Source of the DNA: a virus
Direction: 5' to 3' (one strand)
Virus record (IMG/VR): IMGVR_UViG_3300045988_072096
Length of the DNA: 64,000 nt
Shown: piece by piece, positions 1 to 64,000 of the stretch
Layout of the letters: each line of letters begins with the position of its first letter
How positions within the stretch are numbered: position 1 is the first letter of the stretch
Program-made: the position numbers and the translations under genes
The notes under the pieces: generated by a model
Database searches by the model: none
Told to the model about the DNA's origin: nothing
Seen by the model: only the letters and a program-made list of their open reading frames with translations

Positions 1-215
1 ATTTTTTTTGTTTTTTATTTTTTAAAATTTTTTATTTTACGGGCATATAAAGAGGAAACAAAAGTTTTTTGTAATATGAGTGTAGAAATGAGAAACTGTA
101 ACCAGCGATCCCCCGGACCAAACTTAGTGATGGCAGTACCCCCGGCATGAAACTGAGATCTAAACCAATCTATACGGAAAAGTAAGCTTAATTTGGTTCT
201 AATATATAATTACTT

Positions 216-272
216 CGTAACAAAACCAAATACTGTGATCAATCGGCCATCGGAACGATGACTATACAGTGC
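216..272 (+). promoter_or_regulatory. Copy A of a duplicated ~57-nt upstream element (conserved 32-mer plus triloop hairpin)
   Basis: CGTAACAAAACCAAATACTGTGATCAATCGGC matches 1066-1097 at 29/32 nt. It is followed by hairpin CATCG-GAA-CGATG, where copy B has CGGGC-TTC-GCCCG (same shape, different sequence), then CTATA..GTGC. It lies ~30 nt upstream of ATG 305. Confidence 0.5.
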
Positions 273-304
273 AATAGTGCCTGCATGACTAAAACAACAT
301 TTCT

Positions 305-532
305 ATGAAAACATTATTTTATCTTCGTATTACGACATGGTCGAAAACGAAGGAATCGTATGTAACCGAATACAAAGATTCAGTAACCTACGACCTTGAG
401 TCTAAGGAAGACAGAGCTTCCTTAGCCAAAACTGCTCTCCGCCACCTCATGGAGGGTGCGGAAGTCAAGCTTTATCAACTCGTTGATAGAGCTCAACTTT
501 CGAGCAGTATCAAGGATGACGACCTATTCTAG
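305..532 (+). CDS. Hypothetical small early protein (75 aa); terminates at TAG
   Basis: Intact ATG ORF in the track. Its stop is TAG (530-532). A hairpin plus T-run follows directly. Confidence 0.5.
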   Translation: MKTLFYLRITTWSKTKESYVTEYKDSVTYDLESKEDRASLAKTALRHLMEGAEVKLYQLVDRAQLSSSIKDDDLF

Positions 533-544
533 GTCGCCTATCCG

Positions 545-569
545 GCCCATGCAAATGGGCTTTAGTTTT
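545..569 (+). terminator. Intrinsic terminator-like hairpin
   Basis: GCCCAT-GCAA-ATGGGC stem-loop followed by TTTAGTTTT. Confidence 0.55.
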
Positions 570-688
570 CGTAGAATGATGTGGTCGATAAGCAGAATTG
601 TCCAACTAAAATTACAATATTATGCTGAAAATTAACAAAATGGCGTATTACGCAAAGCTTAGAGTTAATTATATCTCGTATTGGTTTT

Positions 689-952
689 ATGGCATCAACT
701 AATCCAGGATTAGGCGATGCTTTAGTCAATGGAATAGCTGTTGACGTCAAAATCAAAAATCCAGACGCTCTACGGAAATATCTCCGTGGCGAAAAGATCA
801 CCGAGATGAAAGTTTCCATAAAAACATATAGTGGTCTCGAACAGAGTATCAAAATAATGTACTTGGAAAATGACAAAAAATTAACAAGAGAGCTTTATAT
901 AAGCTCTTTAACTTCAGAAGAACAAAGTATGTTCGAGATTGAGTACGTCTAA
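689..952 (+). CDS. Hypothetical protein (87 aa)
   Basis: ATG ORF with a TAA stop, followed by a terminator-like hairpin. Confidence 0.5.
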   Translation: MASTNPGLGDALVNGIAVDVKIKNPDALRKYLRGEKITEMKVSIKTYSGLEQSIKIMYLENDKKLTRELYISSLTSEEQSMFEIEYV

Positions 953-967
953 TGTACTTAACTGGCA

Positions 968-990
968 GCCTGGAAAGACAGGCATTTTCT
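968..990 (+). terminator. Intrinsic terminator-like hairpin
   Basis: GCCTG-GAAAGA-CAGGC followed by ATTTTCT. Confidence 0.5.
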
Positions 991-1065
991 ATTGATCTCA
1001 TAGAATGTTGTTATTATAACATGGGAGCATGAGCATTAGCTTGTGTTCCCTAGCTTTTTCTAATG

Positions 1066-1122
1066 CGTAACAAAACCAAACGCTTTGATCAATCGGCGGG
1101 CTTCGCCCGGTTGCTATAGTGC
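1066..1122 (+). promoter_or_regulatory. Copy B of the duplicated upstream element
   Basis: Matches the 32-mer of copy A at 29/32 nt. It carries the covarying hairpin CGGGC-TTC-GCCCG and lies upstream of gene 1268. Confidence 0.5.
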
Positions 1123-1267
1123 TCTTTTGCCTACAGTAGTCCACCGCCATGATAAGCATATGCTTGAGAGGATGATTTCACTAACTTACCTTTTCTAAGT
1201 ATTTTATGCTTACCACAAGTACAACCGGATATTAATATATAGCGTTTAATCATTAAAATCAAAGGAT

Positions 1268-1984
1268 ATGAACTACAAGAAAATCAATTTCGAGATCGTA
1301 ACCAGAAAAGGTGGCGCAACAATTAAGGGTCAAGAAGGCGAATACGCCAACAAGTATTTGAAATTCGACTGCATCAATCCTATCAACATGGATGAGAGAC
1401 CTCATCGTGTTGTATGCTTTGCAGAAGCTGTAATAAAGTACTACGAAACTCTTCTTCCAGAAAGCAGAGGCGGTAAATTGCCGAACTCTGATGACTGGTC
1501 TGAAGACAAAATGCCTGTAAAGGATCGTATCTTCACTAACGGCGAAGCAGTTGAATATGACTTTGGTGGCCAGTATGTACAAAAGTACAGCCAAGACATC
1601 ATGGACGGCGAAAAGGTTATCCATGCTGCAGGCGACTACGTATGTATGAAGGGAACTAACTCTCCAAAGATCACCTCACGCAAGGTTGTATTCTGTCAGT
1701 ATTATTACGAGACAGAAGCAGTCCTAAACGAATGGGGTCAGCCAGAGATCGATCCAAACACATTCGCAACCAAAGTACGCATTGTCCACGACAAAGACGG
1801 TCTGCCAATCAAGCGTTGGGTTGAAGGCTGGGATCCTGAGACTGTAGGCAGCAACCTAAAGAACGCATTCTACATTCCTATCGCAGAATACGTTAAGGAG
1901 ATGGGTGCTTCTACTCCTAAAGAAACATCTGATGTAGCAAACCAAATTCCCAAAACCCAAGATGCAACAGACGATGATGCCTAA
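1268..1984 (+). CDS. Hypothetical protein (238 aa) with an acidic C-terminus (..DATDDDA)
   Basis: Long clean ORF that is GC-richer than its neighbours. Stop is TAA. A 10-bp hairpin (2018-2054 region) and a hammerhead follow. Confidence 0.8.
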   Translation: MNYKKINFEIVTRKGGATIKGQEGEYANKYLKFDCINPINMDERPHRVVCFAEAVIKYYETLLPESRGGKLPNSDDWSEDKMPVKDRIFTNGEAVEYDFGGQYVQKYSQDIMDGEKVIHAAGDYVCMKGTNSPKITSRKVVFCQYYYETEAVLNEWGQPEIDPNTFATKVRIVHDKDGLPIKRWVEGWDPETVGSNLKNAFYIPIAEYVKEMGASTPKETSDVANQIPKTQDATDDDA

Positions 1985-2088
1985 ACACTAAACCTATGCA
2001 GATAGCGAGAGCATATTGCTTATCGCTACCTGCTTGGTTCCAGTTAAAACGAATGCTATGATTAATAAGCAAAAATAAATATTTAAAA

Positions 2089-2154
2089 ATTCCCTGATGA
2101 GTCTTTGAAAATTAAGACGAAACATTCTCACACGCATTACGAGAGTGTCGGGAT
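2089..2154 (+). ncRNA. Hammerhead ribozyme HH1 (type I, canonical stem II)
   Basis: Core CTGATGA (2094-2100). Stem II is GTCTT/AAGAC. GAAA at 2119-2122. Stem III is ACATTCTC/GAGAGTGT (8 bp, one GU). Cleavage triplet is GTC, with predicted cleavage after C2149. Stem I is ATTCC/GGGAT. Confidence 0.8.
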
Positions 2155-2499
2155 ATCAAATAAGACATCAAATGGTTTTGTAGGCCTTAGGACCCATTAG
2201 TAAAAGACCTTCAGCAACTGTGATACGCTAAACAAATTGGTCATCATGGCACAGCATGGCGAACTATCGCTTAAATAGTAAGTATTTAGAATTGGATGGG
2301 CTCCCTCGACCAATCCAAATATAATAGAGGGTGTATTACTGTGCAAAAATTGTTTGAACAAATTGTTGACATGGTACAAGGTTTGTGAAGAACAATGTAA
2401 TACAAAACATGACTATCCTCAACAGTAGACATGTATTATTAAACTCGAACAATCTATTATTTTTGCAATAGATTGGCGACGTGACCCACGCGTAAAGTG

Positions 2500-2608
2500 G
2501 CGTCATCCAGGAGACGTAAAAATTCACACTGATGAGACTGGACGAAACACAGAGAGAAACTATTAACTCAACTTACCAGTAGTTAATAATGGCTCTGTGT
2601 CTGTGAGT
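2500..2608 (+). ncRNA. Hammerhead ribozyme HH2 (type I, stem II reduced to G-C plus a pseudoknot to an upstream hairpin loop)
   Basis: CTGATGA at 2529-2535 and GAAA at 2544-2547. Stem III is ACACAGAG/CTCTGTGT (perfect 8 bp). Cleavage triplet GTC, cleavage after C2601. Stem I is ATTCACA/TGTGAGT. Loop-II CTGGA (2538-2542) is complementary to TCCAG (2506-2510) in the loop of hairpin CGTC/GACG. Confidence 0.75.
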
Positions 2609-2712
2609 AACAATCACGACAAACACGTTTGCTTCGATTCTTTATGCATTCTTTGTGAAGGAGTTCTTCGGTTTTCTTTAAGTAAAAGAAAATGGAAGTA
2701 ACTCTGACAGAC

Positions 2713-2786
2713 GGACTTATAGCTCAGTTGGTTAGAGCAGCAGACTCATAATCTGAAGGTCGTGGGTTCAATCCCCTCTAGGTCCA
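2713..2786 (+). tRNA. tRNA with CAU anticodon (elongator Met or Ile2-type)
   Basis: Cloverleaf: acceptor GGACTTA/TAGGTCC, D arm GCTC..GAGC, anticodon loop CTCATAA, T loop TTCAATC. There is one mismatch each in the anticodon and T stems. Confidence 0.85.
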
Positions 2787-3011
2787 CTATAAATAACAAC
2801 TAAAACCCTCGCGATAGTATAAGGTAAATCGCTTTATCGATTATGGCAACATTACATTTAGAATTTACTATAGAACTTACTATGGAAAAAGATTACTGCT
2901 TTCATAACAAAATATGGACAAAATTATAGCATAACTGAATTTGAAAATATGATGAACAGTTAATCCGATCCTGGAGAGCGTACATGGGACCTTTCTTAAA
3001 AATAATATTAT

Positions 3012-3227
3012 ATGAGATACATTTATATTTTAGCTTATAAAGATATAAACGGAGATACGACAATATGTAAATTAGATATTAACCTCAATCGAATTATTCG
3101 ATTAGGATGTAGAGAAGCAGATCGTCATCAAGAACGTCGCTATATAATATATAGACAACCGATAACAGATGATGGTGAGATTTCTCTTTACTGCAAAATA
3201 TCTCCATCTACAACACATATCAACTAA
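3012..3227 (+). CDS. Hypothetical small protein (71 aa)
   Basis: ATG ORF with a TAA stop. Confidence 0.45.
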   Translation: MRYIYILAYKDINGDTTICKLDINLNRIIRLGCREADRHQERRYIIYRQPITDDGEISLYCKISPSTTHIN

Positions 3228-3265
3228 AAAATAATACAATTATACAAAGAAGCAGGTTATCTAAA

Positions 3266-3478
3266 ATGAAACGGAAACATCAATTTCATCGCGAAAATTG
3301 TTCCAGCACAATTCGCGAAGCATTTAAGGACATATTCGATAGAACTATAGTCCTAGCTGGAAAACACGCCTTTGAATGGTCTATTATGGTATGTGACCAT
3401 GGCGTAGTTACACGAATAACCTTCTCATGCAGAGAAGATGCTCGTAGGGAGTACACAAGATTGAAAAAATTAAAATAA
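3266..3478 (+). CDS. Hypothetical small protein (70 aa)
   Basis: ATG ORF with a TAA stop. Confidence 0.5.
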   Translation: MKRKHQFHRENCSSTIREAFKDIFDRTIVLAGKHAFEWSIMVCDHGVVTRITFSCREDARREYTRLKKLK

Positions 3479-3562
3479 TTCTTATGTTCCTGCCGTATTG
3501 GCAATTTTATTGTAAAAATCCCATTAGATTACATTCGTTGTGAAACGCATGTAATCATTTAA

Positions 3563-3631
3563 ACTCAGCCGAGGAGAGTATAAAATTGTGACTGACGAGA
3601 CTCGGACGAAATATGCATAACATATCTCACA
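3563..3631 (+). ncRNA. Hammerhead ribozyme HH3 (same pseudoknot architecture as HH2)
   Basis: CTGACGA at 3592-3598 and GAAA at 3608-3611. Stem III is ATATG-CATAA-CATAT. Cleavage triplet ATC, cleavage after C3626. Stem I is TGTGA/TCACA. Loop-II CTCGG (3601-3605) is complementary to CCGAG (3569-3573) in the loop of hairpin ACTC/GAGT. Stem I, the upstream hairpin and the pseudoknot all covary with HH2. Confidence 0.75.
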
Positions 3632-3740
3632 TAATAATAAATGAATTATATTTAATTTTACTCATATTTACCATTTTAGTGCATAATTGATAAATTTTAG
3701 TTGTGCGCACACCTGGTATGTGAATATAGGGTGTGCATTT

Positions 3741-3811
3741 TGGAGTATGGTGTAATGGTAGCACTACAGATTTTGGTTCTGTCAGACCTGGTTCGAGTCC
3801 AGGTACTCCAA
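3741..3811 (+). tRNA. tRNA-Gln (UUG)
   Basis: Clean cloverleaf: acceptor TGGAGTA/TACTCCA (U1-A72, as in bacterial tRNA-Gln), D stem GTGT/GCAC, anticodon stem ACAGA/TCTGT, loop TTTTGGT, T arm CCTGG-TTCGAGT-CCAGG. Confidence 0.9.
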
Positions 3812-3935
3812 CGAAATATTGTAACAGTTTTGCATGTTTTTACGTGAATAATAGTAGCGTATCTTAAAAACATGCTGGAGAGAGATCGAAAGGTCTATTT
3901 TAGCATTAATTAAAGTCCCTGCTAAGGACAATTTT

Positions 3936-4175
3936 ATGTCAAACAATCTTAATTCATTTCAAGGCAAACATGTACAAGGATTCTGTTCAGCTTCAGAATT
4001 AACAGTAGTAATCGATGGCGAAAAACATCAGGTATCTATACAATTTGATAGATTATATCAGGTACACGACGTATGCCCTCGTAGCATAGAGCTACCAACG
4101 AGAACTATTCATCTATTTGATGACTTACACGGTCGTCCAAAAGATACACTTACAGAATACTTTATGCACATCTAA
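3936..4175 (+). CDS. Hypothetical protein (79 aa)
   Basis: ATG ORF with a TAA stop. Confidence 0.5.
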   Translation: MSNNLNSFQGKHVQGFCSASELTVVIDGEKHQVSIQFDRLYQVHDVCPRSIELPTRTIHLFDDLHGRPKDTLTEYFMHI

Positions 4176-4186
4176 TCCATATCAAA

Positions 4187-4696
4187 ATGGGAAAATTATT
4201 AAAATTTATGCCAGCATTCTTGATGTCTATGTACATTATAGGAATGCTAATGATCATCGGTGCACTTGTAGCAATTTGCGCCGGTCCAACCATACTCAAT
4301 GAAGTGTGGCAATTTGTAGTGTTAGGTATAATCCTGACTCTAGGAACTAGTGGTTTTTACAATGATATCTACAAAGATATCTTGAAGAGAACCGGAAAAC
4401 TATATTTATTCCCTGGCGTACGTCGGAATAGATTCTTTGCGAATACTATAATAGCAGTATTATTATTTCTTTTAGCAATTGGGAGTAAAGATACCTCTGA
4501 TACCATCAAAGGTCTTGAATTCAAGTCCAAATGGCAAGCTATAGAAATACAGTATCTTAGAGAGTATCATAATGCTTCTGAAACACTCTTAGACAGCTTA
4601 GGTGTAGATTGCGATCATCCTATGCTTGAGAGTGATGCAGGTTCTGATTACTTAAATGCAAAATTTAACCTTGACGAATATGAAAACGACCGTTAG
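4187..4696 (+). CDS. Membrane protein (169 aa, ~3 hydrophobic segments); stops at TAG with TGA one codon later
   Basis: Hydrophobic stretches FLMSMYIIGMLMIIGALVAICAG, FVVLGIILTLGTSGF and IIAVLLFLLAIG. The stop TAG 4694-4696 is followed by CAT TGA. Confidence 0.65.
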   Translation: MGKLLKFMPAFLMSMYIIGMLMIIGALVAICAGPTILNEVWQFVVLGIILTLGTSGFYNDIYKDILKRTGKLYLFPGVRRNRFFANTIIAVLLFLLAIGSKDTSDTIKGLEFKSKWQAIEIQYLREYHNASETLLDSLGVDCDHPMLESDAGSDYLNAKFNLDEYENDR

Positions 4697-5072
4697 CATT
4701 GACTCTTTTGGTGAACTGTATCTCACTTTTACTATCGAAAAAAGTTATCTTTGTAGTACATCACTTAAGCTATTACAAGAAGCACTTAACGATATACATC
4801 TTAATGCGAAAGCTGTAAGATCAAAAGATTTCCTAGAAGTCATAATCAATTTAGAAAGTACTAGTGCGGATATAGATACACTTAAATTTTTAAGTGAAGC
4901 AATCGTAGCTATTGTATCTGCTGTACATATGTTTGAAACAGCAAAGATAGAGTATCAAAGAAAACTAAACACATTAAAAAACGACTTACGTAATGTATTA
5001 GAAAAAAGTTTGCATGAAGTATCAGAACCAACTACATCCCCCACGGAAGAAAGCAGTTGTAAAGGACAATAA
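4680..5072 (+). CDS. Hypothetical protein (track ORF 4656..5072; the ATG at 4680 gives the typical overlap with the upstream stop)
   Basis: The ATGAAAACGACCGTTAG overlap with the preceding gene favours the internal ATG. Confidence 0.55.
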   Translation: MKTTVSIDSFGELYLTFTIEKSYLCSTSLKLLQEALNDIHLNAKAVRSKDFLEVIINLESTSADIDTLKFLSEAIVAIVSAVHMFETAKIEYQRKLNTLKNDLRNVLEKSLHEVSEPTTSPTEESSCKGQ

Positions 5073-5235
5073 TGGAAATTTGAGGTATAAAATGTACTTC
5101 AAAGTTTCCGGTTGTACAATGCTCTTCACCGAGGGGATTACTCCGAATGCGGCCAAGTGTCTTGAGAAGATTATTGATAGTTTTCTTGGGAGACTTGGCT
5201 TAAAAAAGAATGTGACAGTAATAGTCACAAAATAA
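5014..5235 (+). CDS. Possible small protein (the real start may be ATG ~5092)
   Basis: Track ORF that overlaps the end of 4680..5072. Support is weak. Confidence 0.3.
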   Translation: MKYQNQLHPPRKKAVVKDNNGNLRYKMYFKVSGCTMLFTEGITPNAAKCLEKIIDSFLGRLGLKKNVTVIVTK

Positions 5236-5289
5236 CCTGATTAGCAGCAGGAGGTCTGCTAAAAGTAAAATACCAAAATTATCAAAATT

Positions 5290-5670
5290 ATGGTTAATAA
5301 ACAAGACAATTATGAGAATCCTAGATTTATGCTAGGACTTCTCATAGCACTACTGATTTTATTCTTTAGTGCCGTAAGATGTTGTGCTCAAACCAAGACA
5401 AAAGCACAAATCGACACAATGGTGTGTCATAGCGAATGTATTGACAAATACGTTGAAGCAACAACTTCAAACGGAAAAGTTCATTACTACGCTGTTTACA
5501 ATGACACAAAAAATGACGTATCTGAGCTAATTCCTGTTACTCAGTCAGTCATGTCGTACATTAAACTATGTAACGAAAACAGTATTAAACCATCTCTAGG
5601 TATTAAACTAAGAAATGGCCAAATACAGTCTCTTATAAAGTACAAACCAAGGTATATCCGCAAAAAATGA
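5290..5670 (+). CDS. Signal-anchored or secreted protein (126 aa)
   Basis: N-terminal hydrophobic segment FMLGLLIALLILFFSAV. Confidence 0.6.
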   Translation: MVNKQDNYENPRFMLGLLIALLILFFSAVRCCAQTKTKAQIDTMVCHSECIDKYVEATTSNGKVHYYAVYNDTKNDVSELIPVTQSVMSYIKLCNENSIKPSLGIKLRNGQIQSLIKYKPRYIRKK

Positions 5671-5676
5671 TGCGTT

Positions 5677-6135
5677 ATGAACAAGTATAAAGGAAGACTT
5701 GCCCATCCTATTGGAAAAAATGGACAAACAAAGCCATTATGGGTATATATTACGGACGCTCACTATCCTTATTGTAGTTGCATAATCGCAAAAGGTAAAA
5801 AATACTTACGTAACTACAATGTAACAAACGCACACTTAGTACCAACTAAAAACCTTATTATAGCAGAAACATTCTGCTTAACAGTAAGTAAGCAATTGCT
5901 TGAAAAGTTTAGGGTTGGAACTATAAATACAGCAGACTTTCCATTCGATTTACGATGTGGTAGAATGCTAAAGCGTTTTAGGGACCTTAAGGGTAAACCA
6001 GCAATAATGCGCCTAAACGCGGGAACCGAAGAAATCCTGTGTTTTCCAATTGTCAATATTGACACCCATACGTATATGTATTCACTTGAAACAGTAATAC
6101 GTATTACATTGGATGAATGTATTTGTACTATATAA
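5677..6135 (+). CDS. Hypothetical protein (152 aa)
   Basis: ATG ORF tightly spaced after the previous gene. Confidence 0.6.
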   Translation: MNKYKGRLAHPIGKNGQTKPLWVYITDAHYPYCSCIIAKGKKYLRNYNVTNAHLVPTKNLIIAETFCLTVSKQLLEKFRVGTINTADFPFDLRCGRMLKRFRDLKGKPAIMRLNAGTEEILCFPIVNIDTHTYMYSLETVIRITLDECICTI

Positions 6136-6144
6136 AAAGACAGT

Positions 6145-6333
6145 ATGAAAAAGCCTAGACCTGGACAATTCTTTTCTGTACACGGAAAAGTTTACCGGGT
6201 TATGAAGCGTAAGAATGGATGCGACGGATGTGTATTGAATGAAATATTCCTCTGTCCATCCATTCGCGATATTCGCTACAATACTTTTAACCCGGAATGT
6301 GCCGCAAATGGCATAATATTTGTAAACGTATGA
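6145..6333 (+). CDS. Small Cys-rich protein (62 aa)
   Basis: ATG ORF with six Cys residues. Its TGA overlaps the next ATG (ATGA). Confidence 0.5.
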   Translation: MKKPRPGQFFSVHGKVYRVMKRKNGCDGCVLNEIFLCPSIRDIRYNTFNPECAANGIIFVNV

Positions 6334-6524
6334 CATACAACATGTGTAGATTTTTAATATCGCTATTGGTAGGATTATTTCTATTCCTTGCGATAATTGG
6401 GATAATATTTCTTATCGTAAATCCCTTGCAGTCGTTATTTCTGACTATTATTCTAATAGTACAGTTATTGGCAGCATTCATCTTCTATGTGCTCATTCTA
6501 TGTGAGATACTAGATAATCATTAA
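6330..6524 (+). CDS. Small two-TM membrane protein (track ORF 6297..6524, start moved to the ATGA overlap)
   Basis: Two hydrophobic segments, FLISLLVGLFLFLAIIGIIFLIV and LFLTIILIVQLLAAFIFYVLIL. Confidence 0.55.
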   Translation: MTYNMCRFLISLLVGLFLFLAIIGIIFLIVNPLQSLFLTIILIVQLLAAFIFYVLILCEILDNH

Positions 6525-6546
6525 CAAATTAAAACATTTATCAAAA

Positions 6547-7029
6547 ATGAAACATTCAATTTTGCATTTGGCGATATACACAATCGCCATAGCAATAGCA
6601 TTTGTAATGCTTTTACACGTTACTTCGTGTAATGGTAGCCCTGACAAATCACAAAGGGCATCAGTAGATTCTGTCGTAGTGGCAGAACAGATTGAGGGTA
6701 TTGTAAACCCACAGTTTGACAACGTAAGTGCTGTTCTAACCTATAAGGATGAACTAAGCACAAGTGAATACGAGGATTCAGTATTCAGACAAATGAGTCC
6801 AACAATGGTCTTTAATATTGCAACCGTCGTAATAAATCGCGATGGTTTCGCAACGAAAACCTCGATTGTTAAAGAGTATGAACACGGTAAGCAAATATAT
6901 GACGGTTTGCCGAGAAACATACCCGATTCTCTAACGCATCCAAACCAATTATCTAGTGAGATATCAACAAAAGATACCATGATAAATGGTAAAAAAGTAA
7001 GAATCAAAACAATAAAAGAATATGAATAA
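6547..7029 (+). CDS. Putative lipoprotein or secreted protein (160 aa)
   Basis: Signal-like N-terminus ending ..LLHVTSC-NGS. Preceded by the conserved leader box. Confidence 0.7.
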   Translation: MKHSILHLAIYTIAIAIAFVMLLHVTSCNGSPDKSQRASVDSVVVAEQIEGIVNPQFDNVSAVLTYKDELSTSEYEDSVFRQMSPTMVFNIATVVINRDGFATKTSIVKEYEHGKQIYDGLPRNIPDSLTHPNQLSSEISTKDTMINGKKVRIKTIKEYE

Positions 7030-7498
7030 AAATTTCATCGTACTTTCGTTCAACAGAAACGAAAATGTAGACTCATTTGACCAGTTCTCTGAAAAAGTAT
7101 CAAGGACAATCAATCAAACAGTAAAATCATTGATTGAACGATTTGGTGTAGAAGACGTAACTGTTCATGTCATGGATGAGACAGACCTTATTAAGTTGAG
7201 TGCTCCAGCAATGATTGCAATTGAGAAAAAAGCCAGTGAAATAGTTACGCCAGAAGAACATGCAATAGTGTTCCTCTGCTCGAAATACGTAAAAGACCGC
7301 CAGTTTTTACGCAAAAAGTTCATATCTGATATCCTATCAAAGGAGAAAGAGACAATGAATGCTGTAAAAATACTTGGTAGGTCAGAACTGTCATACGATC
7401 AACTTGTTGACATAGTCGACAAGAAGATGGTAGTAAAATTGGCTTTTACTCGGCCAGTCTATGAGCAAATACAACTTGCATATTCATTCATCTTGTAA
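7022..7498 (+). CDS. Hypothetical protein (158 aa)
   Basis: ATG ORF that overlaps the upstream stop. Confidence 0.65.
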   Translation: MNKNFIVLSFNRNENVDSFDQFSEKVSRTINQTVKSLIERFGVEDVTVHVMDETDLIKLSAPAMIAIEKKASEIVTPEEHAIVFLCSKYVKDRQFLRKKFISDILSKEKETMNAVKILGRSELSYDQLVDIVDKKMVVKLAFTRPVYEQIQLAYSFIL

Positions 7499-7502
7499 CA
7501 CC

Positions 7503-7634
7503 ATGTGTACCAGAGACAAACGGGAAGATCCTAAAAAGATCTATAAACCCAAACACGTTAATGCAAAGCCCTATAAAAGGACAAAAGCAAAAAAAGATTT
7601 CCGTGATTATACGGACGAAGATACAGACTATTAA
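7503..7634 (+). CDS. Possible small basic protein (43 aa; below the track threshold)
   Basis: Hand translation gives MCTRDKREDPKKIYKPKHVNAKPYKRTKAKKDFRDYTDEDTDY with a TAA stop. Confidence 0.3.
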   Translation: MCTRDKREDPKKIYKPKHVNAKPYKRTKAKKDFRDYTDEDTDY

Positions 7635-7669
7635 GTCTAATTTGTTTAATTTTTAAAATCATTATCAAA

Positions 7670-8122
7670 ATGGCAAAAGAAACTAAAAAAGTAGAGGTAG
7701 CAAAAACAGTAGTTGACGAAAACAATGTTCTTGACACAATCAAGAATGGTAACAAAATGCCCGATGGCTTGGCTGATGAAGTAAAGAACGAAATCGCCGA
7801 AGAGGAGAAAAAGAAGAAGAAGAGTATCCTCAAGGAGAAGATCTTGAAGGCCGGCTATTGGAACAAGAAGGAACTGCTGCAGTTGCGCCAGCGTCGTCGC
7901 GAGGAGAAGGCGACGAAGGAAGCTCTGACTCGCTCAAAAGAGCAGTTAGACAATTTGGCAAGTGGCAAAATCACGCCTGTCGAGTACGAAGAAGAGCTTA
8001 AGAAGTCTCAACAAGAGAAAGATAAGGCCGTTCGTGAGAGCAATGAGGCATATCGCAAAGAATTGCGTGAGCTTCAGAACTCTCTCGAAGGCGACTACGC
8101 CTGGGATTGGGACCGCTACTAA
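7670..8122 (+). CDS. Lys/Glu-rich coiled-coil protein (150 aa)
   Basis: Charged low-complexity sequence (EEEKKKKKSILKEK..). GC-richer than neighbours. Preceded by the conserved leader box. Confidence 0.75.
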   Translation: MAKETKKVEVAKTVVDENNVLDTIKNGNKMPDGLADEVKNEIAEEEKKKKKSILKEKILKAGYWNKKELLQLRQRRREEKATKEALTRSKEQLDNLASGKITPVEYEEELKKSQQEKDKAVRESNEAYRKELRELQNSLEGDYAWDWDRY

Positions 8123-8169
8123 AAGCTCGATTCATAAATTGAATTCAGATCATAGAACCTTTGAGTCAC

Positions 8170-8307
8170 ATGATTAAGTGGAAGGGAAAGTTTACGCCTG
8201 AAGTCTGGCATTATGCAGCAGTTGCGGAACGCCACAGACATGAATTGACATGTCATACAGAGCCTAGAGCCAGTTATGAATTCAGATGCCGAACTTACGG
8301 TAGTTAA
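8170..8307 (+). CDS. Possible 45-aa ORF directly behind an AGAACCTTTGAGTCA box
   Basis: Hand translation gives MIKWKGKFTPEVWHYAAVAERHRHELTCHTEPRASYEFRCRTYGS with a TAA stop. Confidence 0.3.
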   Translation: MIKWKGKFTPEVWHYAAVAERHRHELTCHTEPRASYEFRCRTYGS

Positions 8308-8714
8308 ATATAAGTCACATGATCAAAAGAATTGAATCTTAGCGAGTCATTGGAGCCTCGACGAGGTTAGTGTAGGCTAACTACGTCGACTGAGATGTAA
8401 ATCAAAAATGTTGAAAGCGACATGCAAGAGTCTTAGAGCCAGTCATATCACCGCTTATATTGAGCCAAATAAAGCCGTTTTAAAGCGTTATTAATCAATT
8501 GTGAAGTAGCTAATCACATGAGACCAAATAGCGTCTTAAAACGGCTTAAAACAGGCTTAAATCAAATGTTCTATCTGATCAATAGAACATTTACAAAGAA
8601 TAATAGCATGTATGAGGTAATTTACGAAGACGAGGGTTCGACTCCCTCATGGTCCACGTCTACATATACATTCTCATAAAATATAATTGATCCATCGTAA
8701 AACGAAAATTATCG

Positions 8715-8747
8715 CCAATGTGGTTCGTGAGAATAGCATTGGTTTTT
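8715..8747 (+). terminator. Terminator-like hairpin with conserved 14-nt loop (copy 1)
   Basis: CCAATGT / GGTTCGTGAGAATA / GCATTGG followed by TTTTT. Confidence 0.55.
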
Positions 8748-8890
8748 AACAAGGGCCATACTGGATTTGATTCGTAAAGGAAGTAAATACGTTAAGTGCT
8801 ACTATATAAATTCAACTGGCAACTATAATGTTGTAGACTACACACATGTAGCATGAGTGTAATCTGAGTGTTTCCTACTAAAGTGGAGGA

Positions 8891-8938
8891 AGATGTAATA
8901 CGATAGGCGTACATTGTGGTTCGAGCCCACTACATCTA
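8891..8938 (+). ncRNA. tRNA-like element lacking an anticodon arm (acceptor, D-like hairpin and T arm)
   Basis: Acceptor AGATGTA/TACATCT (7 bp). D-like hairpin TACG-ATAGG-CGTA. T arm GTGG-TTCGAGC-CCAC. Only CAT occupies the place of the anticodon and variable region. Confidence 0.55.
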
Positions 8939-8982
8939 CGAAATTTATTTGTCTATTGTTTATGAAAAGTTATTAGAGTAGT

Positions 8983-9013
8983 AATGCACGGTTCGTGAGA
9001 ATAGTGCATTTTT
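8983..9013 (+). terminator. Terminator-like hairpin with conserved 14-nt loop (copy 2)
   Basis: AATGCAC / GGTTCGTGAGAATA / GTGCATT followed by TTTTT. The loop is identical to copy 1 and the stem covaries. Confidence 0.55.
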
Positions 9014-9022
9014 AATTTGATT

Positions 9023-9475
9023 ATGAGCAATACAGGATATAAAGCTATGTTACGAGACAGAGTCCCGTACGTAGTAAATCTAGCATTACTATGGTGTAAT
9101 TCCAAAGGAAGCTGGATTAATCATGTTTATGAAACGCAAATCGCTATTTATGTGAATAAAAAAGATCGAGATGATGCCACACGAAACGTATTAGGTCTTA
9201 AAAAACATAATAAAGGATTTAACTTTCATAAATCTATTGATTGGGGTAACCTAAGTGTAGATGATAAAACCAAATGGGAAAACATCGAAGCGTGGGTTAC
9301 TTGGTTCCAAGTTCATCATATGTATATCAAATATATATGTGATTGTGCTTTAGCGAAAGGTGAAAAAATAAACACTATTAAAGAAAGTGTCAAAAAATAT
9401 CTTTCGTCCTCTGTTGATCCCAGTTTATGGGATAAATTGGTAACATTCTTAATTAATAATTTAGTTTATGAATAG
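9023..9475 (+). CDS. Hypothetical protein (track ORF starts at TTG 9017; first ATG is 9023); stops at TAG
   Basis: Clean ORF. The TAG stop at 9473-9475 overlaps the next ATG (ATGAATAG). Confidence 0.65.
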   Translation: MSNTGYKAMLRDRVPYVVNLALLWCNSKGSWINHVYETQIAIYVNKKDRDDATRNVLGLKKHNKGFNFHKSIDWGNLSVDDKTKWENIEAWVTWFQVHHMYIKYICDCALAKGEKINTIKESVKKYLSSSVDPSLWDKLVTFLINNLVYE

Positions 9476-9914
9476 TTTCCCCTATATTTTAACACAACGT
9501 CTAATGTTAGAAAAACTAAGATTGGGCGTAAACGTTGATGTTTCTAATGTAAATACTATGAGTAAAACTTTAACGGCGTTGCGTATCGCAAACAATCAAG
9601 GCGTTAATGCTGGAAAAGTGTATATACCAGAAGTATTTATTAGAGGCAATTCGTGGTCAAAACAAAATCAAAGAATCTTAGAATATTTAGCTTCAAGTAA
9701 GATATTTCAAAATAGAGCACTATGGATATATCGTAATATAATCATAACCTGCAACACAGATGAGTGGACTACAGGTGATGTCAAAATACGAATAGTTTCC
9801 AGCGCTATGAGATGTTTGTTTGACAAAGACGATTACATATATGTATGTGATTCTCTTTTAGCCAATATTAAAGATTTGAGAGAATGTTTGATAAACGAAT
9901 CGCTGCCATTTTGA
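9468..9914 (+). CDS. Hypothetical protein (148 aa)
   Basis: ATG ORF with a TGA stop. Confidence 0.65.
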   Translation: MNSFPYILTQRLMLEKLRLGVNVDVSNVNTMSKTLTALRIANNQGVNAGKVYIPEVFIRGNSWSKQNQRILEYLASSKIFQNRALWIYRNIIITCNTDEWTTGDVKIRIVSSAMRCLFDKDDYIYVCDSLLANIKDLRECLINESLPF

Positions 9915-10024
9915 GCAGCACCCGTGTCTCCAAAGAGAGTAGTGTTTAATCACAGCACGGGACATTATGAGCACCGTCTCTTACGTTAGTGACAGACTAA
10001 TAACCGGTTTAAAATTTGTTGATT

Positions 10025-10579
10025 ATGAAGAATCCTAAGATTACCCAAGAGGAGATTCGTCTAATCAAGGACGCAAAAGCTGGTAATATACTAGCTTTTA
10101 ATAAACTTTTTTATCGCTATAAAGGCTTCGTAGACAATGTGCTGTATCAGTACATTAAAGACTACGATGAAGCGAAGGACATTACTAATATAGTATTCCT
10201 TAAAGTTTATGAAAAACTCTCGACTTTCGTAGATTATGACTCCTTTGGAGGATGGCTACGAATTATTGCTAATAGAACGGCTATAGATTACCTGCGTAAA
10301 ATCGGGGACAAAAACAGAATGCTTGGAGATAATGACAACAAAGTGTCGCTGGAACAAATAGATTCTACGGAGCACGATGCGGTCAATCGAATTACGTATG
10401 AACAACTATTGAAAGAGTTTGACCAACTCAACCCAGTCCACAAGCAGATATGCCTGTTATTCTATAAAGATAATCTAACGGTTGATCAAATTAGTAAAAC
10501 TTTAAACATTTCACCTGGTACGATTAAGTCTATACTTTCTCGTACGAGAACAAAAATCATTAAACGCTTTAAACAGTAA
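10025..10579 (+). CDS. ECF-type sigma-70 family RNA polymerase sigma factor
   Basis: Region 2-like segment DEAKDITNIVFLKVYEKLSTFVDYDSFGGWLRIIANRTAIDYLRKI. Region 4-like HTH segment LTVDQISKTLNISPGTIKSILSRTRTKI. Confidence 0.85.
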   Translation: MKNPKITQEEIRLIKDAKAGNILAFNKLFYRYKGFVDNVLYQYIKDYDEAKDITNIVFLKVYEKLSTFVDYDSFGGWLRIIANRTAIDYLRKIGDKNRMLGDNDNKVSLEQIDSTEHDAVNRITYEQLLKEFDQLNPVHKQICLLFYKDNLTVDQISKTLNISPGTIKSILSRTRTKIIKRFKQ

Positions 10580-10580
10580 A

Positions 10581-11009
10581 ATGGCATTATTTTGGTTCAT
10601 TTGCGGGATATTGTTAATATGCGGAATCGCCCGATATAACGAATCCAACAAATTGTTCTGGACATTGCTGGTATCCTTCGTAGGTACCTTTGCTGCTGCA
10701 AGCATCATTATTGCAACATGTAATAACGACACGAAGAACGTTGAAGCTAATGTTAGCCCCACACAGTTGTATGTAAGCACACAACCTTCATCGCTTTACG
10801 CCATGGACATGACTTACGATACCACTTACGATGTACCTACAAATACATCAGTCACTGTGAGTAAGGATTACTACATTAGTAACAACGTTCTTTCGGACAG
10901 CAGAGTAAGTAACTTAGAAGACAAACCACCACAATCCAAACAATTATGTTACAATATTTCGATACCTCCTAAATTAAGTAAGTTTAATCCAATTAAAGAT
11001 TCATCGTGA
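10581..11009 (+). CDS. Two-TM membrane protein immediately downstream of the sigma factor
   Basis: Its ATG is 1 nt after the sigma factor stop. TM segments LFWFICGILLICGIA and LLVSFVGTFAAASIIIA. An anti-sigma role is inferred from position only. Confidence 0.65.
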   Translation: MALFWFICGILLICGIARYNESNKLFWTLLVSFVGTFAAASIIIATCNNDTKNVEANVSPTQLYVSTQPSSLYAMDMTYDTTYDVPTNTSVTVSKDYYISNNVLSDSRVSNLEDKPPQSKQLCYNISIPPKLSKFNPIKDSS

Positions 11010-11067
11010 ACTACTTGTATATCACAATGAGTTCACAAGTTATTAACATTAAAAACATTTATCAAAA

Positions 11068-12435
11068 ATGACAAACAAAAATAAGAAGAGCGTTATTCCT
11101 ACCGCTCCTAGAACTAAGAAGGAAGAGACCGTAAATAACGGTGAGAAGACAAACACCACCGTAGAAGTAATTGATGCAAAATCGCTGAAGAACTTGACTC
11201 AGCCTAAACAGCAAGCAGGTCTTGATGCAAACCATCAAGTAGACATGCTGATGGGCCTTAAGGCCTATTTCCACGACGATCCGTCTGCAGAGGCTAAGTT
11301 CGGCAAAGACCCTGTTGATAAGATCAACCGTCTAACAGCGATTGGTTTCGCCACAGCATTCGTACAAGAGGCCTTTAACGGTGATAACAACTGGGCAGCT
11401 ACAATGCGTACAGCACAGTTGGAGGAACTTAAGGCAGTAGCTCCGATGATCGGTTTTACGATCGATACGAAACTGCTTCCAAAGCCTGACGAGGCGGGTA
11501 ACGTAGTTGTCCCTGCAAAAGCTGTAAAGGTAACTAAGGAGACCAAGAAAAAGCTAGAAGCAGAGAAGAAGGTTATCAACTCTACGCCGATCATTGATCC
11601 AACTAAGATCGAAAACGAAGATCAGCTGAAACAGAGCTTGACCTTTATGTTGTCCGATCCGTCTGTACGTCGTCCCTATGACAGAATCGTACGTGCAACT
11701 GAGTTTCTTCGCTCCTATCAGCTTTTACAGGCCAATGGTAACGAGGATACCACTACTTCCACTAACAGTAAGTCCATATCAGATCTTCTTGAGGAAGTAC
11801 GCGTGCTAGTCGGAGAAATCCCATTCTCTACTGTAGGTCTCAGTCACTTCATTTACCTCAAAACTTCAGAGTCAAAGAGTCCAATATTCGCATTCTGTCT
11901 GTTGCGCAATGCGTCTAAGAATAAGGACACTGATGTTGTTCCTATAAACGACAATGTAATTGCAGCAATGGTTCGTACTCTGGTAAACTGGACAAACGAG
12001 CCTAAGCTTATTGAAGCTACTAAGAGTCTTGAGCGTGCTAAAGCAGAACTTGCTGCCGGTAACACAAATCAAGACTATGTTGATGCTGTACAGCACAATG
12101 TAGATTATCACAAAGAGATATTTGAGGCAGTTACAAACTGTCCAACAGACTTTGCAGACAACTTGCTTGACAACCTTAATAGTGAAGATACAGAGCTGCA
12201 TAAAGCTACATGTCTAGCAGAAAGTGGCATACTTAAGTCATACTATCCTTCATTGGAGAGTGTTGACGCAGCCGGAGAACAGAAGGATCAGCTAATGCAC
12301 GACATACAGCAGCGTGCGGGTATCATCACCAATCTGTTCCGCGATCCTCTCTCACAGGATATCCGATACAGTGAGACAAACCTCTCTTATGAGGCACCTA
12401 AAGCAGAAGAAAAGAAGGCTGAAGAAAAAAACTAA
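11068..12435 (+). CDS. Hypothetical protein (455 aa), probably abundant
   Basis: Long clean ORF, GC-richer than neighbours, preceded by the conserved leader box. Confidence 0.8.
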   Translation: MTNKNKKSVIPTAPRTKKEETVNNGEKTNTTVEVIDAKSLKNLTQPKQQAGLDANHQVDMLMGLKAYFHDDPSAEAKFGKDPVDKINRLTAIGFATAFVQEAFNGDNNWAATMRTAQLEELKAVAPMIGFTIDTKLLPKPDEAGNVVVPAKAVKVTKETKKKLEAEKKVINSTPIIDPTKIENEDQLKQSLTFMLSDPSVRRPYDRIVRATEFLRSYQLLQANGNEDTTTSTNSKSISDLLEEVRVLVGEIPFSTVGLSHFIYLKTSESKSPIFAFCLLRNASKNKDTDVVPINDNVIAAMVRTLVNWTNEPKLIEATKSLERAKAELAAGNTNQDYVDAVQHNVDYHKEIFEAVTNCPTDFADNLLDNLNSEDTELHKATCLAESGILKSYYPSLESVDAAGEQKDQLMHDIQQRAGIITNLFRDPLSQDIRYSETNLSYEAPKAEEKKAEEKN

Positions 12436-12530
12436 TTCAGTCCACTAAAGAGAAAATCTCAGCTTTAGGAGGACGAGTGAAACAATGGTGGGACAATGTT
12501 AAACCATATTAGAGATTATCAAAATCGATT

Positions 12531-12965
12531 ATGCGAAAGTTAACAACAATCCTATGCAGCATTGCCTTTGCATTATCAGGTATTTGCCTGGCAAAGATAA
12601 CAACTGCTAATTCTTCAACATCATCTCAAGTTGTGGCAGCTACTATGCCCGATATTAACTTGAATGATATAAAGTTGCCTAAAGACCTTACATTAGATCT
12701 ACAGCAACAGGATAGTATCCGTTCACCCGGCAAACCGGATACTGTCTATTTAGAAAAGCCGGAAGTAAAAACCAAAAAATCTAAGAAGGTTCGCGCACCT
12801 CGAAGAGTAGCAACGAAGACAGTCCACGTCCCAGTTGTCTATCTAATAACGCGTATGGATAACAAGGAAGACTCCATTAGTCATGACAGCCTACCGATCT
12901 ACAAAGTAGAGAAAATAGGAAAGATTGATCTAAAAAAGTTCAATTCCTCCATAGATATTAATTAG
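12531..12965 (+). CDS. Secreted or signal-peptide protein (144 aa); stops at TAG
   Basis: N-terminus MRKLTTILCSIAFALSGICLA. TAG stop at 12963-12965. Confidence 0.65.
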   Translation: MRKLTTILCSIAFALSGICLAKITTANSSTSSQVVAATMPDINLNDIKLPKDLTLDLQQQDSIRSPGKPDTVYLEKPEVKTKKSKKVRAPRRVATKTVHVPVVYLITRMDNKEDSISHDSLPIYKVEKIGKIDLKKFNSSIDIN

Positions 12966-15122
12966 TATTTTAGTTTTGGATTGTGCAGCTGTGCGCTACA
13001 TGATCCAAAACCTATGGGTAAGTACTTATAGTAGGTCTCATTAGCCTATGTACGAAATTTATACTTGATCCGAGAATATGTTAGCCGTCTCAAACGGTGA
13101 GATCACTCAAAAGGTAGGATGAAATGCATTGTATACTGAAAATATATAATGTAAGTAGGATTAGCGCTGTATCAGATCCTAGAAACCATATAACTGGACT
13201 TGTGAGAACCGTTTGGAGACAAGCTGGATGAAGAAGTATGGTTTTGAAACGCATAAGTCTCAAAAAGAGCATAATGAACCGTATCGGAATTATATTCAAT
13301 GATACTAAGAATATACGAACGAGACACGAGATGAACATATCTATCAATACTGAAAATTTATATTGTGGGAAATTACATACATGGTATGGTGTAATTTGCA
13401 ATGATATCAATATAAAACGAGAGTAAGTGACCAAAAATAGGTATGAGTATCACTAAAAATAGCTGTAGCATAGTGTTCCTTGGTTCCAACCCAAGTATGA
13501 AGGTGTGAAGAAAATACACAGATTGTTCTATATCATAAGGATAATACTTATGAAGTGTATCGTAAATATGCTGTCTATGTAAGTCCCTGCTGTTAGATTC
13601 AGCACATCTCCGTTGAAGGGGAGCCAGTGATGGGGTAAAACGACTGATACAAGATGAAGTGTGACCGACAGGCTTTTGTAGTTTATCGGTATATAAAAGA
13701 GAAACTACCAGGAGGGTAGGGCAGACCCTTAGTTAGGTTATGATAACCGTACATCGTAATCTATGCGCGATACGAGGCCGCGAACAAAGTCTGATATGAA
13801 TACACTAAGTTCAGTAAGCAGAATGATGTGTATTGGACATAGTATAAAAAACTATGCCAATTCCGGTGATTACGTTATAATCAAAAAACTCTTGATCAGA
13901 GAACAGATCACTTACGTAAGTCGATTCGACACTGTACACGCCAGTACTGCATGAGATCGCTTTCGTTTCAAGACAGATGATAGTTAGAAGGTTCAACTAT
14001 GTATACATATATTACAGTCCCTATGGGATAGAATCCGTTATACTGTAACTGCGTATACATTTTGAAATAAGATACTTCTTACAAAGATAAGTCAGCGATA
14101 AAATTAAGAATTAACATGTTTAACAAAAATTAGGTGTCCCCAGATAGCGAAAAACCTACGTTGTAAGTAGGGAGTAGTGAAGTCTGAAACCTGAGTACCA
14201 ACCGTTATATGTAACCAGAACTAAAGTATGGACAGCAAATCCATGCGTAAACTCTAAAGGTAGGCATAATACATGGAAATGATGGGCAGCTTTAAGGAGC
14301 TATGAGACGCAGTGCAATAGCGTATGCAGGTGATGTATCGAAAACATCTCTTACTATCCACTGTCTCTGGATGTGTAAGAAACTCTTAAAGTGGGTGACA
14401 AGTGAAAATGTATGAGTTGAAATCTCAATATTCGTGTACTATAAATAAATGAGGTAGAAACACCAAGAACAGAAAGTCCGTAGGATCGCAGATGCCCCCT
14501 GAAGGCATAGATCGTTCGATAATGAAACGTACTCCTTGCGTAAACAGCTACACACGCACGTAGCAAACAGGAAAACCGTCAACAGGACATCCTCCATGAC
14601 GTTAAACCGAAGGATGCTCAAACAGAATGTTTTTGTAGTTAAAATAGGGAAACTGTCAAAGATATTCAAGACATTGTGGGTTAAGATACATATTGCGCAT
14701 TAGTCCAATTGGAAATTTTGCCGATTGTCTAACAATCAGTATCAAGAAACGTACGGAAGATCTTCGTACAATATTTATCTATAAATAAATATGGCATCGT
14801 ACATAAACGTAGATGTCTAAAACAAGATTGATTTCTTCATAGCAGCATTCAAAGCTTTACCGAAATACAGACGATGGGCTTAGCCAATCATACCGTTTGA
14901 TTCCCGTTGTGCAATTGAGCTTCATTTTAAGGAATATAAAACACAACTATATCTGTATAAAGCGTGGTTCCCATTAGCACACCAACTGTATGCAAGCAAT
15001 ATATTTAACATAAATACACCTAAGTGACTCTCCGAAGCAGTGTATTTTCTTTTTTTAATTAACATTATTAACAAAAAATATCGTTGGTTTAATCAAAAAC
15101 GATATCAAAAAGGATATTTTTT
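12966..15122 (+). other. 2.16-kb ORF-free, hairpin-dense region: candidate large structured RNA(s)
   Basis: Stops of all three kinds occur in every frame I checked. Only short low-complexity track ORFs are present. Many 5-9 bp hairpins and long-range complements occur. The strand is assumed from the flanking genes. Confidence 0.6.
14406..14898 (+). ncRNA. RNase P RNA-like candidate (hypothesis)
   Basis: GAAAGTCCG (14472-14480) resembles CR-I. ACAGA-CGAT-GGGCTTA (14867-14882) resembles CR-V. These two can form a P4-like helix, AAGTCCGT/ATGGGCTT. A 13-bp P1-like helix pairs 14406-14419 with 14885-14898. GTAAAC..AGCAA lies at 14540-14565. Confidence 0.3.
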
Positions 15123-15731
15123 ATGGCAACAACAACAATTAACGTAAACGTACAAAACGCCCTGTCGGGCAACCGTAACCCTATCTCATTGATGGGTGCT
15201 AACCTTGGTAAACAATTCTTCACAACAGAGGTCCGCGACTGTTGGCCCAACTTTGAGAAGGAAAAGAACACCATCCAAATGAACGATCAGAAGACGCTGA
15301 TCACTAATCGTTCACCTCGTCGCTATCGTATTAACGCTAAAGATATCTATGGTATCATAATCGATACCGATATCAACAACAATCCGGTGATCAAGATTAA
15401 TCCTCATAAGGACGGTCTTGCTGATGCCACCATCGCAATCTCTTCAGATATGAAGGATTACGGTGTAGTAACCGAAGAAGCTGTCAAGGAGGCATTGAAG
15501 AATGCTAACGATCCTAACTTGACAGTAACACACGCATTCAAGGATCCTCAGAAGCTGATCCAGTTTATAAATATGCTTAATCAGAGTGAGTACGAAAGTA
15601 TTCAGACTCTGATCGATGCTCTCTGCAAAATGCAGCAGAGTATCAAGTCAGCTATGGCTGATAACACAAAGAAAGTAAACGACTATATGGAACAACTCAA
15701 TAGTCGTGTGGACATCAACATTCATGACTAA
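15123..15731 (+). CDS. Hypothetical protein (202 aa)
   Basis: Clean GC-richer ORF with a TAA stop. Confidence 0.75.
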   Translation: MATTTINVNVQNALSGNRNPISLMGANLGKQFFTTEVRDCWPNFEKEKNTIQMNDQKTLITNRSPRRYRINAKDIYGIIIDTDINNNPVIKINPHKDGLADATIAISSDMKDYGVVTEEAVKEALKNANDPNLTVTHAFKDPQKLIQFINMLNQSEYESIQTLIDALCKMQQSIKSAMADNTKKVNDYMEQLNSRVDINIHD

Positions 15732-16306
15732 TGAAACGCTGCTTGTCACCTGGTTCGGTAGCACTCATCAAGTATTTGTTGAGTGACGAACGAATCTCTG
15801 ACAAGGTATTTAACAACACTAAAGATAAAGCTAAGTATAAATCGATAACTATCCGAGAAGATGGTACGATTATACTTGGCAAAACAAGTTGTCTTTGGTG
15901 GAATCAGTTATTGGCTTGTCAGGATAAAATTCCATTCAACGATTTTGCGTTGAAAGTATGGGACGCTTTGGTAAACCTCTCTACAGGAGGTAATTCTGAA
16001 GCACTTGAACACGGACTTAGTACTGAGATTGCGAACTTATCACAACGCGAAGGCGATTACGATAATTTGGTTCATCGTTTGGTGGACTGCTATGAACATG
16101 TATGTAATAACAAGGGAAAACTGCCTCTCGAGGGAGGCTCGGAGAAGTCGGATCTGGAAGGGACTCTTAAAAAGCATATTAATGTTCCAAGTAATATTGT
16201 AATCAACGTCGATGGAGTGAAAAAGAAAACTCTCTCTTTTAACGATAGTTTTGGTGATAAATGGATTGATGTAGACTTAGGAGTAACAGGAGTAAGTATT
16301 CGATAG
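15731..16306 (+). CDS. Hypothetical protein (191 aa); TAG stop backed by TAA
   Basis: ATGA overlap with the upstream gene. Ends in the tandem stop TAG TAA (16304-16309). Confidence 0.7.
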   Translation: MKRCLSPGSVALIKYLLSDERISDKVFNNTKDKAKYKSITIREDGTIILGKTSCLWWNQLLACQDKIPFNDFALKVWDALVNLSTGGNSEALEHGLSTEIANLSQREGDYDNLVHRLVDCYEHVCNNKGKLPLEGGSEKSDLEGTLKKHINVPSNIVINVDGVKKKTLSFNDSFGDKWIDVDLGVTGVSIR

Positions 16307-16613
16307 TAATTAAGGTAATTATATAAATCTTGCGGGATTTCGTGCTGTATTACCGAGGTATTTATAGCACATCTTACTGAGATTACTAAAGAGTATTTAT
16401 AAATGTTATAACTAATCTATATTACCATATATCAGCAAAATAGCGGCGTATCTATCCTAAACGATTTGTATTACAAATCAGAGCATTGTATCTGCGGATT
16501 TCAATGTTCAAGGGTAGATATGTCAATTTATTATACAGTTGTACGTATAATAAATACAGGTAGATGATGAACTCGAATTCAACTAACTGAAGTTTAATTT
16601 AAATCAAAACTAT

Positions 16614-17159
16614 ATGAATAAGACATCAATGAAATTGAATTCAAGTAACATTATTAACATTCGTAAAGATCTTTGTGAGAAGATAACGAAGTATTGGCGA
16701 ACTATCCGTAACGAAAACGTTATGTCAACTAAAGCAATTAAGGCAGGACTCGGTTCGGGTTGTGACCTTAAATCTCTGCATAATGAGATTACTCAGATGG
16801 CAGAAAAGCGTATCATAGTTAAAGGTATGCTGATGTATCTTAATATGGGCCTAAAGTTTGACTTGGCCGAATTTAAGAAGAGCAATAACTATGTTATTTT
16901 TGCAGCATGTGAGGCAAAAGAAGCAATTGCTCAACTCAAAATGATTCCTACTATCAACCCTGTAGAAAAATCGCAAAAAGGGCTAAAGGGTACTGGAAAG
17001 AAGGAAACATTCACTAGTGCAAAAATTGCACAATTGATAAAGAATCTTCAGTTGAAAGCGAACAAATATGACTCTCAATTGGAGAAATTTAATACAGAGA
17101 CTACAATCGATATTCCAGAAAGCTTATCTAATATGTTTAAGGATGATATCGCTGTATAA
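16614..17159 (+). CDS. Hypothetical protein (181 aa)
   Basis: ATG ORF with a TAA stop. Confidence 0.7.
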   Translation: MNKTSMKLNSSNIINIRKDLCEKITKYWRTIRNENVMSTKAIKAGLGSGCDLKSLHNEITQMAEKRIIVKGMLMYLNMGLKFDLAEFKKSNNYVIFAACEAKEAIAQLKMIPTINPVEKSQKGLKGTGKKETFTSAKIAQLIKNLQLKANKYDSQLEKFNTETTIDIPESLSNMFKDDIAV

Positions 17160-17279
17160 AATAACTCTGACTCGGTGTGAAGGACCTTATAGGTAACTAT
17201 AATTACAGATCGTGGCTGTAACGAGTCACTTCCCTTTTTCTCTAAGTAATAACATGTTTAATTAAAAATCATTATCAAA

Positions 17280-18113
17280 ATGAAAAAGAAAACTAAAAAT
17301 ATAAAGGCAAAGAAGTCTGTAACATTGAACAAGTCTAATAAGACAGTGAATAAAACTGAAGTAACTAAAGCGAGACAGGAAAAGGCAGACAAACTTAAGA
17401 AAGAAAAGAACGAACGAAAAGAACAAAATATAGCAAACAATCAGTTAGCTTTAGATAAGTTAAGTAAAGCCGCTATAGATAAATTAAGTAAGGCATTGTT
17501 GTCGATGGGTGGAGTTAAGAAAACAGAACTAACTCCGAAAGACAAAGAACTTGTTAAAAAGAAGACAGAAGAACTGCGTGAACTACGAAAACAGCAATAC
17601 GAGCAACGTAGATTGCGTTCACTGAAACGTCGACTTAAGCTAGGCAAAAAGTCCGAAGAAGAGATGAAAAAGTCTCTCGAGGAACTAAAAAAAGAAATGG
17701 CAGAACAAAAGCGCTATGACGTGCTACTATTGTTCAATCCAAAAGAGAAAGAACCTATTTCTGCAGCATTGGTGGAAAACAAAATAACAGCAACTTATAT
17801 AAGCAATGATTATCTGTGGATAAAGAACACAGATATCCACATTGTCAATAAACTGCGTGGTCTGCCATTGAAGTTTAACTTATGGCCGTACAAAGCAGTA
17901 GAGCCTAAAGAGCCGAAAGAAAAAGCCACAAAGAAGCCTACTGTTAGCAAGACTGTAAAAAAGCCTACTGCCAACACTGTACAAGTACGTAGAGCAGCAA
18001 AAGCACGTAGAAAGACTACGAATTTAGCTAAATTTATGGCTAAACACGCTCATGCTGTGGCTAAAATAGCTGAACGTAAAGCCATCAACAAAACCATTAA
18101 ACAAGCCGCTTGA
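17280..18113 (+). CDS. Highly basic Lys-rich protein (277 aa), possibly nucleic-acid binding
   Basis: K/R/E-rich throughout. Preceded by the conserved leader box. Confidence 0.75.
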   Translation: MKKKTKNIKAKKSVTLNKSNKTVNKTEVTKARQEKADKLKKEKNERKEQNIANNQLALDKLSKAAIDKLSKALLSMGGVKKTELTPKDKELVKKKTEELRELRKQQYEQRRLRSLKRRLKLGKKSEEEMKKSLEELKKEMAEQKRYDVLLLFNPKEKEPISAALVENKITATYISNDYLWIKNTDIHIVNKLRGLPLKFNLWPYKAVEPKEPKEKATKKPTVSKTVKKPTANTVQVRRAAKARRKTTNLAKFMAKHAHAVAKIAERKAINKTIKQAA

Positions 18114-18115
18114 TT

Positions 18116-18850
18116 ATGAAAAAGACTATAAATAAACAAAAGTTAGCGCAAGAGCGCAGCTATAACCGCAAATATAACGTTAATAACAACTGTGTGCCTC
18201 CTGTTGTAAAGAATCCGTATAAAACGACGGATAAAGAAGGAAACATACATATAGAATGGAAAGCTCTTAAGGTTACCATTCCAAAAAGTCTAACGCATAC
18301 ATCGCGTTATGACAAAATTGACGATAAAAAAGTAAAGATTCCATCGGAACAGGGTGAATTTCACAAAAAATATACCATAAAAGGTATAGTGAAAAACTCT
18401 AAAGAGTATGTTGAGGCATGCGCCAAGTATAAATTGGCTAAATGGGAGAAGAAGAATCCTTGCCCAATAAAATTGGATGGAATTCAGCAGGATATGTTTG
18501 AAACCGAGTTCCTTATTCCTTGGCAAGAAAAGCGAAAGGAAGCTGAGAAGAAAGCATATGCCCATGCTGTACGAGTGTACGGACAATTTTCATTAGTCGG
18601 ACGATTTGAAACAGATCGAGAAGGCAAATATGAAGAACATACAATCGGAAAATTACGTGATATAGATGGTAGTACCGCTAAATACGGCGGTATTAACCAT
18701 TGTCCCGAGAAAGTACCGATTATTCAAGCTGCTACACTAATAGCAAATACAACAAAAGCTAAAATAAAGACTCTTGTATCAATAGTGGTAAAAGATTCTT
18801 ACAACACACAAGGCCGAATAATTCTGCCTAAGTTGTCAGAAGCAGCTTAA
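18116..18850 (+). CDS. Hypothetical protein (track ORF starts at TTG 18110; first ATG is 18116)
   Basis: Clean ORF with a TAA stop. Confidence 0.7.
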   Translation: MKKTINKQKLAQERSYNRKYNVNNNCVPPVVKNPYKTTDKEGNIHIEWKALKVTIPKSLTHTSRYDKIDDKKVKIPSEQGEFHKKYTIKGIVKNSKEYVEACAKYKLAKWEKKNPCPIKLDGIQQDMFETEFLIPWQEKRKEAEKKAYAHAVRVYGQFSLVGRFETDREGKYEEHTIGKLRDIDGSTAKYGGINHCPEKVPIIQAATLIANTTKAKIKTLVSIVVKDSYNTQGRIILPKLSEAA

Positions 18851-18861
18851 TAATTTTTCCA

Positions 18862-18952
18862 TGCAGTGAAGTCTATGTGCGCATAGCTCCTGAAGAGAGA
18901 TGACATCGTAGCGGATAACGTCTCTTAGTGGGTTCGAGTCCCACCACTGCAA
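18862..18952 (+). ncRNA. 91-nt tRNA-like element with canonical acceptor and T arm but a non-canonical core
   Basis: Acceptor TGCAGTG/CACTGCA (7 bp). T arm GTGGG-TTCGAGT-CCCAC. The central 59 nt fold as CTAT-GTGCGC-ATAG plus AAGAGA/TCTCTT rather than as D and anticodon arms. Confidence 0.5.
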
Positions 18953-18978
18953 CTATATTAACTAAGAACCTTTGAGTC

Positions 18979-20862
18979 ATGATAATACGAAATTCCGTCG
19001 TAGTAGTATACGACATAGAGATCTTCCCAAACGTATTTCATTGTACTTGTAAAGACACAGAGGAAAATAAATTGTACTTTTTTGAAATATCAGATCGTAA
19101 AAATCAGCTAACAGAATTAGTTGATTTTTTCTTTTATAAGAATATAGGCGATAAGATGTTTTGTGGGTATAATAACAAACACTATGATGATGTAGTAATA
19201 AACTATCTTATAGATTTTTATTATAAAATGGATACATTATCATATGATAAAGTTTGTACATCTTTGTATAATCTTTCAAATACGATAGTTACGGCAGAAG
19301 AAGGTGATACTAGTAAATTCAAGCGATGGAAATATGCAAAGTATTTCTACTCAATGGATTTGCTAACAATGTTGTTTAGTTCTAAGTTACGTGTAGGTCT
19401 TAAAGAAATGCAAGTAACTATGCACTACAAAAATGTAGAAGAATATTCTGGTGACTTTAGTCAGTTTCTACCAGATTCAGAAATAGATAACATGATAAAA
19501 TATAATATAAACGATGTAGAGTCAACAACTGAACTTCTAAATAGGTTGAAAGACGATGTACAACTACGTCTGTTTATAGAAAAAGAATACGGTATTGATG
19601 CCTTATCGATGGATAGTGTAAAATTCGGAGAGACACTTCTATTGAAAAAGTATTGTGAACAAACAAAACTTAGTGAACAATATGTGAAAACATTGCGTTC
19701 ACCTATGGATTACATTCCGTTAAAAGACGTCATATTACCGTTCATATCGTACAAAAATCCAAAATTACAAGACGTTCTTGAGGATATGAAGAGCCAAGTA
19801 GTATATTCTAAAGAACGCAAAGGCTATGAGAAGAAGTTTGTTCTCTCAAACGTACGCTATTCTGTAGGTGTAGGAGGTATACATTCCTTGCATACACCAC
19901 AAATCTTCGTTCCTAATGACAATGAATACATAGGTCATTCGGATGTGGCTAGTATGTACCCTTCGTTTATCATAAAGTATAGATGGATTCCACGTCATTT
20001 AGGTAAAGAATTTTGGCAAGTATATTCGCAAATATATAAAGAGCGAATAGAAGCAAAACATAGTGGACAGAAATTAAAGAACTTAGCTCTAAAGTTAACT
20101 TTGAATTCTGTCACCGGAAAAATGCAACAGGAAACCAGTTGGATGTACGATCCATTCAGTGTCTTTAAGATACGTATCAATGGACAATTGATACTATTGA
20201 TGTTAGTGGATCGACTGCTGGAGTTGAACTGTAAGATTGTGCAGGTCAACACAGATGGTGTGATGTATATTGCTCAAAAGACACAACGTGAAGCAGTGCA
20301 GGAAGCTGTTTCAGAAGTTGAGCAATTAACACAACTGACTTTCGAGTCCGATGACTATGAGGCGTTTTATCAGTACGCCATAAATGACTATTTTGGTGTC
20401 GAAAAAGGGTATTCACAATCTCACGACCCTAAACTGATAGAGAAAAAGGGAATGTTTATCACAGATCCTAGATTGGGTAAAGGGTTAGCACCAGCCATTA
20501 TTCCAAAGGCTGTGATAAACTATTTTTTAACCAAACAACCAACTTTTGAGTACATCAAATCGTCCAAAGACATTAAAGACTTTATGATGTACCAGCGCGT
20601 AGATAAGAAGTTCAAAGTTCTACATGGTGATAAACCTGTACAACGAATAAATCGATTCTATGCGTCAACAAACGATTATTCCTTGTTCAAGGTAGATGAC
20701 ACAGGTAAAGTAGCGAATATGCTTACTAAATCTGGAGTAACTATCTTAAACGAGATGAATGATATCCCAATTGAAAACAGACATATAAATTACCAGTATT
20801 ATATTGGTGAGGCAAATAAAATCATATCAGAATTTGTCTGTCAACAGTTGGAGCTGTTTTAG
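18979..20862 (+). CDS. Family B DNA polymerase with 3'-5' exonuclease domain
   Basis: Exo I VYDIEIF, Exo II YNNKHYDD, Exo III YNINDVEST. Pol motif A DVASMYPS, motif B KLTLNSVTGK, motif C VNTDGV. Ends in TAG TAA. Confidence 0.95.
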   Translation: MIIRNSVVVVYDIEIFPNVFHCTCKDTEENKLYFFEISDRKNQLTELVDFFFYKNIGDKMFCGYNNKHYDDVVINYLIDFYYKMDTLSYDKVCTSLYNLSNTIVTAEEGDTSKFKRWKYAKYFYSMDLLTMLFSSKLRVGLKEMQVTMHYKNVEEYSGDFSQFLPDSEIDNMIKYNINDVESTTELLNRLKDDVQLRLFIEKEYGIDALSMDSVKFGETLLLKKYCEQTKLSEQYVKTLRSPMDYIPLKDVILPFISYKNPKLQDVLEDMKSQVVYSKERKGYEKKFVLSNVRYSVGVGGIHSLHTPQIFVPNDNEYIGHSDVASMYPSFIIKYRWIPRHLGKEFWQVYSQIYKERIEAKHSGQKLKNLALKLTLNSVTGKMQQETSWMYDPFSVFKIRINGQLILLMLVDRLLELNCKIVQVNTDGVMYIAQKTQREAVQEAVSEVEQLTQLTFESDDYEAFYQYAINDYFGVEKGYSQSHDPKLIEKKGMFITDPRLGKGLAPAIIPKAVINYFLTKQPTFEYIKSSKDIKDFMMYQRVDKKFKVLHGDKPVQRINRFYASTNDYSLFKVDDTGKVANMLTKSGVTILNEMNDIPIENRHINYQYYIGEANKIISEFVCQQLELF

Positions 20863-20893
20863 TAACCAGCTTGTTAACCAAAGAGTATAAGAG

Positions 20894-21460
20894 ATGATTA
20901 TTGAAGTAGATACAAAGCTGCTAAACGCAGCACCAAATATCAATCTAAATCAGTTGATATTCCTAAGTATGGTATTGAATAAGAATCAAATTCCAAATCA
21001 AGACGTTCGCAAAATTGTCAGCCTTATTAGCGACGATGAAATATCATACTTAATTTCTCAGGGACTTGTAACCTTGATAGAGAAAGGTAGTTCAAAGATA
21101 TATCAGGAAACAGACCTACTTAAACAAAAAATAGCACCCGATAAAGACTATTTCGATCTGTTTTATGATATATACCCAGTATACGTATTACGCCCAGATG
21201 GTGTTAAAAGCTATCTTCGTGCAAACGTAAATAAATGTCGTCATTTCTTTAATGTTACAACTGGTAATAGTATAGCAATGAAGGAACATCTAATTAATTG
21301 TCTTCAATACGAGATAAATAAAAAGACTCGTGAAGGTAAAATTGGTTATATGAAAACGATGTGGAGATGGTTAATAGACCATCAATGGGAAGAAACTGAG
21401 GAAGAGATGGCAGATAATAGTACAACAAACACAAATGCTTATGGAACAGAGTTATTGTAA
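20894..21460 (+). CDS. Hypothetical replication-module protein (188 aa)
   Basis: Clean ORF between the polymerase and the helicase. Confidence 0.7.
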   Translation: MIIEVDTKLLNAAPNINLNQLIFLSMVLNKNQIPNQDVRKIVSLISDDEISYLISQGLVTLIEKGSSKIYQETDLLKQKIAPDKDYFDLFYDIYPVYVLRPDGVKSYLRANVNKCRHFFNVTTGNSIAMKEHLINCLQYEINKKTREGKIGYMKTMWRWLIDHQWEETEEEMADNSTTNTNAYGTELL

Positions 21461-21473
21461 TGTCGTTAGACCA

Positions 21474-22373
21474 ATGTCAGTTGTAGCACAAGAAGCTATA
21501 AACTACATTGCGGCAAGACGAGATCACACCGTTACGTCGCTTAAGACTAGATGGAAGAAGTTTAATAAGCAATGTATGGGAGGTATAGAACCCAATACTG
21601 TTTATACTATTGCTGGCATTTCTGGAAGTGGTAAGTCTAGTTTTGCTAACTTACTACAAAGTGATGTGATTGATTTAAATTCTTCAGAAGATGTTATTGT
21701 GCTAAACTTCTCACTTGAGATGGTTGGATTTAGGCAAGTTGGAAGGACTCTTTCTAATAAATTACGAAAGACTACTTCGACTCTGTATAGTTCGGAAACG
21801 GACCTCGACGAAGAAACATTTAGAAAAGTCGTCGCTGTTTCCAACCAGCTAAAGGAGTATCCTATCTATTTTGTAGATAATCCGTGTACTCCCACGCAAG
21901 TTGAGCAAATAATATCTAGTTTCTATAACACCTATGTAAAGGGAACAAAGAAGCATTTTGTTATTTTGTATGATCATGCCCTATTGACGAAACAAGTAGG
22001 CTCTGTAATAGAGACTATTAGTGAACTTGAGCGCGTATTTATCCAAGCTAAAAAGTTACCACTTACGTCGATTATACAATTAGCGCAAATGAATCGAAAT
22101 ATAGAAGCGCCTGAAAGGATTAATAACCCGCTTTCGCATTACCCAATGCGTAGCGATTTATCATCATCGGATGCAATTTTTCAAGCAAGCGATTATGTGT
22201 TAGTAATCCATAGACCGGAAATATTAAACATATCAGAATATGGACCGAATCATCTACCTACACAAAACAAGGTGTATATGCATATCTTAAAAAATAGAGA
22301 TGCAGGTAAACCTTGTATACTTGAATTCGAGAACGATCTAATGTATAACAACTTGATTGAAAGTGTATCTTAA
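21474..22373 (+). CDS. DnaB-like (RecA-fold) replicative helicase
   Basis: Walker A GISGSGKSSF, Walker B-like FVILYDHA, and QLAQMNR. The start was moved from 21435 to ATG 21474 to avoid overlap with the upstream gene. Confidence 0.85.
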   Translation: MSVVAQEAINYIAARRDHTVTSLKTRWKKFNKQCMGGIEPNTVYTIAGISGSGKSSFANLLQSDVIDLNSSEDVIVLNFSLEMVGFRQVGRTLSNKLRKTTSTLYSSETDLDEETFRKVVAVSNQLKEYPIYFVDNPCTPTQVEQIISSFYNTYVKGTKKHFVILYDHALLTKQVGSVIETISELERVFIQAKKLPLTSIIQLAQMNRNIEAPERINNPLSHYPMRSDLSSSDAIFQASDYVLVIHRPEILNISEYGPNHLPTQNKVYMHILKNRDAGKPCILEFENDLMYNNLIESVS

Positions 22374-22400
22374 GTAAAAACAAAATTAAGGCTGAATTTT

Positions 22401-22865
22401 ATGAAAACATATACATTTACTAAGAGTGATTTTAACAACAGTAAGAAAAACTTTATCGATGAGATTATCGGCAAAAGTAAGTCTACAAACTATTCTAAGA
22501 TTATTGACAACATTATATGTGCTGATGTGATCAAGAAGAACCAGTATTTGTTTACTAAACCCACTGTATGTAACTCTTACGCCGAGGATATCACTTCTGA
22601 CTTCCTCAAGGCAGCTAACTTCTTGGCAAACTATAAGGAACCTAAGAATAAGCTGTATGACTTTATTATTGGTCGAACATATTACCTGTCTGACAATACG
22701 CCCATTATCTTCTACGATGATGAGATCCAGATCGGTTTTGATGTGTTTAAATATTCGGACTTTACGTCAACTGATTTTATCAGCGCGATTGCCCCGAAGA
22801 TGAAGAATACAATCATTGATATTTATACCAATGCTCGTAACTTGACCATTAATATTAACTTATAA
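22401..22865 (+). CDS. Hypothetical protein (154 aa)
   Basis: Clean ORF. Confidence 0.7.
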   Translation: MKTYTFTKSDFNNSKKNFIDEIIGKSKSTNYSKIIDNIICADVIKKNQYLFTKPTVCNSYAEDITSDFLKAANFLANYKEPKNKLYDFIIGRTYYLSDNTPIIFYDDEIQIGFDVFKYSDFTSTDFISAIAPKMKNTIIDIYTNARNLTININL

Positions 22866-22887
22866 TAACATAACAGAGCTATAAGCC

Positions 22888-23637
22888 ATGTCATTAATAT
22901 TACCTACTAAGAAAATCCCAGCAAGTACAACTAATCCGAAATTTTTAGTATTGTTCGGTCGTGAAAAAGTCGGAAAAACTTCTGCTTTGGCGCAACTGGA
23001 TAATAATCTAATCATAGACCTAGAAGGCGGTTCTACATTTGTCGATGCAATGGCAATACAATGTAGAAATATAAACGATTTAGGTGAAGCTGCTCAAGCC
23101 ATTAGAGCTAAGAATAAGGAGGTAGGGCATAATTTCTATAGACACATAACTATAGACAACGCAACTTCTCTCGAGGAGATGTGTTTAAGTTATGCTGCTA
23201 CGTTGTATAGACAACAACCAATGGGTAAAAATTGGACAGGTACAGATGTTAGAACCCTTCCACAGGGCTCTGGTTATTTGTATTTACGAGAAGCCGTATT
23301 AAAGGTTATCGATATGTTCAAAGAACTATGCGATGAATTTATTCTGATCGGTCATATTAAAGATACTATAGTAAATGATCCTTCTACAGGCGAAGAACTG
23401 TCAGAACGATCATTAGACCTGGTAGGAAAATTATCAGGAATGGTGTGTCGAAAGTGTGATGGAGTAGGATATATGTACAGAGATGGAAACGAAGTACATA
23501 TTAAATTCAAGGCAGGTAAAAACATTTCTATGGGTTGTCGTAGTGACCACCTTAGAAATAAAGACATCGTCATTTCAGAAATGGATGAAGAAACAGGTGT
23601 CTTAACTACTCATTGGGATAGAATATATAAAGATTAA
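22888..23637 (+). CDS. AAA_24 / Sak4-like RecA-fold ATPase
   Basis: Early Walker A FLVLFGREKVGKTS, and FILIGHIKD. It sits directly upstream of the SSB, as in Sak4-SSB pairs. Confidence 0.8.
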   Translation: MSLILPTKKIPASTTNPKFLVLFGREKVGKTSALAQLDNNLIIDLEGGSTFVDAMAIQCRNINDLGEAAQAIRAKNKEVGHNFYRHITIDNATSLEEMCLSYAATLYRQQPMGKNWTGTDVRTLPQGSGYLYLREAVLKVIDMFKELCDEFILIGHIKDTIVNDPSTGEELSERSLDLVGKLSGMVCRKCDGVGYMYRDGNEVHIKFKAGKNISMGCRSDHLRNKDIVISEMDEETGVLTTHWDRIYKD

Positions 23638-23664
23638 GAACTATAAGTCAAAATAATAGAGATT

Positions 23665-24258
23665 ATGTATAATACTAAAACAGCAATTGTAAATAACGAA
23701 GAGTTTAATTCAAACTATATGCCTGTAGGCATTAACAACGATGTAATGTTGAAATCAGTAGCAGTTGAAAAGAGTCCACAGGGAAAAGACTTCCTTCGTG
23801 TAACATTCGAGAATGGCGCAGGACAAACTGCTGAATTCACAGAGTGGAAAAACGAAAAAAATATGTGGATTAAAACTGATGAAGATTTGCAGAACCGCGA
23901 CAACATTCAGTTTGGACGCATTCTACAGTTGATCAACAGTTTCACTACTGCTCCTGATGTAGAGTTGAACTCTTTTACGGATATGATTAATTGGGTTAAA
24001 ACCACCTTAGACCCTTTTATTCCTACCAATAAAAAGCTTAGACTTAAAGTTATTTACGACAAGAAAGGATATACACAGGTATCTAAGTATGGAACATATG
24101 TAGAACCTATGGATGTCGAAGAGTCTCAGATTAAATTGTTTAAGAACGACCTTCTTGAACGTCCTGTAAAGGCTGATGAAGAGAAGCCTATAGACCCGCT
24201 TGCTGCCACTATAAGCAGTACTCCGGTTACTGAGAAAACGGATGACCTACCGTTCTAA
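23665..24258 (+). CDS. Single-stranded DNA-binding protein
   Basis: C-terminal acidic tip ..EKTDDLPF (bacterial SSB ends D-D-D-I-P-F). Located within the replication module. Confidence 0.65.
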   Translation: MYNTKTAIVNNEEFNSNYMPVGINNDVMLKSVAVEKSPQGKDFLRVTFENGAGQTAEFTEWKNEKNMWIKTDEDLQNRDNIQFGRILQLINSFTTAPDVELNSFTDMINWVKTTLDPFIPTNKKLRLKVIYDKKGYTQVSKYGTYVEPMDVEESQIKLFKNDLLERPVKADEEKPIDPLAATISSTPVTEKTDDLPF

Positions 24259-24289
24259 TAGGTCTGGTGGAGACCGGTTAACTCCGGGG

Positions 24290-24331
24290 TATCGGAATGG
24301 TTTTAGAGAGGTTCGATTCCTCTCCCGATAA
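24290..24331 (+). ncRNA. tRNA-like minihelix (acceptor stem, 10-nt GG-containing linker, T arm)
   Basis: Acceptor TATCGG(A)/(C)CCGATA (6 bp). Linker ATGGTTTTAG. T arm AGAGG-TTCGATT-CCTCT. Confidence 0.5.
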
Positions 24332-24534
24332 CATTGTCTAACCCGAAAATGCTTTCAGCGGAAAGTTATAAATGTCGTCCTTAAGGCGGACGTGAGGTTG
24401 AGAAACCCTCTATGTTAGATTTATTAAAAGTTTTCTTTTAGACAATTGAGTCGGCATATAAAACGTGCATTATCCGACAGTACGGCCTGCAAAGGTAGCA
24501 ACAAGCAGCTATGCTTGGTACAAAAATAGCATCT

Positions 24535-24620
24535 GGCTTAATGGTGAAATTGGTATACACACAACACTTAAAATGTTGCGTTCCGAAAGGAACTTGGGGG
24601 TTCGAGTCCCCTTTGAGCCA
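24535..24620 (+). tRNA. tRNA-Leu (UAA), class II
   Basis: Acceptor GGCTTAA/TTGAGCC. Anticodon stem CAACA/TGTTG with loop CTTAAAA. Long variable arm GTTCC-GAAA-GGAAC. T arm GGGGG-TTCGAGT-CCCCT. Confidence 0.9.
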
Positions 24621-24639
24621 CTAAGTGATATCGCTTAAC

Positions 24640-24705
24640 AGAATATACATATAGTTCAGGCAAATAAAAGACTGCGGCCTAAAGTGGTCTCTATATGTAT
24701 ATTCT
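24640..24705 (+). repeat. Perfect 15-bp inverted repeat (long hairpin)
   Basis: AGAATATACATATAG (24640-24654) pairs with CTATATGTATATTCT (24691-24705) around a 36-nt loop. It lies between tRNA-Leu and the next tRNA-like element. Confidence 0.8.
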
Positions 24706-24707
24706 AC

Positions 24708-24777
24708 CGCCGTAATAGCATTTAGGAATTAATACACTCTTACGAGAGATATTTAGGTTCGACTCCTAATACGGCAC
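24708..24777 (+). ncRNA. tRNA-like element whose anticodon arm is replaced by a 4-bp stem capped with a UACG tetraloop
   Basis: Acceptor (C)GCCGTA/TACGGC(A). GG at positions 18-19. CTCT-TACG-AGAG in place of the anticodon arm. T arm TTAGG-TTCGACT-CCTAA. Confidence 0.5.
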
Positions 24778-24803
24778 AAATACTAACTAAGAACTTATAA
24801 GTC

Positions 24804-25781
24804 ATGTATAGTACGAGAACAGCAATTACAATGAGTCTAAAAGACTTGTTAGATAAATTGACTGATTATGACATATATTCTTACTATGTTGGGCAATTTA
24901 AGATAGGAAAATTGTTCAATAGTCCACTACGATCTGATGATAAAAATCCTTCGTTCGCTATCTTTAAAGGTATGAACGGAGGGCTGTTTTTCAAAGATCA
25001 TGGTAGTGGAGAAGGTGGAAATGCTATTAAGTTTGTAAAACTATACAAGAACATCAACACAAAAGATGAACTTGAACGAGAATTGTTGCGCATCGTCCGA
25101 AAAATGAATCCTAATAGTGGTAATGCTATACGTACGTACTCCTACTCGGTGGATTCAGGGCCAACAGATATCGGAATAGTAAGACAGCCTTTTACAGATG
25201 TAGATAAACGATACTGGAAACAATTTCATATATCAATAGATACATTGAGAAAGTTTCAAGTATTTAGCATTAAATACTTTCTTTGTAATAGAGTCGTCAG
25301 AGGAACCTACAAAGAAACTAGTCCTATGTATGCATATAAAGTTGACGATAAGTTTAAAATATATCGTCCGCTTGCTTCCAAGTATACTAAATGGCGTACC
25401 AATCTGACAAATCGGAACGTACAGGGACTATCCGAATTGCCTGTGGAAGGAGGTAATCTACTTATAATCACGAAAAGTCTTAAAGACGTGATGTGTTTAT
25501 ATGAGATGGGTTTTAATGCAATAGCTGCATCTAGCGAAACAACGTTTATTCCAGACGATATTTTAGATTCGTTACGACATAAATGGAAAAATGTTATAAT
25601 GTTGTACGATAGAGATAAGACAGGAATGTTAGAATCTCGCAAGTATAGTAAACAGTATAAACTGGATGCTTTATTTGTACATAAACGCTTTAAGGCAAAA
25701 GATATATCTGATGCTGTAAAAGATAATTCATACAACGAAGTCAAACAATGGTTAACACAAACATTGATGAAATATGATTGA
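24804..25781 (+). CDS. DNA primase (TOPRIM domain)
   Basis: TOPRIM-like segments LLIITKSLKDVMCLYEMGFNAIA and VIMLYDRDKTG. N-terminal RSDDKNPSF motif. Located within the replication module. Confidence 0.8.
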   Translation: MYSTRTAITMSLKDLLDKLTDYDIYSYYVGQFKIGKLFNSPLRSDDKNPSFAIFKGMNGGLFFKDHGSGEGGNAIKFVKLYKNINTKDELERELLRIVRKMNPNSGNAIRTYSYSVDSGPTDIGIVRQPFTDVDKRYWKQFHISIDTLRKFQVFSIKYFLCNRVVRGTYKETSPMYAYKVDDKFKIYRPLASKYTKWRTNLTNRNVQGLSELPVEGGNLLIITKSLKDVMCLYEMGFNAIAASSETTFIPDDILDSLRHKWKNVIMLYDRDKTGMLESRKYSKQYKLDALFVHKRFKAKDISDAVKDNSYNEVKQWLTQTLMKYD

Positions 25782-26007
25782 AACTTTGATTCTATCGGTA
25801 TTAAGCGGATTAGCTGGAGGTATTTTAGTAGCAGTAATGTCATCATTACGGCAAAAGCACTATTTTACTATAAATACCGGTACATATGGATATATATACA
25901 GAGATAAAAATGGTAAATTCTCTGTATCGATTAAATCGAAGAATAATTCTGTATACTTCTTCGGTGATAAGAATGGCGTAAACTCTATAAATTATGCCAA
26001 AAAGTGA
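25774..26007 (+). CDS. Small single-TM protein (77 aa)
   Basis: TM segment LILSVLSGLAGGILVAVM. Overlaps both neighbouring genes by a few nt. Confidence 0.5.
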   Translation: MIETLILSVLSGLAGGILVAVMSSLRQKHYFTINTGTYGYIYRDKNGKFSVSIKSKNNSVYFFGDKNGVNSINYAKK

Positions 26008-26386
26008 AGGTAGAGTTAAGAATGCGACTAAGGTCGATAAGTATGGTCTGCATTTTCGCAGTAAACTCGAATGCTATACTTATGAAGCTTTTATGAAAGC
26101 CGGAATACCGGTTGAGTATGAGCCAAAGCATTTCACTTTACTTAATAAATTTGAGTTCAACAAAGAAAAAATCAGAGCAATTACATATCTACCTGATTTT
26201 ATTGGAAGTTACAGAAACAATAAGTTTGTAGTAGAGTGTAAGGGGATGATAACTGAATCATTCCCGCTCAGATGGAAACTTTTTAAATATTATTTAAAAC
26301 GTCATCGCAGTAAATACAAATGCTATATGGTACGTAATCATAAGCAAGTTGACGAGATGATAAACGATATTAAAAATGGAGCATAA
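25994..26386 (+). CDS. PD-(D/E)xK nuclease (endonuclease I / DUF1064-like, possible junction resolvase)
   Basis: Motif YLPDF ... VVECKG. Confidence 0.7.
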   Translation: MPKSEGRVKNATKVDKYGLHFRSKLECYTYEAFMKAGIPVEYEPKHFTLLNKFEFNKEKIRAITYLPDFIGSYRNNKFVVECKGMITESFPLRWKLFKYYLKRHRSKYKCYMVRNHKQVDEMINDIKNGA

Positions 26387-26516
26387 AGAAATACGCCGTG
26401 AGATAACTCAAGTACGATTACAAATAATAAATGCTTTACGTAGTATGAATGCTATAGAAGTAAAAAATTGTATAAAACGACTTAAAGAGTTAGATCGCAA
26501 ACTTTATGACGAATAA
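26376..26516 (+). CDS. Possible 46-aa coiled-coil ORF (below the track threshold)
   Basis: Hand translation gives MEHKEIRREITQVRLQIINALRSMNAIEVKNCIKRLKELDRKLYDE. Overlaps the upstream stop. Confidence 0.35.
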   Translation: MEHKEIRREITQVRLQIINALRSMNAIEVKNCIKRLKELDRKLYDE

Positions 26517-26527
26517 CTTAGACTAAT

Positions 26528-27538
26528 ATGATGGATTTATCAATCCCATACTACGAGGATCTTACCCGTATAAGTAATTCAAACATAGGCTGGTTTCTGA
26601 ACAGGGGACCAGCCTATTTACATAAAATGCTATCTGGCAAAGGTGAAGAGGAAAAATCTTTAGCTTTGACTAAAGGTACCATGATACATGAGTATCTTTT
26701 ACAGCCTGAAGAATTCCAAAAAGACTATGTAGTCTGGGATAAAAGTAGACCTTCTTCTGTACAAGAAGAAATGTTCTGTCAGGAATTAGCGGATAGCATT
26801 GAAATAGAACCAAATAAAGCCCTTATAAGCGCATATAAAGCAGCTTACAGTACAAGTGGAAAGAGCGACGATAAAGTCCTCTCAGAAGCCATTAAAAAGG
26901 CCTCTACGCTTAAGGATTATATTGACTTTAAGAAGTCAGGAGATAGGCGAGAGATGATTACTAATTATCAGGCTATGCAGCTCCAGACAATTAAATCTAA
27001 TATATCTAAACATAAAGCAGCTTCAAAACTATTAAAACCAGCAGACAATGAAAAAGTTTTTCATGAATTTCATATCAATTGGACGTACAGTAGTTCGTCA
27101 AATGGCAAAGACGGTATTATTACTTGCCGTTGTAAGTCTTTACTTGATAGCGTTACCTTTAATTTTGATAAGAAACAAGTTACTCTAATGGACTTGAAGA
27201 CAACATCTCATTTACACAATTTTGCAGATGCTGTCAATACGTATGATTATACAAGACAATTGTATTATTATACATTAGCATTATACTGGTACCTTAAAAA
27301 TGAATTACATGAAAATCCAGATAGTTGGAAATTTAGCTGGTATATCATAGCCATAGATAGTTTTACATCCGATATCCGTGTGTTTGAATTTGATGAAGAT
27401 CAAATATATTATGAAAAAAACAACATTGATAGAGTAGATTGTGCAATACGAGACATAGTATGGCACATGGAAAATAATCTATGGGAACATAGTAGAGCGT
27501 ACTATGAGGGAACAGGAGTCGAAAAATTGAACCTATGA
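26528..27538 (+). CDS. PD-(D/E)xK (RecB/RecE-like) exonuclease
   Basis: Motif VTLMDLKTTS together with upstream GTMIHEYLL. Confidence 0.7.
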   Translation: MMDLSIPYYEDLTRISNSNIGWFLNRGPAYLHKMLSGKGEEEKSLALTKGTMIHEYLLQPEEFQKDYVVWDKSRPSSVQEEMFCQELADSIEIEPNKALISAYKAAYSTSGKSDDKVLSEAIKKASTLKDYIDFKKSGDRREMITNYQAMQLQTIKSNISKHKAASKLLKPADNEKVFHEFHINWTYSSSSNGKDGIITCRCKSLLDSVTFNFDKKQVTLMDLKTTSHLHNFADAVNTYDYTRQLYYYTLALYWYLKNELHENPDSWKFSWYIIAIDSFTSDIRVFEFDEDQIYYEKNNIDRVDCAIRDIVWHMENNLWEHSRAYYEGTGVEKLNL

Positions 27539-28005
27539 GTCTTTTATACAAATTAGCAATTCCTCTTCTTGATAACGATTTACGTAAAGAGGATTTTGAT
27601 ACAAAAAAAGGATTTGTAAATGCATATTCATATAATAAGAATAGACCAGATTTAAATAATCATGTATTCTTACTATATGATGCATCTATTCATGATCCTG
27701 AACGTGAATATAGATTTATTAAATTAAAGAATTTATATAAGCGTTACGTTGAGTACATCGGAGATAAACCGTATTACATTTACGTATTTCCGTGTATAGA
27801 AAAAGATTTAAAAAACTTATTAAGTAAAGGTGTTAAACCAAAAAACGTAAACAATTCTTCACGAATAGTCACATTTTGGTGTGGATGGGAAAAAGACGTT
27901 AGTGATTATATGTTTTATAAATCATATACATTATATAACGATTGGGAGTCCGTGCCAGAATACGACTACAGAAAAAGTGAGGCAGAATTGTTATTATGTC
28001 AATAA
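27535..28005 (+). CDS. Hypothetical protein (156 aa); last gene of the plus-strand module
   Basis: ATGA overlap with the upstream gene. TAA stop. Confidence 0.65.
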   Translation: MSLLYKLAIPLLDNDLRKEDFDTKKGFVNAYSYNKNRPDLNNHVFLLYDASIHDPEREYRFIKLKNLYKRYVEYIGDKPYYIYVFPCIEKDLKNLLSKGVKPKNVNNSSRIVTFWCGWEKDVSDYMFYKSYTLYNDWESVPEYDYRKSEAELLLCQ

Positions 28006-28011
28006 ACAAAT

Positions 28012-28056
28012 AAAGCGAGAGTATGACCAATCGGTCGTACCCTCGCTTTTTTATTT
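28012..28056. terminator. Bidirectional intrinsic terminator between the convergent modules
   Basis: AAAGCGAG..(inner GACC/GGTC)..CTCGCTTT. Flanked by a T-run on the plus strand and TTTATTTGTTT on the minus strand. Confidence 0.7.
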
Positions 28057-28112
28057 ATATCTAATTATTGTCTGTATTTTGAGAAGTTCTCGCGCCAATA
28101 GGCGGCAAAATA

Positions 28113-31100
28113 TTAAACACCAGGAAGTCTGGTATCGATAATTTCGTATCCGCCGTTTTCTTTTATTCGTTGGCGCTTTTCCTTAGCCTCTTTAACGTTC
28201 GTATAGAAATCTTTGATTGGAGAAATCTTTGTATACCATTTTAGTTTCTACTTAAGTCCAATTATACTTAGAGTAGACCACACATTATGCGTACCTAAAC
28301 TATTAAATGTATACATTAAATCTCTGAATATTTTCGGCTTGTGTTGATATGTACCATATCCTTTAACCATTTCCCATTCTTTATGTTTGATATAATATGC
28401 AATATCCTTAAATACATTAATTATATATCCTTTTTTATCCCAGTCTGAAGATGCTGCAGTAATACTGGTTATAATATCTAACAATGTATCTGGATTCAAC
28501 ATAGTCATTCTTTCAATTCCAAGACGCATTAGTATCAAATCTATTAATTGTATTTTCCAATCATCTGGATTATCTAATGCTACTTTATTATGAAACGCAA
28601 TACTAGCTCCCATTAGCACAATTATAATAGTCATTTCTGTAGCAAGTCTCTTTGCAGAATATACATCTACATCAGCAATATTTAATTTATCACGCATATC
28701 GGCAGTTTCTTGAGCGTATTGGCTTGTAAACGGATGTGTAGCAGCCCATTTTAAATACCTTAAATATTTATAATCGGTAGATTTACTGAATAAGTGAATT
28801 AAAGCATCTACTGCACGTCTAGTTGCACCACTTTCAATCATTCCAGATTGGAAATTATACATACCCATGTCTCGCGCGTATTCTTTAGATAATCTTTTAC
28901 GGTTGATCTTTTGTTCGTTTTCTTCGTATAAAGTGTCATCTTCTATTTGAAAATCTCTTCCGCCTTTCCATCTATCCCATATACCAGCTATCATAAACGT
29001 ACGCATAATAAGTGCCATTGATGATAATAGATTAGACTGCATTTTTGTAGTTTCAGTCGCACTGGGTTTTAATAAATACGTCTATATTCTATTCTAAAGG
29101 TATTTTTGTATATCCATTTCAGTTTTTTCGTCAATAGCTTTTCCATATTCATTATCTCGTTTTATCAATGCACCATTCTCAGCTTTATATGCACTAAATA
29201 ATGTATGGCTTCGCATACGTTTAAATTCGTCAATAGCCTCTTCTCGAGTCATCTATCCTGTAGAAACCATTTCTTGTATAAACTAGTCACGCCTGTAATA
29301 TTTACCATTATAATACCTATACTGTTGAAATGTAATTGCTGTACATTGTGCTCCAATCATATATTCTCCTAATGAGAATGGACACATCAGCATATCAAAC
29401 GTAAACATTTTATTCAATATAGTTTTATCGGCTCTATTATACTATATTGCGCCTTCATTATGCACGTTAAAATGATTCATAGCTGTAGGTATCATACTAT
29501 AACCATTACCTATGCTATATGATTGAGCACTTCCTATACCAGCTATCATCGATGGAACTGCGCATATTCCAGCAAATGTTCCAGATACATATTCCCACGG
29601 AGTCATGTATTTTCCAGCAACGGCTTCTACTGCTATACTAATAGCAGGGTCTATCCAGTTAATAATACCAGGTATCATAGATAAAGCTAACAGACCGGTT
29701 TGAGATAAACTTTTAATCTTAGGAACGATTTTTAAGAAAAACTTAGACTGTCTATCGTTGTATACAGCAGGATTGTTATCATCAAAATCAAAATTACGTT
29801 TTCTGTCGTAGAACTGTCTATTTATCATTCCTCTTAGAAAATCTCGTTGTCCAGTGTGCAAACTATCATTCGATTTAAGCTTATTATAAATCGTTTGGAA
29901 TAACGGTAACATTTTCGTCTTATATTTATAGTTCAACGACATTTCGTAGAATTTCATTACAGAACCGAATACGTCACCAGTTATTGAAGTCGGGTCAGCC
30001 AATCGCTAAATATATCTAACCGGAACGTTCATAGAACGAGTTCCATCTGGACGTAACTCAAAATCGCTATTAACATCAGTATCTACCTCCGTAATAGAAA
30101 AATTGCGACTAAACATATATGCACCGTTTTTTAGAATACTGAATGGATGTCTCCATCCAAATTGCCTAGACGTAGCGCCTATTTGAGGGAGTCTGTTATC
30201 GTATTCATGCAAGAATCCTATATTAGACCACGCTTCTTGCATTGTTTCCATAAGTTTGGTGTAATAGTTGTTTAAATCTTCATTTTTTGCAATTTGTTGT
30301 GCAATAGGATTAGTGTAAGATACACTACCACGACCAATCGTATTGTCAGTAAACGGCTACATTGTTACTTTTGATGTTTCGTCAAATCTGGTATCAACCC
30401 AATTAGGATCGCTATTTTCAGCATCCAACTTAGAGTATAATTGCGTAGGCTGTTTTACTAATGCATCTATCCATTTGCCATCAATGCTGACTTTACTAGC
30501 TTTAGGTGCAGTAATAGTAAAGATACTAAGCGGTTTTAATGTATTATCGTTTACGTCTTTGAACATGAATTTTGCTATTTCCTATTGTACTCTAAGTCCG
30601 TTGTTTGGATTATTAGGGTGTTCGCGCTCTATGCGCAGTCTAATAGACTGTTCTATTTTCTGTATCCACGGTGTTTTTAATCCAAATTTATCTTCGTACT
30701 AAGCAGAGATTTTTCCAAGTAATTCAGCGTATCTTTCAGCCTAGTCTTTTGATACTTTATTACCTTTAGATATTTTATATCTTTCTTTGGAGATTTGTTC
30801 ATCAAGTTTTTTAAGATTTTCAAAGAACGGTTCATAGCCATCACGAATTTTTCCATTCTCCAAATCAAATACCTTTTCAATATTAGGATACGAAATACCT
30901 TTTAATTTTATCAGAGACATAAGTTTTCTACGCTTATTCTACAAATCCTCAAGAACTTCTGATGTCCTGTTTCCAAATATTTTTGCAATTTCGTCCCATA
31001 TTTTTGGGTTAACTGCAAGATACGTATTATTCTGTTCAAATAATTGTTTATTTGCAGCGTGTTCATATGCAGCTTTATATGATTCTTCGTCTAATTTATA

Positions 31101-34100
31101 AGCGACTTTATCTTTTATAAACATTTGCCATGCAGATAATTCATCTGCAATCTTACGTTCTACAGTACCGATTTCTTTTTCTTTTCCATTAGAATCGTAT
31201 ATTGAAGATAATTGAGCCTTTTGTCTCTCTAATCTAATCAACTCACGTTGTTTCGATATTGGCAGCAAATCTGTTCTTGTAGGCCCTTCTGGAAGAGATT
31301 TTCTGATGGCATTTATATCTCGATCTATTTGTTCCTAAGCTTTCAACGTAACAGATGACAACATATCGATTCGTTTATCGTAGTAAGCCTTAGTAAATCT
31401 ACGAACACAATGCGTAGCATACCAGTCATTTAATTTGTGACGATATTTCTTTTCAATATCTTCGCATCCATCTGGAAACATTATTTGTCCATCATCATCG
31501 AATTGTAATTCATAGTCTTTATTACCTAATCTATCTGCTATCTGCTATTCTACGCCGTCTTTTCCCTATAATATGACGTTTAAGAATTTATTAAGCTCTC
31601 CATAAAACTTTCCGTAGTTGATTTCAGTAACCCAGTTACCAGTAAATCCGTTTTCATCTTTTTCCATGAAAAGTTTTTCAACATTAGTTATGAGCTCCTT
31701 CCATTTACCTCCATTTGCTGCGATGGCTTTTTTACGGAGAATATTTAGTTCTGTACCACGCTTTTTGACTTCATTATTTCTATCATTAGTAATGGTATTT
31801 ATAATATCTCCAAGCATTCTAATGACAGGTGAATTTACATGCTGAGTTAGTCCAACAAATACCTGGAACACATTCATATCTCCAAATACATTTTGGTCTT
31901 CTATCCAAGTATGCATACTATATTTCATACGTTCCTTTAAATCGGTAGAAAGGTTAACGTTTTTATCAACATAATCATCAACAAATGCATAAATCTGTTT
32001 AGATATTGCATTTTCATACAATTGCTCACAATCAGCGATAATACTTTCTATTCCAGCTTGTGATTGTGTGCCCTTTAACATATCTAACAAATGCTGTTTA
32101 ACTTCTTTTCCGTAGTATAATTCAAATGTTGGATCTGCTAATGCGCGGTTTAATTTAGATATAACATTTCTATAGAATTCAATCGTATTTTGCTTATACT
32201 CCTGTAAATCTTTAAACGTTATTTCTTTATCTTGAATTCCTTCTTTTCCTTGCTCATTTATATCAAGATACTGTATTCTGGTTTCTCCAGTATTTGGATC
32301 GACTATTTCTCTATAACACAGTCGTTTATACTTACCCAATTCTGCAGCACGTAAGATATTTATCATCTCTTCTATTTCGTCAAACGCTCTTTCTGCAAAT
32401 CTTGTTATCAGCTTAACATTCAAATCAATTTCTCCACCAGTATGCGACATATCGCGTTTATCTTGGTAAGATAGACGCTTTTTATTTAGATCTTTGACAA
32501 ATGCTTCACGTTGAACACGTATTCCTTCAACAAACTTTCTAACCTCTTCTTCTGCTAATTGCATATTCATCAAGGTTATAGGATTTTCCTAGGTCTTACG
32601 GTAAGATTTATTTCTAGATATCGTTCCTGTTATAATATTTTTTATAGCACTTTGTACTTTGTCACCAAGAAGCGCCTAATATTCTGGATTATTACGAGCC
32701 TATATTCCTTCATGTTTAGCTTCTTTCATTAACGCTTTTATGTCTTTCTTTTTGAACATTCGCTAATCGGCCATTTTAAATAACAAACGCTCTTTTTCGT
32801 TCATTTTTTGTTGCTCGTTTATTGCGAATGCTATAGCCATATTATTTAATAAAGCATTGCGTGTAAGACTATTGCGTATTTTAAATGTTTTATATAACAT
32901 TGACCCAAATCTAGTCCAAAAATGTGCAAAGAATGAATCGTTGTTTGCATAATCCATGAACTAATTGTCCATAGTTTTCATAGTAAGTAGATCGACTAAA
33001 GTTTCTTCACGTTCTTCGTCAGTCATTCCTTCTTTATTTACAGCACGTAATGCTTCTTGTACCAGTTTACTGCGCCAAAACATACGTAAATAATGGTGAG
33101 CCATCTCATGATTAAAAGTAGATGGGTCTGCTGAATTCAAAGCTATTCCTATTATATGATGCGCCATAGTCGATTTGGTATTATAATCATAATATCCATT
33201 TGCATCATCTAGATATTCAAAGAATTGAACTAATAGCGAATCCTTCCCGTCTGCTGTCTTCCATGTGCCGTCTGACTATCTATGTAATCCAAATGCTGCT
33301 GCTAATCGTAACTATGTAGATTGCATTATTTTGCTTTGTTGCTATTCTACAAATTTATATCTAGCGTCTTCTACAGCCTACATAATGTCCGTATTTGGAT
33401 CTTTTTCCAATCTTTCTTTTACAGCTTCTACTACAAAATCATCTTCTGTTTGAGATAGTTTTGTTAAGATAGTTTCTGTTTCAGAGTCCTATTGAGATTC
33501 AGACTCAGTAGATTCAGAGTCAAGTAATTCGTCTACATTTATGGAATCATCCGCATACTTTGATACAGCCTGTTTTGCAATTTCCTATGATTGATCGAAT
33601 GTATATCCATTATTATCCAAAATCTATAATACAACGCCTTCAATCTAAGATTGTGAGTTTTTATGAATAGAGTTGTCGATAATAGATACAACATTTTCTA
33701 AAGCGTTATTAAATTTATTTTCATCATACGCAGGAATATATTTAAGTAATTCCCTAAAGTTTGGATTTGATACAAATTCTGCAATGAACTCGTGTTCGTT
33801 TTTAAGTCCATATACGTCGAGCATTGAAAAATATCTTGATTTATTAGCATTGTCGTATGCATTTAGGTAATCTACATATCCTCTAAGTACTGCTTTTATT
33901 TTAGGGTGCTCGTCTATATATCTACTAGTAACATAATGTACCGCTTCGTGTATTATAATATTACTTATGTGCGTATAACTACGAACGTTATTATTTAACG
34001 ATATGACTTGCCCGTCTTCATCGTAGGAACAAACGCCACCGATAGATTCGTATTGTTCATTGAATTTAAAAAAATAAACTTTACCGTTTGTATATCGTTT

Positions 34101-35297
34101 CAACGTACTAAGCAAACTACCAATATAAGTTTTTTGTTTGCCTTCCGGAGTAAAATTATAAATAATATTTACCAGATTGGATAGCGAATTTTCTTTTTTC
34201 AATAATCCTCTAACGAAGTCAATATTATATTTATCTTCAAATATAGCAGAGTCTCTTGCGTTTTCATATATAGCACGAGAGTTCTTAGCTAAAGAATTAT
34301 CGTATATAGAAGCATATTTAACAAACTAGTTATATAATTTGTTTTTTATCTTATCTGAAACATTTGGTTTAATATCTACTATCTACTTAATTCTTTGCAA
34401 TTTGTTATATTTTTGCTACAAAGCCATTTTATGTAAATTATGGCCTTCTATGAATATCTGTATCGCAGTATAAGCTTTGCCTTTTTGAGTCATTAATTGA
34501 TGTTTATAATGTCCAAAATACTTATTAAGCTGTGCTTCAGTTATACCTGCTTTAAACAAATTTGGAAAGAATTGTCGTATTCTCTATTGTGTTATTATAT
34601 CATAATCAGATATATCAGTAGTGTGTTTTCTTAAGAACGATAGCATGTTTTGGACATACCATTCTCCATAAACAGACGAATTGTCAAGCTATTTTTTATA
34701 CTCAGATATTTTTTCCTAAAGTACTGGTTGTAAATTTTGACATATATAGTCTATTCTATTGTACACATCGTCTAATGATACGTCACCTTCTTGTACACCA
34801 TCTAATTCATCTCTTGTAAATAAACCTACTCCAAGTAAATCTCTTACGTAGTCATTGTATCTTACTAAAAAATTACGATAATTGTCTACATCTTGCAGTT
34901 TTCTTAGTTTACCTTTTGTTATTCTAAGTTTACTAACAAAATTAACGTAATAATCCAATAAATCTTCTGGTATATGTTTTTCTATCATTCCAGAAAGTGG
35001 TTCCCTATTCTCATCTTGGAATACTGTATCCATATTAAACCAGTCACCAAATTTACTAAGGAACTATTTTGTGAACACTTTAGCTTTTGAAGCAATTGCT
35101 CCAGCTATCATTCCACCATGTATTTTAAGTAGGTCTTGAAATAGTATAGAAGGCTCCCCATTGGGAGCCATGTCTATACTGTTTCCATTATTTTTAGACC
35201 ATATATCGTAGGCACCTACTTCTCCTACAACGTCTTTAATCTAATTAAATTTCTCAGCAACTTGTGGTCTACTGAGTATTGGACACATTATTGCCAT
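28113..35297 (-). CDS. Giant late protein, 2,394 codons if TAG is read as sense (~36 TAG); carries two zincin HExxH motifs
   Basis: Ten track fragments (28248..35033) share one frame. In every gap I scanned, the only stop triplet is CTA(+). The ATG at 35297 lies 5 nt after the upstream TAA. The true stop is TAA 28113-28115. HEAVH at 33936-33950 and HEMAH at 33096-33110. Confidence 0.75.
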
Positions 35298-35302
35298 ATT
35301 AT

Positions 35303-38300
35303 TTATCCTTTACAATGTTTACGTACTGTATCATCAAATTTATCGCTTGATTTAGCTTCTTCTTTTTCATTTTGTAATTCACTTCTAGCTATCGTTAATG
35401 ATTTCGTAACTCCATCTTCATTACCTTTACGTATTATTTTAGCACTTTTTGTATTCAAGAGCTGTTTTAAGATTTTAGGATTCTATTTAAACGATTCTTT
35501 CATATTGTCAACCATCATGTCCACTGTAACCCTTACACTTTCATCTCCATATTGAGCTCTAGTGTCATTTAATGTTTGTCGCATTACAGTGTATGCTGAA
35601 GAACTATGCAATTCGTTTAATATTTTATCTTTAGCGTCTTGTGGAATCATCGAACTGTTCATTACTGCTTCACAGTAATTAGCCTGTATTACATTATCAT
35701 ACTATATACCATTTTTTGTAAATGGCCTATTATACGTATTGCCAAATTGTTCAGCGTCTTTATGAGACAGATCGATCGGTTTTACTTCTTCTATATCATC
35801 AACATCGAAGTCATCATTCAATGAAGTATCTGATTTACCTTTTTTCTCGGAAGATTCTTTTTCAGATTTTGAATATTTATCAATTAAAGCTTGCATATAA
35901 TGCAAAATCTCATCTTCATCGTTCTATAAATTCTCTGACTTCTCTAGTGATTCAAGCTTTGCTTTAAAGCCACTATAAATATCATTTGGAGATCTCTTTA
36001 TTGCATCATAATACAGTTGTTTAACCTTTTCTGCAAAATCTTTAGCACTAAGTTGTTCTTTTTGTAATTCTTTAATCCTCTCGTCTTTAACTTCAATGTC
36101 TTTAGCTCGAGATTTAAATTCATCAAGACTTTCTTCTTTTACTTCAGATTTAGCTTTATTTAAATCTTTTCTAATCTTAGTTAGTATCTTACTTAATACA
36201 CCACCTTGCTGTTCTACACCTTTAGAATTCTCATGAGAAATTGTCTTATCACCAGTATCTAGTAATGCCTTTTTAGCTTCTTCATTCTACTGGAATGATT
36301 CTGTCATATATTTGGCGAGTAATTCATTATAGTCGTCACTCCACTTATTTGTATCAAGACCTTCTATATTCTTACCATCTTTACGTGCTTGTATTGCTGA
36401 TTCATCAGAAACTTTTTGCAATTTATCAAACAGTTCTTGTCCTTCGTCTGTTAAAATAATGTTTCCAGAAGCATCTCTCTCTTTTACATATTTACCTTCA
36501 TCTGTATATAATAATTTAGTAGCCTAAATAGCGCCTTCAACAGAATTAAATTCAAACTTGCCTAACCCGTCTATAGTAGCAGTAAACTTACGCTCTGATA
36601 GATTACTAAGTTCTCTATGTTGATCGTTGCCATAATGTACGTTTACAACCTTATCATTAGTTTTCTTATCGGATTTTTCAGTAGATTTACCTTTAGATTT
36701 TTCATCAGAACGCAATTTTATACGATGATCTTCATCTATATATTTACTGATTATCTCCTGAAGTTTAGTTTTAGTGACGTCTAATTCGTTATACTCAAAT
36801 TCATCACCTAAACGTTTAATTAATTCAGTTTCAGTAAATAAAACCGGACTATTGTTGATAAGATTTGCAAATTTATCAATAAGAGTGTCTTCTGTAAATG
36901 GCTTATCTGACATCAAATGCTTACCGCTGAAGAATTTGTTTATAGCTTCTACTGTAGTATCATCATACATAACCGGTCTTGTATATTGTGGTCTAATATA
37001 ATCGTAATTATAACTTCCTGCACGCAATGTTGTAGAATTAGGTATAGTAATTGCGTATATCGGATAAACGCCTTCTCCTGCACTTGCAGTATTTAAAGGT
37101 TTTGTATCTACAAGGCGATACAGTATGAAATTATCTGGGTCATATTTATCAAATCCGCGTTGTCTTACTTTTATAAATAACGGGAATTCCTACATTCCAG
37201 TTTTTTCATTCATAAAAGGTTTTATTGTAGAAATACGTTTTCCGTCTTTAGGGTTTGTTTTTACACATGCCATTAATAAATTGACAGTCTTAGATTTTGA
37301 TCTTGTGATAAAACTAGGTTTCCCGCCAGATTTACGCTGTTTCTGCACTAATATTTTCTTTGTAGAAACAGCTTGTGTGTAAAACGAAGCCTGCCATGAT
37401 TTATAACGTTTAGTTCTAAATTCACGTACGATTTGTGGATCTGTCCAGTTATTATAACAAATCATTGCGTACATTTCATCAGAATCCATCGGATAGGTTC
37501 CATCCTTAAAGTCGTCTTGTGCATTCGCCATTAAATCATTATATCCAGAATCAATTCTAATTGTGTTTGGAGCATACTTAAAGAACTTAGTTCCGCCTGT
37601 AGTGTCACCAGAAGTGTAAAACGCATATACAAATAGGTTTTCAGCAAATTGCTTAAATGTAATTTTCTGTTCTCCGTATTCTATGTAATGTTCTTCATCG
37701 TGATAGAGTTCGTCCCATGCGCGTTCTATTGCATTAGCGTTGTCACTATCATCGAGAACTGCATTTTCCAATTTTATGAATTTTGGATTAGCATACCCTT
37801 CTCTTTCTTGATATACGTCAGCCTATAATGCTTTTAATAGGGGATTTATTATAGTTCCATTAACACCATAACTTGCAAACGAACCTTTCTTGTCATTTCT
37901 GATTTTATTCTATATCTTAAGTAGCTGATCTTGAATTGTATTATCGCCAAAAAACAAGCTTTCAGCATAATCCATAGCTGTCATTCCTCTATCTTCTGCA
38001 TAGTCAGAGACGATGTCATCATCAAATATAAGCTATTTGACAACTTTCATCATACATCTTGATACTTTTTTGCTCAATTCTTTATTTTGTTCAGAAGAAT
38101 GGAACTTTGCCATAAGATCACTATGCATGTCTCTATATTGTTCAGTTCCTTGCATAGAAATTTGACTAATTATACGTTCATATAAGCTTAATGCATTATT
38201 CGTCTTTTCCCCAATAAACGATTCGTTTTTAAGTCTATTAAGACCGTATTGTTCAAACAGTCTGTCATCGTTATCAAACACATCGTTGTATTTTGACTTA

Positions 38301-41300
38301 AACGCCTATTGTTCAACATAACTCTTACCTTGTTTTTTTGTATCAATTTTACAAGCATTAACTAAATCAGAAAGTTTTTGTCCATATTTAGACATTTCCT
38401 AGTTTATATATGCCACGTACAATTGTACTTGTTTTGGTGATAAATCTATTGTTGTATCTACAAGTTGGCCATCATCGTTCTATACTTTAACATTAATTCT
38501 ATATCTAGAAATCTTGTCTTCAAGATTATCAAACGACAATTCTTTATTTATATTATGTAAGACGTCCTTATTATTAAATATATCTTCAAGTATGCATCCA
38601 GATTTTGTTATAATCTCTCCATTATCTTGGATATATTCAAACTCGTTGCTATATGAACCATCGTCATTTATTCCAAATAATGCTTTTGCAAATGATGCTA
38701 TTGATTCCTCTACGTCAGTATTATTATTTCCAATATCTTGTAATGTCTTCTTTATATTTTTAAGATTTCCTGTATTTGCGGCATCTTTAAAGTTATCGAG
38801 TATATAGTTAGTAACTGCAAATCTTTGTCTAGCAGCTTTGGATATAGTAATATCCTCCATATAATTTCCACCTGCCGTTTCGTATACAGAAGCAAGCTCT
38901 TTCATAATAGGCTGCGATAAGAACATAAATGTACGCTCTCCCATACCTGTTCTAACTAATAAGTTAGTTGTATTATACGTAAACGTATTGATGTTTAATC
39001 GCTATATATACGGATCTTTGGCTACGTCCACATGAGCATTAATTAATCCTGATAGCCAAGATAATTTTAAATTACCCTATTTATCTTTAAGACTGCTTAA
39101 ATCAAGACATCCTAATTCTCTAAGAAGAGGACAATGGTCTGAGTCAAATTTAACACCATATAGCTGAGTTAAAATTTGACTATTGTTATTTAACGCAAAC
39201 GGACCAATTCCGAATTTACCAACCACAAAGGATCCTCTAGTTCGTACCTAAAATGCAATATTACCAAACTTATATGCATATTCTTCTTGAGCCTATTTGT
39301 TTGTTTCAATTTTAGCCAATACGTTCTTGACAAGATTTGTATCTGAATCGATAGAGCGTAAACTGATACCTGCACTTGCGCCATTTACAATTCCATTCTT
39401 TCCGAGATCTTTTCCATGATCTTTTAATATTGTAAGATAATAATTAAGAAGATTATTTCTAGATTTATCTTCAGAATCTTTCTTAAAATCAGTCGATACT
39501 TTGTCTATGGTAATCTTCTTTCCATTAGATTCTACCTCAATCTTATATGACCTATAACTTAATCTTGACAAATACAGTTTATCGATGTCGAAGTCAGAAC
39601 CCGTAACCATTGTGAACTCTTTAGGAAGTACTATTGTATCTCTAACTACTGGCAAAACATCAACGAATCTTAATGCATGAATTGAAGATTGAGCCTGTGT
39701 AGGAATACGTGAAGCTATAGTGTTAGCTTTAGCATCTTTTCCTATAATCTTATTCTTTATAAGCCACTTTCTACTTGCCTCAAAATCGTTTTTAAGACCT
39801 TCTGGTATTATATCCATAAAGAAATCTATAGATATAACAGCGTCCATACTTCCTTCCTCATTGACAAGCTTAAGTTCGTTTCCATCATTAATTGTAGGAG
39901 AAAGTTGGTCGTCACCTAATATAGTCGGTTTACCTTCCATACTCCAGACAGATCTTTGATAAAAAGCATTTCCTTTTACATTAATGTCTACTATCTTTTT
40001 GTTTAGCTTTGCTACAAGTATACTCTGTATCCAATCGATAGAGGACATTGCTTCAAGATTAACTTTAAAATGTTTCTTTCCATCATTATCGACCTCTACT
40101 TGAATGCCATCAATCAAATTTTCATCAGCATCACGTGATTCTAATTCTTCTTCTAGGAATCTACTAAACTTTTCGATGTCTAATTCTCCAGAATCGTCAA
40201 ACATCTCACGCTCGAGTTCTTCCATTCCGTACGTAGACAAATTATTGATCTCACGCATTATTTCTCGCAATAAATCTCTACCACGTAAAGTCTTTCCATC
40301 TGGAGTAGTATACTCTTTATTTTGTATAAGACTAGTAAGCGCAACTTTCGTCATCTGTGTACCCATTTGAGCAAATTGCTTTTCATGAGGATCTGTATTC
40401 AACTGTTTACGTATGAATTTATATTCTTGATCATATGTATCAAACTAGAATGCTTCAAATGCCTCCTTGTCGTTAAGTAGTTTCTCTGTCAATTCTGCAG
40501 GAGATTGAGAACCTATCTTAACGGCACTATGCATCATTAGCATATCTATGTGTTGAGATTCCATTTTACTAAGTATTTGTTGAGTATATCCGGTGGCCAT
40601 TTGCTTGAATAGTGGGAATAATGCAAACTTATTATAGTACTGTATTTTTATATCTCCTACAGGTCTATATCCATATGCACTGTATTTTTGTGCACCAAGC
40701 ATTGCTTCGTATATAACTTTAAATGCCTACTTATTACTAAGAATATTGCTTTTTCGCTTACCCTCTAGATATTCAAAGGCCTCTCTTACAGGTTGTGTAT
40801 ACTTTCCAAGTTGACGTAATAAGTTTTTAGCCATTTTTGGTGTTATAAATGCAGCACCGTCTGCCACATTTATCTAAGCTCTGCCTTTTTTATCAAGTCC
40901 AAATGAAGATGCTTCGTCTTCACCACGCTTTTTTGCTACATTAAATAAAGTAATCTAACCAGCAGACTCAAAATCATTCTTGATTTCATCAAGAGACATC
41001 TCATTTACACCATTTTTTCCATATATCCTATCTGCAAGTTTGTCTAATTCATCTTGATCAACTATATCCTTAGACTTATATTCATAATAAATTTGACGTA
41101 TTTCTGCATCTTGGAACAAAGAATTAAGCATATCCAATTGGTTAGATACAACCATTTGATCTTCTACTTCTGCGCATTTATATTTGCTACGTATTCCAAC
41201 CATATATGGCCTATTTCTTTCTCCAGTAGAGCCAAGACCACCAAGACGCTTAGTTTGATCGCTATGTCTATCTACAAGACGTTTTACGCCATTTACAATG

Positions 41301-44300
41301 TCATATACCCATTTATATGATATCGGATTTCCAGTATATAAACGTTCTATTTCTTCTTCTGAGATAATACCTCTTAAATATACATCCCACATATAAGCAA
41401 GTACAGCCTAACTTCGTGCTTTTGCTGCATTTTCTATTGTTATATTAGATCCACTTGGAGTTAATTCAGCTTCATATTTAGCTTGAAGCTTATCTATACA
41501 TACACTGTCGAATGCGACGTTTTTATATGTATAAAGTCTTCCTAACTTCTCAACACCTTCGTTGTCGTTTACAATTGCTCCACAATGTTCTGCTAAAGCT
41601 AAGTCATCGTAAAAACCTTCTTCCAGTGTTAATGCCATCATTTCTGCGCGTTGCTTGTCAGTAACATGATCTCCAAAGAATAAATCATCTGCTTTTTGTA
41701 AATAATACAACGGATCTTTATCGCCAGTTAAATGTAACCATCCGATACTTCCATCGTCTTTTCTATACGCAATCTTCGTCAAAGAACCAAAGCGCATTCT
41801 ATTATCACTAACACGCTCTATCTTTTTCAATATATTAAGAATAGATTTATCCTTTTCTTCATTTCGTTCTATTTCTCGTGCTATGGCATTTCTTTCACAA
41901 AAAGCATATTCGATCATCTGTCTGATCTATAAATCATATGGATTTACGCTTATGTGTAATTCACCGCCAACTTCTGTTACATGTAACAAATCGGAAGTCT
42001 ATGTGTTTGTAATATTATGATAATCGATACCAGGAGTTTTTATTCCATCCAAAAAGAACCATGTTGATTTATCACTCAACGTAGGAAATACAATTCTACC
42101 TGCAGCAAGCATACCGCATTTACCTACAAAATCTTCACGCTCAGACGTCTTAGTATATTTTACACCTCCTTGATAATCGCTATCAAGTCTAGCACCATTG
42201 TATGTCTACAATTTAAGTTTAAACTTATCTCCTGTAGCAATATACTTCATTATAAGAGATCCTATCCTTTGAATACGGCCTGCAACTTTTCTAGTTGACC
42301 AACAGTAATTCCACTTAGATGAATCTTTAAGAATTTTACTTCCAGTAAAACTATCATTTTCCTTATCATACCCACCTTCATTGATATCTTCAGTCATATC
42401 ATATGCAGTGTGTCTCTGTGCCATTGTGTAATTCTTAGTACCTTCTGGACCATTTGTCATAAGGTCTGTAGATGTTTTGTTATATCTGCTGACAGCTTGC
42501 GCACACCATTTTATAAAAGAGTTGTCTGAATAAATATTTGTTCCAGACGCGAATTCCCTACTTCTGCCTTCAATTACTTCTTTCTTACCGGTCATCAATA
42601 TATCGTTAATTTTTTCTTGATTTCCTTTAAGTAATGTTTGGCACAATGAATTTCCATTTTTATTATATACGACAGATTCTATGAACTTCTAAAATGACAG
42701 ATCTTGTTTAGCACTTGTGATTAGATATCCAAATGCCTTCTAAATAGATATTCCATTGCCGATAGTATCAAAATGTTCTCTTAGAGCCATTTCTAATGCA
42801 GGCTTTTGGATATCTATACCCAAGATATTCAAGCTGTTTATAAATTGCTGTTCGATATATATAAAATCATCTTTGCTATTTTTATCGACATCTCTTTCTC
42901 CGATTTTATGTGTTTTTGCGACAGTTGTATACAATTTGTATATTTCACCCAATGTATCTTGCGCTTGTTTTAACAAAACTCTACCAGTTTCTTCTTCACC
43001 ATTTTTAACAAACTTTATATTTCCATTTTTGTTCATGAAGAATATTCCGCTAACTCCAGTTCTAAATTGTGCGAACCATTGCTTAGGGAACATACTTGCC
43101 GCATAACCACTATCTGAAGATTTAATACTGCTTGTATATTTACCATCCACTGGCTGTCCGTCCTCATCGTGTACTTGAGAGAATACTACTTGCATAAAAT
43201 CAAGTTTCTAACATGATACGAAATTAAATAACTGAGTAGCTAATGCTTCACTACTTGTGGAATCTACATCGTAATCATATTCACTGATTACATTTCCGCT
43301 GTCTTTTCCATCTTTATCTGCTGATGTGAAATAAATTCCGTCTTCTCCATTATGCTAGAAATATGAGTTTTTCTTTAATGGTTCTCCATCTTTGCCAATC
43401 AGTATATACTTACCATCATCGTGTTTTTTAATAGAGTTATTTAGCAAAGCATTTAGCTTATGCTCAAGTCTATAAAATACAGGTTCAGTTTCTGCTAATT
43501 CATGAAGTTTCTACAATAGATCTTCTGCAGACTTACAATCGTGACATGCAGATAACAATAGATTCTTAACCTGGTTTCTAGGTACATATCCTGTAAAGCC
43601 TAATATTCCTCTATTGTTTGGTATCATTACTCTACTACCATCTTTATTCATTGTAGATTTTACTCTGCCAACTTTAACGTCTTCTTCAGTAGCAAATCTT
43701 TCGTCTGGAATAGTACTTAACATAAATCTTACTGCAGCAGTTGTGTCTTCAGAACGATCGTGCGTGTAAAAAGCATCATCATGTGCCGCTATTTCTTGAC
43801 CTATATATGAACTATTCTCATCATCTGCTACATCGTTTTCATCATCTTCTTGTTTCTGTAGTCTGTCTAATTGAGAATCGATTCCGAGAACCTATAAACG
43901 TCTATTTATTTTCTGTTCGATTATATCCCAATTATTCTTATCGAATAACTGAGCGAACATTTTTTGAGATTGATTTAAGTCTTCAAATTTACGCTTATTT
44001 TCCTGTTCACGTATAAGAATAAGGATTTGTTTCTTTAGTTCGTTTATATCACCCTTTTCTACTTTAGCTGCAGCCTATCTTGTTAACTCTGCTATTTCCT
44101 ATGATCCGTAATTTGTCTTATAGTACTATATAGCATCTTGTACAGTCATACCGTCATTTATATATTCTCCAGTTAAGACTCTAAAGAACGCAGAATGTTC
44201 AGTACTTTCCTTTCCGTGAAATAATTTTTGCATTGAGCTTAAATCAGTAACAATTCTTGCTGCATTTGATGCAGTCATATCTATACTATATCCCTGAATG

Positions 44301-47300
44301 ATTGTAGATACTATATGATCAAGAGCTTCTTCGAACATCTGCATTCCACCAAATGCAGGAAATTCAGACAAATCTATATGAACTCTTTCAGATGTACGTT
44401 TACCATCTTCATCAGTGTGGTAACGTTTTCCGCTGATGGTAAGATACATTTGCCCATTAAAATCATTGACAAAACGTTCAATATTAGCTTGTTTAGGTTT
44501 AATGTGTCTAAATATTCCAGAATTGGCCATAATAAATAACATAGCGAATTTACGGTCTCCTAACGCACGAAGTGCTTGTATATATTCTTTTATTTCATTG
44601 AATATCTTACTAACTTTCCAAAAGTTATTCCACTTAATGCTTATATGTTCTCTGTCAATCATAAACATTCTAAACATTTCTGCCAATCCTTCAGCTACAT
44701 CACGTTCTGTAAGCTTTCGTCCATGTGATTTTTCAAAGGCCGCTCCGTAATGTTCAGCATATCTCTAGTAAATCTTTTTACGTCGTTTTTCTCCTACAAG
44801 TAATTCAAGTATTCTATGGAATGCTTCATGATATTGAGCACCTTCTGGAGCATGCTTACTTAATGTGATGGTATCTGTTGATATCATACCGGCTACTCTT
44901 GCTCCATTGGATAACGTTGAAAGTTCATGCTCTACGAATATTAGTGGAACATTGCCTACAAGACGCTTTGTTTCTTTTTCAACAAACCTCTATTGTTCTT
45001 CAGTTAATCTACTATTTGCCAATTGATCAGTGACCATAAGCATACCAGGAGCACCATCATCAAATAGATTACCGTCCATCCAAGACGACCCATTACTAGC
45101 ATCATCCAATGCTTGATCAATACTAGCATCATCCCAACCGTCATCGATTTTACGTTTATTTGGTTCTTGCTCAGTCTATTCGCCTTCTTTAGTCTGCTGT
45201 TCTTGACTTTTTTCTGGCTTATGTTCTGGCTTTATTACAGATTTTTCTTCAACTTTTGTTTCTTGTTGAACTCCAACCTATCCTCCATCTGATGCTGGTT
45301 TAGCATCGTCTTCTGCTTTTTTCTTTTCAGCTTCATCGGATGTTTTTTCTAATTCTGTTATGGAAATCAGAGGATTTTGTAATGATTCTGCATTAGTTCT
45401 AGCGTACCCATGCTTTATCATCCATCCTGCAAAATCAAGACCTTGCTCATAATCATCTCGTGTGATTTCAAAATCTCCAAATTTGATTCTAGTTATATTA
45501 TAATCGGTATTTTCAAATATACGACACACGCTGCCAAAGAACCCATTTTGGTCGTTTAGTTTAGAGCGCATTATACCAGCTTGATTTATATGCATGTCGA
45601 CCAATGCTAATATGCGTCTAAGTCTTGCTAAATCTCCAGCATCAGTAATATCTAAAACGATTGTCGGTCTTGTTAGTAGTTTTGTCTTAGGATCTACAAC
45701 AGGAGCCTACTCCATATCTGTTATCAAAATCATACTTCGATTTTGCGTCTTCTAATCCGCTCCTACTGCATATTGAAATATAAAATCGTGTCCAGCAAAA
45801 CTTGCCTATCTACCAAAACGAGTTATCATTTTTAGTATCTGCTGGCAGCTTATTCGTGACATCTCATTTGATACTTCACCTTTATCGTCATATATATGTA
45901 TTCCGTTGAATATAGTATCAGTGTTCTGATCATTTGCACTCGCAATCTACTGCAAACAATTTACAATTAAATCAACGTCATTAGTTTCAAATTTTTTACC
46001 TCTAAGTGTTATATACACAACACGCATTGGTGCATCTACTGGGTCTTCATCGTACTTAAACTTATATAAGAATACTACACTACCTGCTGGCATATGTTCA
46101 TCTTGAGTAAGCTCATTTCCTGGCAGAGGAGTATATCCCTTCGGTAACGGTTTACCATTTTCGTCCAATTTATTTGTATCACCTATAGTAGATCTATTCG
46201 TGTCACTGATTTCAAATATTTCACCGTTTTTACCAACAACTCCAAGCAAACTATCTTCTCCATTGAGCAATTTAGTAAGTGTAGACTCGCCAACTATAAA
46301 TTGTGTATCCATTAACGAATGGTTGTTTTCGGAATACACCAATTGTCCATTGGTACGTTTAACATTTTTAGCTACGATATATTCACCGGGCTTCAATGAA
46401 TTAAACAATGATCTGTATTGACGAATTAAATTTCTAGCCATTATACTGTAATTACTTGGATCAGATTGTACGTCCGAGTTACTTCCAGGTTCATTACCTA
46501 ATTCATTGCCCAAACGTATTCGCATAGATTTGCTAAATTTAATGACCTTACTGCCCTTTGGAGCATATGTGATAGTTACATTAAACGTTCCGTCGTCGTT
46601 TCTATATATTTTAAACTGTGAATTAACTATAAAATCTGATTTTATTATTGATTCCAGATAATGAGGAATAGTCTTTAAGAAATCAATAGTGGAATGAAGA
46701 TTGTTAAATTGATACCAATGCTATTTTCCAGCTTCAGGAACAATTTCAGTCTGGCTATCTTCCCAGTTTTTATCAAGTAAGTGTTTGTCCTAATTATTTA
46801 AACTATCTGGAGATGGAGAACTATCTGTTGAAGATTTATATTCTTCAAGTTCCTGATCAAACTGTTCACCAATTGAAACTATATTTTGTTTTAATAAATC
46901 ATATTCCTGTAATATAGATGCATGACTATCATCAGATACTAAATTATTTATGTGATTAATAAACTAGTTTGCAAGCTTTATAAAATCCCGCATTTTATTT
47001 TCAAGATCGGCAGAAACCCAATGATAAATATCTACATAATCTAATATATCTTGATACTACTAAATACTACTCTATAAGTCATCACAACATTTCTAATAAT
47101 ATTCACGATGATTTGTAGCACTATCGTCGCTCTATAAGTAATTATCTAATGCAGAGAATTCATCTTCAACTATAGTTCCATTTAGATTAACAATACCCTA
47201 TGATTGTACAGTACTCATGTGGTCAACATCATTGCCGGCGTTGTCATAATCTACATAAAATGGCAATATTTCAAGAGATGTTACTTTTACTCCAGTTTGT

Positions 47301-50300
47301 TCTTGAATCATAAGCCTATACATATGAAGCTATCTAGCATATTGCTGCGCATAATTACGTTGATATCCTGCACCAAGATTTTCATCAAAAAATGGCAATT
47401 GCGTTCTCACTTCCGCGCCTTCCGGAGCCTCCATACCGTCCTGTATGTTTTGCCATACTTCCTCTCCTGTTATAGGATTTTTAGATTTAAATTGTCTTGT
47501 TGGTTTAAACCTACGGCTATTTTTAGTAGTCTTAAAATCAAGTACGCGTATATTACCTTCTCTATCAATAGCTATTAAGTCTGTTTCACCAGCTACTCTT
47601 TGGTGATTCGGTAGTGTAAAATACCATGTATATGGAGTCGTATCTACAACCCATCCTCGTTTTACAAACTCTGCCTATATTTTTTCAAATTCTTTAACTG
47701 TGTCTTTAAATATAGCATCAGTCATTTTGTATTCAGGCTTATTTGTAAGATCTTCTCCAGCAAAAAACGCTCTACCTATTTCATCGACAATCTGCCCTGC
47801 AATTACAGCTGGTCCTGGTACTTTATTAGTTACAATTTCAGATATAGCATAAATAGTGTTATCAATTTCGCTATCAGATAACATTTGCTGTTTCGTATAC
47901 ATTTCCAGATTGATGCTGTACCGTTTATACTCAAAAGAATCTTTTCCGTAAGTATCTGCAAGGTTTTGATTGTATTCATTCTGTAATGCGCGTATTTCAT
48001 TTTTTATATCCTAGGATTTACGCAATCGCTATTCTGCGATCTTTTGATCAACACTTCGAGATATGTCGCCTACAAACTAGGGGCCTATTATGCCGTGTAC
48101 ACGTATAAATGACATGAATACATGTCCAACTTTAATAAAGTAGTTAAATGCAGTTACTACTTTATTTCCGTCTTTATCAGACTTGACTAATGACTTATCT
48201 TCTTCCTACTTCTTCTTAAGTTTGTCTAATACCTCCTACTATTGCTCATTCGGAGTTACTCGAGTTTCTTTCGGTTGTTCAGACGGCTGTTCAATCTAAT
48301 CTACATACTGCTGCAGCTAGTCTTCTCCGGCAGCTAATGCATCTATGTTTCCACCATCTCTACGTTCAAGGTCATATACAAAATTCCCGTCCGCACCTCG
48401 AATACCTAAAATTTTGTAAACCTATCCTCCGTATATAACTTTATCTCCAGTTTTGTATTTTGGGGTATTATCTGTAGCGTCGTTAGCAAGTAATGATATA
48501 TCTTCAGTATTTACAGAATAAGTGTTTCCATCAGCAGTCTATACAAATACATGATTGTCTTCTGGTGCTATATTAATTGGGCGAATTACTTTTCCTACAT
48601 ACTATTCACCATTATATATAAATCGTACAGTCTTACCTTCTAATTGATCTGTAGAAGAAGCTGGTTTTTGCTCAGCTGATTCACTTGGCTGTTGCTATGC
48701 CTATTGTGTACCATTATTTGGCTATTCGATTAAAAGCGATGTAGATTCTCCAGTTTGCGTAGATTTATCTGCATTTTGATCCTAAGTTTCACTTGTAGTC
48801 TATTCTGATGTCGTAGCAGTAGATGGTTTTGTATTTTGTGTCTACTTATTACGCTCGCGTGCAGTCTCACGTTCTGTTAGAGAATCGTGATATTCCATTT
48901 TACTAAACTGAAGATCTTCAGAATCGATTTTTCCGCTATTCGGATGATATCTACGTTTTGTCCAAGTTTCAGTACCATCTTTTTGTTTTTTACGATGTGT
49001 AATATACCAGTGACCGTCATTACCCACAAATATGTCGTTGTCTTTAACTTCTCTTACTGCAGCGTCTTCAATTCTACGAATAGAATTTACGTAATCTTCT
49101 TCAAGAATACGATTTATATTTTTATCAGTCTGAAGTTTATTATCATACATTTTAAGTTGATGATTCGGCATCTGCAGAAGGTCATTTAGCATATGTTGTT
49201 GTAACAATGCGTCATATTCTTGCATATGTCGTTGACGATATAGTCGCGCGATTCCATCAAATTGGTTGTCGCCATTAGATAAATAAACATCATTGTAATC
49301 AGTATCTTCTCTAATATTGCCATCTAATAAATCTTTTATTGTAAAATTACTTATATCAATACTTTGTGACTAAAGTGCTGGCTGTAATAATTGTATTAAA
49401 GTATTTCCGACTTCTGTATTATTGAGAGCCTTGAGTACATCTTCTTTATTTTCAACACGTATTCCATGTTTTTCTAATGCCTTTTTTAGCATATTTGACT
49501 ACATCTTGAAATGATTTGACAAAGAGTGTTCTTTGCCCATCTAATGTTCAAGTCTGCTGTAGTCATCATACAACTGATAAAGTGCGTATAAAGATGCTAA
49601 CGCTTTTGCATCATCTTCTCTCGTATCGCGATCAACATTTTGATCAACATCATCTTCATAGTAATTATCGTCCGGCTCAATATGTGTACCAAACATCTTC
49701 TGTATCTCGGCATCAGTCTCCATCAACTATTGATATGACTCATTTCTACTATTAAGCCGATAATTCAATAACGAAACGAGCTTAGCATAATTTCTCTGAC
49801 TAGAGCCACTCTTATAAAATGCATGTGGATTTATTCCAGCTCTTTGCGCTATTACATACATCTGTTCAGAATGAGCAAGATCGTAGATATCTTCACATGT
49901 TTTATACAGATCGTCTATTAATTCTCTAGGTATGGCATCTTCATCTTCTTCAAGTAAAGTTTCTCCGCGAGCTCTACGGTATGCATTTTCTCTGTCAGTA
50001 GCTCTATCGTGAGTGCCTACAATTCTTGCAAAATCTATAAACCGTTGTCTTGTGGTCTATTTATCTTCCATCATTGCTAATTTTGCAAGCAATTCTCCCT
50101 AAATTAGCTGAGTATCTGTAGTACGTTTTAATATATCTAGATTGTTTTGTATAATATCAATAGCCTTAACATCTGATCTAATTTTACTTGCCGACGTCAT
50201 TAAAGATATTGATGGCTGTAATCCAAATAACGTCAATAAAGGAGTAGCATTCATTGATGGAACTACATCTGCATCTGTATAGTAAGCAGGATCATTCTAG

Positions 50301-52903
50301 TTAATCCAATACCATACAGCTTTACCTCCAGTAATAATATCATCAAATGCGCGTTTTGCTAATCCGACATTAGACTATTGATCATATCCCCAATCACTAT
50401 CTTTTGCTTTTTGGGCATTTAATCCTTGTACACCTTCTTGCGTCATTTCTGATGCAGTATTGATACCCATACGCATTCCTACATTTGCGACACCTTTCGT
50501 TATAGCAGCAGCTTTCAGATATCTGCTAGGAACTGTTGTTGCAAATTGACGAACTCTATTAAATGCTCTAGCTATACCGCTTTCTCTTCCTATCCACTTT
50601 GCACCTTTTTCAGTATATCTAAGCGGTGCTGAAAGTGCATGTCCAACTTTTGCTGCGCCGTTTTTAGCTTTTATTAGTCCTGTAGTTAATGCACGTCCTG
50701 CCTCAGACTCAAGGGCTTTTTTAGCAGCTCCGTGAACTCCTTCTTTAAATCCAGCGAACTTTAATCCAGCTGCTGTTTTTCCGAATTTCATTCTTGCCAA
50801 TCTTCCAGCTGCTACTACTTTTGATCCTAATGCCAATTTTTCAATCGGCTCTAGACGAAGAGTTGTTGCTAATGTTCCAACTAAAGCATCAGTAGAGTTT
50901 ACAGGTTCGTTTGCATAGAAAAGGTTATTTGTTCCTACAACTGCATCTCTATGTAGCATTGTTATTTCTGGATTTGTAGAATGCCACATTCCATTACAAT
51001 ACATTTCAAGTATGCGCTGTTCGGTTTGCTCTTTATCGCCAAGTTTTTGTAAGTCCTTAATTTCTCCAAACTTACTCATTCTAGACAAGCCTTCTTTTAT
51101 GAATTCATCATACAAGTTGTTGTTTATTAAAAAAGACCTCATCTAATCTGTAACCAGTGTACCTGCTTCAATGTTATTTTCTTCATTAGAAGCAGCTTTT
51201 TGCGCATTGTATCCGATACCGATAGTAGTGGCTTGTGTAAGTAATTTTGCTCCTACCAGTTTTCCAAAACCATATGTACCGCCGACAAGTGCAGATCCTG
51301 TACTTATTGCGCTTTTCCACCAAGATGAATTTGAACCACCAGCTATTCCTGACCAACCAAAAGCAGCCATTTTAATTGGATTTTTCCACGAATACTGTGA
51401 ATATTGCAATGCTTCTGCCTCAGCTTTGTAATAATCGTCTACTTTAGCGCGGGCTTTTAATATATTATCACCTGTAACCCAATCTTGAATATCTTTCAGA
51501 TCAGTGGTATAATCATCCTACCAACCTTTAATTCTGTCTTCAGCAGCTGCATTGAAATTATTAAGCAAAGTACGTATTTTTTTAATACTTCTGTTGGTAG
51601 AATCAATCCATCCTTGATTGTATTCACGTGATTGCATTTTTTTAGCTAAGTCATCTGCCATTCCTCCTAATCCATTCAGATAATTTCTAATGCCGCCGAT
51701 ATCCAAATCTAATTTTGAATCTATTGCTTGTGAAATAAACCCCATTGGGCCTCCTGCAGACCATGTAGATAAGTTATTAAGGCTATTTCTCCATTCTGGA
51801 TGCTCATTCAATGCTTGACGTATCTTTTGGTTTTCTTCAAGTAGTAAATTAAGCTTAGTCTTAGTGAGATGTAGTACGCCAGAATCAAGATGCGCATCAT
51901 GACTTCCATATCCTGTAGCTAATTGTAGTTTTTGTATTTCTGCCAAATTATTAGCATATTTTTCTGTAAGTGTAAGGTATTTATCAACATCATTTGCCAA
52001 ACCTTGTAACTCTTTAGCTCTAGAAACCTTACCTGTACTAATCTACGCTTGATTTTCGTTTGTTTTTATAATAAAATCCGACGCAAAACTTTTACCGTAT
52101 GCAGAATTTACTGCTCCAAGAAAACTCATTGTGGTATTATACATACCACCAGTCCCTTGTACACCCATAGCATTGTAAGCATCTCCACTAATATCTTGTC
52201 CGTAATAATCATTAGGTTTAATTTTTTCAAGGTCTGACGCCTTCTTCTCTGCAGCTTTCTACTGTATCTAATACTATTTATCGAAATCTTCCAATGCCGC
52301 TTTTAGGTAATCTGGATCATTCATTAATCGATAGTTATGGATCTCTAAATATTCTTTATCTGTTAAAGCTTTATTTTTATTAAGTTTTCCAAACGTACGA
52401 TTTTCAAGTAAACGTCTATTCAGCCTTTCTACTGTACTCTCATGTTTTTTTGAATCAAGTATTTTTTGTAACTCATTGTCAAGATATCCTTGCGCAGCTT
52501 TGGTAGCTGGAAAAAGCTGCGCAGTACCAGTTTTGTCTTTTTTGGCTCTACGATTTGTTCTTTCAGCCCACGCTGCATATTCAGGCGACATTGGATCTGG
52601 AGAGATAGCGTCGTAGAAAGCATACGGATCTGCAGTTTTACTACTGTATTCCTGCGGAGACATTGTGCTGTATGCATTAGCCGGCTATGTTGGAGTAGGA
52701 TTTTGCTGAGCCTATTTAGCTGGTGCATTTGAATTAGTCGGTTTTAATGTGTTATCCTACTCCTCTAATTCTTTTTTCTTTCGTTCATTTTCAGCTTCGA
52801 TCTATAATTCCAGAGCTCTTTTTTCTTGCTCTAAAGCAACATTGTTGCCCATTACTTCTCGAAATTGTTTAAACGAAAAATGATTTTTATCCTTTTTTGC
52901 CAT
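35303..52903 (-). CDS. Giant late protein, 5,866 codons if TAG is read as sense (~87 TAG); contains an RNA polymerase-type DFDID motif and a zincin HEAFH motif
   Basis: 33 track fragments (35702..52663) share one frame. All gaps were scanned by hand: only TAG interruptions, no TAA or TGA. The ATG at 52903 lies 5 nt after the upstream TAA. Stop is TAA 35303-35305. TGSDFDIDKLY at 39581-39595. YHEAFHRI at 44816-44830. Q/T/S/E-rich linkers at 48.2-48.8 kb and 45.1-45.3 kb. Confidence 0.75.
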
Positions 52904-52908
52904 AACTA

Positions 52909-54606
52909 TTAATTTATTCTAGCGTCTTCAGTTGTTCTGCTCGCTTTATCGTTAAATAACTTACCAATATTTACATCCATAGATTCAGTTTCTGGAGCGG
53001 ACCTATCGTCATAATTCGGGTTTATAATGAAATCTTTATTTTTTACATCTACAGAGCTTCCTTGAGTGGTTATATGAGTATCGTACCAATATGTATCTCT
53101 TGTACGATTCCATTTTCCAGATTTCTTTATTGCTTCATTACCATTAGCGTTCATCACATCTTCATCGCTCTTTTTATACCAAACTTGTGTTTCAGCAAAT
53201 GTTCTAACTTTACCGTCTTTACATAACGTAGTCAATATTTTTCCGGTAGGCCTCATTTTATAATCATAATTATTGAAATCAACACTCTTATTTTGTGACA
53301 ATACGGTGGTTTCGCCGGAATTGAGTTTAACTCTGGCCGTTCCGTACATATGGTTAGATACAGCTTTTGCAGAATATAATCTATTACCCATTGCGTTAGA
53401 CAAAGAAACTGTATTATCTGGACCGACATTTAAACCTAACGACTTTGATACATTTGACGCTAAATCAAAGGTACTCATATTACGTAAAAATTGAGTTCTA
53501 GTGTTAAATCTATTTGCATGTACTTTCTTTCTCTAAGCGGTTTTGATATCTAATGTCAACTATTTCATATTATCCGTTTTACCAGAATTAATATCTTGCA
53601 ATAACGATTTCTTTATATCATTTACACTTCTTCCACTAATATGTGCGAATCCTGCAAACATATTCTCAGATATGTGCGAATGTCCTTCACTGCCACTACC
53701 GTCACCGTTTCTATATTTTGCAGCTTCTCTAGCATTTATTTCAGCCATTGTGAGCGCATGTTCATATTTTTTGAGTGCAAACGGATCTACTTCATATTTA
53801 TCGGGAGATAAATAACGCATGTTCGCGTCAGCTATACGTCTATCTAATATATCATATGCTTTATTAATAAGCTCTTCTTTAGACGCATTCGGATTTTGTT
53901 TTGCAGCTTGTTCTTGTGCCAACTTCCACTCGAATGCACCTCTTGGAGTATTGATGAAATCTTGAGCGTTTGATTTTGCAGCGTTCAACAGATCATTATA
54001 ATCATATGAATATCTTCTCTGTCCATTTTTCATGCCTTTGTACAACGGCTGACGTCCTTTGTATATATAGTCCGTAACCTCTCCTAATCCCTAGAATGGA
54101 CTAAATGTGCTATTGTATACACCGTCTTTAAGTGTATCCCAATCTTTAAAGCTAGCTCTACCGGCTTGCTGATCTAAGAAATCTTGATAAGCTTGACTAT
54201 ATAAACCTTTAGATTCAAGTTCGGCTTTAACCTTCAACGCATTTAATCCTTGCAATGCAGATGCTTTCAATTTAGCAAGTTGCCCACCAGGAGCTGCTGC
54301 TATAGTCTATGCAATCCTAGCTCTACCTTCTTGGCTACGTATCATGTCTGGGCCGTAATTCTATAATAAATTACGTATTGGTTCATTTACTAGTTGATCC
54401 CAGTTCTCGTTATCTTTCTCATATGGACTATAGAATTCGCCATATTTACTATTATATTCTTTTAAATCCTATGCAGCTTGCATATAATCTTGGCGCACAG
54501 CATTTGCATAATTCTACTGTGCTGCCAAGAATAATTGTGCAGTTGCAGGATCAAACATGTCATCTATCTTATAGATAACAGGTTGTTCTTGTCCTAGTAT
54601 ATTCAT
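52909..54606 (-). CDS. Late virion-module protein, 565 codons (7 in-frame TAG)
   Basis: Fragments 52909..53478 and 53560..54045 plus an upstream stretch are in one frame. ATG at 54606. TAA at 52909. Confidence 0.7.
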
Positions 54607-54613
54607 TGCTATA

Positions 54614-57016
54614 TTATTTATATAGTGCCGTATCAATCCGTGGAATTAAGTTTTGGAAATAGTATGGCTAACTATTTCTCCACTTGTTATATTGTCTAGA
54701 ATAATCTGTTAGTGGATATTTCGGTGCGCTCAACTAATACATTATAGGAGTCTTCTTTTCGTACATTGGAGTACTTGTTGCCATGTATTTATACAATCTA
54801 TCACCAAATGATTGTCCAAATGGATTGAAACTTATTTTAGCTTCTGTACTCGAACCATTCTTAGCTTTATTTGAACTGTTCTTAGCATTAGCAAGATCTC
54901 TATTGAAACTCCTTTCTTCCAGATCTGCTTGACGGTCATATAAGTCAATAAGTCTATTATTATAATCTTGAGCGCTTTCAAATTCTTGTTGCTGGAATAG
55001 ATTCTTTCCGAGTGCTCCAAGCATATTAAGTCTACCTTGGTTAGCATTCTCCATACCAAGCAATCTACGTGCTACAGCCTCCCTATAAGCTTGCTGTTGC
55101 TGTGCAAGAGCAGTTTGTTGTCTAGCAGCATCTTTCTCACCAGCCTCCATTAGCGCTTGTGCATAAGCTTGTTTGTACTTATTATTAATATCGTTAGCTT
55201 CTCCATACAATTTGGCCATATTCATCATATAGTTGTTACCATGTGCAGCTAACATTTTAGTACGCTGTCCTGCACTAAGTCCGCCTTGTTGGTTTATATT
55301 ATAGATACCTTGTCTATATGCATCACGTACCTATTGGGCTTGTTGATACGGATCAAAATGCATTTGCCCAAGTATACTCAATGCTCTATCTGCATTACTA
55401 TTACGAACATAACTATTAGCAGCTTGTGGAGCTGAATTTTTATAATAGTTGTATTGGCTGTTAGGTATTCCGTATGCTCCAGCATATATTAATGGCTATA
55501 GCCAATTTAAATTAAATTTACCTTTATCATACTGAGGCATTGTGCCGTCATATATATTCTATATCTTATGTTGCATTTCTTGTCTATTTAACGGTTCTTT
55601 CGTGCTTTCTACAAGCTGCTATTGCATCAAGTCTAACTGCTTGAGATTAAGCTCTTTAGTTTTGCTGTCAGCATTTTTATTAGACTCAATTAACTTGCGT
55701 AATTTTTCATTTTTGGCATACTGCTTAGACATAGGAGCTACTTGATCTGCAAATGATTTTCCATTAGTCCAGTCTATATCGTTACCTGCAATGTAATTAT
55801 TGTCGCCTTCTTGTACTGAACTATATTGATCATCTGCACGCTTTTTACCTTTGTCTATATAGGTCATCTTACCTTCATCGAAGTTTACAATAGTCTCTCC
55901 TTTGCCAACCTTAGAGTTTATCGGACCAAGACGATACCCATCTTTATCGAATACCATTCCATATCTACCTTTGCTAGGTTGGTCTATTAAGTTATAATTT
56001 ACAGCTGTTTTTCCTCTATCGGCATTGTATAAAGATGTACCAGTATAAGCATCATTATCGAATTCATTTCTAAGTCCTTCTGATGCTGCTACAGATTCAG
56101 CTTGTTTATTCTGATTAGCGTAACTTGAAATCAAAGCTTCTTTTCTGCGTCGTAATTCGCGCTTGCGTCGTCTACGTCCAAATAATGACCCTATGCCACC
56201 TATGAGACCACCAATTAATCCACCACCAATGATTCCAAGCGGACCGAGCGATGTACCAAGCAACGATCCTACTGCTAGTGCAGATCCTACACCAGCTCCT
56301 GCTCCAGAAATACTATTTGATAATATTCTATTATTTTCTCCGTATTTCAGCATTCTATCGTACGCAGAAGTATCTCCGAGGTTTTTAGTAGTATAATCAA
56401 CTCCATTTACAGATTGAGTGATTTCATTGTGACTTTGGTCCATCATGCCTGAAGTTGGAATACTCGGACCTTTTGCCAAACCACTTCCGAGATTATATAA
56501 TCCGTATGCAGCACCTGCTGCACTTAATGCAGTTCCAGCAGTACCTCCTAAAGCTGATGTTGCTTGTTTTGTAGTCTCCTATATTGATTTCTTGGCAGCT
56601 TCCTATCCAGCCTATTGCGCTCCAGCGGTTATTGTACTCCAAGGTGCGTTATCTATTGTATTATTTACGGTCGCCTTAAATGCATTATTCATCATAGTCT
56701 TCGCAGAAGCATCCAATGATGATTTAACAGCTTCTTTACCTGCTCCCGCCATTAACGATGAATATTTTAACGCACCAGTCAATGGTTGTTTTAACACGGT
56801 AACATAAGGCATACCTGTACTTACAGCACCTTGCAATGATGGTTTATACATGCTGGCCTCTGCGGACATATCTTGTCCTTGCTATATTGAAGGAGTACCT
56901 ATGTTAAAGTTATCACTTTGCTAATAACCAGATGCAGTCTGTTTTGCTGCTAAATCATATCTAGGTAGTCCGTTTCGTATTTGTTTATATTGTAATAATC
57001 TATCTCTTTTATTCAT
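54614..57016 (-). CDS. Late virion-module protein, 800 codons (11 TAG), with a Gly-zipper hydrophobic segment followed by an Arg/Lys cluster
   Basis: Fragments 54734..55255, 55619..56479 and 56612..56869 are in one frame. ATG at 57016 lies right after the upstream TAA. TAA at 54614. Contains GAGAGVGSALAVGSLLGTSLGPLGIIGGGLIGGLIGGIGSLFGRRRRKRELRRRKE. Confidence 0.7.
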
Positions 57017-57018
57017 AA

Positions 57019-60000
57019 TTAATTGTATGATTGTCTAAATTTGGTTATTATATGTGATATTGCATGATCGTTGTTATTACTATTCATCAACAGTTCTTCT
57101 ATCATCCATTTACCACGTAATCTACGAATTCTATCTGCACACCTTGGTATCGGGAAGCATATATTTCCTTCTCTATTTGTATATTCATCGATCGTTCCAG
57201 CTTCATCTAAATCTGTATAGAGATTGCAGTTGAAATTATCGTAATCAGCAGTTTGTTTAGTATGACTCGAAGTAGTATTATATAATTGCGGGAAGACTAT
57301 TTGCTGATTATCAAATACTTTTGTAACTGATGCATTTGGATTTACTACAAAGTTCAACCTGGCTGTATCATCATTAGTTGTTGGAGTTTCGCCATCATTA
57401 CACCAACGTGTATATGCTGCAAAATTAGATCTTATCGAAATTGCATCAGTCTGATTTGTTAAATTATTATATACTGTAGCTAATTGCCCATTTAACACAT
57501 CATACATAGACTACGCTATACCTAATTTGCAGTTAAATGCTAATGTCATTTCCCCGATTAAAATAGCATTATTTTTAATCGGATGAAATAATAACTCGTC
57601 GTTAATTGCGTCATACGTAATTGTAGGTACTTGAACGTTGTCAGTAATATTTATCTACATTAGCGTCTTTACATTACAACTTTCTGTAAAGTCTACTACT
57701 GACATTTTAGCACCACCATATGCGCCAGATGTAGCTTTGTATGCTGCGATACATTTATTGCCATAATCAAACCAATATATATCATTGTCGACATTTACTT
57801 TACACATATCCTGTGCCCTCATTCCAAACTTGGTACTCAAGTAATCGAATCTCTGTAATACAGTTCCCTATCCAAGTTGTATAAGGTTACTGTTTTCATC
57901 TTTGACAAGTGAGCGTTCATTAACAGATAACTTACCGAACGCTTTTGTTTGCCAGAAATATAATGTATCTTGTGCAGTAAGCATGTCAGTTAATTCTCCA
58001 TATGTTGAATTAACATCTATATAATCTACAGGCTTAAATATATTCCAGCTATTTAAAAGTTCTCCATTGGTCTTTAGCTGTGAATAACATATTCTTTGAG
58101 AATAATTATTTTCCAATCGCTCAGTACTTTGTGGTGAATATAGATCATTGCTAGTTCCATTATCAGAATAAATAAGATTATACTGATGTACCGGTCTATC
58201 TTGCGAAGCTACACCCTTTATTTCACCAGCTTCAGCTTGTAAGTTAGCGTTATTTGTATTACGATAATTCATTCCATAATCGAAATACTGGTTAATAGTA
58301 CTCTCCATTGGGATGTAGTGTATTGTCTACATAGATTGCAATGAACTCTTATCGTCATTAAAGTCATATGCCTTATACATACCTTCTATCTCGTATATCT
58401 GTGTATACGTATCACCAGTAAATATATTTATCTTATTGACACCATCTGATGAATACGCCTTATAATCACCGAATCCGTAATATGTATCATATTGTTTAGA
58501 TGACATATCTTTGCCAGAATAATGAATAGCTGGATGTGTAATTTCACATAACAATGTACCAGGATAACTATTTAATTTAGATATTTCTTCAGGGTCTTTA
58601 TAATCTATATTACTATCAGGTTCAGGATGTGAATATATTAAAGTTCCACCATAATAGGATGGAGTAGATGCGTTTTCTATAAGATTAGTCGTTATAACTT
58701 CTCCAAATACATTTTTTAGAGAATACGACACTGTAATATCTTCAAACGGTATTAAATCGTCTAATGACTATTTATCATTCGGCAATTGTACTATTAAGCA
58801 CCTTGCTGCAGGCCCAATTGGTCCAATTGATGGATATGTTCTTGTTGTATGTTTGCCGGAATTATTAACGTTTGTAAACTCGACAACATTTTTCCAAAGA
58901 CTAGTGGTCCATCCGAATTCATTATTTGTCCCTACAGGAATATCATATTTACTACTACAAACCCAATTCAAATAACTAGATGTTGATATATTTTTAGCGT
59001 ACGATTTGTACTTCTTTACGGCATTTTCTAATACACTGCCATTTGTTACATGATTGGAAAATCCATCCTCCCAATTGAGCATTTTCACGCTAGAAATATC
59101 TTGTATTTGTTTATAATAATTGTTTTGATTTAACTTAAAGACTGTTTCTTTCGTATAAAAGACATTGTCTATATCTGCCTTGTCGTCAAAAGCCCTAAGA
59201 TCTAAATTATCCCAAACCTGTGTATAATCATCGGGATTTAACATAAAAAATCTTCTAGAATATACCGTATTTGTAGAGTCTAAATACTATAATTTGTTTA
59301 TTTTATTCGATTTGTCTGACTTCGAGTAACTTAATGTTTTATAATTTATATTAGTATATTTCCCAAATGTATAGTCATGTCCAACTTCTATCTATGAGTA
59401 ATCACTATTTTTTCCTATTAGTGGAATAAAACTTAATGAAAAGATTTTATTTTTTTGTGCCCGATTCGATACATTTATCTATTGCTCAGTTGAATCACTA
59501 TATGCGTCATCTTTTGTAAATTTTACAATTCCGTCTGTTGTAGAAGAGTACAAATATAAGGAGGGGACTAATGAAATCTAGTTTACCTTAAGTTTGTTTA
59601 AAACATTATCCACATACGTCTATATTTCAGGACAGTATATCTGATATAACATGTTATCAGAAGCACCACTTGTCATTTGTTTTGGCCATTGCGTTGTAAC
59701 TGCTCCGCCATCATAATCACACGGAGTATATCCAATATACTAAGGATTGCTTATAATAAATCCAGTAGGATAATATGGAGAATATGTACCATCGACAAGT
59801 TGTTGCCTAACAGTGCTTGCTATCACAACTTGTTGTAGAGATCTAGAATATTCATTTGTACGTTGACAACGTACTATTTCGTATCCGCATATATTATTGT
59901 CAGTAGCAAATTTTTTAAACGCTTCATTTAATGTAAATTCTATACCTATCTGTTTTGTAGTATAGTTTTTGTTCAATTCAACTATATCCGGTCCAGGAAT

Positions 60001-61710
60001 TCTAATGTCACCTATCCATACCACGTCACTTCTTGTGCCATCATTCTTATATAATATTATACCATAGCGATATACTTCACCACGTTTAAGCGACTTAATA
60101 CAGCTGCTTGTAATAGCATTATTATGTGATACTTTGTCTGGTTCTGGGAAACCACAATCGGAAATAATATCCGTCTCTTTTGGTGCATTTACCTAAGATT
60201 CGTCTTTTCCGGAATATTCAAATTTGCCAGACTAATTATTATAATATATATAATCTGAATTATAAGTAATGGCTGTTTCTTCATCGGTGACTACGTTTGC
60301 CACTAATAACTTCCATGAAATGTAAACACCACTGCCACCGATATAATTATTATAATCGACCATTACATTATTAAATGGTTCATCGAATTTATGGTTTATA
60401 TCAGAATATGGGTTTGAATAATCTGCTTCATTAAACATAGGATCATTTATAAAAGCAGTTATCCTAGAATCTACGTCAGTTGTTTCTTCAACACTAGTTT
60501 CTACATGATCGTAAGTAGTTGGTACGAGATATGGAATGGTATGAGCATTATGGTAAATTGGTATAAACTATATAGCCCAGAATTTCTTAAGATCATTTCT
60601 ACTTAATTGGAATGTAGTAGTATCTTTAACGTTTCCAGCGAATAAATAGCCTTGATTTTGTTCAAGTAGTTTAGGTATAATGTCCTGTCCATGTATCTAA
60701 GCGAACTCTTCCACGGATATAGTCTGTAAAGTCTTACGCCCGTTATCTATAACACTAATATTTGTGCCTGTAAACTCACCGTCATATATCAGATCAATCT
60801 AAGCATTCTAATTAGGTTTTATATATTGTATTCTATATACCTGTAGCCTATCGAATTGATCTATCTTTTCATCAACTGCTATTCCTAACTATAAACCTAT
60901 TGACGTAACTGTATCTTCAGCACAGCCAATTTCAGTATCACGAGAAGGATTTATGACTTGATATTTACGACTCAATGGTGCTAACTTACTAGTTACTCCA
61001 TATTTCTTATAGAACCTATAAGTATATTGTACCTATGAAGCTTTAAGTTGTCCTCCTACGATTGCCTTATATGTAATAGCATGTTTTGGGAAATACCTAT
61101 TTTGACTAATTAAATCTATATCAATTTCTCCTTCTGTTTTGTGGGTTGTTTCATCTATTTTATACAGACTTTTAATATAATCAGTATCCTTTACATTGAT
61201 TATCATTATCTTATGCTCGCCGTCTGCAATGTATAAATTTACTACAGCATCGGTTTCATACTGTAATACTGCCGAAACATTTCGCAAGTCAACTGCATCT
61301 TCTACTTTTTCTCGAATTTTTATCTTGCACAAGAACGTCCATCTATATCTTGGTAATTCATCAGAAGCCTCTACTTTATACAAATATACGTAATTATTAT
61401 GTAGCTTAATTAAGATATTAGTGTCTCCTGATGTAATTATTTTTATTATCCGCTGAGTTTTATCGTCGTCGAATTTAGGTACAATCTAAGTCGTATAAGT
61501 AATGTCTTCATTTAACGCTTTAACTGGAGTCATTACGCCGTATTTTCCATATGCAGCAATATCATTAAAGCTATTTATTTTCGACGTACCATACGGGCGT
61601 AAATTAATAGCATATATGTACTGGTTATTTTTAATAGTGTCATACGCAGAATCAGTATTCATACCACCAGTAAAAGTATTTATAAACGTATTATTCTGTT
61701 CAGTAGCCAT
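57019..61710 (-). CDS. Large late structural (tail-type) protein, 1,563 codons (~20 TAG)
   Basis: Nine track fragments (57019..61773) share one frame and all gaps were scanned. The ATG at 61710 (MATEQNNTFINTFTGGMNTD) overlaps the upstream TGA. TAA at 57019. The tail function is inferred from size and position only. Confidence 0.7.
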
Positions 61711-62563
61711 AGTAATAATCATTATATAAAGACTGTTGTTTACCAATATTACTAAAGAATGTTTCATCACCATCCCAATCTGGTATTAACTTATTCCAGT
61801 CTCTCTTTATGTTCTGCATATCATCTGCTGTAGGCATCATAGCTTCTGCATATGCTTGATTTCTATAAAAATTCCATTGTTGCTGTAAGTAAGAATAAAC
61901 AGCACCATTATTGTTCACACCTTTACCGCCGAGCTTTCCTTTAAGGTATTTTGAAAAGTTTATTTTCATTACTACATACCAATATATTGCCTCTTGATAC
62001 GATGTCGTATCTGGGATAAGCGGATAGCCACGTTCATCTGTAGCGATTGCTTTATATTGTAATTTAATGTACCCATCTCGCATATTAGTAGAAATCCAAC
62101 CTGGCTTAATAAAATATTCTGGTTTTTCATTAAGTCTATTGCGCAAATACTTCATTCCGTTTACTGTAGCAAACTGTGATTGAGTGGTTGGATATTTATA
62201 CTTCATCTACTCGTGTTCGGGCTTAATTTCTTGCCTTTCTGCGGCTAAATTATTTGGGTCTGTAGGAAGTACGTATTCTTCTTGAGCCTTAGGTATTTGT
62301 TTGCTTTTAAACAATCCTGTAGCAGTACTCATAGGCTGCCATGGTCCATTTTCATTCTTAGAATATGCCACACCATCTAATACAATTAAATCGGCAGGCA
62401 TCGGTATTTGATAGTCTTGTATTTTAAATATAGGTACGCCATCTATGCCAGACTCTCTGACTATATACTGCATAGGTGCGCCTATCTTTTCAGTAGCTTC
62501 AAATATCCATTCTCTAATATCCTCAATACGCTATCTTACCTCAGGCGAATCGAGGTCTGCCAT
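61700..62563 (-). CDS. Late protein, 287 codons (2 TAG); an alternative ATG exists at 62608
   Basis: Fragments 61700..62206 and 62207..62473 are joined by TAG. The true stop is TGA at 61700. Confidence 0.65.
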
Positions 62564-62588
62564 AATCTTAGCTATGACAGCCTCACAC

Positions 62589-62993
62589 TTAGTATACTTG
62601 TATATCATTGATATCTATATAATCTTGTTTGTTGAATATTAACTAAGCTAGTTTACGTTTATTCGCGCGTACCAAATTAAGTTGATATCTATATCTGTCT
62701 GGGAACACCCTAGGTATCTTAGACCAATATAATCTAAATTTATACCCATCTGAATGTTCATTTAAGTGATATATTCGCTTACCGTACTCTTTACTAGCTT
62801 TATAATCTACAGATAGAGACTTGCTATCATAGTTCTTAGGTCTATATTTACCAACCTATATCATACCTAACCCATAAGGCATTTTAAAGCCTTCTGAGCG
62901 CATGAATACGTGTTCTAGTATAATCTAGCACATACACTCTAATATGCGCTTATACGTAACGTAATCAACCTCTATCGGCATTCCTTTGTACAT
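62589..62993 (-). CDS. Late protein, 134 codons (3 TAG); invisible in the standard-code ORF track
   Basis: Hand translation gives MYKGMPIEVDYVTYKRILECMC*IILEHVF..KRKLA*LIFNKQDYIDINDIQVY with a TAA stop (* marks TAG). Confidence 0.55.
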
Positions 62994-63012
62994 GTCTCTA
63001 AATGTAATTGAT

Positions 63013-63723
63013 TTACTATTGTTCATCTTGTGGCCCATGCGGTTTAACACTAGCTAATGTAGCATTATTACTATCATCGCTAGGTCTATTTAACATAAAC
63101 GACAGTTCGTTTTTAAGTATATTATTCTTGATTGGAGGAACTAACCATGCTGGTATCTTTACTTCATCCTCATCGATATCATCTCCATCTTCAGCATCTT
63201 CTATATCTTCGTATACAGCCATTACCCAAATATACTTAAATTTACTATCATCAGGCAATCCTTGTACGTATATATAGCCTCCGTCATAGTAAGCAGTAAT
63301 AGCATTACCTGTATACTTTCTAAATGCTTGGTAATGTTTACGTACGTGATTCATGTATTGTATTATACAACCATTTTGATCATGTACGCTAAGTATACTT
63401 GATTCGTCGTTATTATATATACCTTCTAATTTTTCCTTGGTACGCTTAGTGTTGTTTGGCCAATGATCATCTTCTGTAGGATCTATTAACTCTAATGGAC
63501 CTTTTTCTCTAATAAATATATCATCTATATAATCCTCAAGCAGTTCATCGTCAACAGCCTACTCCTTCTATTTATCAAGCCTGTCTTTAAGGATCATCTA
63601 CTTATAAGCTCTAATCCAAACGGCTATTTGATGTCTTGACAAATCTTCACTTTCACTAATATTGTTATTGCGTACTATTAAAAGTATATCGTCTATGAAT
63701 TCTCTTAGTGAAATATATGTCAT
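63013..63723 (-). CDS. Late protein, 236 codons (4 TAG, the last one directly before TAA)
   Basis: Extends fragment 63016..63354 upstream to ATG 63723 (MTYISLREFIDDILLIV..). Ends ..DEQ-TAG-TAA. Confidence 0.65.
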
Positions 63724-63728
63724 AATTA

Positions 63729-64000
63729 TTAATTGTTTGATTCAACTATTCTTACATCTTTACTTTTAAGTAAGTCGTTTGTATTTACTATATTGTATTT
63801 ATACTTAGTAACTTTCTTAAAGTCCAATGTAAATAATCGTTTAAAGAAATTCTTTTTATTTTTATATTCTCTTTTAGTATATACGTATAAATATTGTTCA
63901 TTCTGTAAATCTATTGCTATATTTACAGTATCATTACCTATAGTATATTTAACTTTAGTTAGAGGGTTATATAATATACTATCTGTATATATACTATCTT
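63729..64000 (-). CDS. 3' end of a late gene (5' part lies outside the window)
   Basis: The frame is open from the window edge to the double stop TAA TAA (63726-63731). The next ATG is 2 nt downstream. Confidence 0.55.
   Translation of the reverse strand, partial: DSIYTDSILYNPLTKVKYTIGNDTVNIAIDLQNEQYLYVYTKREYKNKKNFFKRLFTLDFKKVTKYKYNIVNTNDLLKSKDVRIVESNN

Follow-up and report, generated by a model that had tools for sequence, protein, structure and literature searches.

The window, a 64-kb stretch of DNA from a crAss-like phage (Crassvirales, Suoliviridae; 92.5% identity to cr131_1), contains three hammerhead ribozymes which, judged from their sequence, probably self-cleave and may divide one transcript; HH1 belongs to the classical type I, HH2 and HH3 to the RAGATH-1 class with a kissing helix. 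All three are located on the + strand inside 1.6 kb, in a co-directional block of small genes, and are accompanied by two tRNAs, an element resembling RAGATH-12 and a conserved RNA with predicted structure. A sequence-only reading had proposed three type I hammerheads with a complete core and an A15.1-U16.1 pair. They are indeed present, and all core positions were found intact (CUGAUGA in HH1 and HH2, CUGACGA in HH3, plus GAA). The A15.1-U16.1 pair is formed by A2122-U2148 in HH1, A2547-U2600 in HH2 and A3611-U3625 in HH3, and position 17 is a non-G residue in all three (C2149, C2601 and C3626, respectively).

HH1 (2089-2154, + strand) is a canonical type I hammerhead with three helices of 5, 5 and 8 bp around the core. 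Stem I (2089-2093 with 2150-2154, 5 bp) encloses the core motif CUGAUGA (2094-2100), stem II (GUCUU 2101-2105 with AAGAC 2114-2118, 5 bp, loop UGAAAAUU), GAA (2119-2121) and stem III (2122-2129 with 2141-2148, 8 bp including A15.1-U16.1). The triplet GUC extends from 2147 to 2149, and the cut is predicted after C2149, between 2149 and 2150, at the previously estimated distance of 165 nt after the gene stop at 1984. The 5-bp stem II ascribed to HH1 earlier also appeared in the MFE fold, which reproduced the hammerhead three-way junction exactly (z -2.2). Furthermore, HH1 was the sole match when both strands of the window were scanned with a generic three-stem hammerhead descriptor; a dinucleotide shuffle contained 0.013 sites on average, and a site as strong as HH1 did not arise in any of 300 shuffles.

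The Rfam search suggested as a check placed HH2 and HH3 above the gathering score of RF03152 and HH1 below every threshold. With 26.3 bits against RF03152, HH1 lies outside the RAGATH-1 family; within clan CL00010 (Hammerhead_1/Hammerhead_3) the best model was Hammerhead_3 with 21.9 versus 48.5 bits, an E-value of 0.14 and the wrong register. The sub-threshold score weakens the family membership of HH1, not its status as a hammerhead. Members of the HH1-type class occur in at least 120 IMG/VR stretches, and 110 unique relatives were analyzed. Stems I and III close in 94 of these, as compared to 10.9 expected when the 5' strands of stem I were swapped among them; the triplet is GUC in 78/110 and loop II is UGAAAAUU in 71/110. 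HH1 resembles the canonical bacterial and phage hammerheads of type I (Perreault et al. 2011, PMC3088659; CL00010) in its full core, three helices and open stem I, and its position between co-directional phage genes with more hammerheads close by is the pattern described for prophages (PMC3088659). It differs from the Rfam Hammerhead families in its sub-threshold score and in belonging to a class with near-fixed stem II and loop II (GUCUU-UGAAAAUU-AAGAC).

HH2 (2500-2608, + strand) and HH3 (3562-3631, + strand) match the full 77-position RF03152 model with 62.5 and 68.1 bits, respectively (gathering score 56.3), corresponding to E-values of 4e-08 and 2.3e-09 over the whole window. HH2 begins with a 5' hairpin, P0 (CGUC 2501-2504 with GACG 2513-2516, from Rfam alignment and sequence), whose loop AUCCAGGA holds the 5' strand of the pseudoknot (UCCAG 2506-2510 with CUGGA 2538-2542); the linker UAAAAAU leads from P0 to stem I. 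The catalytic domain (2522-2608), supported by the RF03152 match and the sequence, consists of stem I (2522-2528 with 2602-2608, 7 bp, one G.U), CUGAUGA (2529-2535), G10.1 (2536), loop II ACUGGA (2537-2542), C11.1 (2543) and stem III (2547-2554 with 2593-2600), and is predicted to be cut between 2601 and 2602. HH3 is composed of P0 (ACUC 3563-3566 with GAGU 3576-3579), the linker UAUAAAAU, stem I (3587-3591 with 3627-3631), CUGACGA (3592-3598), G10.1 (3599), loop II ACUCGGA (3600-3606), C11.1 (3607), stem III (3611-3615 with 3621-3625) and the triplet AUC with a predicted cut after C3626, between 3626 and 3627; its pseudoknot pairs CCGAG (3569-3573) with CUCGG (3601-3605). The nested MFE fold of HH3 was no more stable than those of shuffles (z -0.36) and formed the pseudoknot helix in place of the 5' hairpin.

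A conventional multi-base-pair stem II is absent from both HH2 and HH3; a single G10.1-C11.1 pair closes a loop of 6-7 nt, and this 1-bp stem II is the deviation which defines the RAGATH-1 variant. The proposal that a pseudoknot takes the place of stem II stood as far as the covarying loop-loop helix is concerned, but stem II is not wholly gone: the G10.1-C11.1 pair is invariant.

Covariation was analyzed in alignment A1, which comprises 44 distinct RAGATH-1 relatives from phage contigs; the stem of the 5' hairpin and its pseudoknot strand lay outside the pattern used to find relatives. The RF03152 model placed 11 of 14 pattern-matched relatives above threshold. Pairing was observed in 93.7% of the cells of A1, as compared to 68% in shuffled alignments and 21-41% with slid partners. 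The loop complementarity noticed before (CUGGA:UCCAG in HH2, CUCGG:CCGAG in HH3) was 100% paired across the 44 relatives; the central pair is UA in 10, AU in 5, GC in 3 and CG in 1, and both partners are jointly deleted in 25. Compensatory changes in the upstream hairpin and stem I, originally seen between HH2 and HH3, were likewise borne out: both helices covary across the relatives, as do the pseudoknot and stem III. The A-rich linker between P0 and stem I is conserved with invariant A and U columns. At homologous loci the helices and the pseudoknot are kept, but the expected conservation of the core holds with exceptions, as CCGAUGA (U4 to C) occurs in otherwise intact ribozymes, in both copies of L179 and in one copy of L195. 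Going by these sequences, cleavage may be weakened or dispensable in some phages.

The architecture of HH2 and HH3 is already catalogued in Rfam as RAGATH-1, the RF03152 consensus showing the 5' hairpin, the 1-bp stem II and the complementary loops, and it adds little new to RNA structure. Because this variant is in Rfam, the ribozyme finding is sound but not new. With RF03152 the two ribozymes share the type I topology, a 5' hairpin of 4 bp whose loop reads AGCC(N)AGGA, the A-rich linker, a single-pair stem II that closes ACU(N)GGA, and a length-variable stem III. No essential difference was seen; the crAss-like genome and the tRNAs close by belong to the context of these ribozymes and not to their architecture. 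Within RAGATH-1, HH2 is a short-loop form that lacks the central pseudoknot pair and has one additional U-A pair, and its stem III carries an apical insertion of 38 nt. The RAGATH-1 hammerhead is reportedly described in the supplement of the 2017 paper by Weinberg et al. (NAR 45:10811). The main text of that paper does not mention RAGATH-1.

In HH2 and HH3, the 6-7-nt loop II (ACU[N]GGA) and the hairpin loop would form a kissing helix of 4-5 bp, with the hairpin tethered by the A-rich linker to the 5' strand of stem I. Most likely, this helix both lengthens stem II and provides the tertiary stem I/stem II interaction on which fast cleavage at physiological Mg2+ depends. In many hammerheads a pseudoknot stands in for the loop-loop contact; one such ribozyme, of type II and with a 1-bp stem II, has been tested (PMC3088659). 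The type II hammerhead with pseudoknot (2011, Figure 4) resembles HH2 and HH3 in its minimal stem II and in a Watson-Crick pseudoknot through which stems I and II make contact; mutants in which the pairing was broken and then compensated demonstrated that fast cleavage requires the pseudoknot. There, the pseudoknot joins loop I to a 3' tail, whereas in HH2 and HH3, which are of type I, the kissing partner of loop II is the loop of a distinct hairpin on the 5' side.

It is very improbable that the three motifs are decayed relics or chance look-alikes which no longer cleave. The U4-to-C variants among homologues and the position of HH1 under the Rfam thresholds would agree with such decay, but the catalytic core is fully intact in HH1, HH2 and HH3, every helix and the pseudoknot are maintained by covariation in many phages, and the chance expectation is negligible by both Rfam E-values and descriptor shuffles. 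Even less credence is due to the idea that the conservation reflects protein-coding or DNA signals rather than RNA structure. Short minus-strand ORFs (e.g., 1994-2137, 2336-2527 and 3627-3764) do overlap the motifs, but they are purely mechanical calls, and since relatives vary by compensatory base-pair changes and by deletions of both partners, not in a codon-like manner, these ORFs were discarded as an explanation.

Each hammerhead would fold during transcription and cleave by the standard hammerhead reaction, in which the phosphate of C17 is attacked by the 2'-OH of that nucleotide, so that the upstream product ends in a 2',3'-cyclic phosphate and the downstream product begins with a 5'-OH. 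With predicted cuts after 2149, 2601 and 3626, the context suggests, at about even chances, that the ribozymes divide one long transcript into separate units. These would be the upstream mRNA, a structured non-coding RNA of about 450 nt (2150-2601), tRNA-CAU with small ORFs (2602-3626), and tRNA-Gln with the downstream genes. As the hammerheads are of type I, each upstream product would keep the folded ribozyme at its 3' end. In the two ribozyme classes, 53/54 and 118/122 members are intergenic, and the genes on either side run in the same direction in 32/36 and 63/78 cases. A location between co-directional genes fits cutting of a polycistronic transcript, and in prophages several hammerheads flank genes and cleave polycistronic RNA (PMC3088659). 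What hammerheads do in bacteria and phages has yet to be proven (PMC6765202); if its three ribozymes do divide one transcript, this crAss-like phage, together with natural core variants in its relatives, could become a test system for phage hammerhead function.

Between HH1 and HH2, alignments A2-A5 revealed a conserved, predicted structured non-coding RNA core (2292-2499, + strand). That these two ribozymes bracket such an RNA is what the locus adds to the known picture. Of its 59 pairs, 17 are changed on both sides, and 96.8% are paired as compared to 34-42% with slid partners; both figures were obtained on the alignment from which the structure was derived. The spacer shows several invariant G.U pairs, compatible with the + strand only. 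In 2292-2499 no + strand ORF of at least 40 aa was found, and Rfam returned no family at E<=10. An HH1-type hammerhead, the conserved spacer and a RAGATH-1 hammerhead follow each other in this order in the window, L044/L188, L010/L194, L037, L182 and L195, and, with core variants, also in L179; two phage clades retain this arrangement. Distant relatives of the spacer outside these two clades were not detected. The IMG/VR scan yielded only three related contigs, a pattern scan of metagenomes gave 18 matches, 11 of them unrelated, and blastn against phages found cr131_1 only.

A tentative possibility, partly overlapping with the transcript division favored here, is that HH1 and HH2 mainly serve to excise this discrete structured RNA (2150-2601) and that separation of mRNA and tRNA is secondary. 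The conserved order across the relatives listed above, the restriction of the downstream tRNA-CAU to the clade of the window, and the two-sided pair changes, strand-specific G.U pairs and lack of an ORF in the spacer argue for it. On the other side, only two or three independent lineages are represented, the pairs were counted on the alignment that yielded the structure, the spacer covariance model R1 recovered nothing but its own training sequences from 1.8 Mb of phage loci, and a signal read at the level of DNA might equally account for the strong conservation of the sequence. HH1 and HH2 might act as paired scissors releasing a lineage-specific RNA of about 450 nt (2150-2601, core 2292-2499) with 5'-OH and 2',3'-cyclic phosphate ends, which we consider possible but somewhat doubtful. 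If this were true, the conserved unit would be ribozyme, non-coding RNA and ribozyme, not ribozyme and tRNA, and such ends could mean unusual stability or RtcB-type ligation into a circle. Besides these two termini, the excised RNA would bear the HH2 fold at its 3' end.

Two tRNA genes were identified by ARAGORN downstream of the RAGATH-1 ribozymes, both on the + strand: one with anticodon CAU (2713-2787; Rfam tRNA 67.6 bits), 112 nt 3' of the HH2 cut, and tRNA-Gln (UUG) (3741-3812; 60.8 bits), 115 nt 3' of the HH3 cut. The distances agree with the approximately 110 nt given earlier. It is unlikely that HH2 and HH3 are dedicated tRNA-maturation ribozymes which set the 5' leaders of phage tRNAs, as a 5'-side counterpart of HDV-like theta ribozymes, although both lie at nearly the same distance upstream of a same-strand tRNA, the arrangement is retained in cr131_1 and contig 085724, HH1-type hammerheads start 106-115 nt upstream of tRNA-Gln(UUG) in two other phages (L092, L099), and ribozymes beside phage tRNAs have a precedent (PMC10879173). 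Most RAGATH-1 hammerheads have no tRNA nearby, and a tRNA lies within 400 nt of 3/128 HH1-type hammerheads, with about 4 expected by chance. Additionally, the distance between ribozyme and tRNA varies (about 147 and 86 nt in cr131_1), and after the cut RNase P would still have to remove some 110 nt of leader. These neighbor counts led us to reject tRNA proximity as a family trait for both ribozyme classes; closeness to tRNA genes is specific to the phage lineage of the window, not a property of either class. Theta (HDV-like) ribozymes of gut phages (Kienbeck et al. 2024, PMC10879173) are likewise small, self-cleaving and located beside tRNA genes in Caudoviricetes, but they have a different fold and were linked by the authors to processing of the tRNA 3' trailer, whereas HH2 and HH3 lie upstream of the tRNAs by >100 nt and are not associated with tRNAs across their family. 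The region 1900-3900 gave no Rfam match to an HDV-type family at E<=10. Our literature search for hammerheads in connection with crAss phages or phage tRNAs found nothing relevant.

No additional ribozymes were detected in the window by Rfam (E<=1 over 64 kb), by the generic descriptor on both strands or by the RAGATH-1 pattern. No annotated features underlie the ribozyme matches in cr131_1, cr272_1, cr273_1 and cr53_1; the ribozymes described here are missing from the published crAss-like genome annotation, and their main value lies in annotation and context. A PHROGs search with seven small proteins encoded nearby gave no family match and hence no hint of a functional context. A Plastid-ycf2 match on the minus strand (2713-2787) was dismissed as an artefact, being the antisense of the tRNA. 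A sigma-70 scan was uninformative, with 32 promoter-like sites as compared to 23 expected, and one terminator-like hairpin was seen at 3491-3503, upstream of HH3. The RAGATH-12-like element (3852-3930, + strand) is located between tRNA-Gln on its 5' side and the ORF at 3936 on its 3' side; it scored 36.3 bits against RF03149, below the gathering score of 75, with E-values of 1.1e-3 for the window and 3.5e-6 for a stretch of 201 nt.

The first 8 kb of the window share 92.5% identity with the crAss-like phage cr131_1 (Crassvirales, Suoliviridae, Oafivirinae), which originates from rhesus macaque faeces. Up to about 28 kb, nearly all ORFs of ≥150 aa lie on the plus strand; beyond that point they are on the minus strand. 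The three predicted type I hammerhead ribozymes HH1 (2089-2154), HH2 (2500-2608) and HH3 (3562-3631) are located within the plus-strand block, in a gene-poor stretch of about 2 kb that also harbors tRNA-CAU (2713-2787, +) and tRNA-Gln (3741-3812, +). All elements listed in the sequence-only reading were recovered at their positions. HH1 has a full hammerhead core and stems I, II and III of 5, 5 and 8 bp, and its GUC triplet ends at 2149. HH2 and HH3 also have the full core, with only 8 or 9 nt between A9 and G12 (GACUGGAC and GACUCGGAC); each is preceded by a hairpin of 4 bp, the loop of which complements this short A9-G12 loop. The distances of 112 and 115 nt from ribozyme to tRNA and of 165 nt to the upstream stop codon were confirmed as well. 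Both the observation and the structural reading built on it are correct.

The whole window was scanned against Rfam 15 at curated thresholds. Apart from three tRNAs, the scan returned only two matches, both to the RAGATH-1 hammerhead ribozyme, RF03152. These two matches are HH3 (3562-3631, 68.1 bits, E = 2.3e-09) and HH2 (2500-2606, 62.5 bits, E = 4e-08); both exceed the gathering score of 56.3 and cover 77 of 77 model positions. Complementarity of the two loops is part of the RF03152 consensus itself; what sets HH2 and HH3 apart is therefore what defines an already catalogued family. The RAGATH-1 class is thus already known; its members at this locus lack annotation in related published genomes.

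Relatives of HH2 and HH3 were collected from IMG/VR with the pattern CTGAYGAGACTN{0,2}GGACGAAA, which yielded 56 stretches from which each instance was extracted. After trimming of the variable apex of stem III, 44 distinct sequences were aligned and pairs were counted, including the pseudoknot. In this alignment 93.7% of cells pair, as compared to 68.2% with the 3' letters shuffled and 21-41% with partners slid by 1-3 columns; stems I and III are biased towards pairing, because extraction demanded at least three pairs in each. The covariation claimed for the pseudoknot was borne out: all 44 sequences keep the pseudoknot paired, loop II being in part prescribed by the search pattern, and the central pseudoknot pair occurs in four types (U-A in 10, A-U in 5, G-C in 3 and C-G in 1, both partners being jointly missing in 25). 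Neither pattern nor extraction selected for the 5' hairpin or its loop, and three hairpin pairs are changed on both sides. The Rfam model scored above threshold for 11 of 14 instances (13 loci). We propose that the kissing helix would stack on G10.1-C11.1 and serve as stem II, the 5' hairpin and an A-rich linker presumably tying it to stem I. The closest mechanistic precedent is a published type II hammerhead with a minimal stem II and a pseudoknot (PMC3088659).

HH1 scored below every Rfam threshold (RAGATH-1 model, 26.3 bits, E = 0.12; Hammerhead_3, 21.9 bits in the wrong register). Nevertheless, four lines of evidence support a genuine hammerhead. HH1 was the sole match of a generic three-stem hammerhead descriptor on both strands of the window; dinucleotide shuffles gave 0.013 sites each, and in 300 of them no site was as strong. 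The minimum free energy fold of 2080-2163 is the exact hammerhead junction (z = -2.2). Furthermore, the pattern CTGATGAGTCTT..AAGACGAAAC is present in at least 120 IMG/VR stretches. Among the matches listed, the full hammerhead closes in 94 of 110 unique instances, compared with 10.9 after exchange of the stem I 5' strands between instances; 78 of the 110 carry a GUC triplet, and stems I and III vary freely in sequence from phage to phage. HH1 therefore belongs to a widespread phage class of type I hammerheads in which, among the matches listed, stem II and loop II are nearly fixed.

Closeness to a tRNA was considered as a family trait and ruled out by counts. Of the RAGATH-1 instances, only those of the window, of cr131_1 and of a single related contig are followed by a tRNA at ≤250 nt. 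Of the HH1-type instances among the matches listed, 3 of 128 lie within 400 nt of a tRNA, about 4 being expected from tRNA density. The tRNA link is local to the lineage of the window. RAGATH-1 instances are intergenic in 53 of 54 cases and HH1-type instances in 118 of 122; where both flanks could be scored, the flanking genes lie on the ribozyme's own strand in 32 of 36 and 63 of 78 cases, respectively (HH1-type counts among the matches listed). This location between same-strand genes agrees with the role given in the literature to hammerheads of bacteria and phages, the cutting of polycistronic transcripts. For prophages, a study by Perreault et al. (2011) documented genes with several hammerheads on their flanks; it also showed that native transcripts of roughly 2 kb are cleaved (PMC3088659). 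According to a 2019 review, the purpose of bacterial and phage hammerheads remains unproven (PMC6765202).

It appears that ribozymes, tRNAs and RAGATH motifs cluster together repeatedly. In the gut phage contig L008 (10797-12308, +), four elements share 1.5 kb: RAGATH-14 (183 bits), a tRNA whose anticodon is CUA, a hammerhead of the RAGATH-1 class and a pistol ribozyme. In two further contigs, HH1-type hammerheads start 106-115 nt upstream of tRNA-Gln(UUG) (L092, 3975, -; L099, 7023, +); this layout echoes HH3 and its tRNA-Gln, but the hammerhead class differs.

Conservation of the 345-nt spacer between HH1 and HH2 extends to cr131_1 and to related contigs from two clades. It contains no plus-strand ORF of ≥40 aa and has no Rfam match. 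RNAalifold with eight sequences predicted 59-60 pairs, corresponding to window positions 2292-2499 (+), in a multi-hairpin structure; 17 of them stay paired through changes on both sides. Predicted partners are paired in 96.8% of cases versus 34-42% with slid partners, the structure having been derived from the same alignment, which comprises two or three independent lineages. Several invariant G.U pairs are compatible only with the plus strand. A covariance model of the spacer, run over 1.8 Mb of phage loci, retrieved no further relatives. Each homologue has an HH1-type ribozyme upstream and a RAGATH-1 ribozyme downstream, an order kept in two phage clades, whereas the clade of the window is alone in having tRNA-CAU after this unit. 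What is conserved thus looks like a module of two ribozymes with a structured RNA between them, and cutting by HH1 and HH2 would release a fragment spanning 2150-2601. A possible ribozyme-bracketed structured RNA of this kind is the most interesting residue of the HH1-HH3 finding.

CCGAUGA replaces CUGAUGA (U4 to C) in two homologues from metagenomes: contig L179 in both copies (about 1500 and 1915, +), and contig L195 (-) in the downstream RAGATH-1 copy only. The rest of each ribozyme, with all helices and the pseudoknot, is intact; one ribozyme pattern used on the spacer homologues missed these copies. Perreault et al. found core variants to be rare and some of them active (PMC3088659). These copies may be natural weakened or inactive variants, which tempers any claim that cleavage is always required.

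Immediately 5' of the HH1 homologue, L179 and L195 have a hairpin, GCCTGGAAAGACAGGC, followed by ATTTT; the printed flank of the related contig L182 has only its 3' part (ACAGGC) at that position. In the window this hairpin is found at 968-983 (+), 1.1 kb upstream of HH1; compared with these three phages, the 238-aa gene (1268-1984) therefore resembles an insertion. The gap between tRNA-CAU and HH3 is about 775 nt in the window versus about 385 nt in cr131_1, and a 71-aa ORF at 3012-3227 (+) is without counterpart in the cr131_1 annotation. A sub-threshold Plastid-ycf2 match at 2713-2787 (-, 44 bits) was discarded as an artefact, being the antisense of the tRNA. ARAGORN called a permuted tmRNA at 8567-8947 (+) with the tag peptide GNYNVVDYTHVA; Rfam tmRNA_permuted gave 40 bits, under its threshold of 47, and a tmRNA is annotated at the corresponding place in cr131_1 (L001, 5784-6147). 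Finally, a sub-threshold RAGATH-12 match (36.3 bits versus 75) at 3852-3930 (+), between tRNA-Gln and an ORF start at 3936, shares UAGUAGC, CUGGAG, CGAAAG and GCAUUAA with the consensus and is 96% conserved in cr131_1.

Follow-up and report, generated by a model that had tools for sequence, protein, structure and literature searches.

Apart from rRNA, large structured RNAs are very rare, and every class described to date (OLE, GOLLD, and ROOL) has started a research line. GOLLD is carried by phages and prophages, measures about 800 nt, and often lies beside tRNA genes. It is a very large structured noncoding RNA with many covarying helices and pseudoknots, and it forms RNA-only multimers (PMC12286853). 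ROOL (Rumen-Originating, Ornate, Large), also large and ornate, comes from metagenomes of gut and rumen, where its context is often that of a phage (PMC5737381, PMC12286853), and OLE (Ornate Large Extremophilic) is a highly conserved ribonucleoprotein scaffold with partner proteins (PMC3413148). Here, we analyzed a window of 64,000 nucleotides (IMG/VR record IMGVR_UViG_3300045988_072096) from a crAss-like phage of the Suoliviridae, subfamily Oafivirinae, with 96% identity to cr131_1. At about 13016–15056 on the + strand, it likely holds a conserved noncoding locus for structured RNA, the transcription of which we infer. In size, the candidate exceeds OLE, GOLLD, and ROOL by a factor of two to three.

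As judged from sequence comparison, the element is a new large structured-RNA locus matching no described RNA family. The original prediction had pointed to RNAs of the GOLLD and ROOL type and had suggested a search of Rfam; as a claim of membership, this does not hold. Rfam models gave no match in 12500–15600 at E ≤ 10 and none in the element at the gathering score in a search of the whole window, and across 10 divergent homologs at E ≤ 5 no family recurred and no GOLLD, ROOL, OLE, or intron match appeared. Nor is the element beside tRNA genes, the closest being at 3741–3812 and 24535–24621. A full-text search of the literature available without subscription retrieved no description of the element. 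Like GOLLD, the element is very large, heavily structured, and phage-borne, with covarying helices and a pseudoknot, but it differs from it by its length (about 2050 nt vs. about 800 nt), its distance from tRNAs, its lack of match to the Rfam model, and its carriers, which are crAss-like phages infecting Bacteroidota. Like ROOL, it would be a large ornate RNA from gut metagenomes in a phage context, whereas ROOL is about 580 nt long with a single compact fold, when the element has only local and mid-range structure supported and no match to the ROOL model. OLE is also a large, highly conserved structured RNA, but it is cellular, about 610 nt long, and adjoined by defined partner genes, whereas the element is phage-borne, has neighbors without recognizable family, and has no Rfam match. 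Finally, rRNA offers an analogy only: kilobase size, invariant single-stranded blocks alternating with covarying stems, and lineage insertions at helix tips are common to both, although the element has no similarity to any rRNA model, no long-range helix is supported in it, and nothing in the analysis ties it to translation.

The gene desert claimed for 12966–15122 is real: according to ORF lists and stop counts the interval is free of ORFs, those of the + strand ending at 12965 and beginning again at 15123. It is flanked on this strand by ORFs of 144 aa (12531–12965) and 202 aa (15123–15731), the latter of which served as our coding control. The interval lies within the replication-gene block, with the DNA polymerase gene about 4 kb downstream, and its GC and AT skew are those of the surrounding + strand gene block. 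Two further statements about its singularity were contradicted. Gaps elsewhere, put at 0–300 nt, include a second ORF-poor stretch at 1985–4186 with two tRNAs and two hammerhead ribozymes, as well as 8123–9016, which has a tmRNA-like gene, and 24259–24803, which has a tRNA; and the interval, said to be richer in GC than its flanks, has 36.6% GC, against 35.0% in the window, 40.1% in the upstream flank, and 36.9% in the downstream flank. Searches of the flanking proteins against Pfam and PHROGs yielded no family and no functional clue, and neither sequence comparison with the PDB nor Foldseek, run on an AlphaFold model (pLDDT 75), was informative for the neighbor proteins; the 202-aa protein has an RNB match below threshold. 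A reverse-transcriptase partner, as for UG27/DRT-type RNA (a lead from PMC9226505), was discarded, the adjacent 455-aa protein having no RT domain.

Every relative that we recovered has a gap of 2.0–2.27 kb in the same place. Syntenic gaps of the same size are found in cr131_1, cr130_1, cr7_1, cr272_1, Bohxovirus, and Dulem virus 42, and a collinear 2.1-kb gap is found in cr4_1, cr53_1, and cr56_1, members of the sister subfamily Loutivirinae. A scan of the collection with a 14-nt pattern proved too unspecific; an nhmmer profile aligned end to end in at least 143 full-length copies, 64 of them in IMG/VR (2004–2271 nt), with at least 58 below 95% identity and at least 38 lineages below 80%. True matches lie on crAss-like contigs, many of 95–105 kb, and there is a hint of Segatella copri as a host. 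The element is, on these comparisons, common to the Oafivirinae and, in a diverged form, the Loutivirinae, with blocks collinear across both subfamilies and the total length held at 2.0–2.27 kb. Far from being poorly conserved between close relatives, an outcome that the original prediction would have taken as a refutation, the region is very well conserved: its identity is 74–76% with cr130_1 and about 59% with cr272_1, as compared with 39.6% and 30%, respectively, for the 455-aa protein next to it, and its mean column entropy is 0.87–1.21 bits versus 1.24 bits in the next gene. These values show nucleotide-level constraint to be stronger in the element than in the neighboring protein genes, so that an element of fixed length and gene order in two Suoliviridae subfamilies evolves more slowly than its surroundings. 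Within it, invariant single-stranded blocks and fixed 7-nt loops alternate with variable stems, and lineage-specific hairpin insertions are confined to fixed points, a behavior comparable to that of other large RNAs. Humans, other primates, pigs, and ruminants commonly harbor the carrier phages in the gut, and the product would thus count among the abundant RNAs of this virome.

The region had also been described as crowded with hairpins, which as a claim of excess over chance is not borne out: single-sequence folding is barely above dinucleotide shuffles, with MFE z-scores of –2.1, –1.2, –0.8, and –2.3 for the four quarters and –0.78 for 14111–15060 as given by the tool, when neighboring coding sequence reaches –2.5 and –6.6. 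The case for structure is a comparative one and not a thermodynamic one. The consensus folding energy is –356 kcal/mol on the + strand and –318 kcal/mol on the – strand, versus –62 to –78 kcal/mol for column shuffles, and per kb it amounts to –165 in the element versus –52 in the coding control, where only 2 helices covary strongly versus 20 in the element. Pairing was then counted cell by cell in segment A3 (91.8% paired cells, 203 double-change cells) and segment A4 (90.8% paired vs. 33–47% when slid; 186 double-change cells vs. 29–53). Over both segments, slid controls gave 33–47% paired and 22–53 double-change cells, and none of 500 shuffles reached the observed values; pair tables were likewise counted for a third segment (helices 13022–13123). 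Under strict criteria, 9–10 local helices were retained versus 0–1 in a parallel-strand null, and a duplex test opposing cognate and noncognate strands gave P values of 1e-7 to 4e-10 for four helices. The alignment and covariation scoring proposed as a check has thus yielded abundant compensatory pairs, above coding, slid, and shuffled controls, and the core of the original prediction, one or more large structured RNAs, draws support both from these compensatory changes and from conservation in the absence of a coding signal. Overall, the substitutions support the maintenance of about 25 predicted helices, one H-type pseudoknot, and one closed multi-helix domain of 265 nt, in a helix list that is incomplete and in which some weaker helices may be wrong, the alignments having been built by sequence and not by structure.

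The asymmetry between G-U and A-C pairs favors the + strand as the transcribed one. G-U:A-C counts are 677:129 in the + strand prediction and 286:192 in the – strand prediction, and they are 330:193 for pairs predicted on both strands, when base composition expects 1:1. Moreover, the sole variation in the helix closing the domain at 14135–14400 is a C to U change opposite G, which points to the + strand because it makes a wobble on that strand only.

The conserved core (13016–15056), which would correspond to the RNA gene or genes, stands out by its profile, the lack of a period-3 pattern, low entropy, and covariation; it and the features below are given on the + strand. Directly after the upstream stop and ahead of this core comes a long hairpin (12973–13011; inverted repeat I3) with a conserved apical AGCUNUGCGCU. 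No U tract follows its stem, whose sequences are fully different in at least seven lineages, and since other lineages lack the hairpin, it may serve as an accessory or processing stem at the 5' end. The core opens with a hairpin at 13022–13053, recognized by covariation, in which the nearly invariant 7-nt loop CUCAUUA is fixed on a variable stem in 20 lineages, its helices 13022–13025/13050–13053 and 13031–13036/13044–13049 having 4 and 6 compensatory pairs. Next comes a small multi-helix unit at 13065–13123, supported under the strict covariation criteria, closed by UUGAUCC/GGAUGAA and containing an inner hairpin at 13085–13088/13094–13097 (pair counts AU:21 and GC:6; UA:24 and CG:3; CG:23 plus three other types; duplex test P = 9e-8), and this is the stretch that BLAST still detects in Loutivirinae. 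It is followed by a sequence-variable 10-bp hairpin at 13125–13153 (compensatory changes in 10 of 10 pairs, 89% canonical cells) and, at 13199–13223, by a helix around the invariant block GAGAACCGUYUGG (5 compensatory pairs, 96% canonical cells), a block that is kept in Loutivirinae.

Four consecutive hairpins occupy 13533–13622 (A3 helices 1–5, from pair counts and alignment), and the loop of the third (13588–13604; consensus GUUCGAUUC) looks T-loop-like by inspection. After the invariant block GACCGCCAGGCUUU, two hairpins at 13678–13730 (13678–13687/13699–13708 and 13712–13716/13726–13730; A3 helices 6 and 7) reach 95.8% and 97.7% pairing, with a duplex test P of 3e-8. The predicted H-type pseudoknot lies at 13766–13792 and is made of A3 helices 8 and 9, both 100% paired: S1 (CGCG, 13766–13769/13779–13782) is invariant and hence beyond the reach of covariation, and S2 (AGGC, 13775–13778, with GUCU, 13789–13792) covaries (AU:12, UA:7, GU:6, and CG:2; CG:21, GC:3, and UA:3). 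An extended hairpin follows at 13999–14058 (13999–14004/14053–14058 and 14011–14018/14042–14049, with 4 and 8 compensatory pairs). The closed domain at 14135–14400, supported by the A4 test, is sealed by UGUC.CC (14135–14141) with GG.GACA (14394–14400), nests helices 14142–14144/14183–14185, 14155–14159/14167–14171, 14226–14233/14239–14246, 14289–14294/14387–14392, and 14355–14360/14368–14373, and takes up hairpin insertions of about 60 nt in some lineages. The last of these helices belongs to a hairpin (14355–14373) in which 6 of 6 pairs covary around an invariant 7-nt loop, CUGUCUC, found on differing stems in all three Loutivirinae genomes.

Downstream of this domain, the hairpin UGAG-UUGAAAU-CUCA (14413–14427; A4 helix 8) is 77.8% paired overall, its inner pairs covarying (GC:17, AU:6) and its outer ones being weaker. 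Next comes a 7-bp hairpin with a variable inner tip at 14479–14518 (3 compensatory pairs, 94% canonical cells), and then the least conserved stretch (14560–14830), where entropy is highest (1.19–1.21 bits) and the consensus is mostly "n". The hairpin arms quoted in the original prediction are all present, within 1–3 nt of where they had been placed, and they fare unequally: the one at 12973–13011 is conserved, four of the six (14588–14815) fall in this least conserved part and are kept among close relatives only, and ATGCC/GGCAT (14492–14508) belongs to the variable hairpin just upstream of it. Further on, hairpins 14884–14888/14895–14899 (loop UACCGUU) and 14906–14911/14942–14947, at 14884–14947, have 5 and 6 compensatory pairs. 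The proposed 3' end (15016–15056), recognized by inspection, is a terminal hairpin (ACAC 15016–15019/GUGU 15040–15043) with a U-rich tract (15045–15056); a consensus terminator scan did not call it, and in four other genera the stem reads GCAC/GUGC, ACAUC/GAUGU, ACAUU/AAUGU, and AGUAAC/GUUGCU, with a U-rich tail in most. A last conserved hairpin (15075–15120; I8, direct repeat D13; 10 bp, 8 compensatory pairs, 96% canonical cells) ends 2 nt short of the next start codon and probably belongs to the leader of the next gene and not to the RNA.

The element would share its transcription with the early/replication genes that surround it on the + strand (a sigma factor upstream and the DNA polymerase downstream), the transcript ending at the hairpin and U tract near 15056; scans brought out no promoter and no canonical terminator. 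The product would act as RNA and, by analogy with other giant phage-associated RNAs, could be a long multi-domain scaffold that binds phage or host proteins or self-assembles, with the invariant blocks and T-loop-like loops as contact surfaces. We can only tentatively entertain that the whole 2.05 kb is one RNA with a defined 3D architecture, serving as self-assembling scaffold, ribonucleoprotein core, or catalyst during infection. If true, no larger structured nonribosomal RNA would be known from bacteria or bacterial viruses; it would measure 2.5 to 3.5 times as much as GOLLD or ROOL and would belong to a phage family that is among the most abundant in the mammalian gut. The candidate gives RNA-seq, chemical probing, and cryo-EM a definite object to work on.

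It is also possible, though again doubtful, that the locus encodes a tandem set of smaller RNAs of about 100–350 nt each, independent or processed, from one precursor or from internal promoters. In support of this, all supported helices are local, the largest closure being 265–330 nt, no helix spanning more than about 330 nt was supported by any test run, and every kilobase-range candidate pairing failed the test opposing cognate and noncognate strands. The candidates proposed by RNAalifold, by inverted repeats I2, I4, and I5, and by loop-to-strand contacts do not co-evolve, and a 9-bp helix (13075–13083/14112–14120) appeared on inspection to be broken in cr130_1 and cr272_1. This lack of long-range pairs is nevertheless weak evidence, because covariation is blind to contacts between invariant blocks. 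An internal start could be marked by a 19-nt motif that lies exactly at 14111, just before the closed domain, and recurs at 15059; related copies of it immediately precede three start codons. A set of separate RNAs is opposed by the fixed total length and the collinear blocks in two subfamilies, the fact that no conserved internal terminator was found, and the absence of any internal duplication or repeated unit: short direct repeats had hinted at a duplication, and a half-versus-half profile comparison gave nothing. Two other leads were set aside, namely tRNA-like modules, hinted at by 5-bp stems and 7-nt loops and recovered neither by ARAGORN nor by the Rfam tRNA model, and the complementarity of ACACGAGCUGA to 16S rRNA, estimated to be at chance level.

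We regard as improbable a role of the interval as a very long, structured leader of the flanking mRNAs, or as another cis-regulatory region in them, controlling the downstream 202-aa gene through stability, processing, or translation and devoid of function in trans. Its orientation matches that of its neighbors, no clear promoter or terminator separates them, a conserved hairpin stops 2 nt ahead of the downstream start codon, and the downstream mRNA itself folds unusually well (z = –6.55). However, 2 kb with invariant blocks, a pseudoknot, and a closed domain goes far beyond the bacterial leaders known, conservation is higher in the element than in its supposed target gene, and the hairpin and U tract set it apart from the last 65 nt.

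Somewhat less credible still is an interval working as DNA, be it as an origin, a packaging site, or single-stranded hairpin promoters for a virion RNA polymerase, as in N4-like phages. Its place among the replication genes, with the DNA polymerase gene about 4 kb further on, fits this, hairpins with compensatory changes could in principle extrude from DNA, and crAss-like phages encode a giant RNA polymerase. Yet the replication origin raised as an alternative in the original prediction finds no echo in the interval, which lacks iterons and tandem repeats and is not AT-rich relative to the genome, and the window has a single GC-skew extremum, near 28 kb, at the point where the genes change orientation. 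The promoter hairpins of the N4 type are few in number, short (3-nt loops), and placed ahead of early genes. The pseudoknot and the nested 265-nt domain form an RNA-type architecture. Besides, the wobble substitutions are strand-specific, and covariation with a G-U bias is not expected of a duplex-DNA site.

Coding capacity is the least of these alternatives. The longest open frame has 119 codons under standard decoding, and the maximum becomes 135 when TAG is read through, 123 for TGA, and 215 for both; stops of all three types occur in all six frames of the interval, and no reassignment (TAG, TGA, TAA, or TAG and TGA) opens a long or conserved ORF there. The assertion that TAG recoding could rescue no ORF was therefore right, and it was pertinent, since the phage does recode TAG in the late genes of the minus strand, where readthrough gives ORFs of 2398 and 5874 codons. 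Among the homologs compared, no ORF is kept in position, frame, or strand, the longest ones varying in place and strand; the entropy spread among codon phases is 0.02–0.16 bits in the element versus 0.62 in the next gene, and codon periodicity is absent from every 300-nt window. An intron was rejected as well, group I and group II models matching neither the interval nor the 10 divergent homologs and no host gene being split, as both neighboring ORFs are whole in every genome compared and have a stop and a start of their own. We conclude that the interval is not coding; a hidden protein gene (recoded, frameshifted, intron-split, or made of small ORFs), for which TAG recoding and the minus-strand ORFs of 160–198 codons annotated by others in some homologs (cr7_1, Bohxovirus) could be invoked, is hardly believable when no conserved ORF, codon periodicity, long reassigned frame, or intron match is found and when the purine richness of the + strand leads one to expect long frames on the minus strand. 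Public annotations do place spurious ORFs in the gap (cr7_1, Bohxovirus, and Dulem virus 42), which a model of the element would correct, while also serving as a marker of this phage clade.

The interval 12966-15122, described in the original prediction as a gene desert, is indeed without a plausible ORF in our ORF list: stops of all three types occur in each of its frames, and no hidden or recoded ORF emerges, the longest frame reaching 119 codons in the standard code and, when TAG or TGA is recoded, 135 or 123 codons, respectively. BLAST against phage records matched the interval over its full length, at 96% identity, to cr131_1 (Crassvirales, Suoliviridae, Oafivirinae, Cacepaovirus), and more weakly to other Oafivirinae genera; the same gap lies between the same two small ORFs in cr130_1, cr7_1, cr272_1, a Bohxovirus, and Dulem virus 42. 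Pattern scans (two of IMG/VR, plus one each of metagenomes and genomes) with a subsequent profile search gave at least 143 full-length copies (among those listed, 58 share less than 95% identity and 38 less than 80%), with lengths in IMG/VR of 2004-2271 nt (n=64). True matches sit on crAss-like contigs, many of 95-105 kb, and those in "bacterial" genome bins are either short fragments or 101-kb contigs binned with Segatella copri; the other matches of the genome scan, lacking a profile match, were rejected as chance. These 101-kb contigs from Segatella copri MAGs, L211 and L224, carry the element; each is most likely a complete genome of a crAss-like phage that was wrongly binned together with its host, which hints at Segatella/Prevotella as the host.

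Far from being poorly conserved among close relatives, the element is 74-76% identical to its counterpart in cr130_1 and about 59% to that in cr272_1, where an adjacent 455-aa protein shares 39.6% and 30% identity, respectively. Three Loutivirinae genomes (cr4_1, cr53_1, and cr56_1) have, in syntenic position, a 2.1-kb gap that gives collinear profile matches; they keep GAGAACCGU, GCCAACCG, and a CUGUCUC-loop hairpin. In one lineage (locus L162, ~2920-3030; alignment columns 41-150), the 5' domain of the element is enlarged by an insertion of ~100 nt, and two other lineages have in common a 35-nt hairpin insertion at this point; these insertions behave like expansion segments.

The hairpins quoted in the original prediction are a more nuanced matter. 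The quoted arms exist, but single-sequence folding hardly beats dinucleotide shuffles (z -0.8 to -2.3), an excess smaller than that of adjacent coding sequence, and hairpin crowding judged from the sequence alone is no more than chance. As a side observation, the mRNA of the downstream 202-aa gene (15123-15731) folds far above its shuffles (z=-6.55), much more than the element. Alignment of the relatives, in turn, revealed abundant compensatory pairs beyond controls. With 45 sequences, RNAalifold gave consensus energies of -356 kcal/mol on the + strand and -318 on the - strand, against -62 to -78 after column shuffling; per kb, the energy is threefold that of a coding control taken from these genomes, and strong helices (three or more compensatory pairs, with canonical cells making up 90% or more) number 20 against 2. 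By pair-counting on the + strand, 44 pairs including an H-type pseudoknot were tested in 13525-13800, with 91.8% of cells paired (37-44% with slid partners) and 203 double-change cells (22-44); none of 500 shuffles reached the observed value in four of five measures, while 34 of 500 did so for further standard pair types. The 38 pairs of 14125-14445 (+ strand) behave alike (90.8% against 33-47%; 186 double-change cells against 29-53; 0/500 shuffles), and a third segment, 13015-13335, has the same pair pattern. Within the second segment, UGUC.CC (14135-41) pairs with GG.GACA (14394-14400) to close a + strand domain (14135-14400) holding five nested helices, into which some lineages insert extra hairpins at fixed points. 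A stricter alignment-wide test, requiring at least three well-supported compensatory pairs per helix, retained 9-10 local helices against 0-1 in a null of parallel-strand runs, and alignment-independent comparison of cognate with non-cognate duplex energies gave p values of 1e-7 to 4e-10 for four helices. The element is real, strongly conserved, non-coding, and structured, and it is most likely a + strand RNA; that it is functional as such we consider probable.

No helix spanning more than ~330 nt passed any test, the kilobase-range candidates behaving as negative controls do, and no internal duplication was found in the element. These results agree with a series of domains that fold locally and may either pack into one particle or be cut apart; we consider a single 2-kb molecule less likely than not. 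On its + strand, the element holds six copies of the hexamer GTAAGT (13018, 13151, 13423, 13579, 13916, and 14163; 1.15 expected, P=0.002). They are only moderately conserved, being identical in 10-18 of 58 sequences depending on the site, and may represent a structural motif that recurs.

The strand assignment exploits the expectation, from base composition, that G-U and A-C cells should be equally frequent. Their ratio is 330:193 for pairs predicted on both strands, 677:129 for the + strand prediction, and 286:192 for the - strand prediction. Because of this G-U excess, of the closing helix of 14135-14400, whose sole variation is C to U opposite G, and of skews that agree with the + strand gene block, the transcript is likely the + strand. 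Its probable 3' end, as read from sequence, consists of the hairpin 15016-15043 and the U tract behind it, the hairpin stem, by inspection, changing compensatorily in four other genera; scans of the interval detected neither an excess of sigma-70-type promoters nor a canonical terminator. The 19-nt motif TTAACATNNTTAACAAAAA has two exact copies, one within the element (14111-14129), immediately ahead of the closed domain, and one after the proposed 3' end (15059-15077). Copies with three mismatches (6529, 7653, and 17249) lie just upstream of three + strand start codons, with 8 matches against 1.8 expected. The motif may act as a promoter or leader element of the phage; it could indicate an internal start or simply reflect A-rich leaders. 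At the other edge, the upstream ORF (12531-12965), whose N-terminus looks by eye like a lipoprotein signal peptide, stops at a TAG whose read-through would extend the frame to 13097, into a conserved hairpin; its cr131_1 homolog is annotated 135 nt longer.

Among other explanations, the interval could be a giant leader for the downstream gene, but its length would be out of scale for one, and conservation is stronger in the element than in that gene (column entropy 0.87-1.21 against 1.24 bits). An origin of replication, the alternative originally offered, or another duplex-DNA site is unlikely: iterons are absent, AT is not enriched, the sole skew extremum lies at 28 kb, and a pseudoknot with a nested domain is an RNA-type architecture. 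A protein-coding gene, even an intron-split one, is excluded within the limits of sequence analysis, since, with each of the codes applied, the longest ORFs of 28 homologs differ in where they lie, in frame, and in strand, column entropy has no 3-nt phase (every 300-nt window has a spread of 0.02-0.16 bits, and the downstream gene of the same genomes one of 0.62), and no Rfam intron model matched the interval or the homologs searched. Public records do annotate ORFs in the gap, on the minus strand in cr7_1 (L003 3269-3751) and the Bohxovirus (L005 3287-3793) and as a string of tiny ORFs in Dulem virus 42 (L006 3032-5040). These are probably spurious because they are not conserved and lack codon periodicity, those on the minus strand being most likely artefacts of a purine-rich + strand.

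As a structured RNA, the element finds its closest kinds in OLE and in GOLLD and ROOL, phage-associated giant ornate RNAs of unknown function; it shares with them a size class, an ornate structure with covariation, and occurrence in phages. The original idea of one or more large structured RNAs is supported. The element is no member of GOLLD, ROOL, or OLE, as Rfam models, searched against the window, the interval, and ten divergent homologs, match neither the element nor these homologs. The element is not beside tRNA genes, and it is 2.5 to 3.5 times longer than the known giant RNAs (GOLLD, ROOL). No prior description appeared in the literature searched, some papers being outside that search's reach, and the element would represent a new class of a kind already known, that of large structured RNAs carried by phages.

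Regarding genome layout, the interval lies in a + strand block, with a phage sigma-factor gene ~2.4 kb upstream and a DNA polymerase gene ~4 kb downstream, and is not GC-richer than its surroundings as had been thought (36.6% against 40.1% and 36.9% in the flanks). Genes of the first 28 kb are on the + strand in the standard code, and the minus-strand late genes (28-64 kb) need read-through of TAG to be open, which yields frames of 2398 and 5874 codons. The tRNAs found within the 64-kb window are Met, Gln-TTG, and Leu-TAA only, with none bearing a CTA anticodon; the suppressor may be encoded beyond the ends of the window or be of a non-canonical type. ARAGORN called a tmRNA at 8567-8947 (tag peptide GNYNVVDYTHVA), as annotated in cr131_1, and the Rfam scan at gathering score reported none there. 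Nor are all other gaps below 300 nt, as the original prediction held: 1985-4186 is a second ORF-poor stretch of 2.2 kb, in which two RAGATH-1 hammerhead ribozymes (2500-2606 and 3562-3631) each stand ~110 nt upstream of a tRNA (Met-CAT, 2713-2787, and Gln-TTG, 3741-3812), an order that resembles the ribozyme-tRNA pairs of recoding gut phages (PMC10879173).

Follow-up and report, generated by a model that had tools for sequence, protein, structure and literature searches.

Our data favor, on balance, a model in which the tRNA-like elements located directly upstream of the DNA polymerase and primase genes of a crAss-like phage act in cis as tRNA mimics (i.e., as RNA-processing punctuation) within the polycistronic transcript of the replication module. 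The stretch of DNA analyzed here, referred to as the window, spans 64,000 nucleotides and belongs to a crAss-like phage of the family Suoliviridae, subfamily Oafivirinae. The phage is closely related to cr131_1 (96% DNA identity, with the DNA polymerase region compared). The crAss-like phages are the most abundant phage group of the human gut. The late genes of the phage are TAG-recoded, and the window contains two RAGATH-1 hammerheads identified with Rfam (2500-2606 and 3562-3631). The window also encodes an ECF-like sigma factor at 10025-10579, and cr131_1 carries a separate normal tRNA(CUA), which is an amber suppressor tRNA. The features relevant to the model are as follows:

18862-18952, plus strand: tRNA-like element 1 (family A), 91 nt, based on sequence, fold, and covariation in homologues
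18953-18978, plus strand: polB leader, 26 nt, G-poor and predicted to be unstructured, with the box AACTAAGAACCTTTGAGTC at 18960-18978
18979-20862, plus strand: family B DNA polymerase gene (polB; phrog_1252, E 7.4e-138)
24290-24330, plus strand: acceptor/T-arm minihelix (TATCGG...AGAGG-TTCGATT-CCTCT...CCGATA) at the start of the intergenic array before the primase gene
24535-24621, plus strand: genuine tRNA-Leu(UAA) of the primase-proximal array (ARAGORN; Rfam 54.2 bits)
24640-24705, plus strand: highly stable hairpin separating tRNA-Leu from element 2, from the fold of the surrounding stretch
24709-24776, plus strand: tRNA-like element 2 (family C), based on a sub-threshold Rfam match and a consensus cloverleaf of 6 homologues
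24777-24803, plus strand: primase leader, 27 nt, with the box AACTAAGAACTTATAAGTC at 24785-24803
24804-25781, plus strand: DnaG-type DNA primase gene (phrog_12622, E 5.2e-33)

The profile matches to phrog_1252 and phrog_12622 agree with the identities given to polB and the primase gene in the first-pass annotation, and the primase product also matches the CHC2 zinc finger and Toprim families of Pfam, though weakly. Element 1 had been described as a non-decoding tRNA-like element with a perfect 7-bp acceptor stem and a textbook T arm, and the sequence bears out this description. TGCAGTG (18862-18868) pairs with CACTGCA (18945-18951) through 7 of 7 Watson-Crick pairs, and the T arm (GTGGG, 18928-18932; loop TTCGAGT, 18933-18939; CCCAC, 18940-18944) directly adjoins the 3' strand of the acceptor stem, as it does in a tRNA. 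The discriminator is A18952 and no CCA is encoded, with A-C-U found instead. There is no anticodon arm (i.e., no 5-bp stem with a 7-nt loop containing U33). For element 1, the earlier claim that the core forms neither a D arm nor an anticodon arm is correct, with the qualification that this core is not unstructured but contains two conserved hairpins. One of them (18870-18888) has 7 bp, is bulged, is capped by a UGCG tetraloop, and lacks a GG in the role of the D loop; the other (18895-18926) is long, has 6 nt in its loop, and carries the invariant tip ACAUCGUAGCGGAUAA. The minimum free energy fold of element 1 is -28.2 kcal/mol (z -2.0). ARAGORN made no tRNA call on element 1; its highest-scoring Rfam model is tRNA-Sec, whose 18.3 bits fall short of the gathering score (47).

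Element 2, whose end lies 27 nt upstream of the primase ATG, is unrelated to element 1. Its acceptor stem has 6 bp (GCCGTA/TACGGC) and is accompanied by a T arm (TTAGG-TTCGACT-CCTAA) and the discriminator A24776. Here the earlier claim about the core stood only in part, since the D arm is kept (family C retains TAGCAT..GG..ATGC) and it is the anticodon arm that is replaced, by a CUCU-UACG-AGAG hairpin with a 4-bp stem and a UACG tetraloop. Element 2 scored 19.5 bits against the Rfam tRNA model (gathering score 29) and gave no ARAGORN call. The statement that the same arrangement precedes the primase gene proved correct, since the tRNA-like element at 24709-24776 is followed by the same leader box. 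The 87-nt stretch that holds the neighboring hairpin (24622-24708) folds at -28.1 kcal/mol (z -5.7), and alignment indicates that hairpin and element 2 together form an insertion of approximately 157 nt (24622-24778) relative to cr131_1 and the near relative L086. In the nearest relatives (L086 and L087), tRNA-Leu(UAA) directly adjoins the primase leader.

Both structures are present in related genomes, where compensatory changes maintain them. In 7 homologues, family A keeps 27 pairs fully (100%) paired and has compensatory double changes at 9 pairs, and the consensus cloverleaf of family C has compensatory changes at 6 of 18 pairs in 6 homologues; relatedness inflates these counts, since the 6-7 sequences come from two or three clades. 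As a control for family A, slid positions were 36-56% paired with at most 1 compensatory pair. The acceptor stem of family A differs by phage (TGCAGTG, GATAGAG, or GGTAGAG), and the G-U pairs of this family (e.g., the invariant U40-G59) would fail to pair on the opposite strand, which indicates that the sense-strand RNA is under selection. A scan for the invariant loop placed family A in 9 crAss-like contigs of the same narrow clade, with one copy each. The copies were read back in 8 of the 9 contigs and every one lies before polB, while the other matches of the scan are chance matches.

We found that a tRNA-shaped element on the coding strand nearly always fills the slot upstream of polB and the primase gene across approximately 150 related contigs. 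With acceptor/T-arm detectors that are home-made heuristics, we found that 34 of 54 distinct relatives have a T-loop-type element ending 17-30 nt upstream of the polB start codon (background rate, 0.245 per kb). For the primase gene, the strict detector placed an element at this distance from the ATG (17-30 nt) in 54 of 73 relatives. All slot elements found are on the coding strand, and the gap between element and ATG is 21-28 nt in most lineages. Within the window, strict tRNA top-half geometry occurs four times on the plus strand (two real tRNAs and elements 1 and 2) and not at all on the minus strand, against a mean of 0.25 in shuffled windows. Genuine tRNAs called by ARAGORN are among the fillers of the slots and represent nine or more anticodon identities; ARAGORN and Rfam identified Asn, Met, Ile, Ser, and Leu tRNAs before polB and Lys, Gln, Leu(GAG), and Met tRNAs before the primase gene. 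Other fillers are cloverleaves with ruined anticodon loops, or bare acceptor-plus-T-arm minihelices of 35-44 nt with neither D nor anticodon arm. The same arrangement precedes polB in other Suoliviridae subfamilies (cr4_1, cr60_1, and cr6_1). Compared across genomes, these sequences demonstrate that the predicted structures exist and are conserved by covariation, that their position and strand are conserved, and that they interchange with genuine tRNAs. Such interchange of functional tRNAs and mimics at one slot is what selection on shape, not on decoding, would be expected to produce.

The spacing is much shorter in the genus Burzaovirus. A tRNA-type element is present in 9 of 31 distinct upstream regions of this group, as tRNA-Ile-like or tRNA-Val-like cloverleaves with mostly degenerate anticodon loops, and in these 9 only 3 nt lie between the acceptor stem and the polB ATG. 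With 3 nt of spacing, ribosome loading would hardly be possible unless the structure were removed. The other Burzaovirus regions have a covarying hairpin directly 5' of a compact element, and this majority element has no clear T loop.

The first-pass annotation had also described element 1 as fused to a conserved box. Element 1 is followed by 11 nt (18953-18963) and then by AAGAACCTTTGAGTCA, which runs up to the ATG at 18979. The same box indeed follows both elements, and the 22-nt box occurs exactly twice in the window (0.02 expected). The core of the primase leader box is the palindrome ACTTATAAGT, which is kept in the box variants of relatives (AGCTTAAGCT, GCTTATAAGC, and ATCTTAAGAT). Among the closest relatives, the box does not vary, in contrast to the trailer right after element 1. 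However, box and element are independent of each other: four relatives (L004, L048, L053, and L056) have the box and no tRNA-like element, and Burzaovirus, whose element lies directly against the ATG, has no box. By these comparisons, the box is a separate, lineage-specific leader motif. Since a few lineages keep the box without the element, the tRNA-like element is not indispensable. We rejected the box as a sigma-70 or ECF promoter because no more than 5-6 nt separate GAAC from GTC, the box variants do not conserve a Bacteroides-type TTTG, and a promoter scan remained at background. Pairing between the box and the T arm (GAACC with GGTTC) is inconsistent across lineages.

Since relatives carry real tRNAs in the slot, the elements are most likely cut-here signals for the tRNA-processing enzymes of the host. 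We propose that host RNase P would cut at the 5' end of the acceptor stem and that RNase Z, or an equivalent tRNA 3' endonuclease, would cut after the discriminator. These cuts would detach the upstream message from the polB or primase mRNA, which would thereby gain a defined 5'-monophosphate end and a short unstructured leader of 26-27 nt. Selection would act only on the acceptor stem and T arm, the part that RNase P and RNase Z recognize, so that real tRNAs, anticodon-less cloverleaves, and minihelices could share the slot. Element 1 begins only 11 nt after the preceding stop codon, and 26 nt separate its end from the polB ATG; we found no terminator between that stop codon and the element, which implies co-transcription. 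A real tRNA needs cutting at both ends; thus, if it is co-transcribed, the downstream message would necessarily be cut as well. tRNA-style punctuation that frees the replication mRNAs had been raised as one idea in the first-pass annotation, and of the explanations weighed here it agrees best with the comparative data, namely slot interchange, the coding strand, and the 3-nt spacing in Burzaovirus. The cleavage that would free the mRNAs, the enzymes responsible for it, and its purpose (mRNA 5'-end formation or translational activation) are what we infer from the sequence comparison. Pfam and PHROGs scans of 30 plus-strand ORFs found no phage-encoded RNase P, RNase Z, or CCA-adding enzyme. The elements, like the real tRNAs of the phage, have no encoded CCA, and most of the elements have a discriminator A followed by C; the missing CCA with the A-C ending fits RNase Z-type substrates. 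As element 1 lacks a GG D loop, its elbow is possibly non-canonical, and this or the 6-bp acceptor stem of element 2 could reduce the efficiency of RNase P or RNase Z.

Other roles for the elements have to be weighed against punctuation. They might be stable small RNAs acting in trans, either by binding host factors or toxins that recognize the acceptor stem and T arm (a decoy or sponge) or as a substrate for CCA addition, with the site ensuring only timely co-expression. The conserved tRNA top half would suit such a role, as would the invariant tip ACAUCGUAGCGGAUAA of family A, which is otherwise unexplained and resembles a binding site; moreover, the minihelices at 8891-8937 and 24290-24330 lie away from start codons, and the phage is rich in RNA elements (hammerheads, tRNAs, and, in cr131_1, the amber suppressor tRNA). 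We nevertheless consider this role unlikely, since it leaves unexplained both the fixed short distance from the 3' end to the ATG and the filling of the slot by unrelated sequences, including ordinary tRNAs, across lineages. Anticodon nucleases are impossible as targets because the elements have no anticodon arm. A decoy or sponge, which the earlier note had offered as an alternative, explains the fixed position less well than punctuation does. A trans-acting RNA would need the same excision and would therefore add to the processing model, not replace it. The element might instead be cut at its 5' end only, or not at all, and remain attached to the mRNA, where it would form a structural cap at the 5' end that stabilizes the message or modulates initiation. 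The stability of element 1 (-28 kcal/mol) is consistent with a cap, and the 21-28-nt gap is close to what the 30S subunit needs upstream of a start codon, so a retained structure would be tolerated; a cap is improbable given that genuine tRNAs in the slot need 3' release to function and that the Burzaovirus structure, 3 nt from the ATG, would block initiation.

We also considered whether the elements have no RNA function and are either tRNA pseudogenes decaying in a recombination-prone array or DNA-level landing pads for module exchange. The array does turn over fast: the block of hairpin and tRNA-like element (approximately 157 nt) before the primase gene is absent in cr131_1 and L086, a similar block of approximately 150 nt lies before polB in cr131_1 only, and decay of the anticodon loop is visible in grades. 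This decay is non-random, however: compensatory changes preserve the acceptor and T stems, loss and replacement affect the lower half, and the G-U pairs indicate selection on the sense-strand RNA. Given also that orientation always matches the downstream gene and that family A lies only before polB in its 9 contigs (8 read back), we regard an origin of this kind as very unlikely. Three further identities were rejected. An unusual decoding or suppressor tRNA is at odds with the missing 7-nt anticodon loop and with the separate normal tRNA(CUA) of cr131_1; tRNA-Sec or tmRNA is at odds with sub-threshold scores and the lack of CCA or tag logic; and no Rfam ribozyme matched within 18700-19100 or 24480-24900 at E values up to 10. 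One observation stands apart from the punctuation model: a role as a processing signal alone leaves the invariant tip of family A unaccounted for.

Punctuation by tRNAs is established in mitochondria, where RNase P and RNase Z/ELAC2 excise tRNAs and release mRNAs, many of them leaderless. As in mitochondria, the tRNA-shaped units of the phage lie on the coding strand, directly next to cistrons that belong to a polycistronic unit, and the 3-nt spacing of Burzaovirus parallels the leaderless mRNAs made there. Unlike mitochondria, the phage is a bacterial virus that would rely on host bacterial enzymes for a cleavage inferred from sequence, only polB and the primase gene are punctuated rather than a whole genome, and many units are non-decoding mimics. 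Plant mitochondrial t-elements are tRNA-like structures that set mRNA 5' and 3' ends via RNase P and RNase Z. They resemble the phage elements in being non-decoding, kept for shape, and flanking mRNAs with a conserved acceptor/T-arm domain, but they belong to a different kingdom without sequence relation, and the phage elements interchange with functional tRNAs and keep a fixed distance to the start codon. In MALAT1 (mascRNA) and MEN-beta, a tRNA-like fold within a longer transcript is the RNase P/RNase Z site that separates two RNAs, similar to the cleavage site proposed here. Those transcripts, however, are eukaryotic nuclear lncRNAs in which the cut sets the 3' end of the upstream RNA, whereas the presumed benefit in the phage is the 5' end of the downstream mRNA. 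Relative to canonical tRNA (RF00005), element 1 shares the 7-bp acceptor stem, the 5-bp T stem, the UUCGAGU loop, and the discriminator A, and element 2, with stems of 6 and 5 bp and the loop UUCGACU, also shares a D arm with GG. Both differ from RF00005 and tRNA-Sec (RF01852) in lacking an anticodon arm (replaced by a UNCG-capped mini-hairpin in element 2 and absent in element 1), in scoring below gathering thresholds, and in giving no ARAGORN call. In contrast to TYMV-type viral 3' tRNA-like structures (TLS) and the tmRNA domain, the elements are internal to a transcription unit of a DNA phage and encode no CCA, and we found no tmRNA or TLS match in Rfam. Recoded gut phages have been described to use ribozyme-assisted tRNA processing with theta/HDV-like ribozymes (PMC10879173). 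That system likewise involves TAG-recoded gut phages with tRNA genes, self-cleaving ribozymes, and RNA cutting beside tRNAs, but no ribozyme motif lies in or beside elements 1 and 2, and that report makes no mention of tRNA-like elements or crAss phages.

More broadly, we suggest, as a tentative proposal that falls somewhat short of an even chance, that Suoliviridae crAss-like phages may use mitochondria-like tRNA punctuation in which tRNAs and top-half mimics are interchangeable RNase P/RNase Z signals. The polB and primase mRNAs would then have short leaders or, in Burzaovirus, essentially none, translation of replication proteins would depend on tRNA processing, and units of hairpin plus mimic would be mobile between slots. 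We found no description of this arrangement in the literature on crAss phages and phage tRNA punctuation. Should the proposed cleavage occur, the phage would be, within the literature searched, the first described bacterial virus that matures specific mRNAs by tRNA punctuation, and the case would include non-decoding mimics kept for their shape alone. Such cleavage would account for the "odd" or undetectable tRNA-like sequences that crAss-like phages retain. It would also offer a concrete way into the post-transcriptional control of replication genes in these phages, whose hosts, the Bacteroidales, do not use Shine-Dalgarno sequences to drive initiation, and the elements would be natural minimal substrates for RNase P and RNase Z of Bacteroidales. 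It would further explain the frequent 5' mis-annotation of polymerase genes in this group, as with cr7_1 and cr130_1, whose polB CDSs are annotated to start far downstream.

Over 17000-21000 the window shares 95.9% identity with crAssphage cr131_1 (Crassvirales, Suoliviridae, Oafivirinae, Cacepaovirus); other Suoliviridae are its more distant kin. The + strand between about 15 and 28 kb carries its replication module, with tRNA-shaped elements ahead of the genes for the family B DNA polymerase (polB) and primase:

18862-18952, + strand: element 1, with acceptor stem TGCAGTG/CACTGCA, T arm GTGGG-TTCGAGT-CCCAC abutting the acceptor 3' strand, and discriminator A
18979-20862, + strand: DNA polymerase B
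24709-24776, + strand: element 2, with a 6-bp acceptor stem, a D arm and T arm TTAGG-TTCGACT-CCTAA
24804-25781, + strand: DnaG-type primase
within about 15-28 kb, + strand: DnaB-like helicase
within about 15-28 kb, + strand: Sak4-like annealing protein
within about 15-28 kb, + strand: exonuclease

The first-pass annotation had described element 1 as a non-decoding element with a perfect acceptor stem and T arm, and the sequence bears out all of its details; 11 nt follow the element, then AAGAACCTTTGAGTCA, which runs into the ATG at 18979. The similar arrangement noticed before primase was also recovered, element 2 ending 27 nt upstream of the ATG. The acceptor stem and T arm form the top half of tRNA, which is the domain that RNase P, RNase Z and the CCA-adding enzyme recognise. 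ARAGORN calls neither element, and Rfam scores both below threshold, element 1 as tRNA-Sec (18.3 bits) and element 2 as tRNA (19.5 bits). The window has four instances of strict top-half geometry, always on the + strand, in two real tRNAs and elements 1 and 2, compared with a mean of 0.25 in shuffled windows.

Element 1 belongs to a small family (family A) found as a single copy on each of the nine crAss-like contigs carrying it, and each copy that was read back (on eight of the nine) lies directly before polB. In this small, phylogenetically structured set of seven distinct sequences, 27 of 27 proposed pairs are paired in each, and nine pairs have changed on both sides, four of them in the acceptor stem (TGCAGTG, GATAGAG or GGTAGAG, depending on the phage). 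When the 3' partners were slid as a control, pairing fell to 36-56%, with at most one two-sided change. Since several pairs are G-U, among them an invariant U40-G59, the fold belongs to the mRNA-sense strand. The core of element 1 cannot form D and anticodon arms, as had been claimed, but it still folds, into one hairpin capped by UGCG and a second, long one of 8 + 3 bp; the tip of the latter, ACAUCGUAGCGGAUAA, hardly varies and is unexplained. Element 2 is a member of family C, likewise a small and phylogenetically structured set, whose cloverleaf-like consensus has compensatory changes at 6 of 18 pairs and whose anticodon position shows stepwise degradation:

L090 and L147 (loci of relatives): 5-bp stem and 7-nt loop without U33
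window and phage cr130_1: 4-bp stem and tetraloop (in element 2 a CUCU-UACG-AGAG hairpin stands in for the anticodon arm)
second copy in cr131_1: nothing at all

Our sequence comparisons indicate that the element structures are real and selected.

We compared the surroundings of 80 polB loci (62-99% amino-acid identity) and 80 primase loci, and found that in most relatives a coding-strand tRNA-shaped element ends a short, nearly constant distance upstream of the start codon. With home-made detectors, a relaxed search of 54 distinct regions upstream of polB placed the end of a T-loop-type acceptor/T-arm element 17-30 nt from the ATG in 34 of them, against a background of 0.245 such elements per kb in the same loci, and a strict search found an element before primase in 54 of 73 regions. 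The fillers of this slot are mutually unrelated. Some are tRNAs confirmed by ARAGORN, some also by Rfam: before polB these are Asn, Met, Ile, Ser and Leu, and in front of primase Lys, Gln, Leu(GAG) and Met. Others belong to families A and C or to a third family whose conserved core is CTACCAGA...GTTAGGATGGTTCT, and others again are minihelices of 35-44 nt that consist solely of an acceptor stem and a T arm with a short linker. Such minihelices make up the largest primase group, in which the T stem shows the compensatory variants ATGAG/CTCAT and ATAAG/CTTAT. Other Suoliviridae subfamilies have this layout before polB as well: Loutivirinae (cr4_1 and cr60_1) and Bearivirinae (cr6_1). The only feature common to all fillers is the tRNA top half.

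Rearrangement has not separated such units from the leader. In the nearest relatives, L086 and cr131_1, tRNA-Leu(UAA) stands directly against the primase leader; in the window the two are separated by an additional block of some 157 nt (24622-24778), comprising a hairpin of very high stability (fold z -5.7 for the stretch around it) and element 2. A comparable block of about 150 nt in cr131_1, with a family C-like mimic, lies between element 1 and the polB leader. After each rearrangement a tRNA-shaped unit directly abuts the leader, which fits selection for the junction. Upstream of tRNA-Leu in the window, some 200 nt of non-coding sequence (24331-24534, +) follow a minihelix (24290-24330), with moderate predicted structure only and no Rfam match.

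Because element 1 starts 11 nt past the upstream stop codon, with no terminator between, it is most likely part of a polycistronic transcript, from which host RNase P and RNase Z would excise it, as they must the genuine tRNAs in the same slot, detaching the upstream message and leaving polB and primase mRNAs with a short, G-poor, unstructured leader. We assume host enzymes since scans of 30 ORFs revealed no tRNA-processing enzyme of the phage's own. None of these tRNA-like elements encodes CCA; in most, the acceptor stem is followed by discriminator A and then C, as in the phage's real tRNAs. We consider it somewhat probable, from sequence comparison, on which all our functional statements draw, that the elements are excised punctuation signals for the replication mRNAs. 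Already known are tRNA punctuation, plant t-elements, mascRNA-type processing and bacterial tRNA-mRNA co-transcripts; in the literature searched we found no case of tRNAs and anticodon-less mimics used gene-specifically, across a whole family, ahead of phage replication genes, and this use would be what is new here.

The Burzaovirus set (the cr7_1 group; 44 loci, 31 distinct sequences) lacks the leader box and bears on this reading. Its polB ATG is fixed on two grounds: the N-terminal sequence MIVKERPVVLYDIE is conserved, and an in-frame stop codon comes shortly before the ATG. In 9 of the 31 sequences a tRNA-Ile-like or tRNA-Val-like cloverleaf with perfect D and T arms precedes the ATG, its acceptor stem ending 3 nt away; ARAGORN, run on six of them, called five, two with impossible anticodons, and left L277 uncalled. 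The remaining sequences have a compact stem-closed element, with the ATG 3-4 nt after it and a covarying hairpin ending 1 nt before the element. With a stable helix 3 nt away, a start codon would be hard to use unless the helix were cut away, and a cut after the discriminator would give a leader of about 2 nt with a 5' phosphate. Leaderless mitochondrial mRNAs, which are products of tRNA punctuation, would be the likeness.

Retention of the element on the mRNA as a 5' cap is unlikely, as real tRNAs have to be released and this Burzaovirus spacing conflicts with it. The invariant family A hairpin tip, and minihelices elsewhere in the window, could be explained by a trans-acting decoy or sponge, but that reading leaves both the fixed slot and the interchange with ordinary tRNAs unexplained, and we regard it as similarly doubtful. 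Neutral pseudogene decay is more improbable still, given the compensatory changes and the selective keeping of the top half.

Element 1 had been called fused to a conserved box. The box does adjoin both elements, its shared 22-nt form occurring exactly twice in the window (0.02 expected), but it is not part of the element and is separable in relatives: Dulem virus 42, L048, L053 and L056 have it without any tRNA-like element. Its general form is an A/C-rich run, then two 5-mers 3 nt apart (GAACC-TTT-GAGTC, GAGTC-TTA-GAACC or GAATC-ATA-GAATC), adjoining the ATG. The primase box is a co-varying palindrome (ACTTATAAGT, AGCTTAAGCT, GCTTATAAGC, ATCTTAAGAT), and weaker copies precede other replication genes of the window (20894, 22888 and near 23665). 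Putatively, the box serves the replication genes as a class-specific initiation region or as a translational operator. As a promoter, it fits neither sigma-70, ECF nor Bacteroides -7. A different motif, TTTAAT..AAAAYCATTATCAAAATG, directly precedes the ATG of many + strand genes in 1-18000 (e.g., 6547, 7670, 11068 and 17280) and is a second leader or promoter class, distinct from the replication-gene box. The phage also encodes a sigma-70/ECF-like factor (10025-10579, +; Sigma70_r2 E 4e-12, r4 E 1e-8), whose cr131_1 homologue is annotated sigma-W.

RefSeq places the polB starts of cr130_1 and cr7_1 about 130-150 codons beyond the conserved ATG, so that the CDSs miss the N-terminal DIE exonuclease motif; these starts are likely mis-annotated, since what precedes the real one is a tRNA-like element and no recognisable ribosome-binding site. 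In seven relatives (L012, L018, L030, L052, L065, L066, L068), a conserved structured motif absent from the window lies 0-8 nt before the polB-proximal element: ATAATGC, a 7-bp covarying stem (CCCAGT/ACTGGG, GCGCAGT/ACTGCGT, CACGGT/ACCGTG, CCTAGT/ACTAGG), AAAGCCTCT, a hairpin and GYAYGTA. With no Rfam match, it may be a new RNA motif or ribozyme, or it may stabilise the 3' end of the upstream message.

ARAGORN reports a permuted tmRNA at 8567-8947 (+), as does cr131_1 RefSeq. Rfam finds no tmRNA family there, and the call is probably false. Inside a non-coding stretch of about 900 nt, this region has two T-arm elements, one at about 8625-8660 and the minihelix 8891-8937. A hairpin with conserved loop GGTTCGTGAGAAT, then TTTTTAAT, occurs at 8712-8750 and 8980-9012 (+), the second ending about 10 nt before ORF 9023. 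In L069 and L070 it replaces the tRNA-like element ahead of the polB box, and it could be terminator-like or T-loop-mimicking.

The early and middle genes on the + strand use the standard code, and the late genes on the - strand (28000-64000) are readable only with TAG as a sense codon, giving stop-free stretches of 5874, 2398 and 1588 codons, against a standard-code maximum of 383. An ordinary suppressor tRNA(CUA), absent from the window, adjoins a homing endonuclease in cr131_1 (9258-9330). Two ribozymes exceed the Rfam gathering threshold:

2500-2606, + strand: RAGATH-1 hammerhead ribozyme, 62.5 bits, about 110 nt upstream of tRNA-Met at 2713
3562-3631, + strand: RAGATH-1 hammerhead ribozyme, 68.1 bits, about 110 nt upstream of tRNA-Gln at 3741

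What the first reader, a model, noticed from the sequence alone, without database searches (positions are those of the whole stretch)
24259..24806. tRNA-Leu island packed with structured RNAs: two anticodon-less tRNA mimics, a 115-nt multibranch domain and a 15-bp perfect hairpin
The elements occur in this order:
- a GGTCT-GGTGG-AGACC hairpin;
- a minihelix (24290-24331: acceptor, GG linker, T arm);
- a domain closed by the 9-bp helix ATTGTCTAA/TTAGACAAT (24333-24447) that encloses three hairpins;
- a canonical tRNA-Leu(UAA);
- a perfect 15-bp inverted repeat (24640-24705);
- a 70-nt tRNA-like element (24708-24777) whose anticodon arm is a 4-bp stem with a UACG tetraloop but which keeps G18G19 and the T loop;
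- the AAGAAC..AGTCA box and the primase ATG.

That is about 545 nt with no ORF and almost no unstructured sequence.
Basis: seen in the sequence. Interest (0 to 1): 0.7.

Follow-up and report, generated by a model that had tools for sequence, protein, structure and literature searches.

The report
tRNA-shaped punctuation marks in a crAss-like phage
The gap before the primase gene of this gut crAss-like phage holds one real tRNA plus several cut-down tRNA look-alikes and a conserved unnamed RNA motif, and relatives keep such look-alikes just upstream of the primase and DNA polymerase genes, so they most likely serve as cutting signals for the host's tRNA-processing enzymes.

Summary
All listed elements are at the stated coordinates. 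The window is a crAss-like phage (Suoliviridae, Oafivirinae; 96.6% identical to cr131_1).

Results from 80 related loci:
- **Variable island.** The gap between the 197-aa gene and primase varies from 67 to 2157 nt.
- **Conserved head.** In 79 of 82 islands it holds GGTCAGTGGTGGAGG plus a covarying hairpin. No Rfam family matches.
- **Minihelix (24290-24330).** It is one form of a syntenic element that keeps a 12-bp acceptor/T stack.
- **70-nt element (24709-24776).** It belongs to a family that includes a Lys-like tRNA, with its anticodon arm replaced by a short capped stem.
- **Position.** In 64 of 77 loci a T arm (30 different stems) ends 22-40 nt before the primase ATG. DNA polymerase shows the same pattern (53 of 70).
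- **115-nt domain.** Clade-restricted, with moderate covariation.
- **15-bp repeat.** Strain-specific.
- **24481-24534.** Probably a decayed tRNA-Gln.

Best explanation (about 0.4): tRNA-derived "t-elements" that RNase P and RNase Z cut, defining mRNA ends. Main rival: decaying tRNA genes held in place by recombination.

The parts
24261..24287 (+). Local copy of a conserved island-head motif: GGTCTGGTGGAG (24261-24272) followed by the hairpin CCGG-TTAACT-CCGG (24274-24287). The consensus elsewhere is GGTCAGTGGTGGAGG, then a variable hairpin, then CCCCTAAC or CCCTGGAG.
   Evidence: TGGTGGA is present in 79 of 82 islands, and once only in this context in the window. 51 distinct versions were found. 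Covariation of the hairpin was measured on 13 type-A versions from other loci; the window's copy is divergent and was not in that set. There, 99% of cells pair, 4 pairs change on both sides, and G-U wobbles lie on the + strand. The loop tolerates insertions of 30-60 nt. No Rfam family matches.
24290..24331 (+). tRNA top-half mimic (minihelix). Acceptor TATCGG/CCGATA; 10-nt bulge AATGGTTTTA containing GG; T arm GAGAGG-TTCGATT-CCTCTC; then A (24331) and CA.
   Evidence: It folds as a 12-bp stack. At the same position L007, L009 and L010 have uninterrupted 12-bp hairpins. L083 has a 6 + 6-bp minihelix. L013 has a tRNA-like element with a D arm and a GCAA-capped stem. The related minihelix family pairs in 99.3% of cells, with 9 of 12 pairs changed on both sides.
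24333..24447 (+). 115-nt cloverleaf-like domain: a 9-bp closing helix (24333-24341 / 24438-24446) around three hairpins. The third hairpin (GAGG-TTGAGAAAC-CCTC) resembles a T arm with an enlarged loop. Function unknown.
   Evidence: Fold. A covariance model finds it only in the window, L004, L084, L006-L012 and L078, at 95-121 bits. 85% of cells pair and 8 pairs change on both sides, across 8 distinct sequences. No Rfam match at E up to 10.
24481..24534 (+). Probable decayed tRNA-Gln remnant. The D-arm segment TGCAAAGGTAGCA is at 24488-24500; the T arm and acceptor are lost.
   Evidence: It is syntenic with the intact tRNA-Gln of cr130_1, L007 and L010, which lies between the domain and tRNA-Leu, and shares 12 of 13 nt with its D arm. 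A second MAFFT run gave a different register, so the boundaries are soft.
24535..24621 (+). Canonical tRNA-Leu(UAA) with a long variable arm.
   Evidence: ARAGORN; Rfam RF00005 at 54.2 bits; annotated as tRNA-Leu in cr131_1.
24622..24707 (+). Strain-specific spacer: a small hairpin (24622-24637) and a long hairpin closed by a perfect 15-bp inverted repeat (24640-24654 / 24691-24705).
   Evidence: It is absent from all 83 loci then held. The only other copy among IMG/VR viral contigs is L084, a 98%-identical strain. No T-run follows it, so it is not terminator-like.
24709..24776 (+). Anticodon-less tRNA-like element. Acceptor GCCGTA/TACGGC (6 bp); D arm with GG; anticodon arm replaced by CTCT-TACG-AGAG (24737-24748); T arm TTAGG-TTCGACT-CCTAA; A at 24776, then CA.
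   Evidence: Rfam tRNA model 19.5 bits, below the gathering score. Homologues occur in L084, cr130_1, L007 and L010. In L008, L009, L078 and L065 the same family carries a full anticodon arm (loop CAUUUAA; ARAGORN calls tRNA-Lys(ttt)). It is missing in cr131_1 and L004.
24777..24806 (+). Primase leader: CAAATACTAACTA, then the box AGAACTTATAAGTCA (24790-24804), which overlaps the start codon ATG (24804-24806).
   Evidence: The box pattern has three exact matches in the window, at 8154, 18965 and 24790. A clade-specific palindromic core is kept before the primase ATG in the related loci.

Best explanation
**What it is.** The island is a tRNA-gene array of an Oafivirinae crAss-like phage in which most members have lost decoding. 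They keep the part of a tRNA that processing enzymes recognise: a 12-bp acceptor/T-arm stack, a T loop, and usually a GG that can form the elbow.

**How I think it works.**
- These "t-elements" are transcribed together with the flanking replication genes.
- Host RNase P cuts at their 5' side. RNase Z, or another 3' tRNA-processing enzyme, cuts at their 3' side.
- This separates the upstream mRNA, the tRNA-Leu and the primase mRNA. The primase mRNA is left with a short leader of about 26 nt that starts just after the element (A-C-A...).
- The same device precedes the DNA polymerase gene.
- The GGTC.GTGGTGGAGG-plus-hairpin motif at the head of the island is a conserved RNA signal of the same transcript. 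It may be a 3' protective hairpin or a regulatory or processing site.

**Shown:** the structures, their conservation, their covariation and their positions.

**Inferred:** co-transcription, cleavage by RNase P and RNase Z, and any effect on expression.
For: 1. **Non-canonical elements are common.** T-arm-plus-acceptor elements that ARAGORN does not call fill the islands of 80 related phages.
2. **Position at primase.** In 64 of 77 non-duplicate loci the last T arm ends 22-40 nt before the primase ATG. There are 30 different T-stem sequences, and almost all are followed by A-C-A/U. True tRNAs (Leu, Lys, Met, Pro), minihelices and capped elements all occupy this same slot.
3. **Second locus.** 53 of 70 relatives have a T arm within 80 nt of the DNA polymerase ATG. 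The window's own element there is 18862-18952.
4. **The top half is kept while the bottom half varies.**
   - Minihelix family: 99.3% of cells paired, 9 of 12 pairs changed on both sides.
   - Lys-like family: the anticodon arm is swapped for a short stem, while the T and acceptor stems change in a compensatory way.
   - A pseudoknot-core family has covarying b/b' strands (read).
5. **The 12-bp stack.** At the syntenic site after the head motif, different phages have a tRNA-like element, a bulged minihelix or a plain hairpin. Most of the nine folded keep a 12-bp stack. That is the length RNase P and RNase Z measure (established knowledge).
6. **No transcription signals inside the island.** There is no sigma-70-like or Bacteroides-type (TAnnTTTG) promoter and no convincing intrinsic terminator on the + strand. 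This fits co-transcription.
7. **Other RNA-cutting devices nearby.** The same genome places hammerhead ribozymes next to its other tRNAs.
8. **Experimental precedent.** Plant-mitochondrial t-elements were found by the same GGTTCRANYCC screen. They direct RNase Z and RNase P cleavage that forms mRNA 5' and 3' ends (PMC1920247).
Against: - No transcript ends are known, and no expression data were available.
- The element before primase is dispensable. cr131_1 and L004 lack it, with tRNA-Leu taking its place, and 13 of 77 loci have no T arm near the ATG.
- Indels run from one tRNA-like 3' end to the next. Recombination between T-arm repeats could therefore keep a tRNA-like end next to the box without any selection.
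- Within the closest subfamily of the 70-nt element, changes are neutral or mildly disruptive, not compensatory. The window copy has a C-A mismatch in the D stem and only a 6-bp acceptor.
- My acceptor search at 6 of 7 pairs would find a match by chance about twice per T arm (own estimate), so several long-linker elements are doubtful.
- The T-arm regex creates ascertainment bias in favour of T-loop conservation.
- The loci are phylogenetically related, so the counts are not independent events.
Confidence: 0.4

Rival explanations
1. A tRNA graveyard. The mimics are decaying tRNA pseudogenes with no function of their own. Their fixed position next to the leader box is a by-product of how the island rearranges, namely recombination between similar T-arm and 3'-end sequences of neighbouring tRNA-like genes or of co-infecting phages.
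For: - A dead tRNA-Gln remnant sits in the same island.
- The 70-nt element has a weakened acceptor and D stem.
- cr131_1 and L004 lack the segment 24622-24777, which ends at the 3' end of the 70-nt element and begins at that of tRNA-Leu (..GCCAC / ..GGCAC).
- At the DNA polymerase locus, cr131_1 carries an extra cassette that again ends in a tRNA-like element.
- Island length varies from 67 to 2157 nt.
Against: - The minihelix family shows compensatory double changes among close relatives: pair 21-33 is AU in 6 and GC in 6 sequences.
- Three independent families keep the acceptor and T stems while the lower half is replaced by a neat capped stem or a pseudoknot, rather than eroding at random.
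- The 70-nt element is about as conserved between genera as the primase protein (82%), while the spacer next to it cannot be aligned.
- A 12-bp stack is kept even where all tRNA sequence similarity is gone.
Confidence: 0.25
2. Free-standing tRNA mimics that act in trans. After release, the elements accumulate as small stable RNAs. They bind or soak up a tRNA-recognising factor, for example a host defence nuclease or transferase that attacks tRNA acceptor ends, a tRNA-modifying enzyme, or the CCA-adding enzyme. In this they resemble Y-RNA-like tRNA mimics or the phage T4 stable RNAs.
For: - The elbow-forming GG and the T loop are kept as well as the stack.
- The same genome encodes a two-piece tmRNA-like RNA and several tRNAs.
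- tRNA tails and acceptor ends are known immune targets (PMC12851939, listed; title and abstract only).
Against: - A trans-acting decoy has no need to sit 26 nt before replication genes at two loci.
- At the syntenic site some phages have a plain 12-bp hairpin with a degenerate loop, which is a poor mimic of a whole tRNA.
- No G3-U70 or other simple aminoacylation identity element is present in the window's elements (sequence).
- No Rfam YrlA or Y RNA match.
Confidence: 0.15
3. DNA-level signals. The head motif and its hairpin, and possibly the 15-bp inverted repeat, act on DNA rather than RNA. They could be a single-strand initiation or primase-loading site, an origin, or a recombination site that marks where cassettes enter the island.
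For: - The motif is single-copy and sits in the replication module next to the primase gene. It marks the left edge of a hypervariable cassette region.
- Hairpins in single-stranded DNA also tolerate G-T pairs.
Against: - GC skew switches at about 28 kb, where gene orientation changes, not at 24.3 kb.
- The motif is always on the sense strand. It often lies 5-8 nt before an ATG or directly before a tRNA or tRNA-like element, as expected of an RNA leader.
- The tRNA-like elements themselves show RNA-type wobble pairs on the + strand.
Confidence: 0.08

Closest known systems
t-elements of plant mitochondria (tRNA-like elements at mRNA ends; Forner et al. 2007, PMC1920247)
   Same: Non-canonical cloverleaves or acceptor-like hairpins that keep the GGTTCRANYCC T arm. 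They lie directly at gene borders and sit beside true tRNAs that do the same job. They were found by the same motif screen.
   Different: There, mRNA ends were mapped and RNase Z/P cleavage was supported by experiment. Here nothing is mapped. The host is a bacterium (probably Bacteroidales) infected by a DNA phage. The phage elements are more reduced (42-nt minihelices, 12-bp hairpins). They sit at a fixed distance of about 26 nt from the start codon, ahead of a conserved box.
tRNA-like processing modules of other viruses and long RNAs (murine gammaherpesvirus 68 tRNA-miRNA transcripts; MALAT1 mascRNA). From my own knowledge, not checked here.
   Same: A tRNA-shaped fold without decoding function, used so that RNase P or RNase Z cuts a longer transcript at a defined point.
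   Different: These are eukaryotic systems with Pol III promoters or nuclear processing. They have no link to replication-gene leaders and share no sequence relationship.
Phage and plasmid RNAs matured by RNase P (T4 stable RNAs species 1 and 2 in the tRNA cluster; P1/P7 C4 RNA). From my own knowledge, not checked here.
   Same: Phage-encoded non-tRNA RNAs that sit in or near tRNA clusters and carry acceptor-like ends recognised by RNase P.
   Different: Those are single genes in single phages with their own trans functions (or none known). They are not a diversified, position-specific family.
tRNA-like domain of tmRNA
   Same: An acceptor stem, a D-loop-like GG stretch without a D stem, and a T arm, with no anticodon. 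The same window carries a two-piece tmRNA-like gene at 8567-8947.
   Different: The island elements have no G3-U70 pair, no tag reading frame and no pseudoknot ring. In a tmRNA the two halves of the acceptor are separated by the mRNA-like part.
Ribozymes next to phage tRNAs (theta HDV-like ribozymes, PMC10879173; RAGATH-1 hammerheads)
   Same: RNA-borne processing devices placed beside tRNA genes in gut phages. Hammerheads occur in this very window at 2500-2606 and 3562-3631.
   Different: No ribozyme model matches anything in 24150-24900 at E up to 10. The layout of the 115-nt domain and of the head motif does not fit the HDV-like order of helices.

Membership tests
Canonical tRNA (Rfam RF00005) | Score at or above the 29-bit gathering threshold; 7-bp acceptor stem | tested here: not met
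   24709-24776 scores 19.5 bits (E = 0.29) and has a 6-bp acceptor. The minihelix at 24290-24331 gets no tRNA hit at all, and ARAGORN calls neither. tRNA-Leu at 24535-24621 does meet it, at 54 bits.
Canonical tRNA (Rfam RF00005) | 5-bp anticodon stem with a 7-nt loop carrying an anticodon | tested here: not met
   24737-24748 is a 4-bp stem with a 4-nt loop. The minihelix has only a 10-nt bulge in place of the D and anticodon arms.
t-elements (tRNA-like mRNA-end signals) | Non-canonical tRNA-like fold that keeps the GGTTCRANYCC T arm and an acceptor-like stem | tested here: met
   AGGTTCGATTCCT at 24309-24321 and AGGTTCGACTCCT at 24755-24767. Acceptor stems of 6 bp.
t-elements (tRNA-like mRNA-end signals) | Element borders coincide with mapped mRNA 5' or 3' termini | not testable with these tools
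   No transcript data were available. The only support is positional: the element ends about 26 nt before the ATG in 64 of 77 loci.
t-elements (tRNA-like mRNA-end signals) | Cleavage by RNase P and/or RNase Z | not testable with these tools
   Inferred from the 12-bp stack and from the known substrate rules of these enzymes.
tmRNA tRNA-like domain | G3-U70 alanine identity pair and a linked tag-encoding reading frame | tested here: not met
   The third acceptor pair is U-A in the minihelix and C-G in the 70-nt element (sequence). There is no ORF in the island. The only tmRNA-type hit here is a 17-nt T-arm match at 11.7 bits.
Bacterial Y-RNA-like tRNA mimics (YrlA) | Match to the family model | tested here: not met
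   No YrlA or Y RNA hit at E up to 10 in 24150-24900. Linkage to a Ro60 (rsr) gene, the other defining feature, was not looked for.
Known self-cleaving ribozymes (hammerhead, HDV-like/theta, twister, twister-sister, pistol, hatchet) | Match to the family covariance model | tested here: not met
   There is no hit for the 115-nt domain or the window's head motif at E up to 10. There is none for consensus-type head motifs in 10 loci at E up to 5. By eye, the order of helices does not fit HDV-like ribozymes.
Intrinsic (Rho-independent) terminator, considered for the 15-bp inverted repeat | G+C-rich hairpin followed by a T-run | tested here: not met
   The arms are A+T-rich and are followed by ACCGCC. 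The scan does not list it.

The most novel reading that the evidence does not exclude
Oafivirinae crAss-like phages maintain a diversified family of anticodon-less tRNA top-half mimics: 12-bp-stack minihelices, pseudoknot-core elements and tetraloop-capped elements. These recruit host RNase P and RNase Z to cut the DNA polymerase and primase mRNAs out of longer early transcripts, a phage version of the mitochondrial tRNA-punctuation and t-element system. In addition, the island is headed by an undescribed RNA motif of about 45 nt (GGUCAGUGGUGGAGG, variable hairpin, CCCCUAAC or CCCUGGAG). It is present in 79 of 82 phages and could be a new ribozyme or a conformational switch, because its 5' GGUCAG can pair with either arm of the hairpin.
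Probability: 0.25. Interest if true: 0.75.

Novelty: new variant of a known kind. Interest (0 to 1): 0.6.

Why it matters
- **Gene expression in crAss-like phages.** They are the most abundant phages of the human gut, yet how their genes are expressed is largely unknown, and this subfamily has no cultured member that I know of.
- **If the processing model holds.** These phages would define the mRNA ends of key replication genes by borrowing the host's tRNA-processing machinery. That mechanism is so far documented for organelles and a few eukaryotic viruses, not for bacteriophages.
- **Annotation.** It would explain the "tRNA pseudogenes" and odd low-scoring tRNA calls that annotators report in these genomes.
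- **tRNA evolution.** It would show in stages how tRNA genes are converted into pure structure signals.
- **Testable signals.** The head motif and the palindromic leader box are concrete, testable candidates for regulatory signals of the replication module.
- **Tools.** The very compact 42-nt minihelices could serve as small processing tags.

Tried and rejected
- **Known RNA families.** Rfam at the gathering threshold on the window and on 20 loci, and at permissive E-values on the region and on 10 more loci, gave only tRNA hits in the islands.
- **Theta/HDV-like ribozyme after the tRNA or the minihelix.** No model hit. The order of helices does not fit, and the stretch after tRNA-Leu is a plain 6-bp hairpin.
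- **Hammerhead core in the 115-nt domain.** None found.
- **Head motif as a Chi-like or skewed DNA word.** TGGTGGA occurs 11 times against 3.6 expected. The other 10 copies share no flanking similarity and follow gene orientation, so they probably reflect codon usage.
- **Head motif as a small ORF or a Shine-Dalgarno site.** An ATG precedes it in only some loci, the reading frame is not kept, and no start codon follows GGAGG at the right distance.
- **Head motif as a G-quadruplex or an integron attC site.** The G-runs and the core sites are not conserved.
- **Replication origin at the island.** The GC-skew turning point is at about 28 kb.
- **Host origin of the motif.** A scan of 185,579 species genomes gave one chance hit and one mis-binned crAss-like contig.
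- **The 15-bp repeat as a mobile element.** It has no other copies and no target-site duplication.
- **Exact 15-mer scan of viral contigs for the motif.** About half of the 111 hits were chance matches in G+C-rich contigs and had to be filtered out.
- **Literature.** I found no description of these elements in crAss-like phages. A sequence-string search returned only unrelated linker sequences.
- **Limits of my acceptor finder.** At 6 of 7 pairs it is not significant on its own, so I relied on recurring architectures, 7 of 7 cases and covariation.
Full report
**Identity of the window.** The region is 96.6% identical to crAss-like phage cr131_1 (NC_055902; Suoliviridae, Oafivirinae, Cacepaovirus simiae). 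The finding lies between a 197-aa gene of unknown function (23665-24258; no Pfam or PHROG hit) and the DNA primase gene (24804-25781; PHROG 12622). It sits inside the replication module, next to a DnaB-like helicase, an AAA_24/RecA-like protein and a PDDEXK protein. No ORF of 60 aa or more lies in 24259-24803.

**Check of the observation.** Every listed element is present.
- ARAGORN and Rfam confirm tRNA-Leu(taa) at 24535-24621.
- The minihelix folds into 6 + 6 bp with a 10-nt bulge and a TTCGATT loop.
- The 9-bp helix 24333-24341 / 24438-24446 closes a three-hairpin domain.
- The 15-nt inverted repeat is perfect. The stretch 24622-24707 that holds it folds far better than shuffles (z = -5.95).
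- The 70-nt element matches the tRNA model over its full length. It scores only 19.5 bits, because the anticodon arm is a 4-bp stem with a 4-nt loop.
- The whole region folds better than 100 of 100 shuffles.
- The first hairpin (GGTCT/AGACC) is not better than chance.

**Comparative data.** A primase-based search of IMG/VR returned 80 loci with 67-99% protein identity.
- Using the two flanking proteins as anchors, the island between them ranges from 67 to 2157 nt. It is therefore a hypervariable cassette site.
- cr131_1 and L004 lack 24622-24777, so tRNA-Leu abuts the primase leader there.
- cr130_1 belongs to another genus. It keeps the 70-nt element and carries an intact tRNA-Gln where the window has only a D-arm remnant.

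**The head motif.**
- TGGTGGA occurs in 79 of 82 islands. The consensus is GGTCAGTGGTGGAGG, then a hairpin of variable sequence and length, then CCCCTAAC/CCCCTTC or CCCTGGAG.
- On 13 distinct type-A versions from other loci, 99% of hairpin cells pair. Four pairs change on both sides, and G-U wobbles lie on the + strand. The window's divergent copy was not in this set.
- The terminal loop accepts insertions of 30-60 nt.
- The 5' GGTCAG can usually pair with one arm of the hairpin, so two conformations are possible. I read this from the sequences and did not test it.
- The motif lies within 5-20 nt of the upstream stop codon in many loci. It is followed within a few nucleotides by an ATG, a true tRNA, or a tRNA-like element.
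- It is single-copy in the window.
- It matches no Rfam family and is absent from bacterial genomes apart from a mis-binned phage contig.
- In the window it reads GGTCTGGTGGAG plus CCGG-TTAACT-CCGG. L006 has the compensatory CCAG/CTGG.
- Its function is open.

**The tRNA-like elements.** A scan for T arms (5-bp stem, loop TTCRANY) finds many elements in the islands that ARAGORN does not call. In the window such arms lie on the + strand at 24307, 24596 and 24753. Further ones lie at 8632, 8915 and 18928, against about one expected by chance per strand.

Three non-canonical architectures recur:
- **Minihelices.** A 7-bp acceptor, a 10-11-nt linker beginning xUGG, then a T arm. Across 12 distinct sequences 99.3% of cells pair and 9 of 12 pairs change on both sides.
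- **Pseudoknot-core elements.** The middle reads AUGGUA-b-CCAUA-b', and b/b' covary: GUGUG/CACAC, AUAUG/CAUAU, CACACA/UGUGUG, UAUAUGC/GCAUAUA (read).
- **Capped elements.** The anticodon arm is a short capped stem, as in the window's 24709-24776 (UACG) and in L013 (GCAA).

The window's 70-nt element belongs to a family of seven variants. Two of them (L008/L009/L078, and L065) carry a full anticodon arm with loop CAUUUAA, which ARAGORN calls tRNA-Lys. T-stem and acceptor pairs change in a compensatory way between the subgroups. Within the capped subgroup, changes are neutral or mildly disruptive.

At the site just after the head motif, nine phages were folded. L013 has a Gln-like element with a D arm and a GCAA cap. 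The window and L006 have a bulged minihelix, L083 has a 6 + 6-bp minihelix, and L007, L009 and L010 have plain hairpins. Most of them stack 12 bp.

**Position.**
- In 64 of 77 non-duplicate loci the last T arm ends 22-40 nt before the primase ATG, with a mode of 33. There are 30 different T stems, and the trailer is almost always A-C-A or A-C-U.
- A clade-specific palindromic leader box then follows, overlapping or abutting the ATG: ACTTATAAGT, AAGCTTAAGCTT or GAGCTTATAAGCC.
- The window has the same box at 18965, in front of the DNA polymerase gene (PHROG 1252). It is preceded by a 91-nt tRNA-like element (18862-18952; 23 bits).
- Among 70 relatives with a complete start, 53 have a T arm within 80 nt of the DNA polymerase ATG.
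- cr131_1 has an extra cassette at that locus, and it again ends in an anticodon-less element directly before the box.
- A third box copy, at 8154, heads a long non-coding stretch that holds a two-piece tmRNA-like gene.

**The 115-nt domain.** A covariance model built from five sequences finds it only in the window and its nearest clade, where primase identity is 82% or more. 85% of cells pair and 8 pairs change on both sides. There are only 8 distinct sequences, and the alignment was fitted to the model. Its third hairpin resembles a T arm with one or two extra loop bases, and the overall topology is a cloverleaf. It may be another, older tRNA derivative, but nothing tested here proves that.

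**The 15-bp repeat.** It is found only here and in a 98%-identical contig. No T-run follows it, and there is no evidence for a conserved role.

**Interpretation.** The island is a tRNA array caught in several states:
- intact (Leu);
- decapitated but well-formed (the 70-nt element);
- reduced to the top half (the minihelix);
- possibly unrecognisable (the 115-nt domain);
- dead (the Gln remnant).

What survives in the non-dead members is exactly what RNase P, RNase Z and the CCA-adding enzyme read: a 12-bp acceptor/T stack capped by a T loop, often with a GG for the elbow (established knowledge of these enzymes). Four further points lead me to favour a processing role:
- the fixed position before two replication genes;
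- the lack of recognisable promoters or terminators inside the island;
- the hammerheads near the phage's other tRNAs;
- the experimentally supported precedent of plant-mitochondrial t-elements.

The cleavage itself is inferred, not shown.

**Main rival.** The observed indels run from one tRNA-like 3' end to the next. Recombination between T-arm repeats could therefore keep a tRNA-like end next to the box without selection. The element is also dispensable in some phages. The compensatory changes and the orderly replacement of the lower half argue against pure decay, but the sequences are related and the counts are not independent. I put the processing model at about 0.4, pure decay at 0.25, trans-acting mimics at 0.15, and DNA-level roles (mainly for the head motif) below 0.1.

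**Novelty.** tRNA-like processing signals are a known kind. I found no description of them for crAss-like or other phages in the searchable literature. One preprint merely notes low-scoring "tRNA-like" pseudogenes in a Crassvirales genome. The head motif has no match in Rfam 15. I rate the finding as a new variant of a known kind, with a moderately high interest score.

Noticed in passing
window 8567-8947: A two-piece (permuted) tmRNA-like gene. ARAGORN calls tmRNA* with tag GNYNVVDYTHVA*. Rfam tmRNA_permuted scores 40 bits, below its 47-bit gathering score, at 8599-8856. The acceptor strands GGGCCAU/AUGGUCC would give a G3-U70 pair. It lies in an ORF-free stretch of 894 nt (8123-9016) that starts with a copy of the leader box at 8154.
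   Followed up: partly
window 2072-2154: A third hammerhead-like element (CUGAUGAG...CGAAAC...GUC core). It scores only 26 bits against RAGATH-1-hammerhead and 22 bits against Hammerhead_3. It comes in addition to the two RAGATH-1 hammerheads at 2500-2606 and 3562-3631, which lie about 100 nt upstream of tRNA-Met and tRNA-Gln.
   Followed up: partly
window 3852-3930: A weak match to RAGATH-12 RNA (36 bits; gathering score 75; E = 1e-4), 40 nt downstream of tRNA-Gln.
   Followed up: no
window 8154-8168, 18965-18979, 24790-24804: A leader box AGAACyTTwkAGTCA directly at or overlapping start codons (DNA polymerase, primase) and at the head of the tmRNA-like region. In relatives its core is a clade-specific palindrome (AAGCTTAAGCTT, ACTTATAAGT, GAGCTTATAAGCC). 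It is a candidate promoter or operator of the replication module.
   Followed up: partly
window 18862-18952: A 91-nt tRNA-like element (tRNA model 23 bits, below threshold) with an aberrant middle part, ending 26 nt before the DNA polymerase ATG. In cr131_1 (L272) an extra cassette follows it and ends in a different 64-nt anticodon-less element.
   Followed up: yes
L013 and L026 islands (about 200 nt between the first tRNA-like element and the next tRNA): A second conserved non-coding module, unrelated in sequence to the window's 115-nt domain. The shared blocks are CTTGAAGTGAGAA, GTGCCAATA, CTACGGGYGATCGTAG and CAAATCTMTCTCAA. It has no Rfam match at the gathering threshold.
   Followed up: no
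L003, L016-L024 and others, about 323 nt before the primase ATG: An 80-90-nt tRNA-like gene (acceptor CGAGATG/CATCTCG) annotated as tRNA-Cys in Bohxovirus. ARAGORN does not call it in most relatives. Its anticodon region is hypervariable while the top half is constant.
   Followed up: no
L277 (JAFVGA010000007.1, labelled 'MAG: Eubacterium sp.', sheep abomasum): This 28-kb contig carries the crAss-type gene end, head motif, tRNA-like element, leader box and primase start. It is a crAss-like phage contig binned into a bacterial MAG.
   Followed up: partly
L029 531-758: A sub-threshold group I intron match (30 bits; gathering score 50; E = 8e-4), upstream of the island in one relative.
   Followed up: no
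L093, L119, L124, L183, L053, L141, L090: The hairpin of the head motif carries insertions of 30-60 nt or more in its terminal loop. One recurring insert begins AGTTGAAAAGGATGCGGAGATAAGTAGATTAAGTTCGAAG. Its nature is unknown.
   Followed up: no

Follow-up and report, generated by a model that had tools for sequence, protein, structure and literature searches.

The window, i.e. the whole 64,000-nucleotide stretch analysed here, carries early genes written in the standard code and late genes in which TAG behaves as a glutamine codon. Our preferred reading, to which we assign a probability of roughly 93%, is that the late TAG codons are decoded by a phage-encoded tRNA with a CUA anticodon, that the two uses of TAG are separated in time and that this separation gates late expression.

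About two thirds of the genome of a gut crAss-like phage lie in the window. The phage belongs to the delta group (Crassvirales, Suoliviridae) and is close to Cacepaovirus simiae; its genome measures roughly 94 kb. The crAss-like affiliation suggested in the initial annotation is confirmed by comparison with C. simiae cr131_1 (NC_055902.1; Crassvirales, Suoliviridae, Oafivirinae), which shows the same gene order. Nucleotide identity is 93-97% over 24 kb (window 3242-27571) and 84% over 54899-64000. Both phages contain a tmRNA-like gene, tRNA-Met, tRNA-Gln and tRNA-Leu. In contrast, the block of giant proteins (28.1-54.4 kb) shows practically no similarity to cr131_1 in its nucleotide sequence, and protein identity is only 22-42%. 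The 93-97% identity across 24 kb, homologues of the tail stabilization protein and a giant ORF with a DFDID motif all support membership of the Suoliviridae.

Late genes are open only if TAG is a sense codon

From 28113 to 64000, the minus strand is filled by eight complete ORFs and a ninth, partial one, bounded by TAA or TGA only. Measured from stop to stop, with TAA and TGA as the only stops, the complete ones are found at 28113-35309 (36 in-frame TAG), 35303-52927 (88), 52909-54645 (7), 54614-57073 (12), 57019-61785 (20), 61700-62638 (3), 62589-63089 (4) and 63013-63741 (4); such TAG counts may exceed those made from the start codon. None of the eight contains an internal TAA or TGA, as first noted by eye. 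Overall, 170-171 in-frame TAG are found in about 11,870 codons (1.44%), which matches the initial estimate of about 170 in about 11,800. Counting from the likely start codons gives 171 TAG in 11,888 codons; with the cr131_1 start for gene m7, at 62993, the count is 170. When TAG is counted as glutamine, it represents 26% of the glutamine codons of the late genes. The frequency of TAA plus TGA in the other frames of these genes is 8%, and at this frequency the chance of encountering 5,866 codons without either is about 1e-214. Seven complete genes end with TAA, one with TGA, and the partial ninth gene with TAA-TAA; all nine therefore terminate as initially described. The three TAG-rich peptide contexts quoted there were located at 52720, 48718 and 48253.

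Translation table 11 splits the nine late genes into about 50 fragments. With code 15, coding sequence covers 99.9% of the late strand instead of 60%, and the longest late ORF grows from 369 to 5,866 amino acids. This 5,866-residue RNA-polymerase-type protein is invisible with table 11. The ORF structure of the late genes thus makes sense only with TAG as a sense codon. The first TAG lies between codons 8 and 75 in every late gene. We considered a designed early block, but this range is the chance expectation at a density of 1.44%, and the idea was dropped.

Read through TAG, the late proteins match known crAss proteins over their full length. Pfam and PHROGs give little functional information on the giant ones. 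Gene m1 (28113..35297, minus strand like all those that follow; 2,394 aa, 36 in-frame TAG, TAA stop) gives a weak SprT-like HExxH match and has weak similarity to gp47 of cr131_1. It encodes a giant protein of virion or cargo type. Gene m2 (35303..52903; 5,866 aa, 87 in-frame TAG, TAA stop) contains the sequence GSDFDID at about 39595-39581, deep within the ORF, and a C-terminal NADAR domain. GSDFDID is probably the DxDxD motif of an RNA polymerase. m2 corresponds to gp50 and gp48 of cr131_1 joined without interruption; in cr131_1 the polymerase gene is split within the DFDID motif by an insert encoding gp49. We also considered that m2 might be a fused gene with a leaky TAG where its parts meet. 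This was rejected: the junction is an intact GSDFDID, and the interrupted copy is that of cr131_1.

The following genes resemble their cr131_1 counterparts more closely. m3 (52909..54606; 565 aa, 7 TAG, TAA stop) is 42% identical to gp51, and m4 (54614..57016; 800 aa, 11 TAG, TAA stop) is 91% identical to gp52. m5 (57019..61710; 1,563 aa, 20 TAG, TAA stop) is a tail stabilization or virion structural protein, with 295 homologues carrying PF25729/PF25731 and the UniRef name "Stabilization protein". m6 (61700..62608; 302 aa, 2 TAG, TGA stop; phrog_33740) is 98% identical to gp54. m7 (62589..62993; phrog_12177) has 134 residues, 3 TAG and a TAA stop when started from the ATG at 62993. An alternative ATG at 63077 would give 162 residues and 4 TAG. 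The alignment to gp55 begins at residue 29. m8 (63013..63723; 236 aa, 4 TAG, TAA stop; phrog_9863) is a virion structural protein, 97% identical to gp56. Finally, the 3' end of the ninth gene (63729..64000) continues past the end of the window. The lysis genes probably lie just beyond this end, as judged from cr131_1 coordinates (35159-36126, the window ending at 36465).

TAG in the early module

The early/replication module (1..28005, plus strand) is in the standard code. It encodes a sigma-70-family factor (10016-10579), a DNA polymerase (18979-20862), a DnaB-like helicase (21435-22373), an AAA_24 ATPase (22888-23637), a primase (24804-25781) and a PDDEXK nuclease (26528-27538), the polymerase and the primase being assigned according to the cr131_1 annotation. 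The helicase, sigma factor, polymerase and primase are intact under the standard code. The 40 plus-strand ORFs called with table 11 stop at TAA (25), TGA (9) or TAG (6). The TAG stops are at 530-532, 4694-4696, 9473-9475, 12963-12965, 16304-16306 and 20860-20862. No in-frame TAG is found in 6,959 early codons, whereas about 100 would be expected at the late-gene rate. The picture of a plus-strand module free of internal TAG, with six genes ending at TAG, is therefore accurate. In the comparison of the two tables proposed at the outset, switching from table 11 to code 15 raises early coverage only from 76% to 80%.

One could instead suppose that the whole genome is in code 15 at all times and that the six early ORFs read on to the next TAA or TGA. 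The RefSeq record of cr131_1 makes this assumption: code 15 is extended to the early genes, which are translated through their terminal TAG. The DNA polymerase annotation, for instance, includes a single internal TAG, and TAA comes right after it. Moreover, a suppressor, once expressed, acts on any mRNA. However, the absence of internal TAG from the early codons is hard to explain if TAG is a free glutamine codon. Extensions past the six stops amount to 0, 0, 1, 20, 31 and 44 codons, and the longest one contains a TAG-TAG pair and enters a conserved non-coding RNA region. In related phages, no recoded early-region peptides were detected (Peters 2022, PMC9523058). We consider a permanent genome-wide code 15 unlikely. 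Contrary to the RefSeq treatment of cr131_1, an early-gene TAG is more likely a true stop.

We also looked for back-up stops behind the early TAG codons. In the window, TAA or TGA follows within one codon for 3 of 6 TAG stops and for 4 of 34 other stops (Fisher p=0.055). Among 14 diverse relatives the figures are 7/30 after TAG and 18/120 after other stops (p=0.28), and the idea is unsupported.

The standard-code module also contains an ORF-free stretch, 12966-15122, with strong covariation. At least four Oafivirinae genera have it in conserved synteny, and 51 IMG/VR contigs contain a conserved sequence motif taken from its interior. Contigs with this motif have been binned with Segatella copri MAGs, and 36 full-length copies of the RNA were collected. 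An Rfam search of 12900-15150 gave no family, with E-values of up to 1 admitted. A genuinely structured RNA is well supported here. The same module carries hammerhead-flanked tRNA genes and a tmRNA-like gene in two pieces. As a tentative proposal, somewhat less probable than its opposite, the stretch may correspond to a large structured RNA of about 0.7 to 2 kb not described before that, together with the tmRNA-like gene and the hammerhead-flanked tRNA genes, could be part of a putative RNA toolkit for takeover of host translation by these amber-recoded phages.

A suppressor tRNA gene near the start of the late unit

No CUA-anticodon tRNA gene is present within the 64-kb window. An ENA contig (L094), an independent assembly 99.98% identical to window 1-11,984, contains such a gene at 2281-2354 of the contig, on the minus (late) strand and about 6.4 kb to the left of window position 1. 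The tRNA scores only 29.8 bits against the Rfam tRNA model (threshold 29). A CUA tRNA is also present in cr131_1, where it is annotated as tRNA-Gln, and in other relatives. The suppressor sequence differs between L094 and cr131_1, despite early regions that are 93-97% identical. In addition, the phage has a tRNA-Gln (UUG) gene in the early module (3741..3812, plus strand).

The first 10 late-strand genes of L094 surround the suppressor tRNA gene and contain only 2 TAG, and the first 8 late-strand genes of cr131_1 contain none. The late transcription unit thus opens with a leader that is almost devoid of TAG, and the suppressor tRNA is located there. The split in TAG usage follows position in this unit and not strand as such. 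This refines the initial view of a clean split between strands: confinement to late genes holds, but strand in itself does not account for it. No release factor or aminoacyl-tRNA synthetase was detected by Pfam in 38 early ORFs, nor among the precomputed Pfam families around the suppressor tRNA of L094. The suppressor tRNA is the only component of a code change that we see.

Read-through might also depend on the host, which could supply a suppressor of its own or have its release factor 1 inactivated, rather than on a phage tRNA. The lack of a suppressor tRNA in the window would fit this explanation, as would the report that some mismatch exists between recoding and the detection of suppressor tRNAs (Yutin 2021, PMC7886860). 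The presence of the CUA tRNA gene on the late strand of a nearly identical contig, and again in cr131_1 and other relatives, argues for a phage tRNA and makes host dependence very improbable.

TAG columns point to glutamine

Codon alignment with cr131_1 shows the window TAG facing TAG 24 times, CAA or CAG 8 times, and any other codon 1-2 times. A profile test was made with the tail-protein family (21 sequences, 13 recoded and 8 in the standard code). The substitution profile of the TAG columns fits glutamine best by a wide margin, with a log-likelihood of -2.75 versus -3.07 for the runner-up. When all late proteins are compared with 32 loci, five of the six strata fit glutamine best. At the lowest identities (stratum 20-35%), the window TAG columns fit Ala/Thr/Ser better, which reflects alignment noise. 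Direct tabulation against standard-code homologues at 23-35% identity finds glutamine the most enriched residue at TAG columns (2.3-fold) but not the most frequent one. It was replaced by the profile-likelihood test. Homologues from protein databases were left out of the tabulation because their TAGs had possibly been translated as glutamine beforehand, which would make the test circular. The suggestion that homologues should reveal the residue behind TAG is thus answered by a best-fit profile of glutamine. Compared with recoded and standard-code relatives alike, the late-gene TAG behaves as glutamine, and the initial assignment is upheld by the cr131_1 codons, the tail-protein profile and five of the six strata.

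Another amino acid, such as Tyr, Leu, Ser, Trp, Lys, Glu or pyrrolysine, might be inserted at TAG. ARAGORN labels the CUA tRNA "Pyl" (tRNA-Pyl), but it does so from the anticodon alone, and the Ala/Thr/Ser preference is limited to one low-identity stratum. Every informative comparison places glutamine first, both as residue and as best-fit profile. A single transition separates TAG from CAG, and proteomics identified glutamine in related phages (PMC9523058). Pfam scans of the early ORFs, m1 and m2 revealed no family for pyrrolysine synthesis. A residue other than glutamine is therefore extremely improbable. An origin of the TAGs in errors of assembly or sequencing, or a decay of the late genes into pseudogenes, is effectively refuted: one stop codon of the three occurs in frame about 170 times and the other two never, 24 TAG positions are shared with cr131_1, an independent assembly agrees with the window over its first 11,984 positions, and dozens of related contigs have the same pattern.

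Discussion

Preferring phage-directed reading of TAG as glutamine in the late genes, we propose the following course of infection. The early genes use the host's standard code and would therefore be translatable from the moment of DNA entry. In the virion genes, for tail proteins and giant packaged RNA-polymerase or cargo proteins, UAG makes up about a quarter of the glutamine codons. Until the suppressor accumulates, translation of every late mRNA would terminate within at most 75 codons. The amber-suppressor tRNA, encoded near the start of the late unit, would then read UAG as glutamine. The code would thus change with time in the infected cell, and the modules would differ in TAG usage rather than in decoding machinery. 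Two time-separated meanings of TAG in one genome would therefore act as a translational gate on late-gene expression. The TAG pattern, the glutamine signal, the lineage and the presence of the suppressor tRNA gene in this genome come from the present analysis; the timing, the charging of the tRNA with glutamine and this regulatory purpose are inferred with the help of published work on related phages.

The TAG density and the split between strands had been singled out as the unusual features of this DNA. Both are real, but ordinary for the clade. Late genes of cr131_1 are already annotated through 221 in-frame TAG, and the ten compared with those of the window contain 137 TAG in 11,519 codons (1.19%). 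Tail-protein homologues in other genera have 15-31 TAG per about 1,400-1,600 codons, and the same pattern recurs in dozens of related contigs. Restriction of recoding to the late block was already described (Yutin 2021, PMC7886860; Borges 2021, bioRxiv 10.1101/2021.08.26.457843).

The TGA-recoded Jade phages and the RF2-encoding Lak and Agate phages (Borges et al.) follow the same logic, with standard-code early genes and a stop-recoded late block. Modules of the Jade/Lak type include a release factor and/or a cognate aminoacyl-tRNA synthetase, neither of which Pfam found in the early ORFs of the window. Closer cases are the phages of Borges and Peters, e.g. the 94-kb L3_063_250G2_scaffold_974_curated, in which the structural block uses an alternative code and the replication genes the standard one, as in the window. 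They share a suppressor tRNA and the gating model, a likeness drawn from published descriptions. The model of timing and lysis gating was proposed by Borges (bioRxiv 10.1101/2021.08.26.457843), with lysis genes the most TAG-biased. For two crAss-like phages, Peters 2022 (PMC9523058) reported metaproteomic peptides with glutamine at TAG, and no such peptides from proteins of the early region. Those studies include proteomic evidence, whereas the present phage is known from its sequence. In beta, delta and zeta crAss-like phages, TAG-to-Gln recoding of late genes was described together with suppressor tRNAs (Yutin 2021, PMC7886860), and we see no difference of substance from the present case.

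Late-gene recoding in this phage is thus real, ordinary for its clade and already known, and no new principle is involved. For annotation, the late region needs TAG read as glutamine. Three points should be useful to specialists: the position of the tRNA in a TAG-poor leader, the divergent suppressor sequence and the application of code 15 to early genes in RefSeq. With its relatives, in which lysis genes are affected as well, this phage offers one more example of a virus that would alter the genetic code of the host cell during infection and so gate translation of its virion genes.

Stop codons in the late and early modules

The late (virion) genes of the minus strand were delimited with TAA and TGA as the only stops. 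Under this rule, 28113-63741 (-) resolves into eight ORFs lying back to back, m1 to m8, of 2399, 5875, 579, 820, 1589, 313, 167 and 243 codons. They contain 36, 88, 7, 12, 20, 3, 4 and 4 in-frame TAG, respectively, and not a single in-frame TAA or TGA. Taking the likeliest start of each gene, we count 171 TAG in 11,888 codons (1.44 per 100 codons), or 26% of all late-gene Gln codons; the total drops to 170 if m7 begins at 62993, the start used by its orthologue in the nearest RefSeq relative, crAssphage cr131_1. Seven of the complete genes stop at TAA and one at TGA. A ninth, partial ORF leaves the window at its right end and terminates with TAA-TAA at 63731-63726. TAA and TGA together make up 8% of the triplets in the other two frames, a frequency from which the chance of a 5,866-codon run devoid of both is about 1e-214. 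The first in-frame TAG of the late genes falls within codons 8-75. The initial annotation had described about 170 TAG in about 11,800 late codons, the absence of internal TAA and TGA, nine genes stopping at these two codons and three Gln-rich peptide contexts with TAG, which we located at 52720, 48718 and 48253. Its observation was right in each detail checked. Re-calling genes with table 15 rather than table 11, as it had proposed, increases the coding coverage of the minus strand from 60% to 99.9% and lengthens its longest ORF from 369 to 5,866 amino acids. The coverage of the plus-strand half merely goes from 76% to 80%.

On the plus strand, 40 table-11 ORFs were found in 1-28005, with 25 TAA, 9 TGA and 6 TAG as stops. 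As the initial annotation had noticed, this module has no internal TAG and six of its genes stop at TAG: none of the 6,959 codons is an in-frame TAG, whereas the late-gene rate would predict about 100. Off-frame TAG is as frequent in early as in late genes. Protection of the early TAG stops by an immediate second stop was considered. There is a hint of it in the window, where a second stop comes within one codon after 3 of the 6 TAG stops and 4 of the 34 others (p=0.055), but no support in 14 relatives (7/30 vs 18/120, p=0.28). In the RefSeq record of cr131_1, code 15 is also applied to early genes (e.g. 78487-80373 and 86416-86985), so that nine TAG are annotated as internal, and one annotated early gene runs into a conserved RNA region described below. 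These nine TAG are probably true stops or lie in non-coding sequence. The public record of cr131_1 would need a small correction, as its early genes have been extended beyond TAG codons that more probably terminate translation.

Nearest relative and gene content

With the 4.7-kb gene m5 as query, distant blastn identified cr131_1 (NC_055902.1; 100% coverage, 77% identity), that is Cacepaovirus simiae (Crassvirales, Suoliviridae, Oafivirinae), from rhesus macaque faeces. The window corresponds to the reverse complement of this genome, from about 36.5 kb round to 3.8 kb. Identity is 93-97% over window positions 3242-27571, in agreement with the crAss-like affiliation proposed at first, and 84% over the tail genes (54899-64000). 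Over the giant-protein block (28113-54454), nucleotide similarity to cr131_1 is essentially absent and protein identity is 22-42%. Judged from these alignments, the block is a sharply mosaic cargo/RNA-polymerase region, presumably fast-evolving or exchanged.

The replication/early module makes up the plus-strand half, with genes for a DnaB-like helicase, an AAA_24 ATPase, a PDDEXK nuclease and, according to the cr131_1 annotation, a DNA polymerase and a primase. A sigma-70-family factor with regions 2 and 4 (Pfam; 10016-10579, +), written in the standard code, is a candidate for redirecting the host RNA polymerase. Distal genes of the virion module make up the minus-strand half; they encode the giant proteins m1 and m2, the tail stabilization protein m5 (295 homologues) and the virion structural protein m8 (phrog_9863).

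Amino acid read at TAG

In the searches and in the alignments feeding the likelihood tests, TAG was masked as X, so that the alignments were not drawn toward Gln. In the codon alignment of the six best-conserved genes with cr131_1, TAG of the window faces TAG 24 times, CAA/CAG 8 times and 12 other codons once or twice each. Reciprocally, TAG of cr131_1 faces TAG 24 times and CAA/CAG 6 times. For the tail-protein family, DNA of 32 related IMG/VR loci was used, in which m5 homologues carry in-frame TAG in 19 cases and none in 13. In an alignment of 21 sequences (13 recoded and 8 standard-code), the residue most often found opposite TAG is Gln (19%), followed by Ser (8%), Asn (7%) and Thr (7%). 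This profile nearly matches that opposite genuine CAA/CAG codons (Gln 23%, Ser 9%, Lys 8%, Asn 7%). On the same alignment, the likelihood over 20 amino acids ranks Gln first (-2.75) and His next (-3.07). When all late proteins were compared with every ORF of the 32 loci, Gln was best-fitting in 5 of 6 strata; it was not for window TAG in the stratum of 20-35% identity, which is dominated by alignment noise. The reading of TAG as Gln, suggested initially from peptide contexts, is therefore upheld.

Suppressor tRNA

ARAGORN finds tRNA-Met, tRNA-Gln(UUG) and tRNA-Leu(UAA) genes in the window, and no amber-suppressor (CUA) tRNA within its 64 kb. Pfam searches of the early ORFs gave neither a release factor nor an aminoacyl-tRNA synthetase. 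In cr131_1, a CUA tRNA annotated as tRNA-Gln is located at 9258-9330 (+), a syntenic position just left of the window. With an early protein of the window, we retrieved the ENA contig ERZ28595212 scaffold_199 (94,080 bp). It is 99.98% identical to window positions 1-11,984 and is thus effectively the same genome. Its late-gene strand bears a CUA tRNA gene (2281-2354, -) that lies 6.4 kb to the left of window position 1 and whose score with the Rfam tRNA model (29.8 bits) is slightly over threshold. The ten late-strand genes around it contain two TAG in all, and the first eight late-strand genes of cr131_1 contain none, which places the suppressor in a leader translatable ahead of the code change. 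The clean split described initially separates genes before and after the suppressor rather than, strictly, the two strands. The CUA tRNA sequences of the contig and of cr131_1 are very unlike, whereas the adjacent early regions are 93-97% identical. This comparison suggests that the suppressor tRNA gene may have been replaced between the two genomes.

An unusual 83-nt tRNA-Ala(AGC) call is also observed beside the CUA tRNA of the contig. In addition, a group I intron (Rfam RF00028, 55 bits) at 518-734 (-) of the contig, together with an HNH gene, splits the dUTPase gene; it lies beyond the window and borders the region of the suppressor tRNA.

Giant proteins m1 and m2

m2 contains the sequence GSDFDIDKLY (about 39581-39595, -), which we take to be the DxDxD catalytic motif of the crAss virion RNA polymerase. 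The cr131_1 counterpart is interrupted within DFDID and annotated as three genes (NC_055902.1, 60.2-61.1 kb): gp50 terminates with "...ITGSD" followed by unrelated residues, gp48 begins with "MFDIDHLY", and the insert between them encodes gp49 (242 amino acids). The insert is probably a group I intron bearing a homing endonuclease. The motif is intact in m2 and it is the cr131_1 gene that is broken inside it, so the 5,866-residue ORF of m2 is an uninterrupted gene and does not owe its length to read-through of a genuine stop. A NADAR domain (Pfam PF08719, E=5e-13) is found near the C-terminus of m2 (residues ~5427-5558, ~36230-36625, -). In m1, residues 408-457 (approximately) show a weak match to SprT-like HExxH metallopeptidases.

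Probable large structured RNA and other RNA genes of the early module

No notable ORF is found in region 12966-15122 (+; 2.1 kb) in any of the frames, whether genes are called with table 11 or with TAG or TGA read through. Its nucleotide conservation reaches well beyond that of the neighbouring genes: the Chuhaivirus cr130_1 copy shares 75% identity across 98% of the region, and the Burzaovirus and Buhlduvirus copies 68-70% across 40-49%. The copies always occupy the same unannotated gap, in synteny across at least 4 Oafivirinae genera. A 22-base motif from the region occurs in 51 IMG/VR contigs and in four contigs of a genome collection, two of which (~101 kb each) are binned with Segatella copri MAGs.

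Fifteen non-redundant copies (pairwise identity 50-93%) were aligned and folded with RNAalifold. In block 13040-13720, 88 pairs are predicted, some long-range, and 45 show compensatory double changes, versus 29 in shuffles (0/500 as high). Paired cells amount to 94.6% versus 81% in shuffles, the covariation score is 0.43 versus 0.06-0.10 in controls, and sliding the 3' partners lowers the double-change pairs to 12-19. A second structured block, 14100-14520, has 62 pairs, 25 with double changes. Numerous G-U pairs are conserved, which assigns the RNA to the plus strand. Region 12966-15122 is thus a probable large structured RNA, with strong support from covariation in the modeled fold. No Rfam 15 match is found at E up to 1, nor any published description in full-text literature searches; it probably represents a large phage RNA not described before.

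Two RAGATH-1 hammerhead ribozymes, at 2500-2606 (+; 62.5 bits) and 3562-3631 (+; 68.1 bits), score above the Rfam gathering threshold. They precede tRNA genes, tRNA-Met (2713) and tRNA-Gln(UUG) (3741) respectively, by about 100 nt, an arrangement suggesting that the ribozymes may aid tRNA processing. ARAGORN also predicts a two-piece (permuted) tmRNA-like gene at 8567-8947 (+), with a tag peptide GNYNVVDYTHVA terminating at TGA. Its Rfam tmRNA_permuted score of 40 bits is below the gathering score of 47 (E=2e-6). In cr131_1, a tmRNA is annotated at the matching position and ARAGORN predicts the identical tag peptide.

Comparison with known recoding

The codon pattern, the Gln signal and the CUA tRNA gene are direct observations. 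The best-supported mechanism is the published gating model of Borges et al. (bioRxiv 10.1101/2021.08.26.457843). Early genes would be translated with the standard code, phage suppressor tRNA would then build up, and late mRNAs, otherwise terminated within 8-75 codons, would become translatable. We infer the timing, the charging with Gln and the regulatory purpose of the recoding from Borges et al. and Peters et al. In the latter study, metaproteomics of two crAss-like phages found Gln at TAG in structural proteins, and early-region proteins without recoded peptides (PMC9523058).

Recoding of the late genes is a real and accurately observed feature that had been described before. Yutin et al. 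(PMC7886860) reported the reassignment of TAG to Gln in late genes, along with suppressor tRNAs, for beta, delta and zeta crAss-like phages. In the Mgcod preprint, such genomes are described as partitioned into blocks with different codes, and the late genes of cr131_1 are already annotated through 221 TAG in RefSeq. The initial annotation had singled out the TAG density and the clean split as notable. The density of 1.44% compares with 1.19% in the ten cr131_1 late genes examined and lies inside the 1.1-2.2% range of tail-protein homologues from other genera. Given these similar densities and the published recoding, both features are ordinary for such phages.
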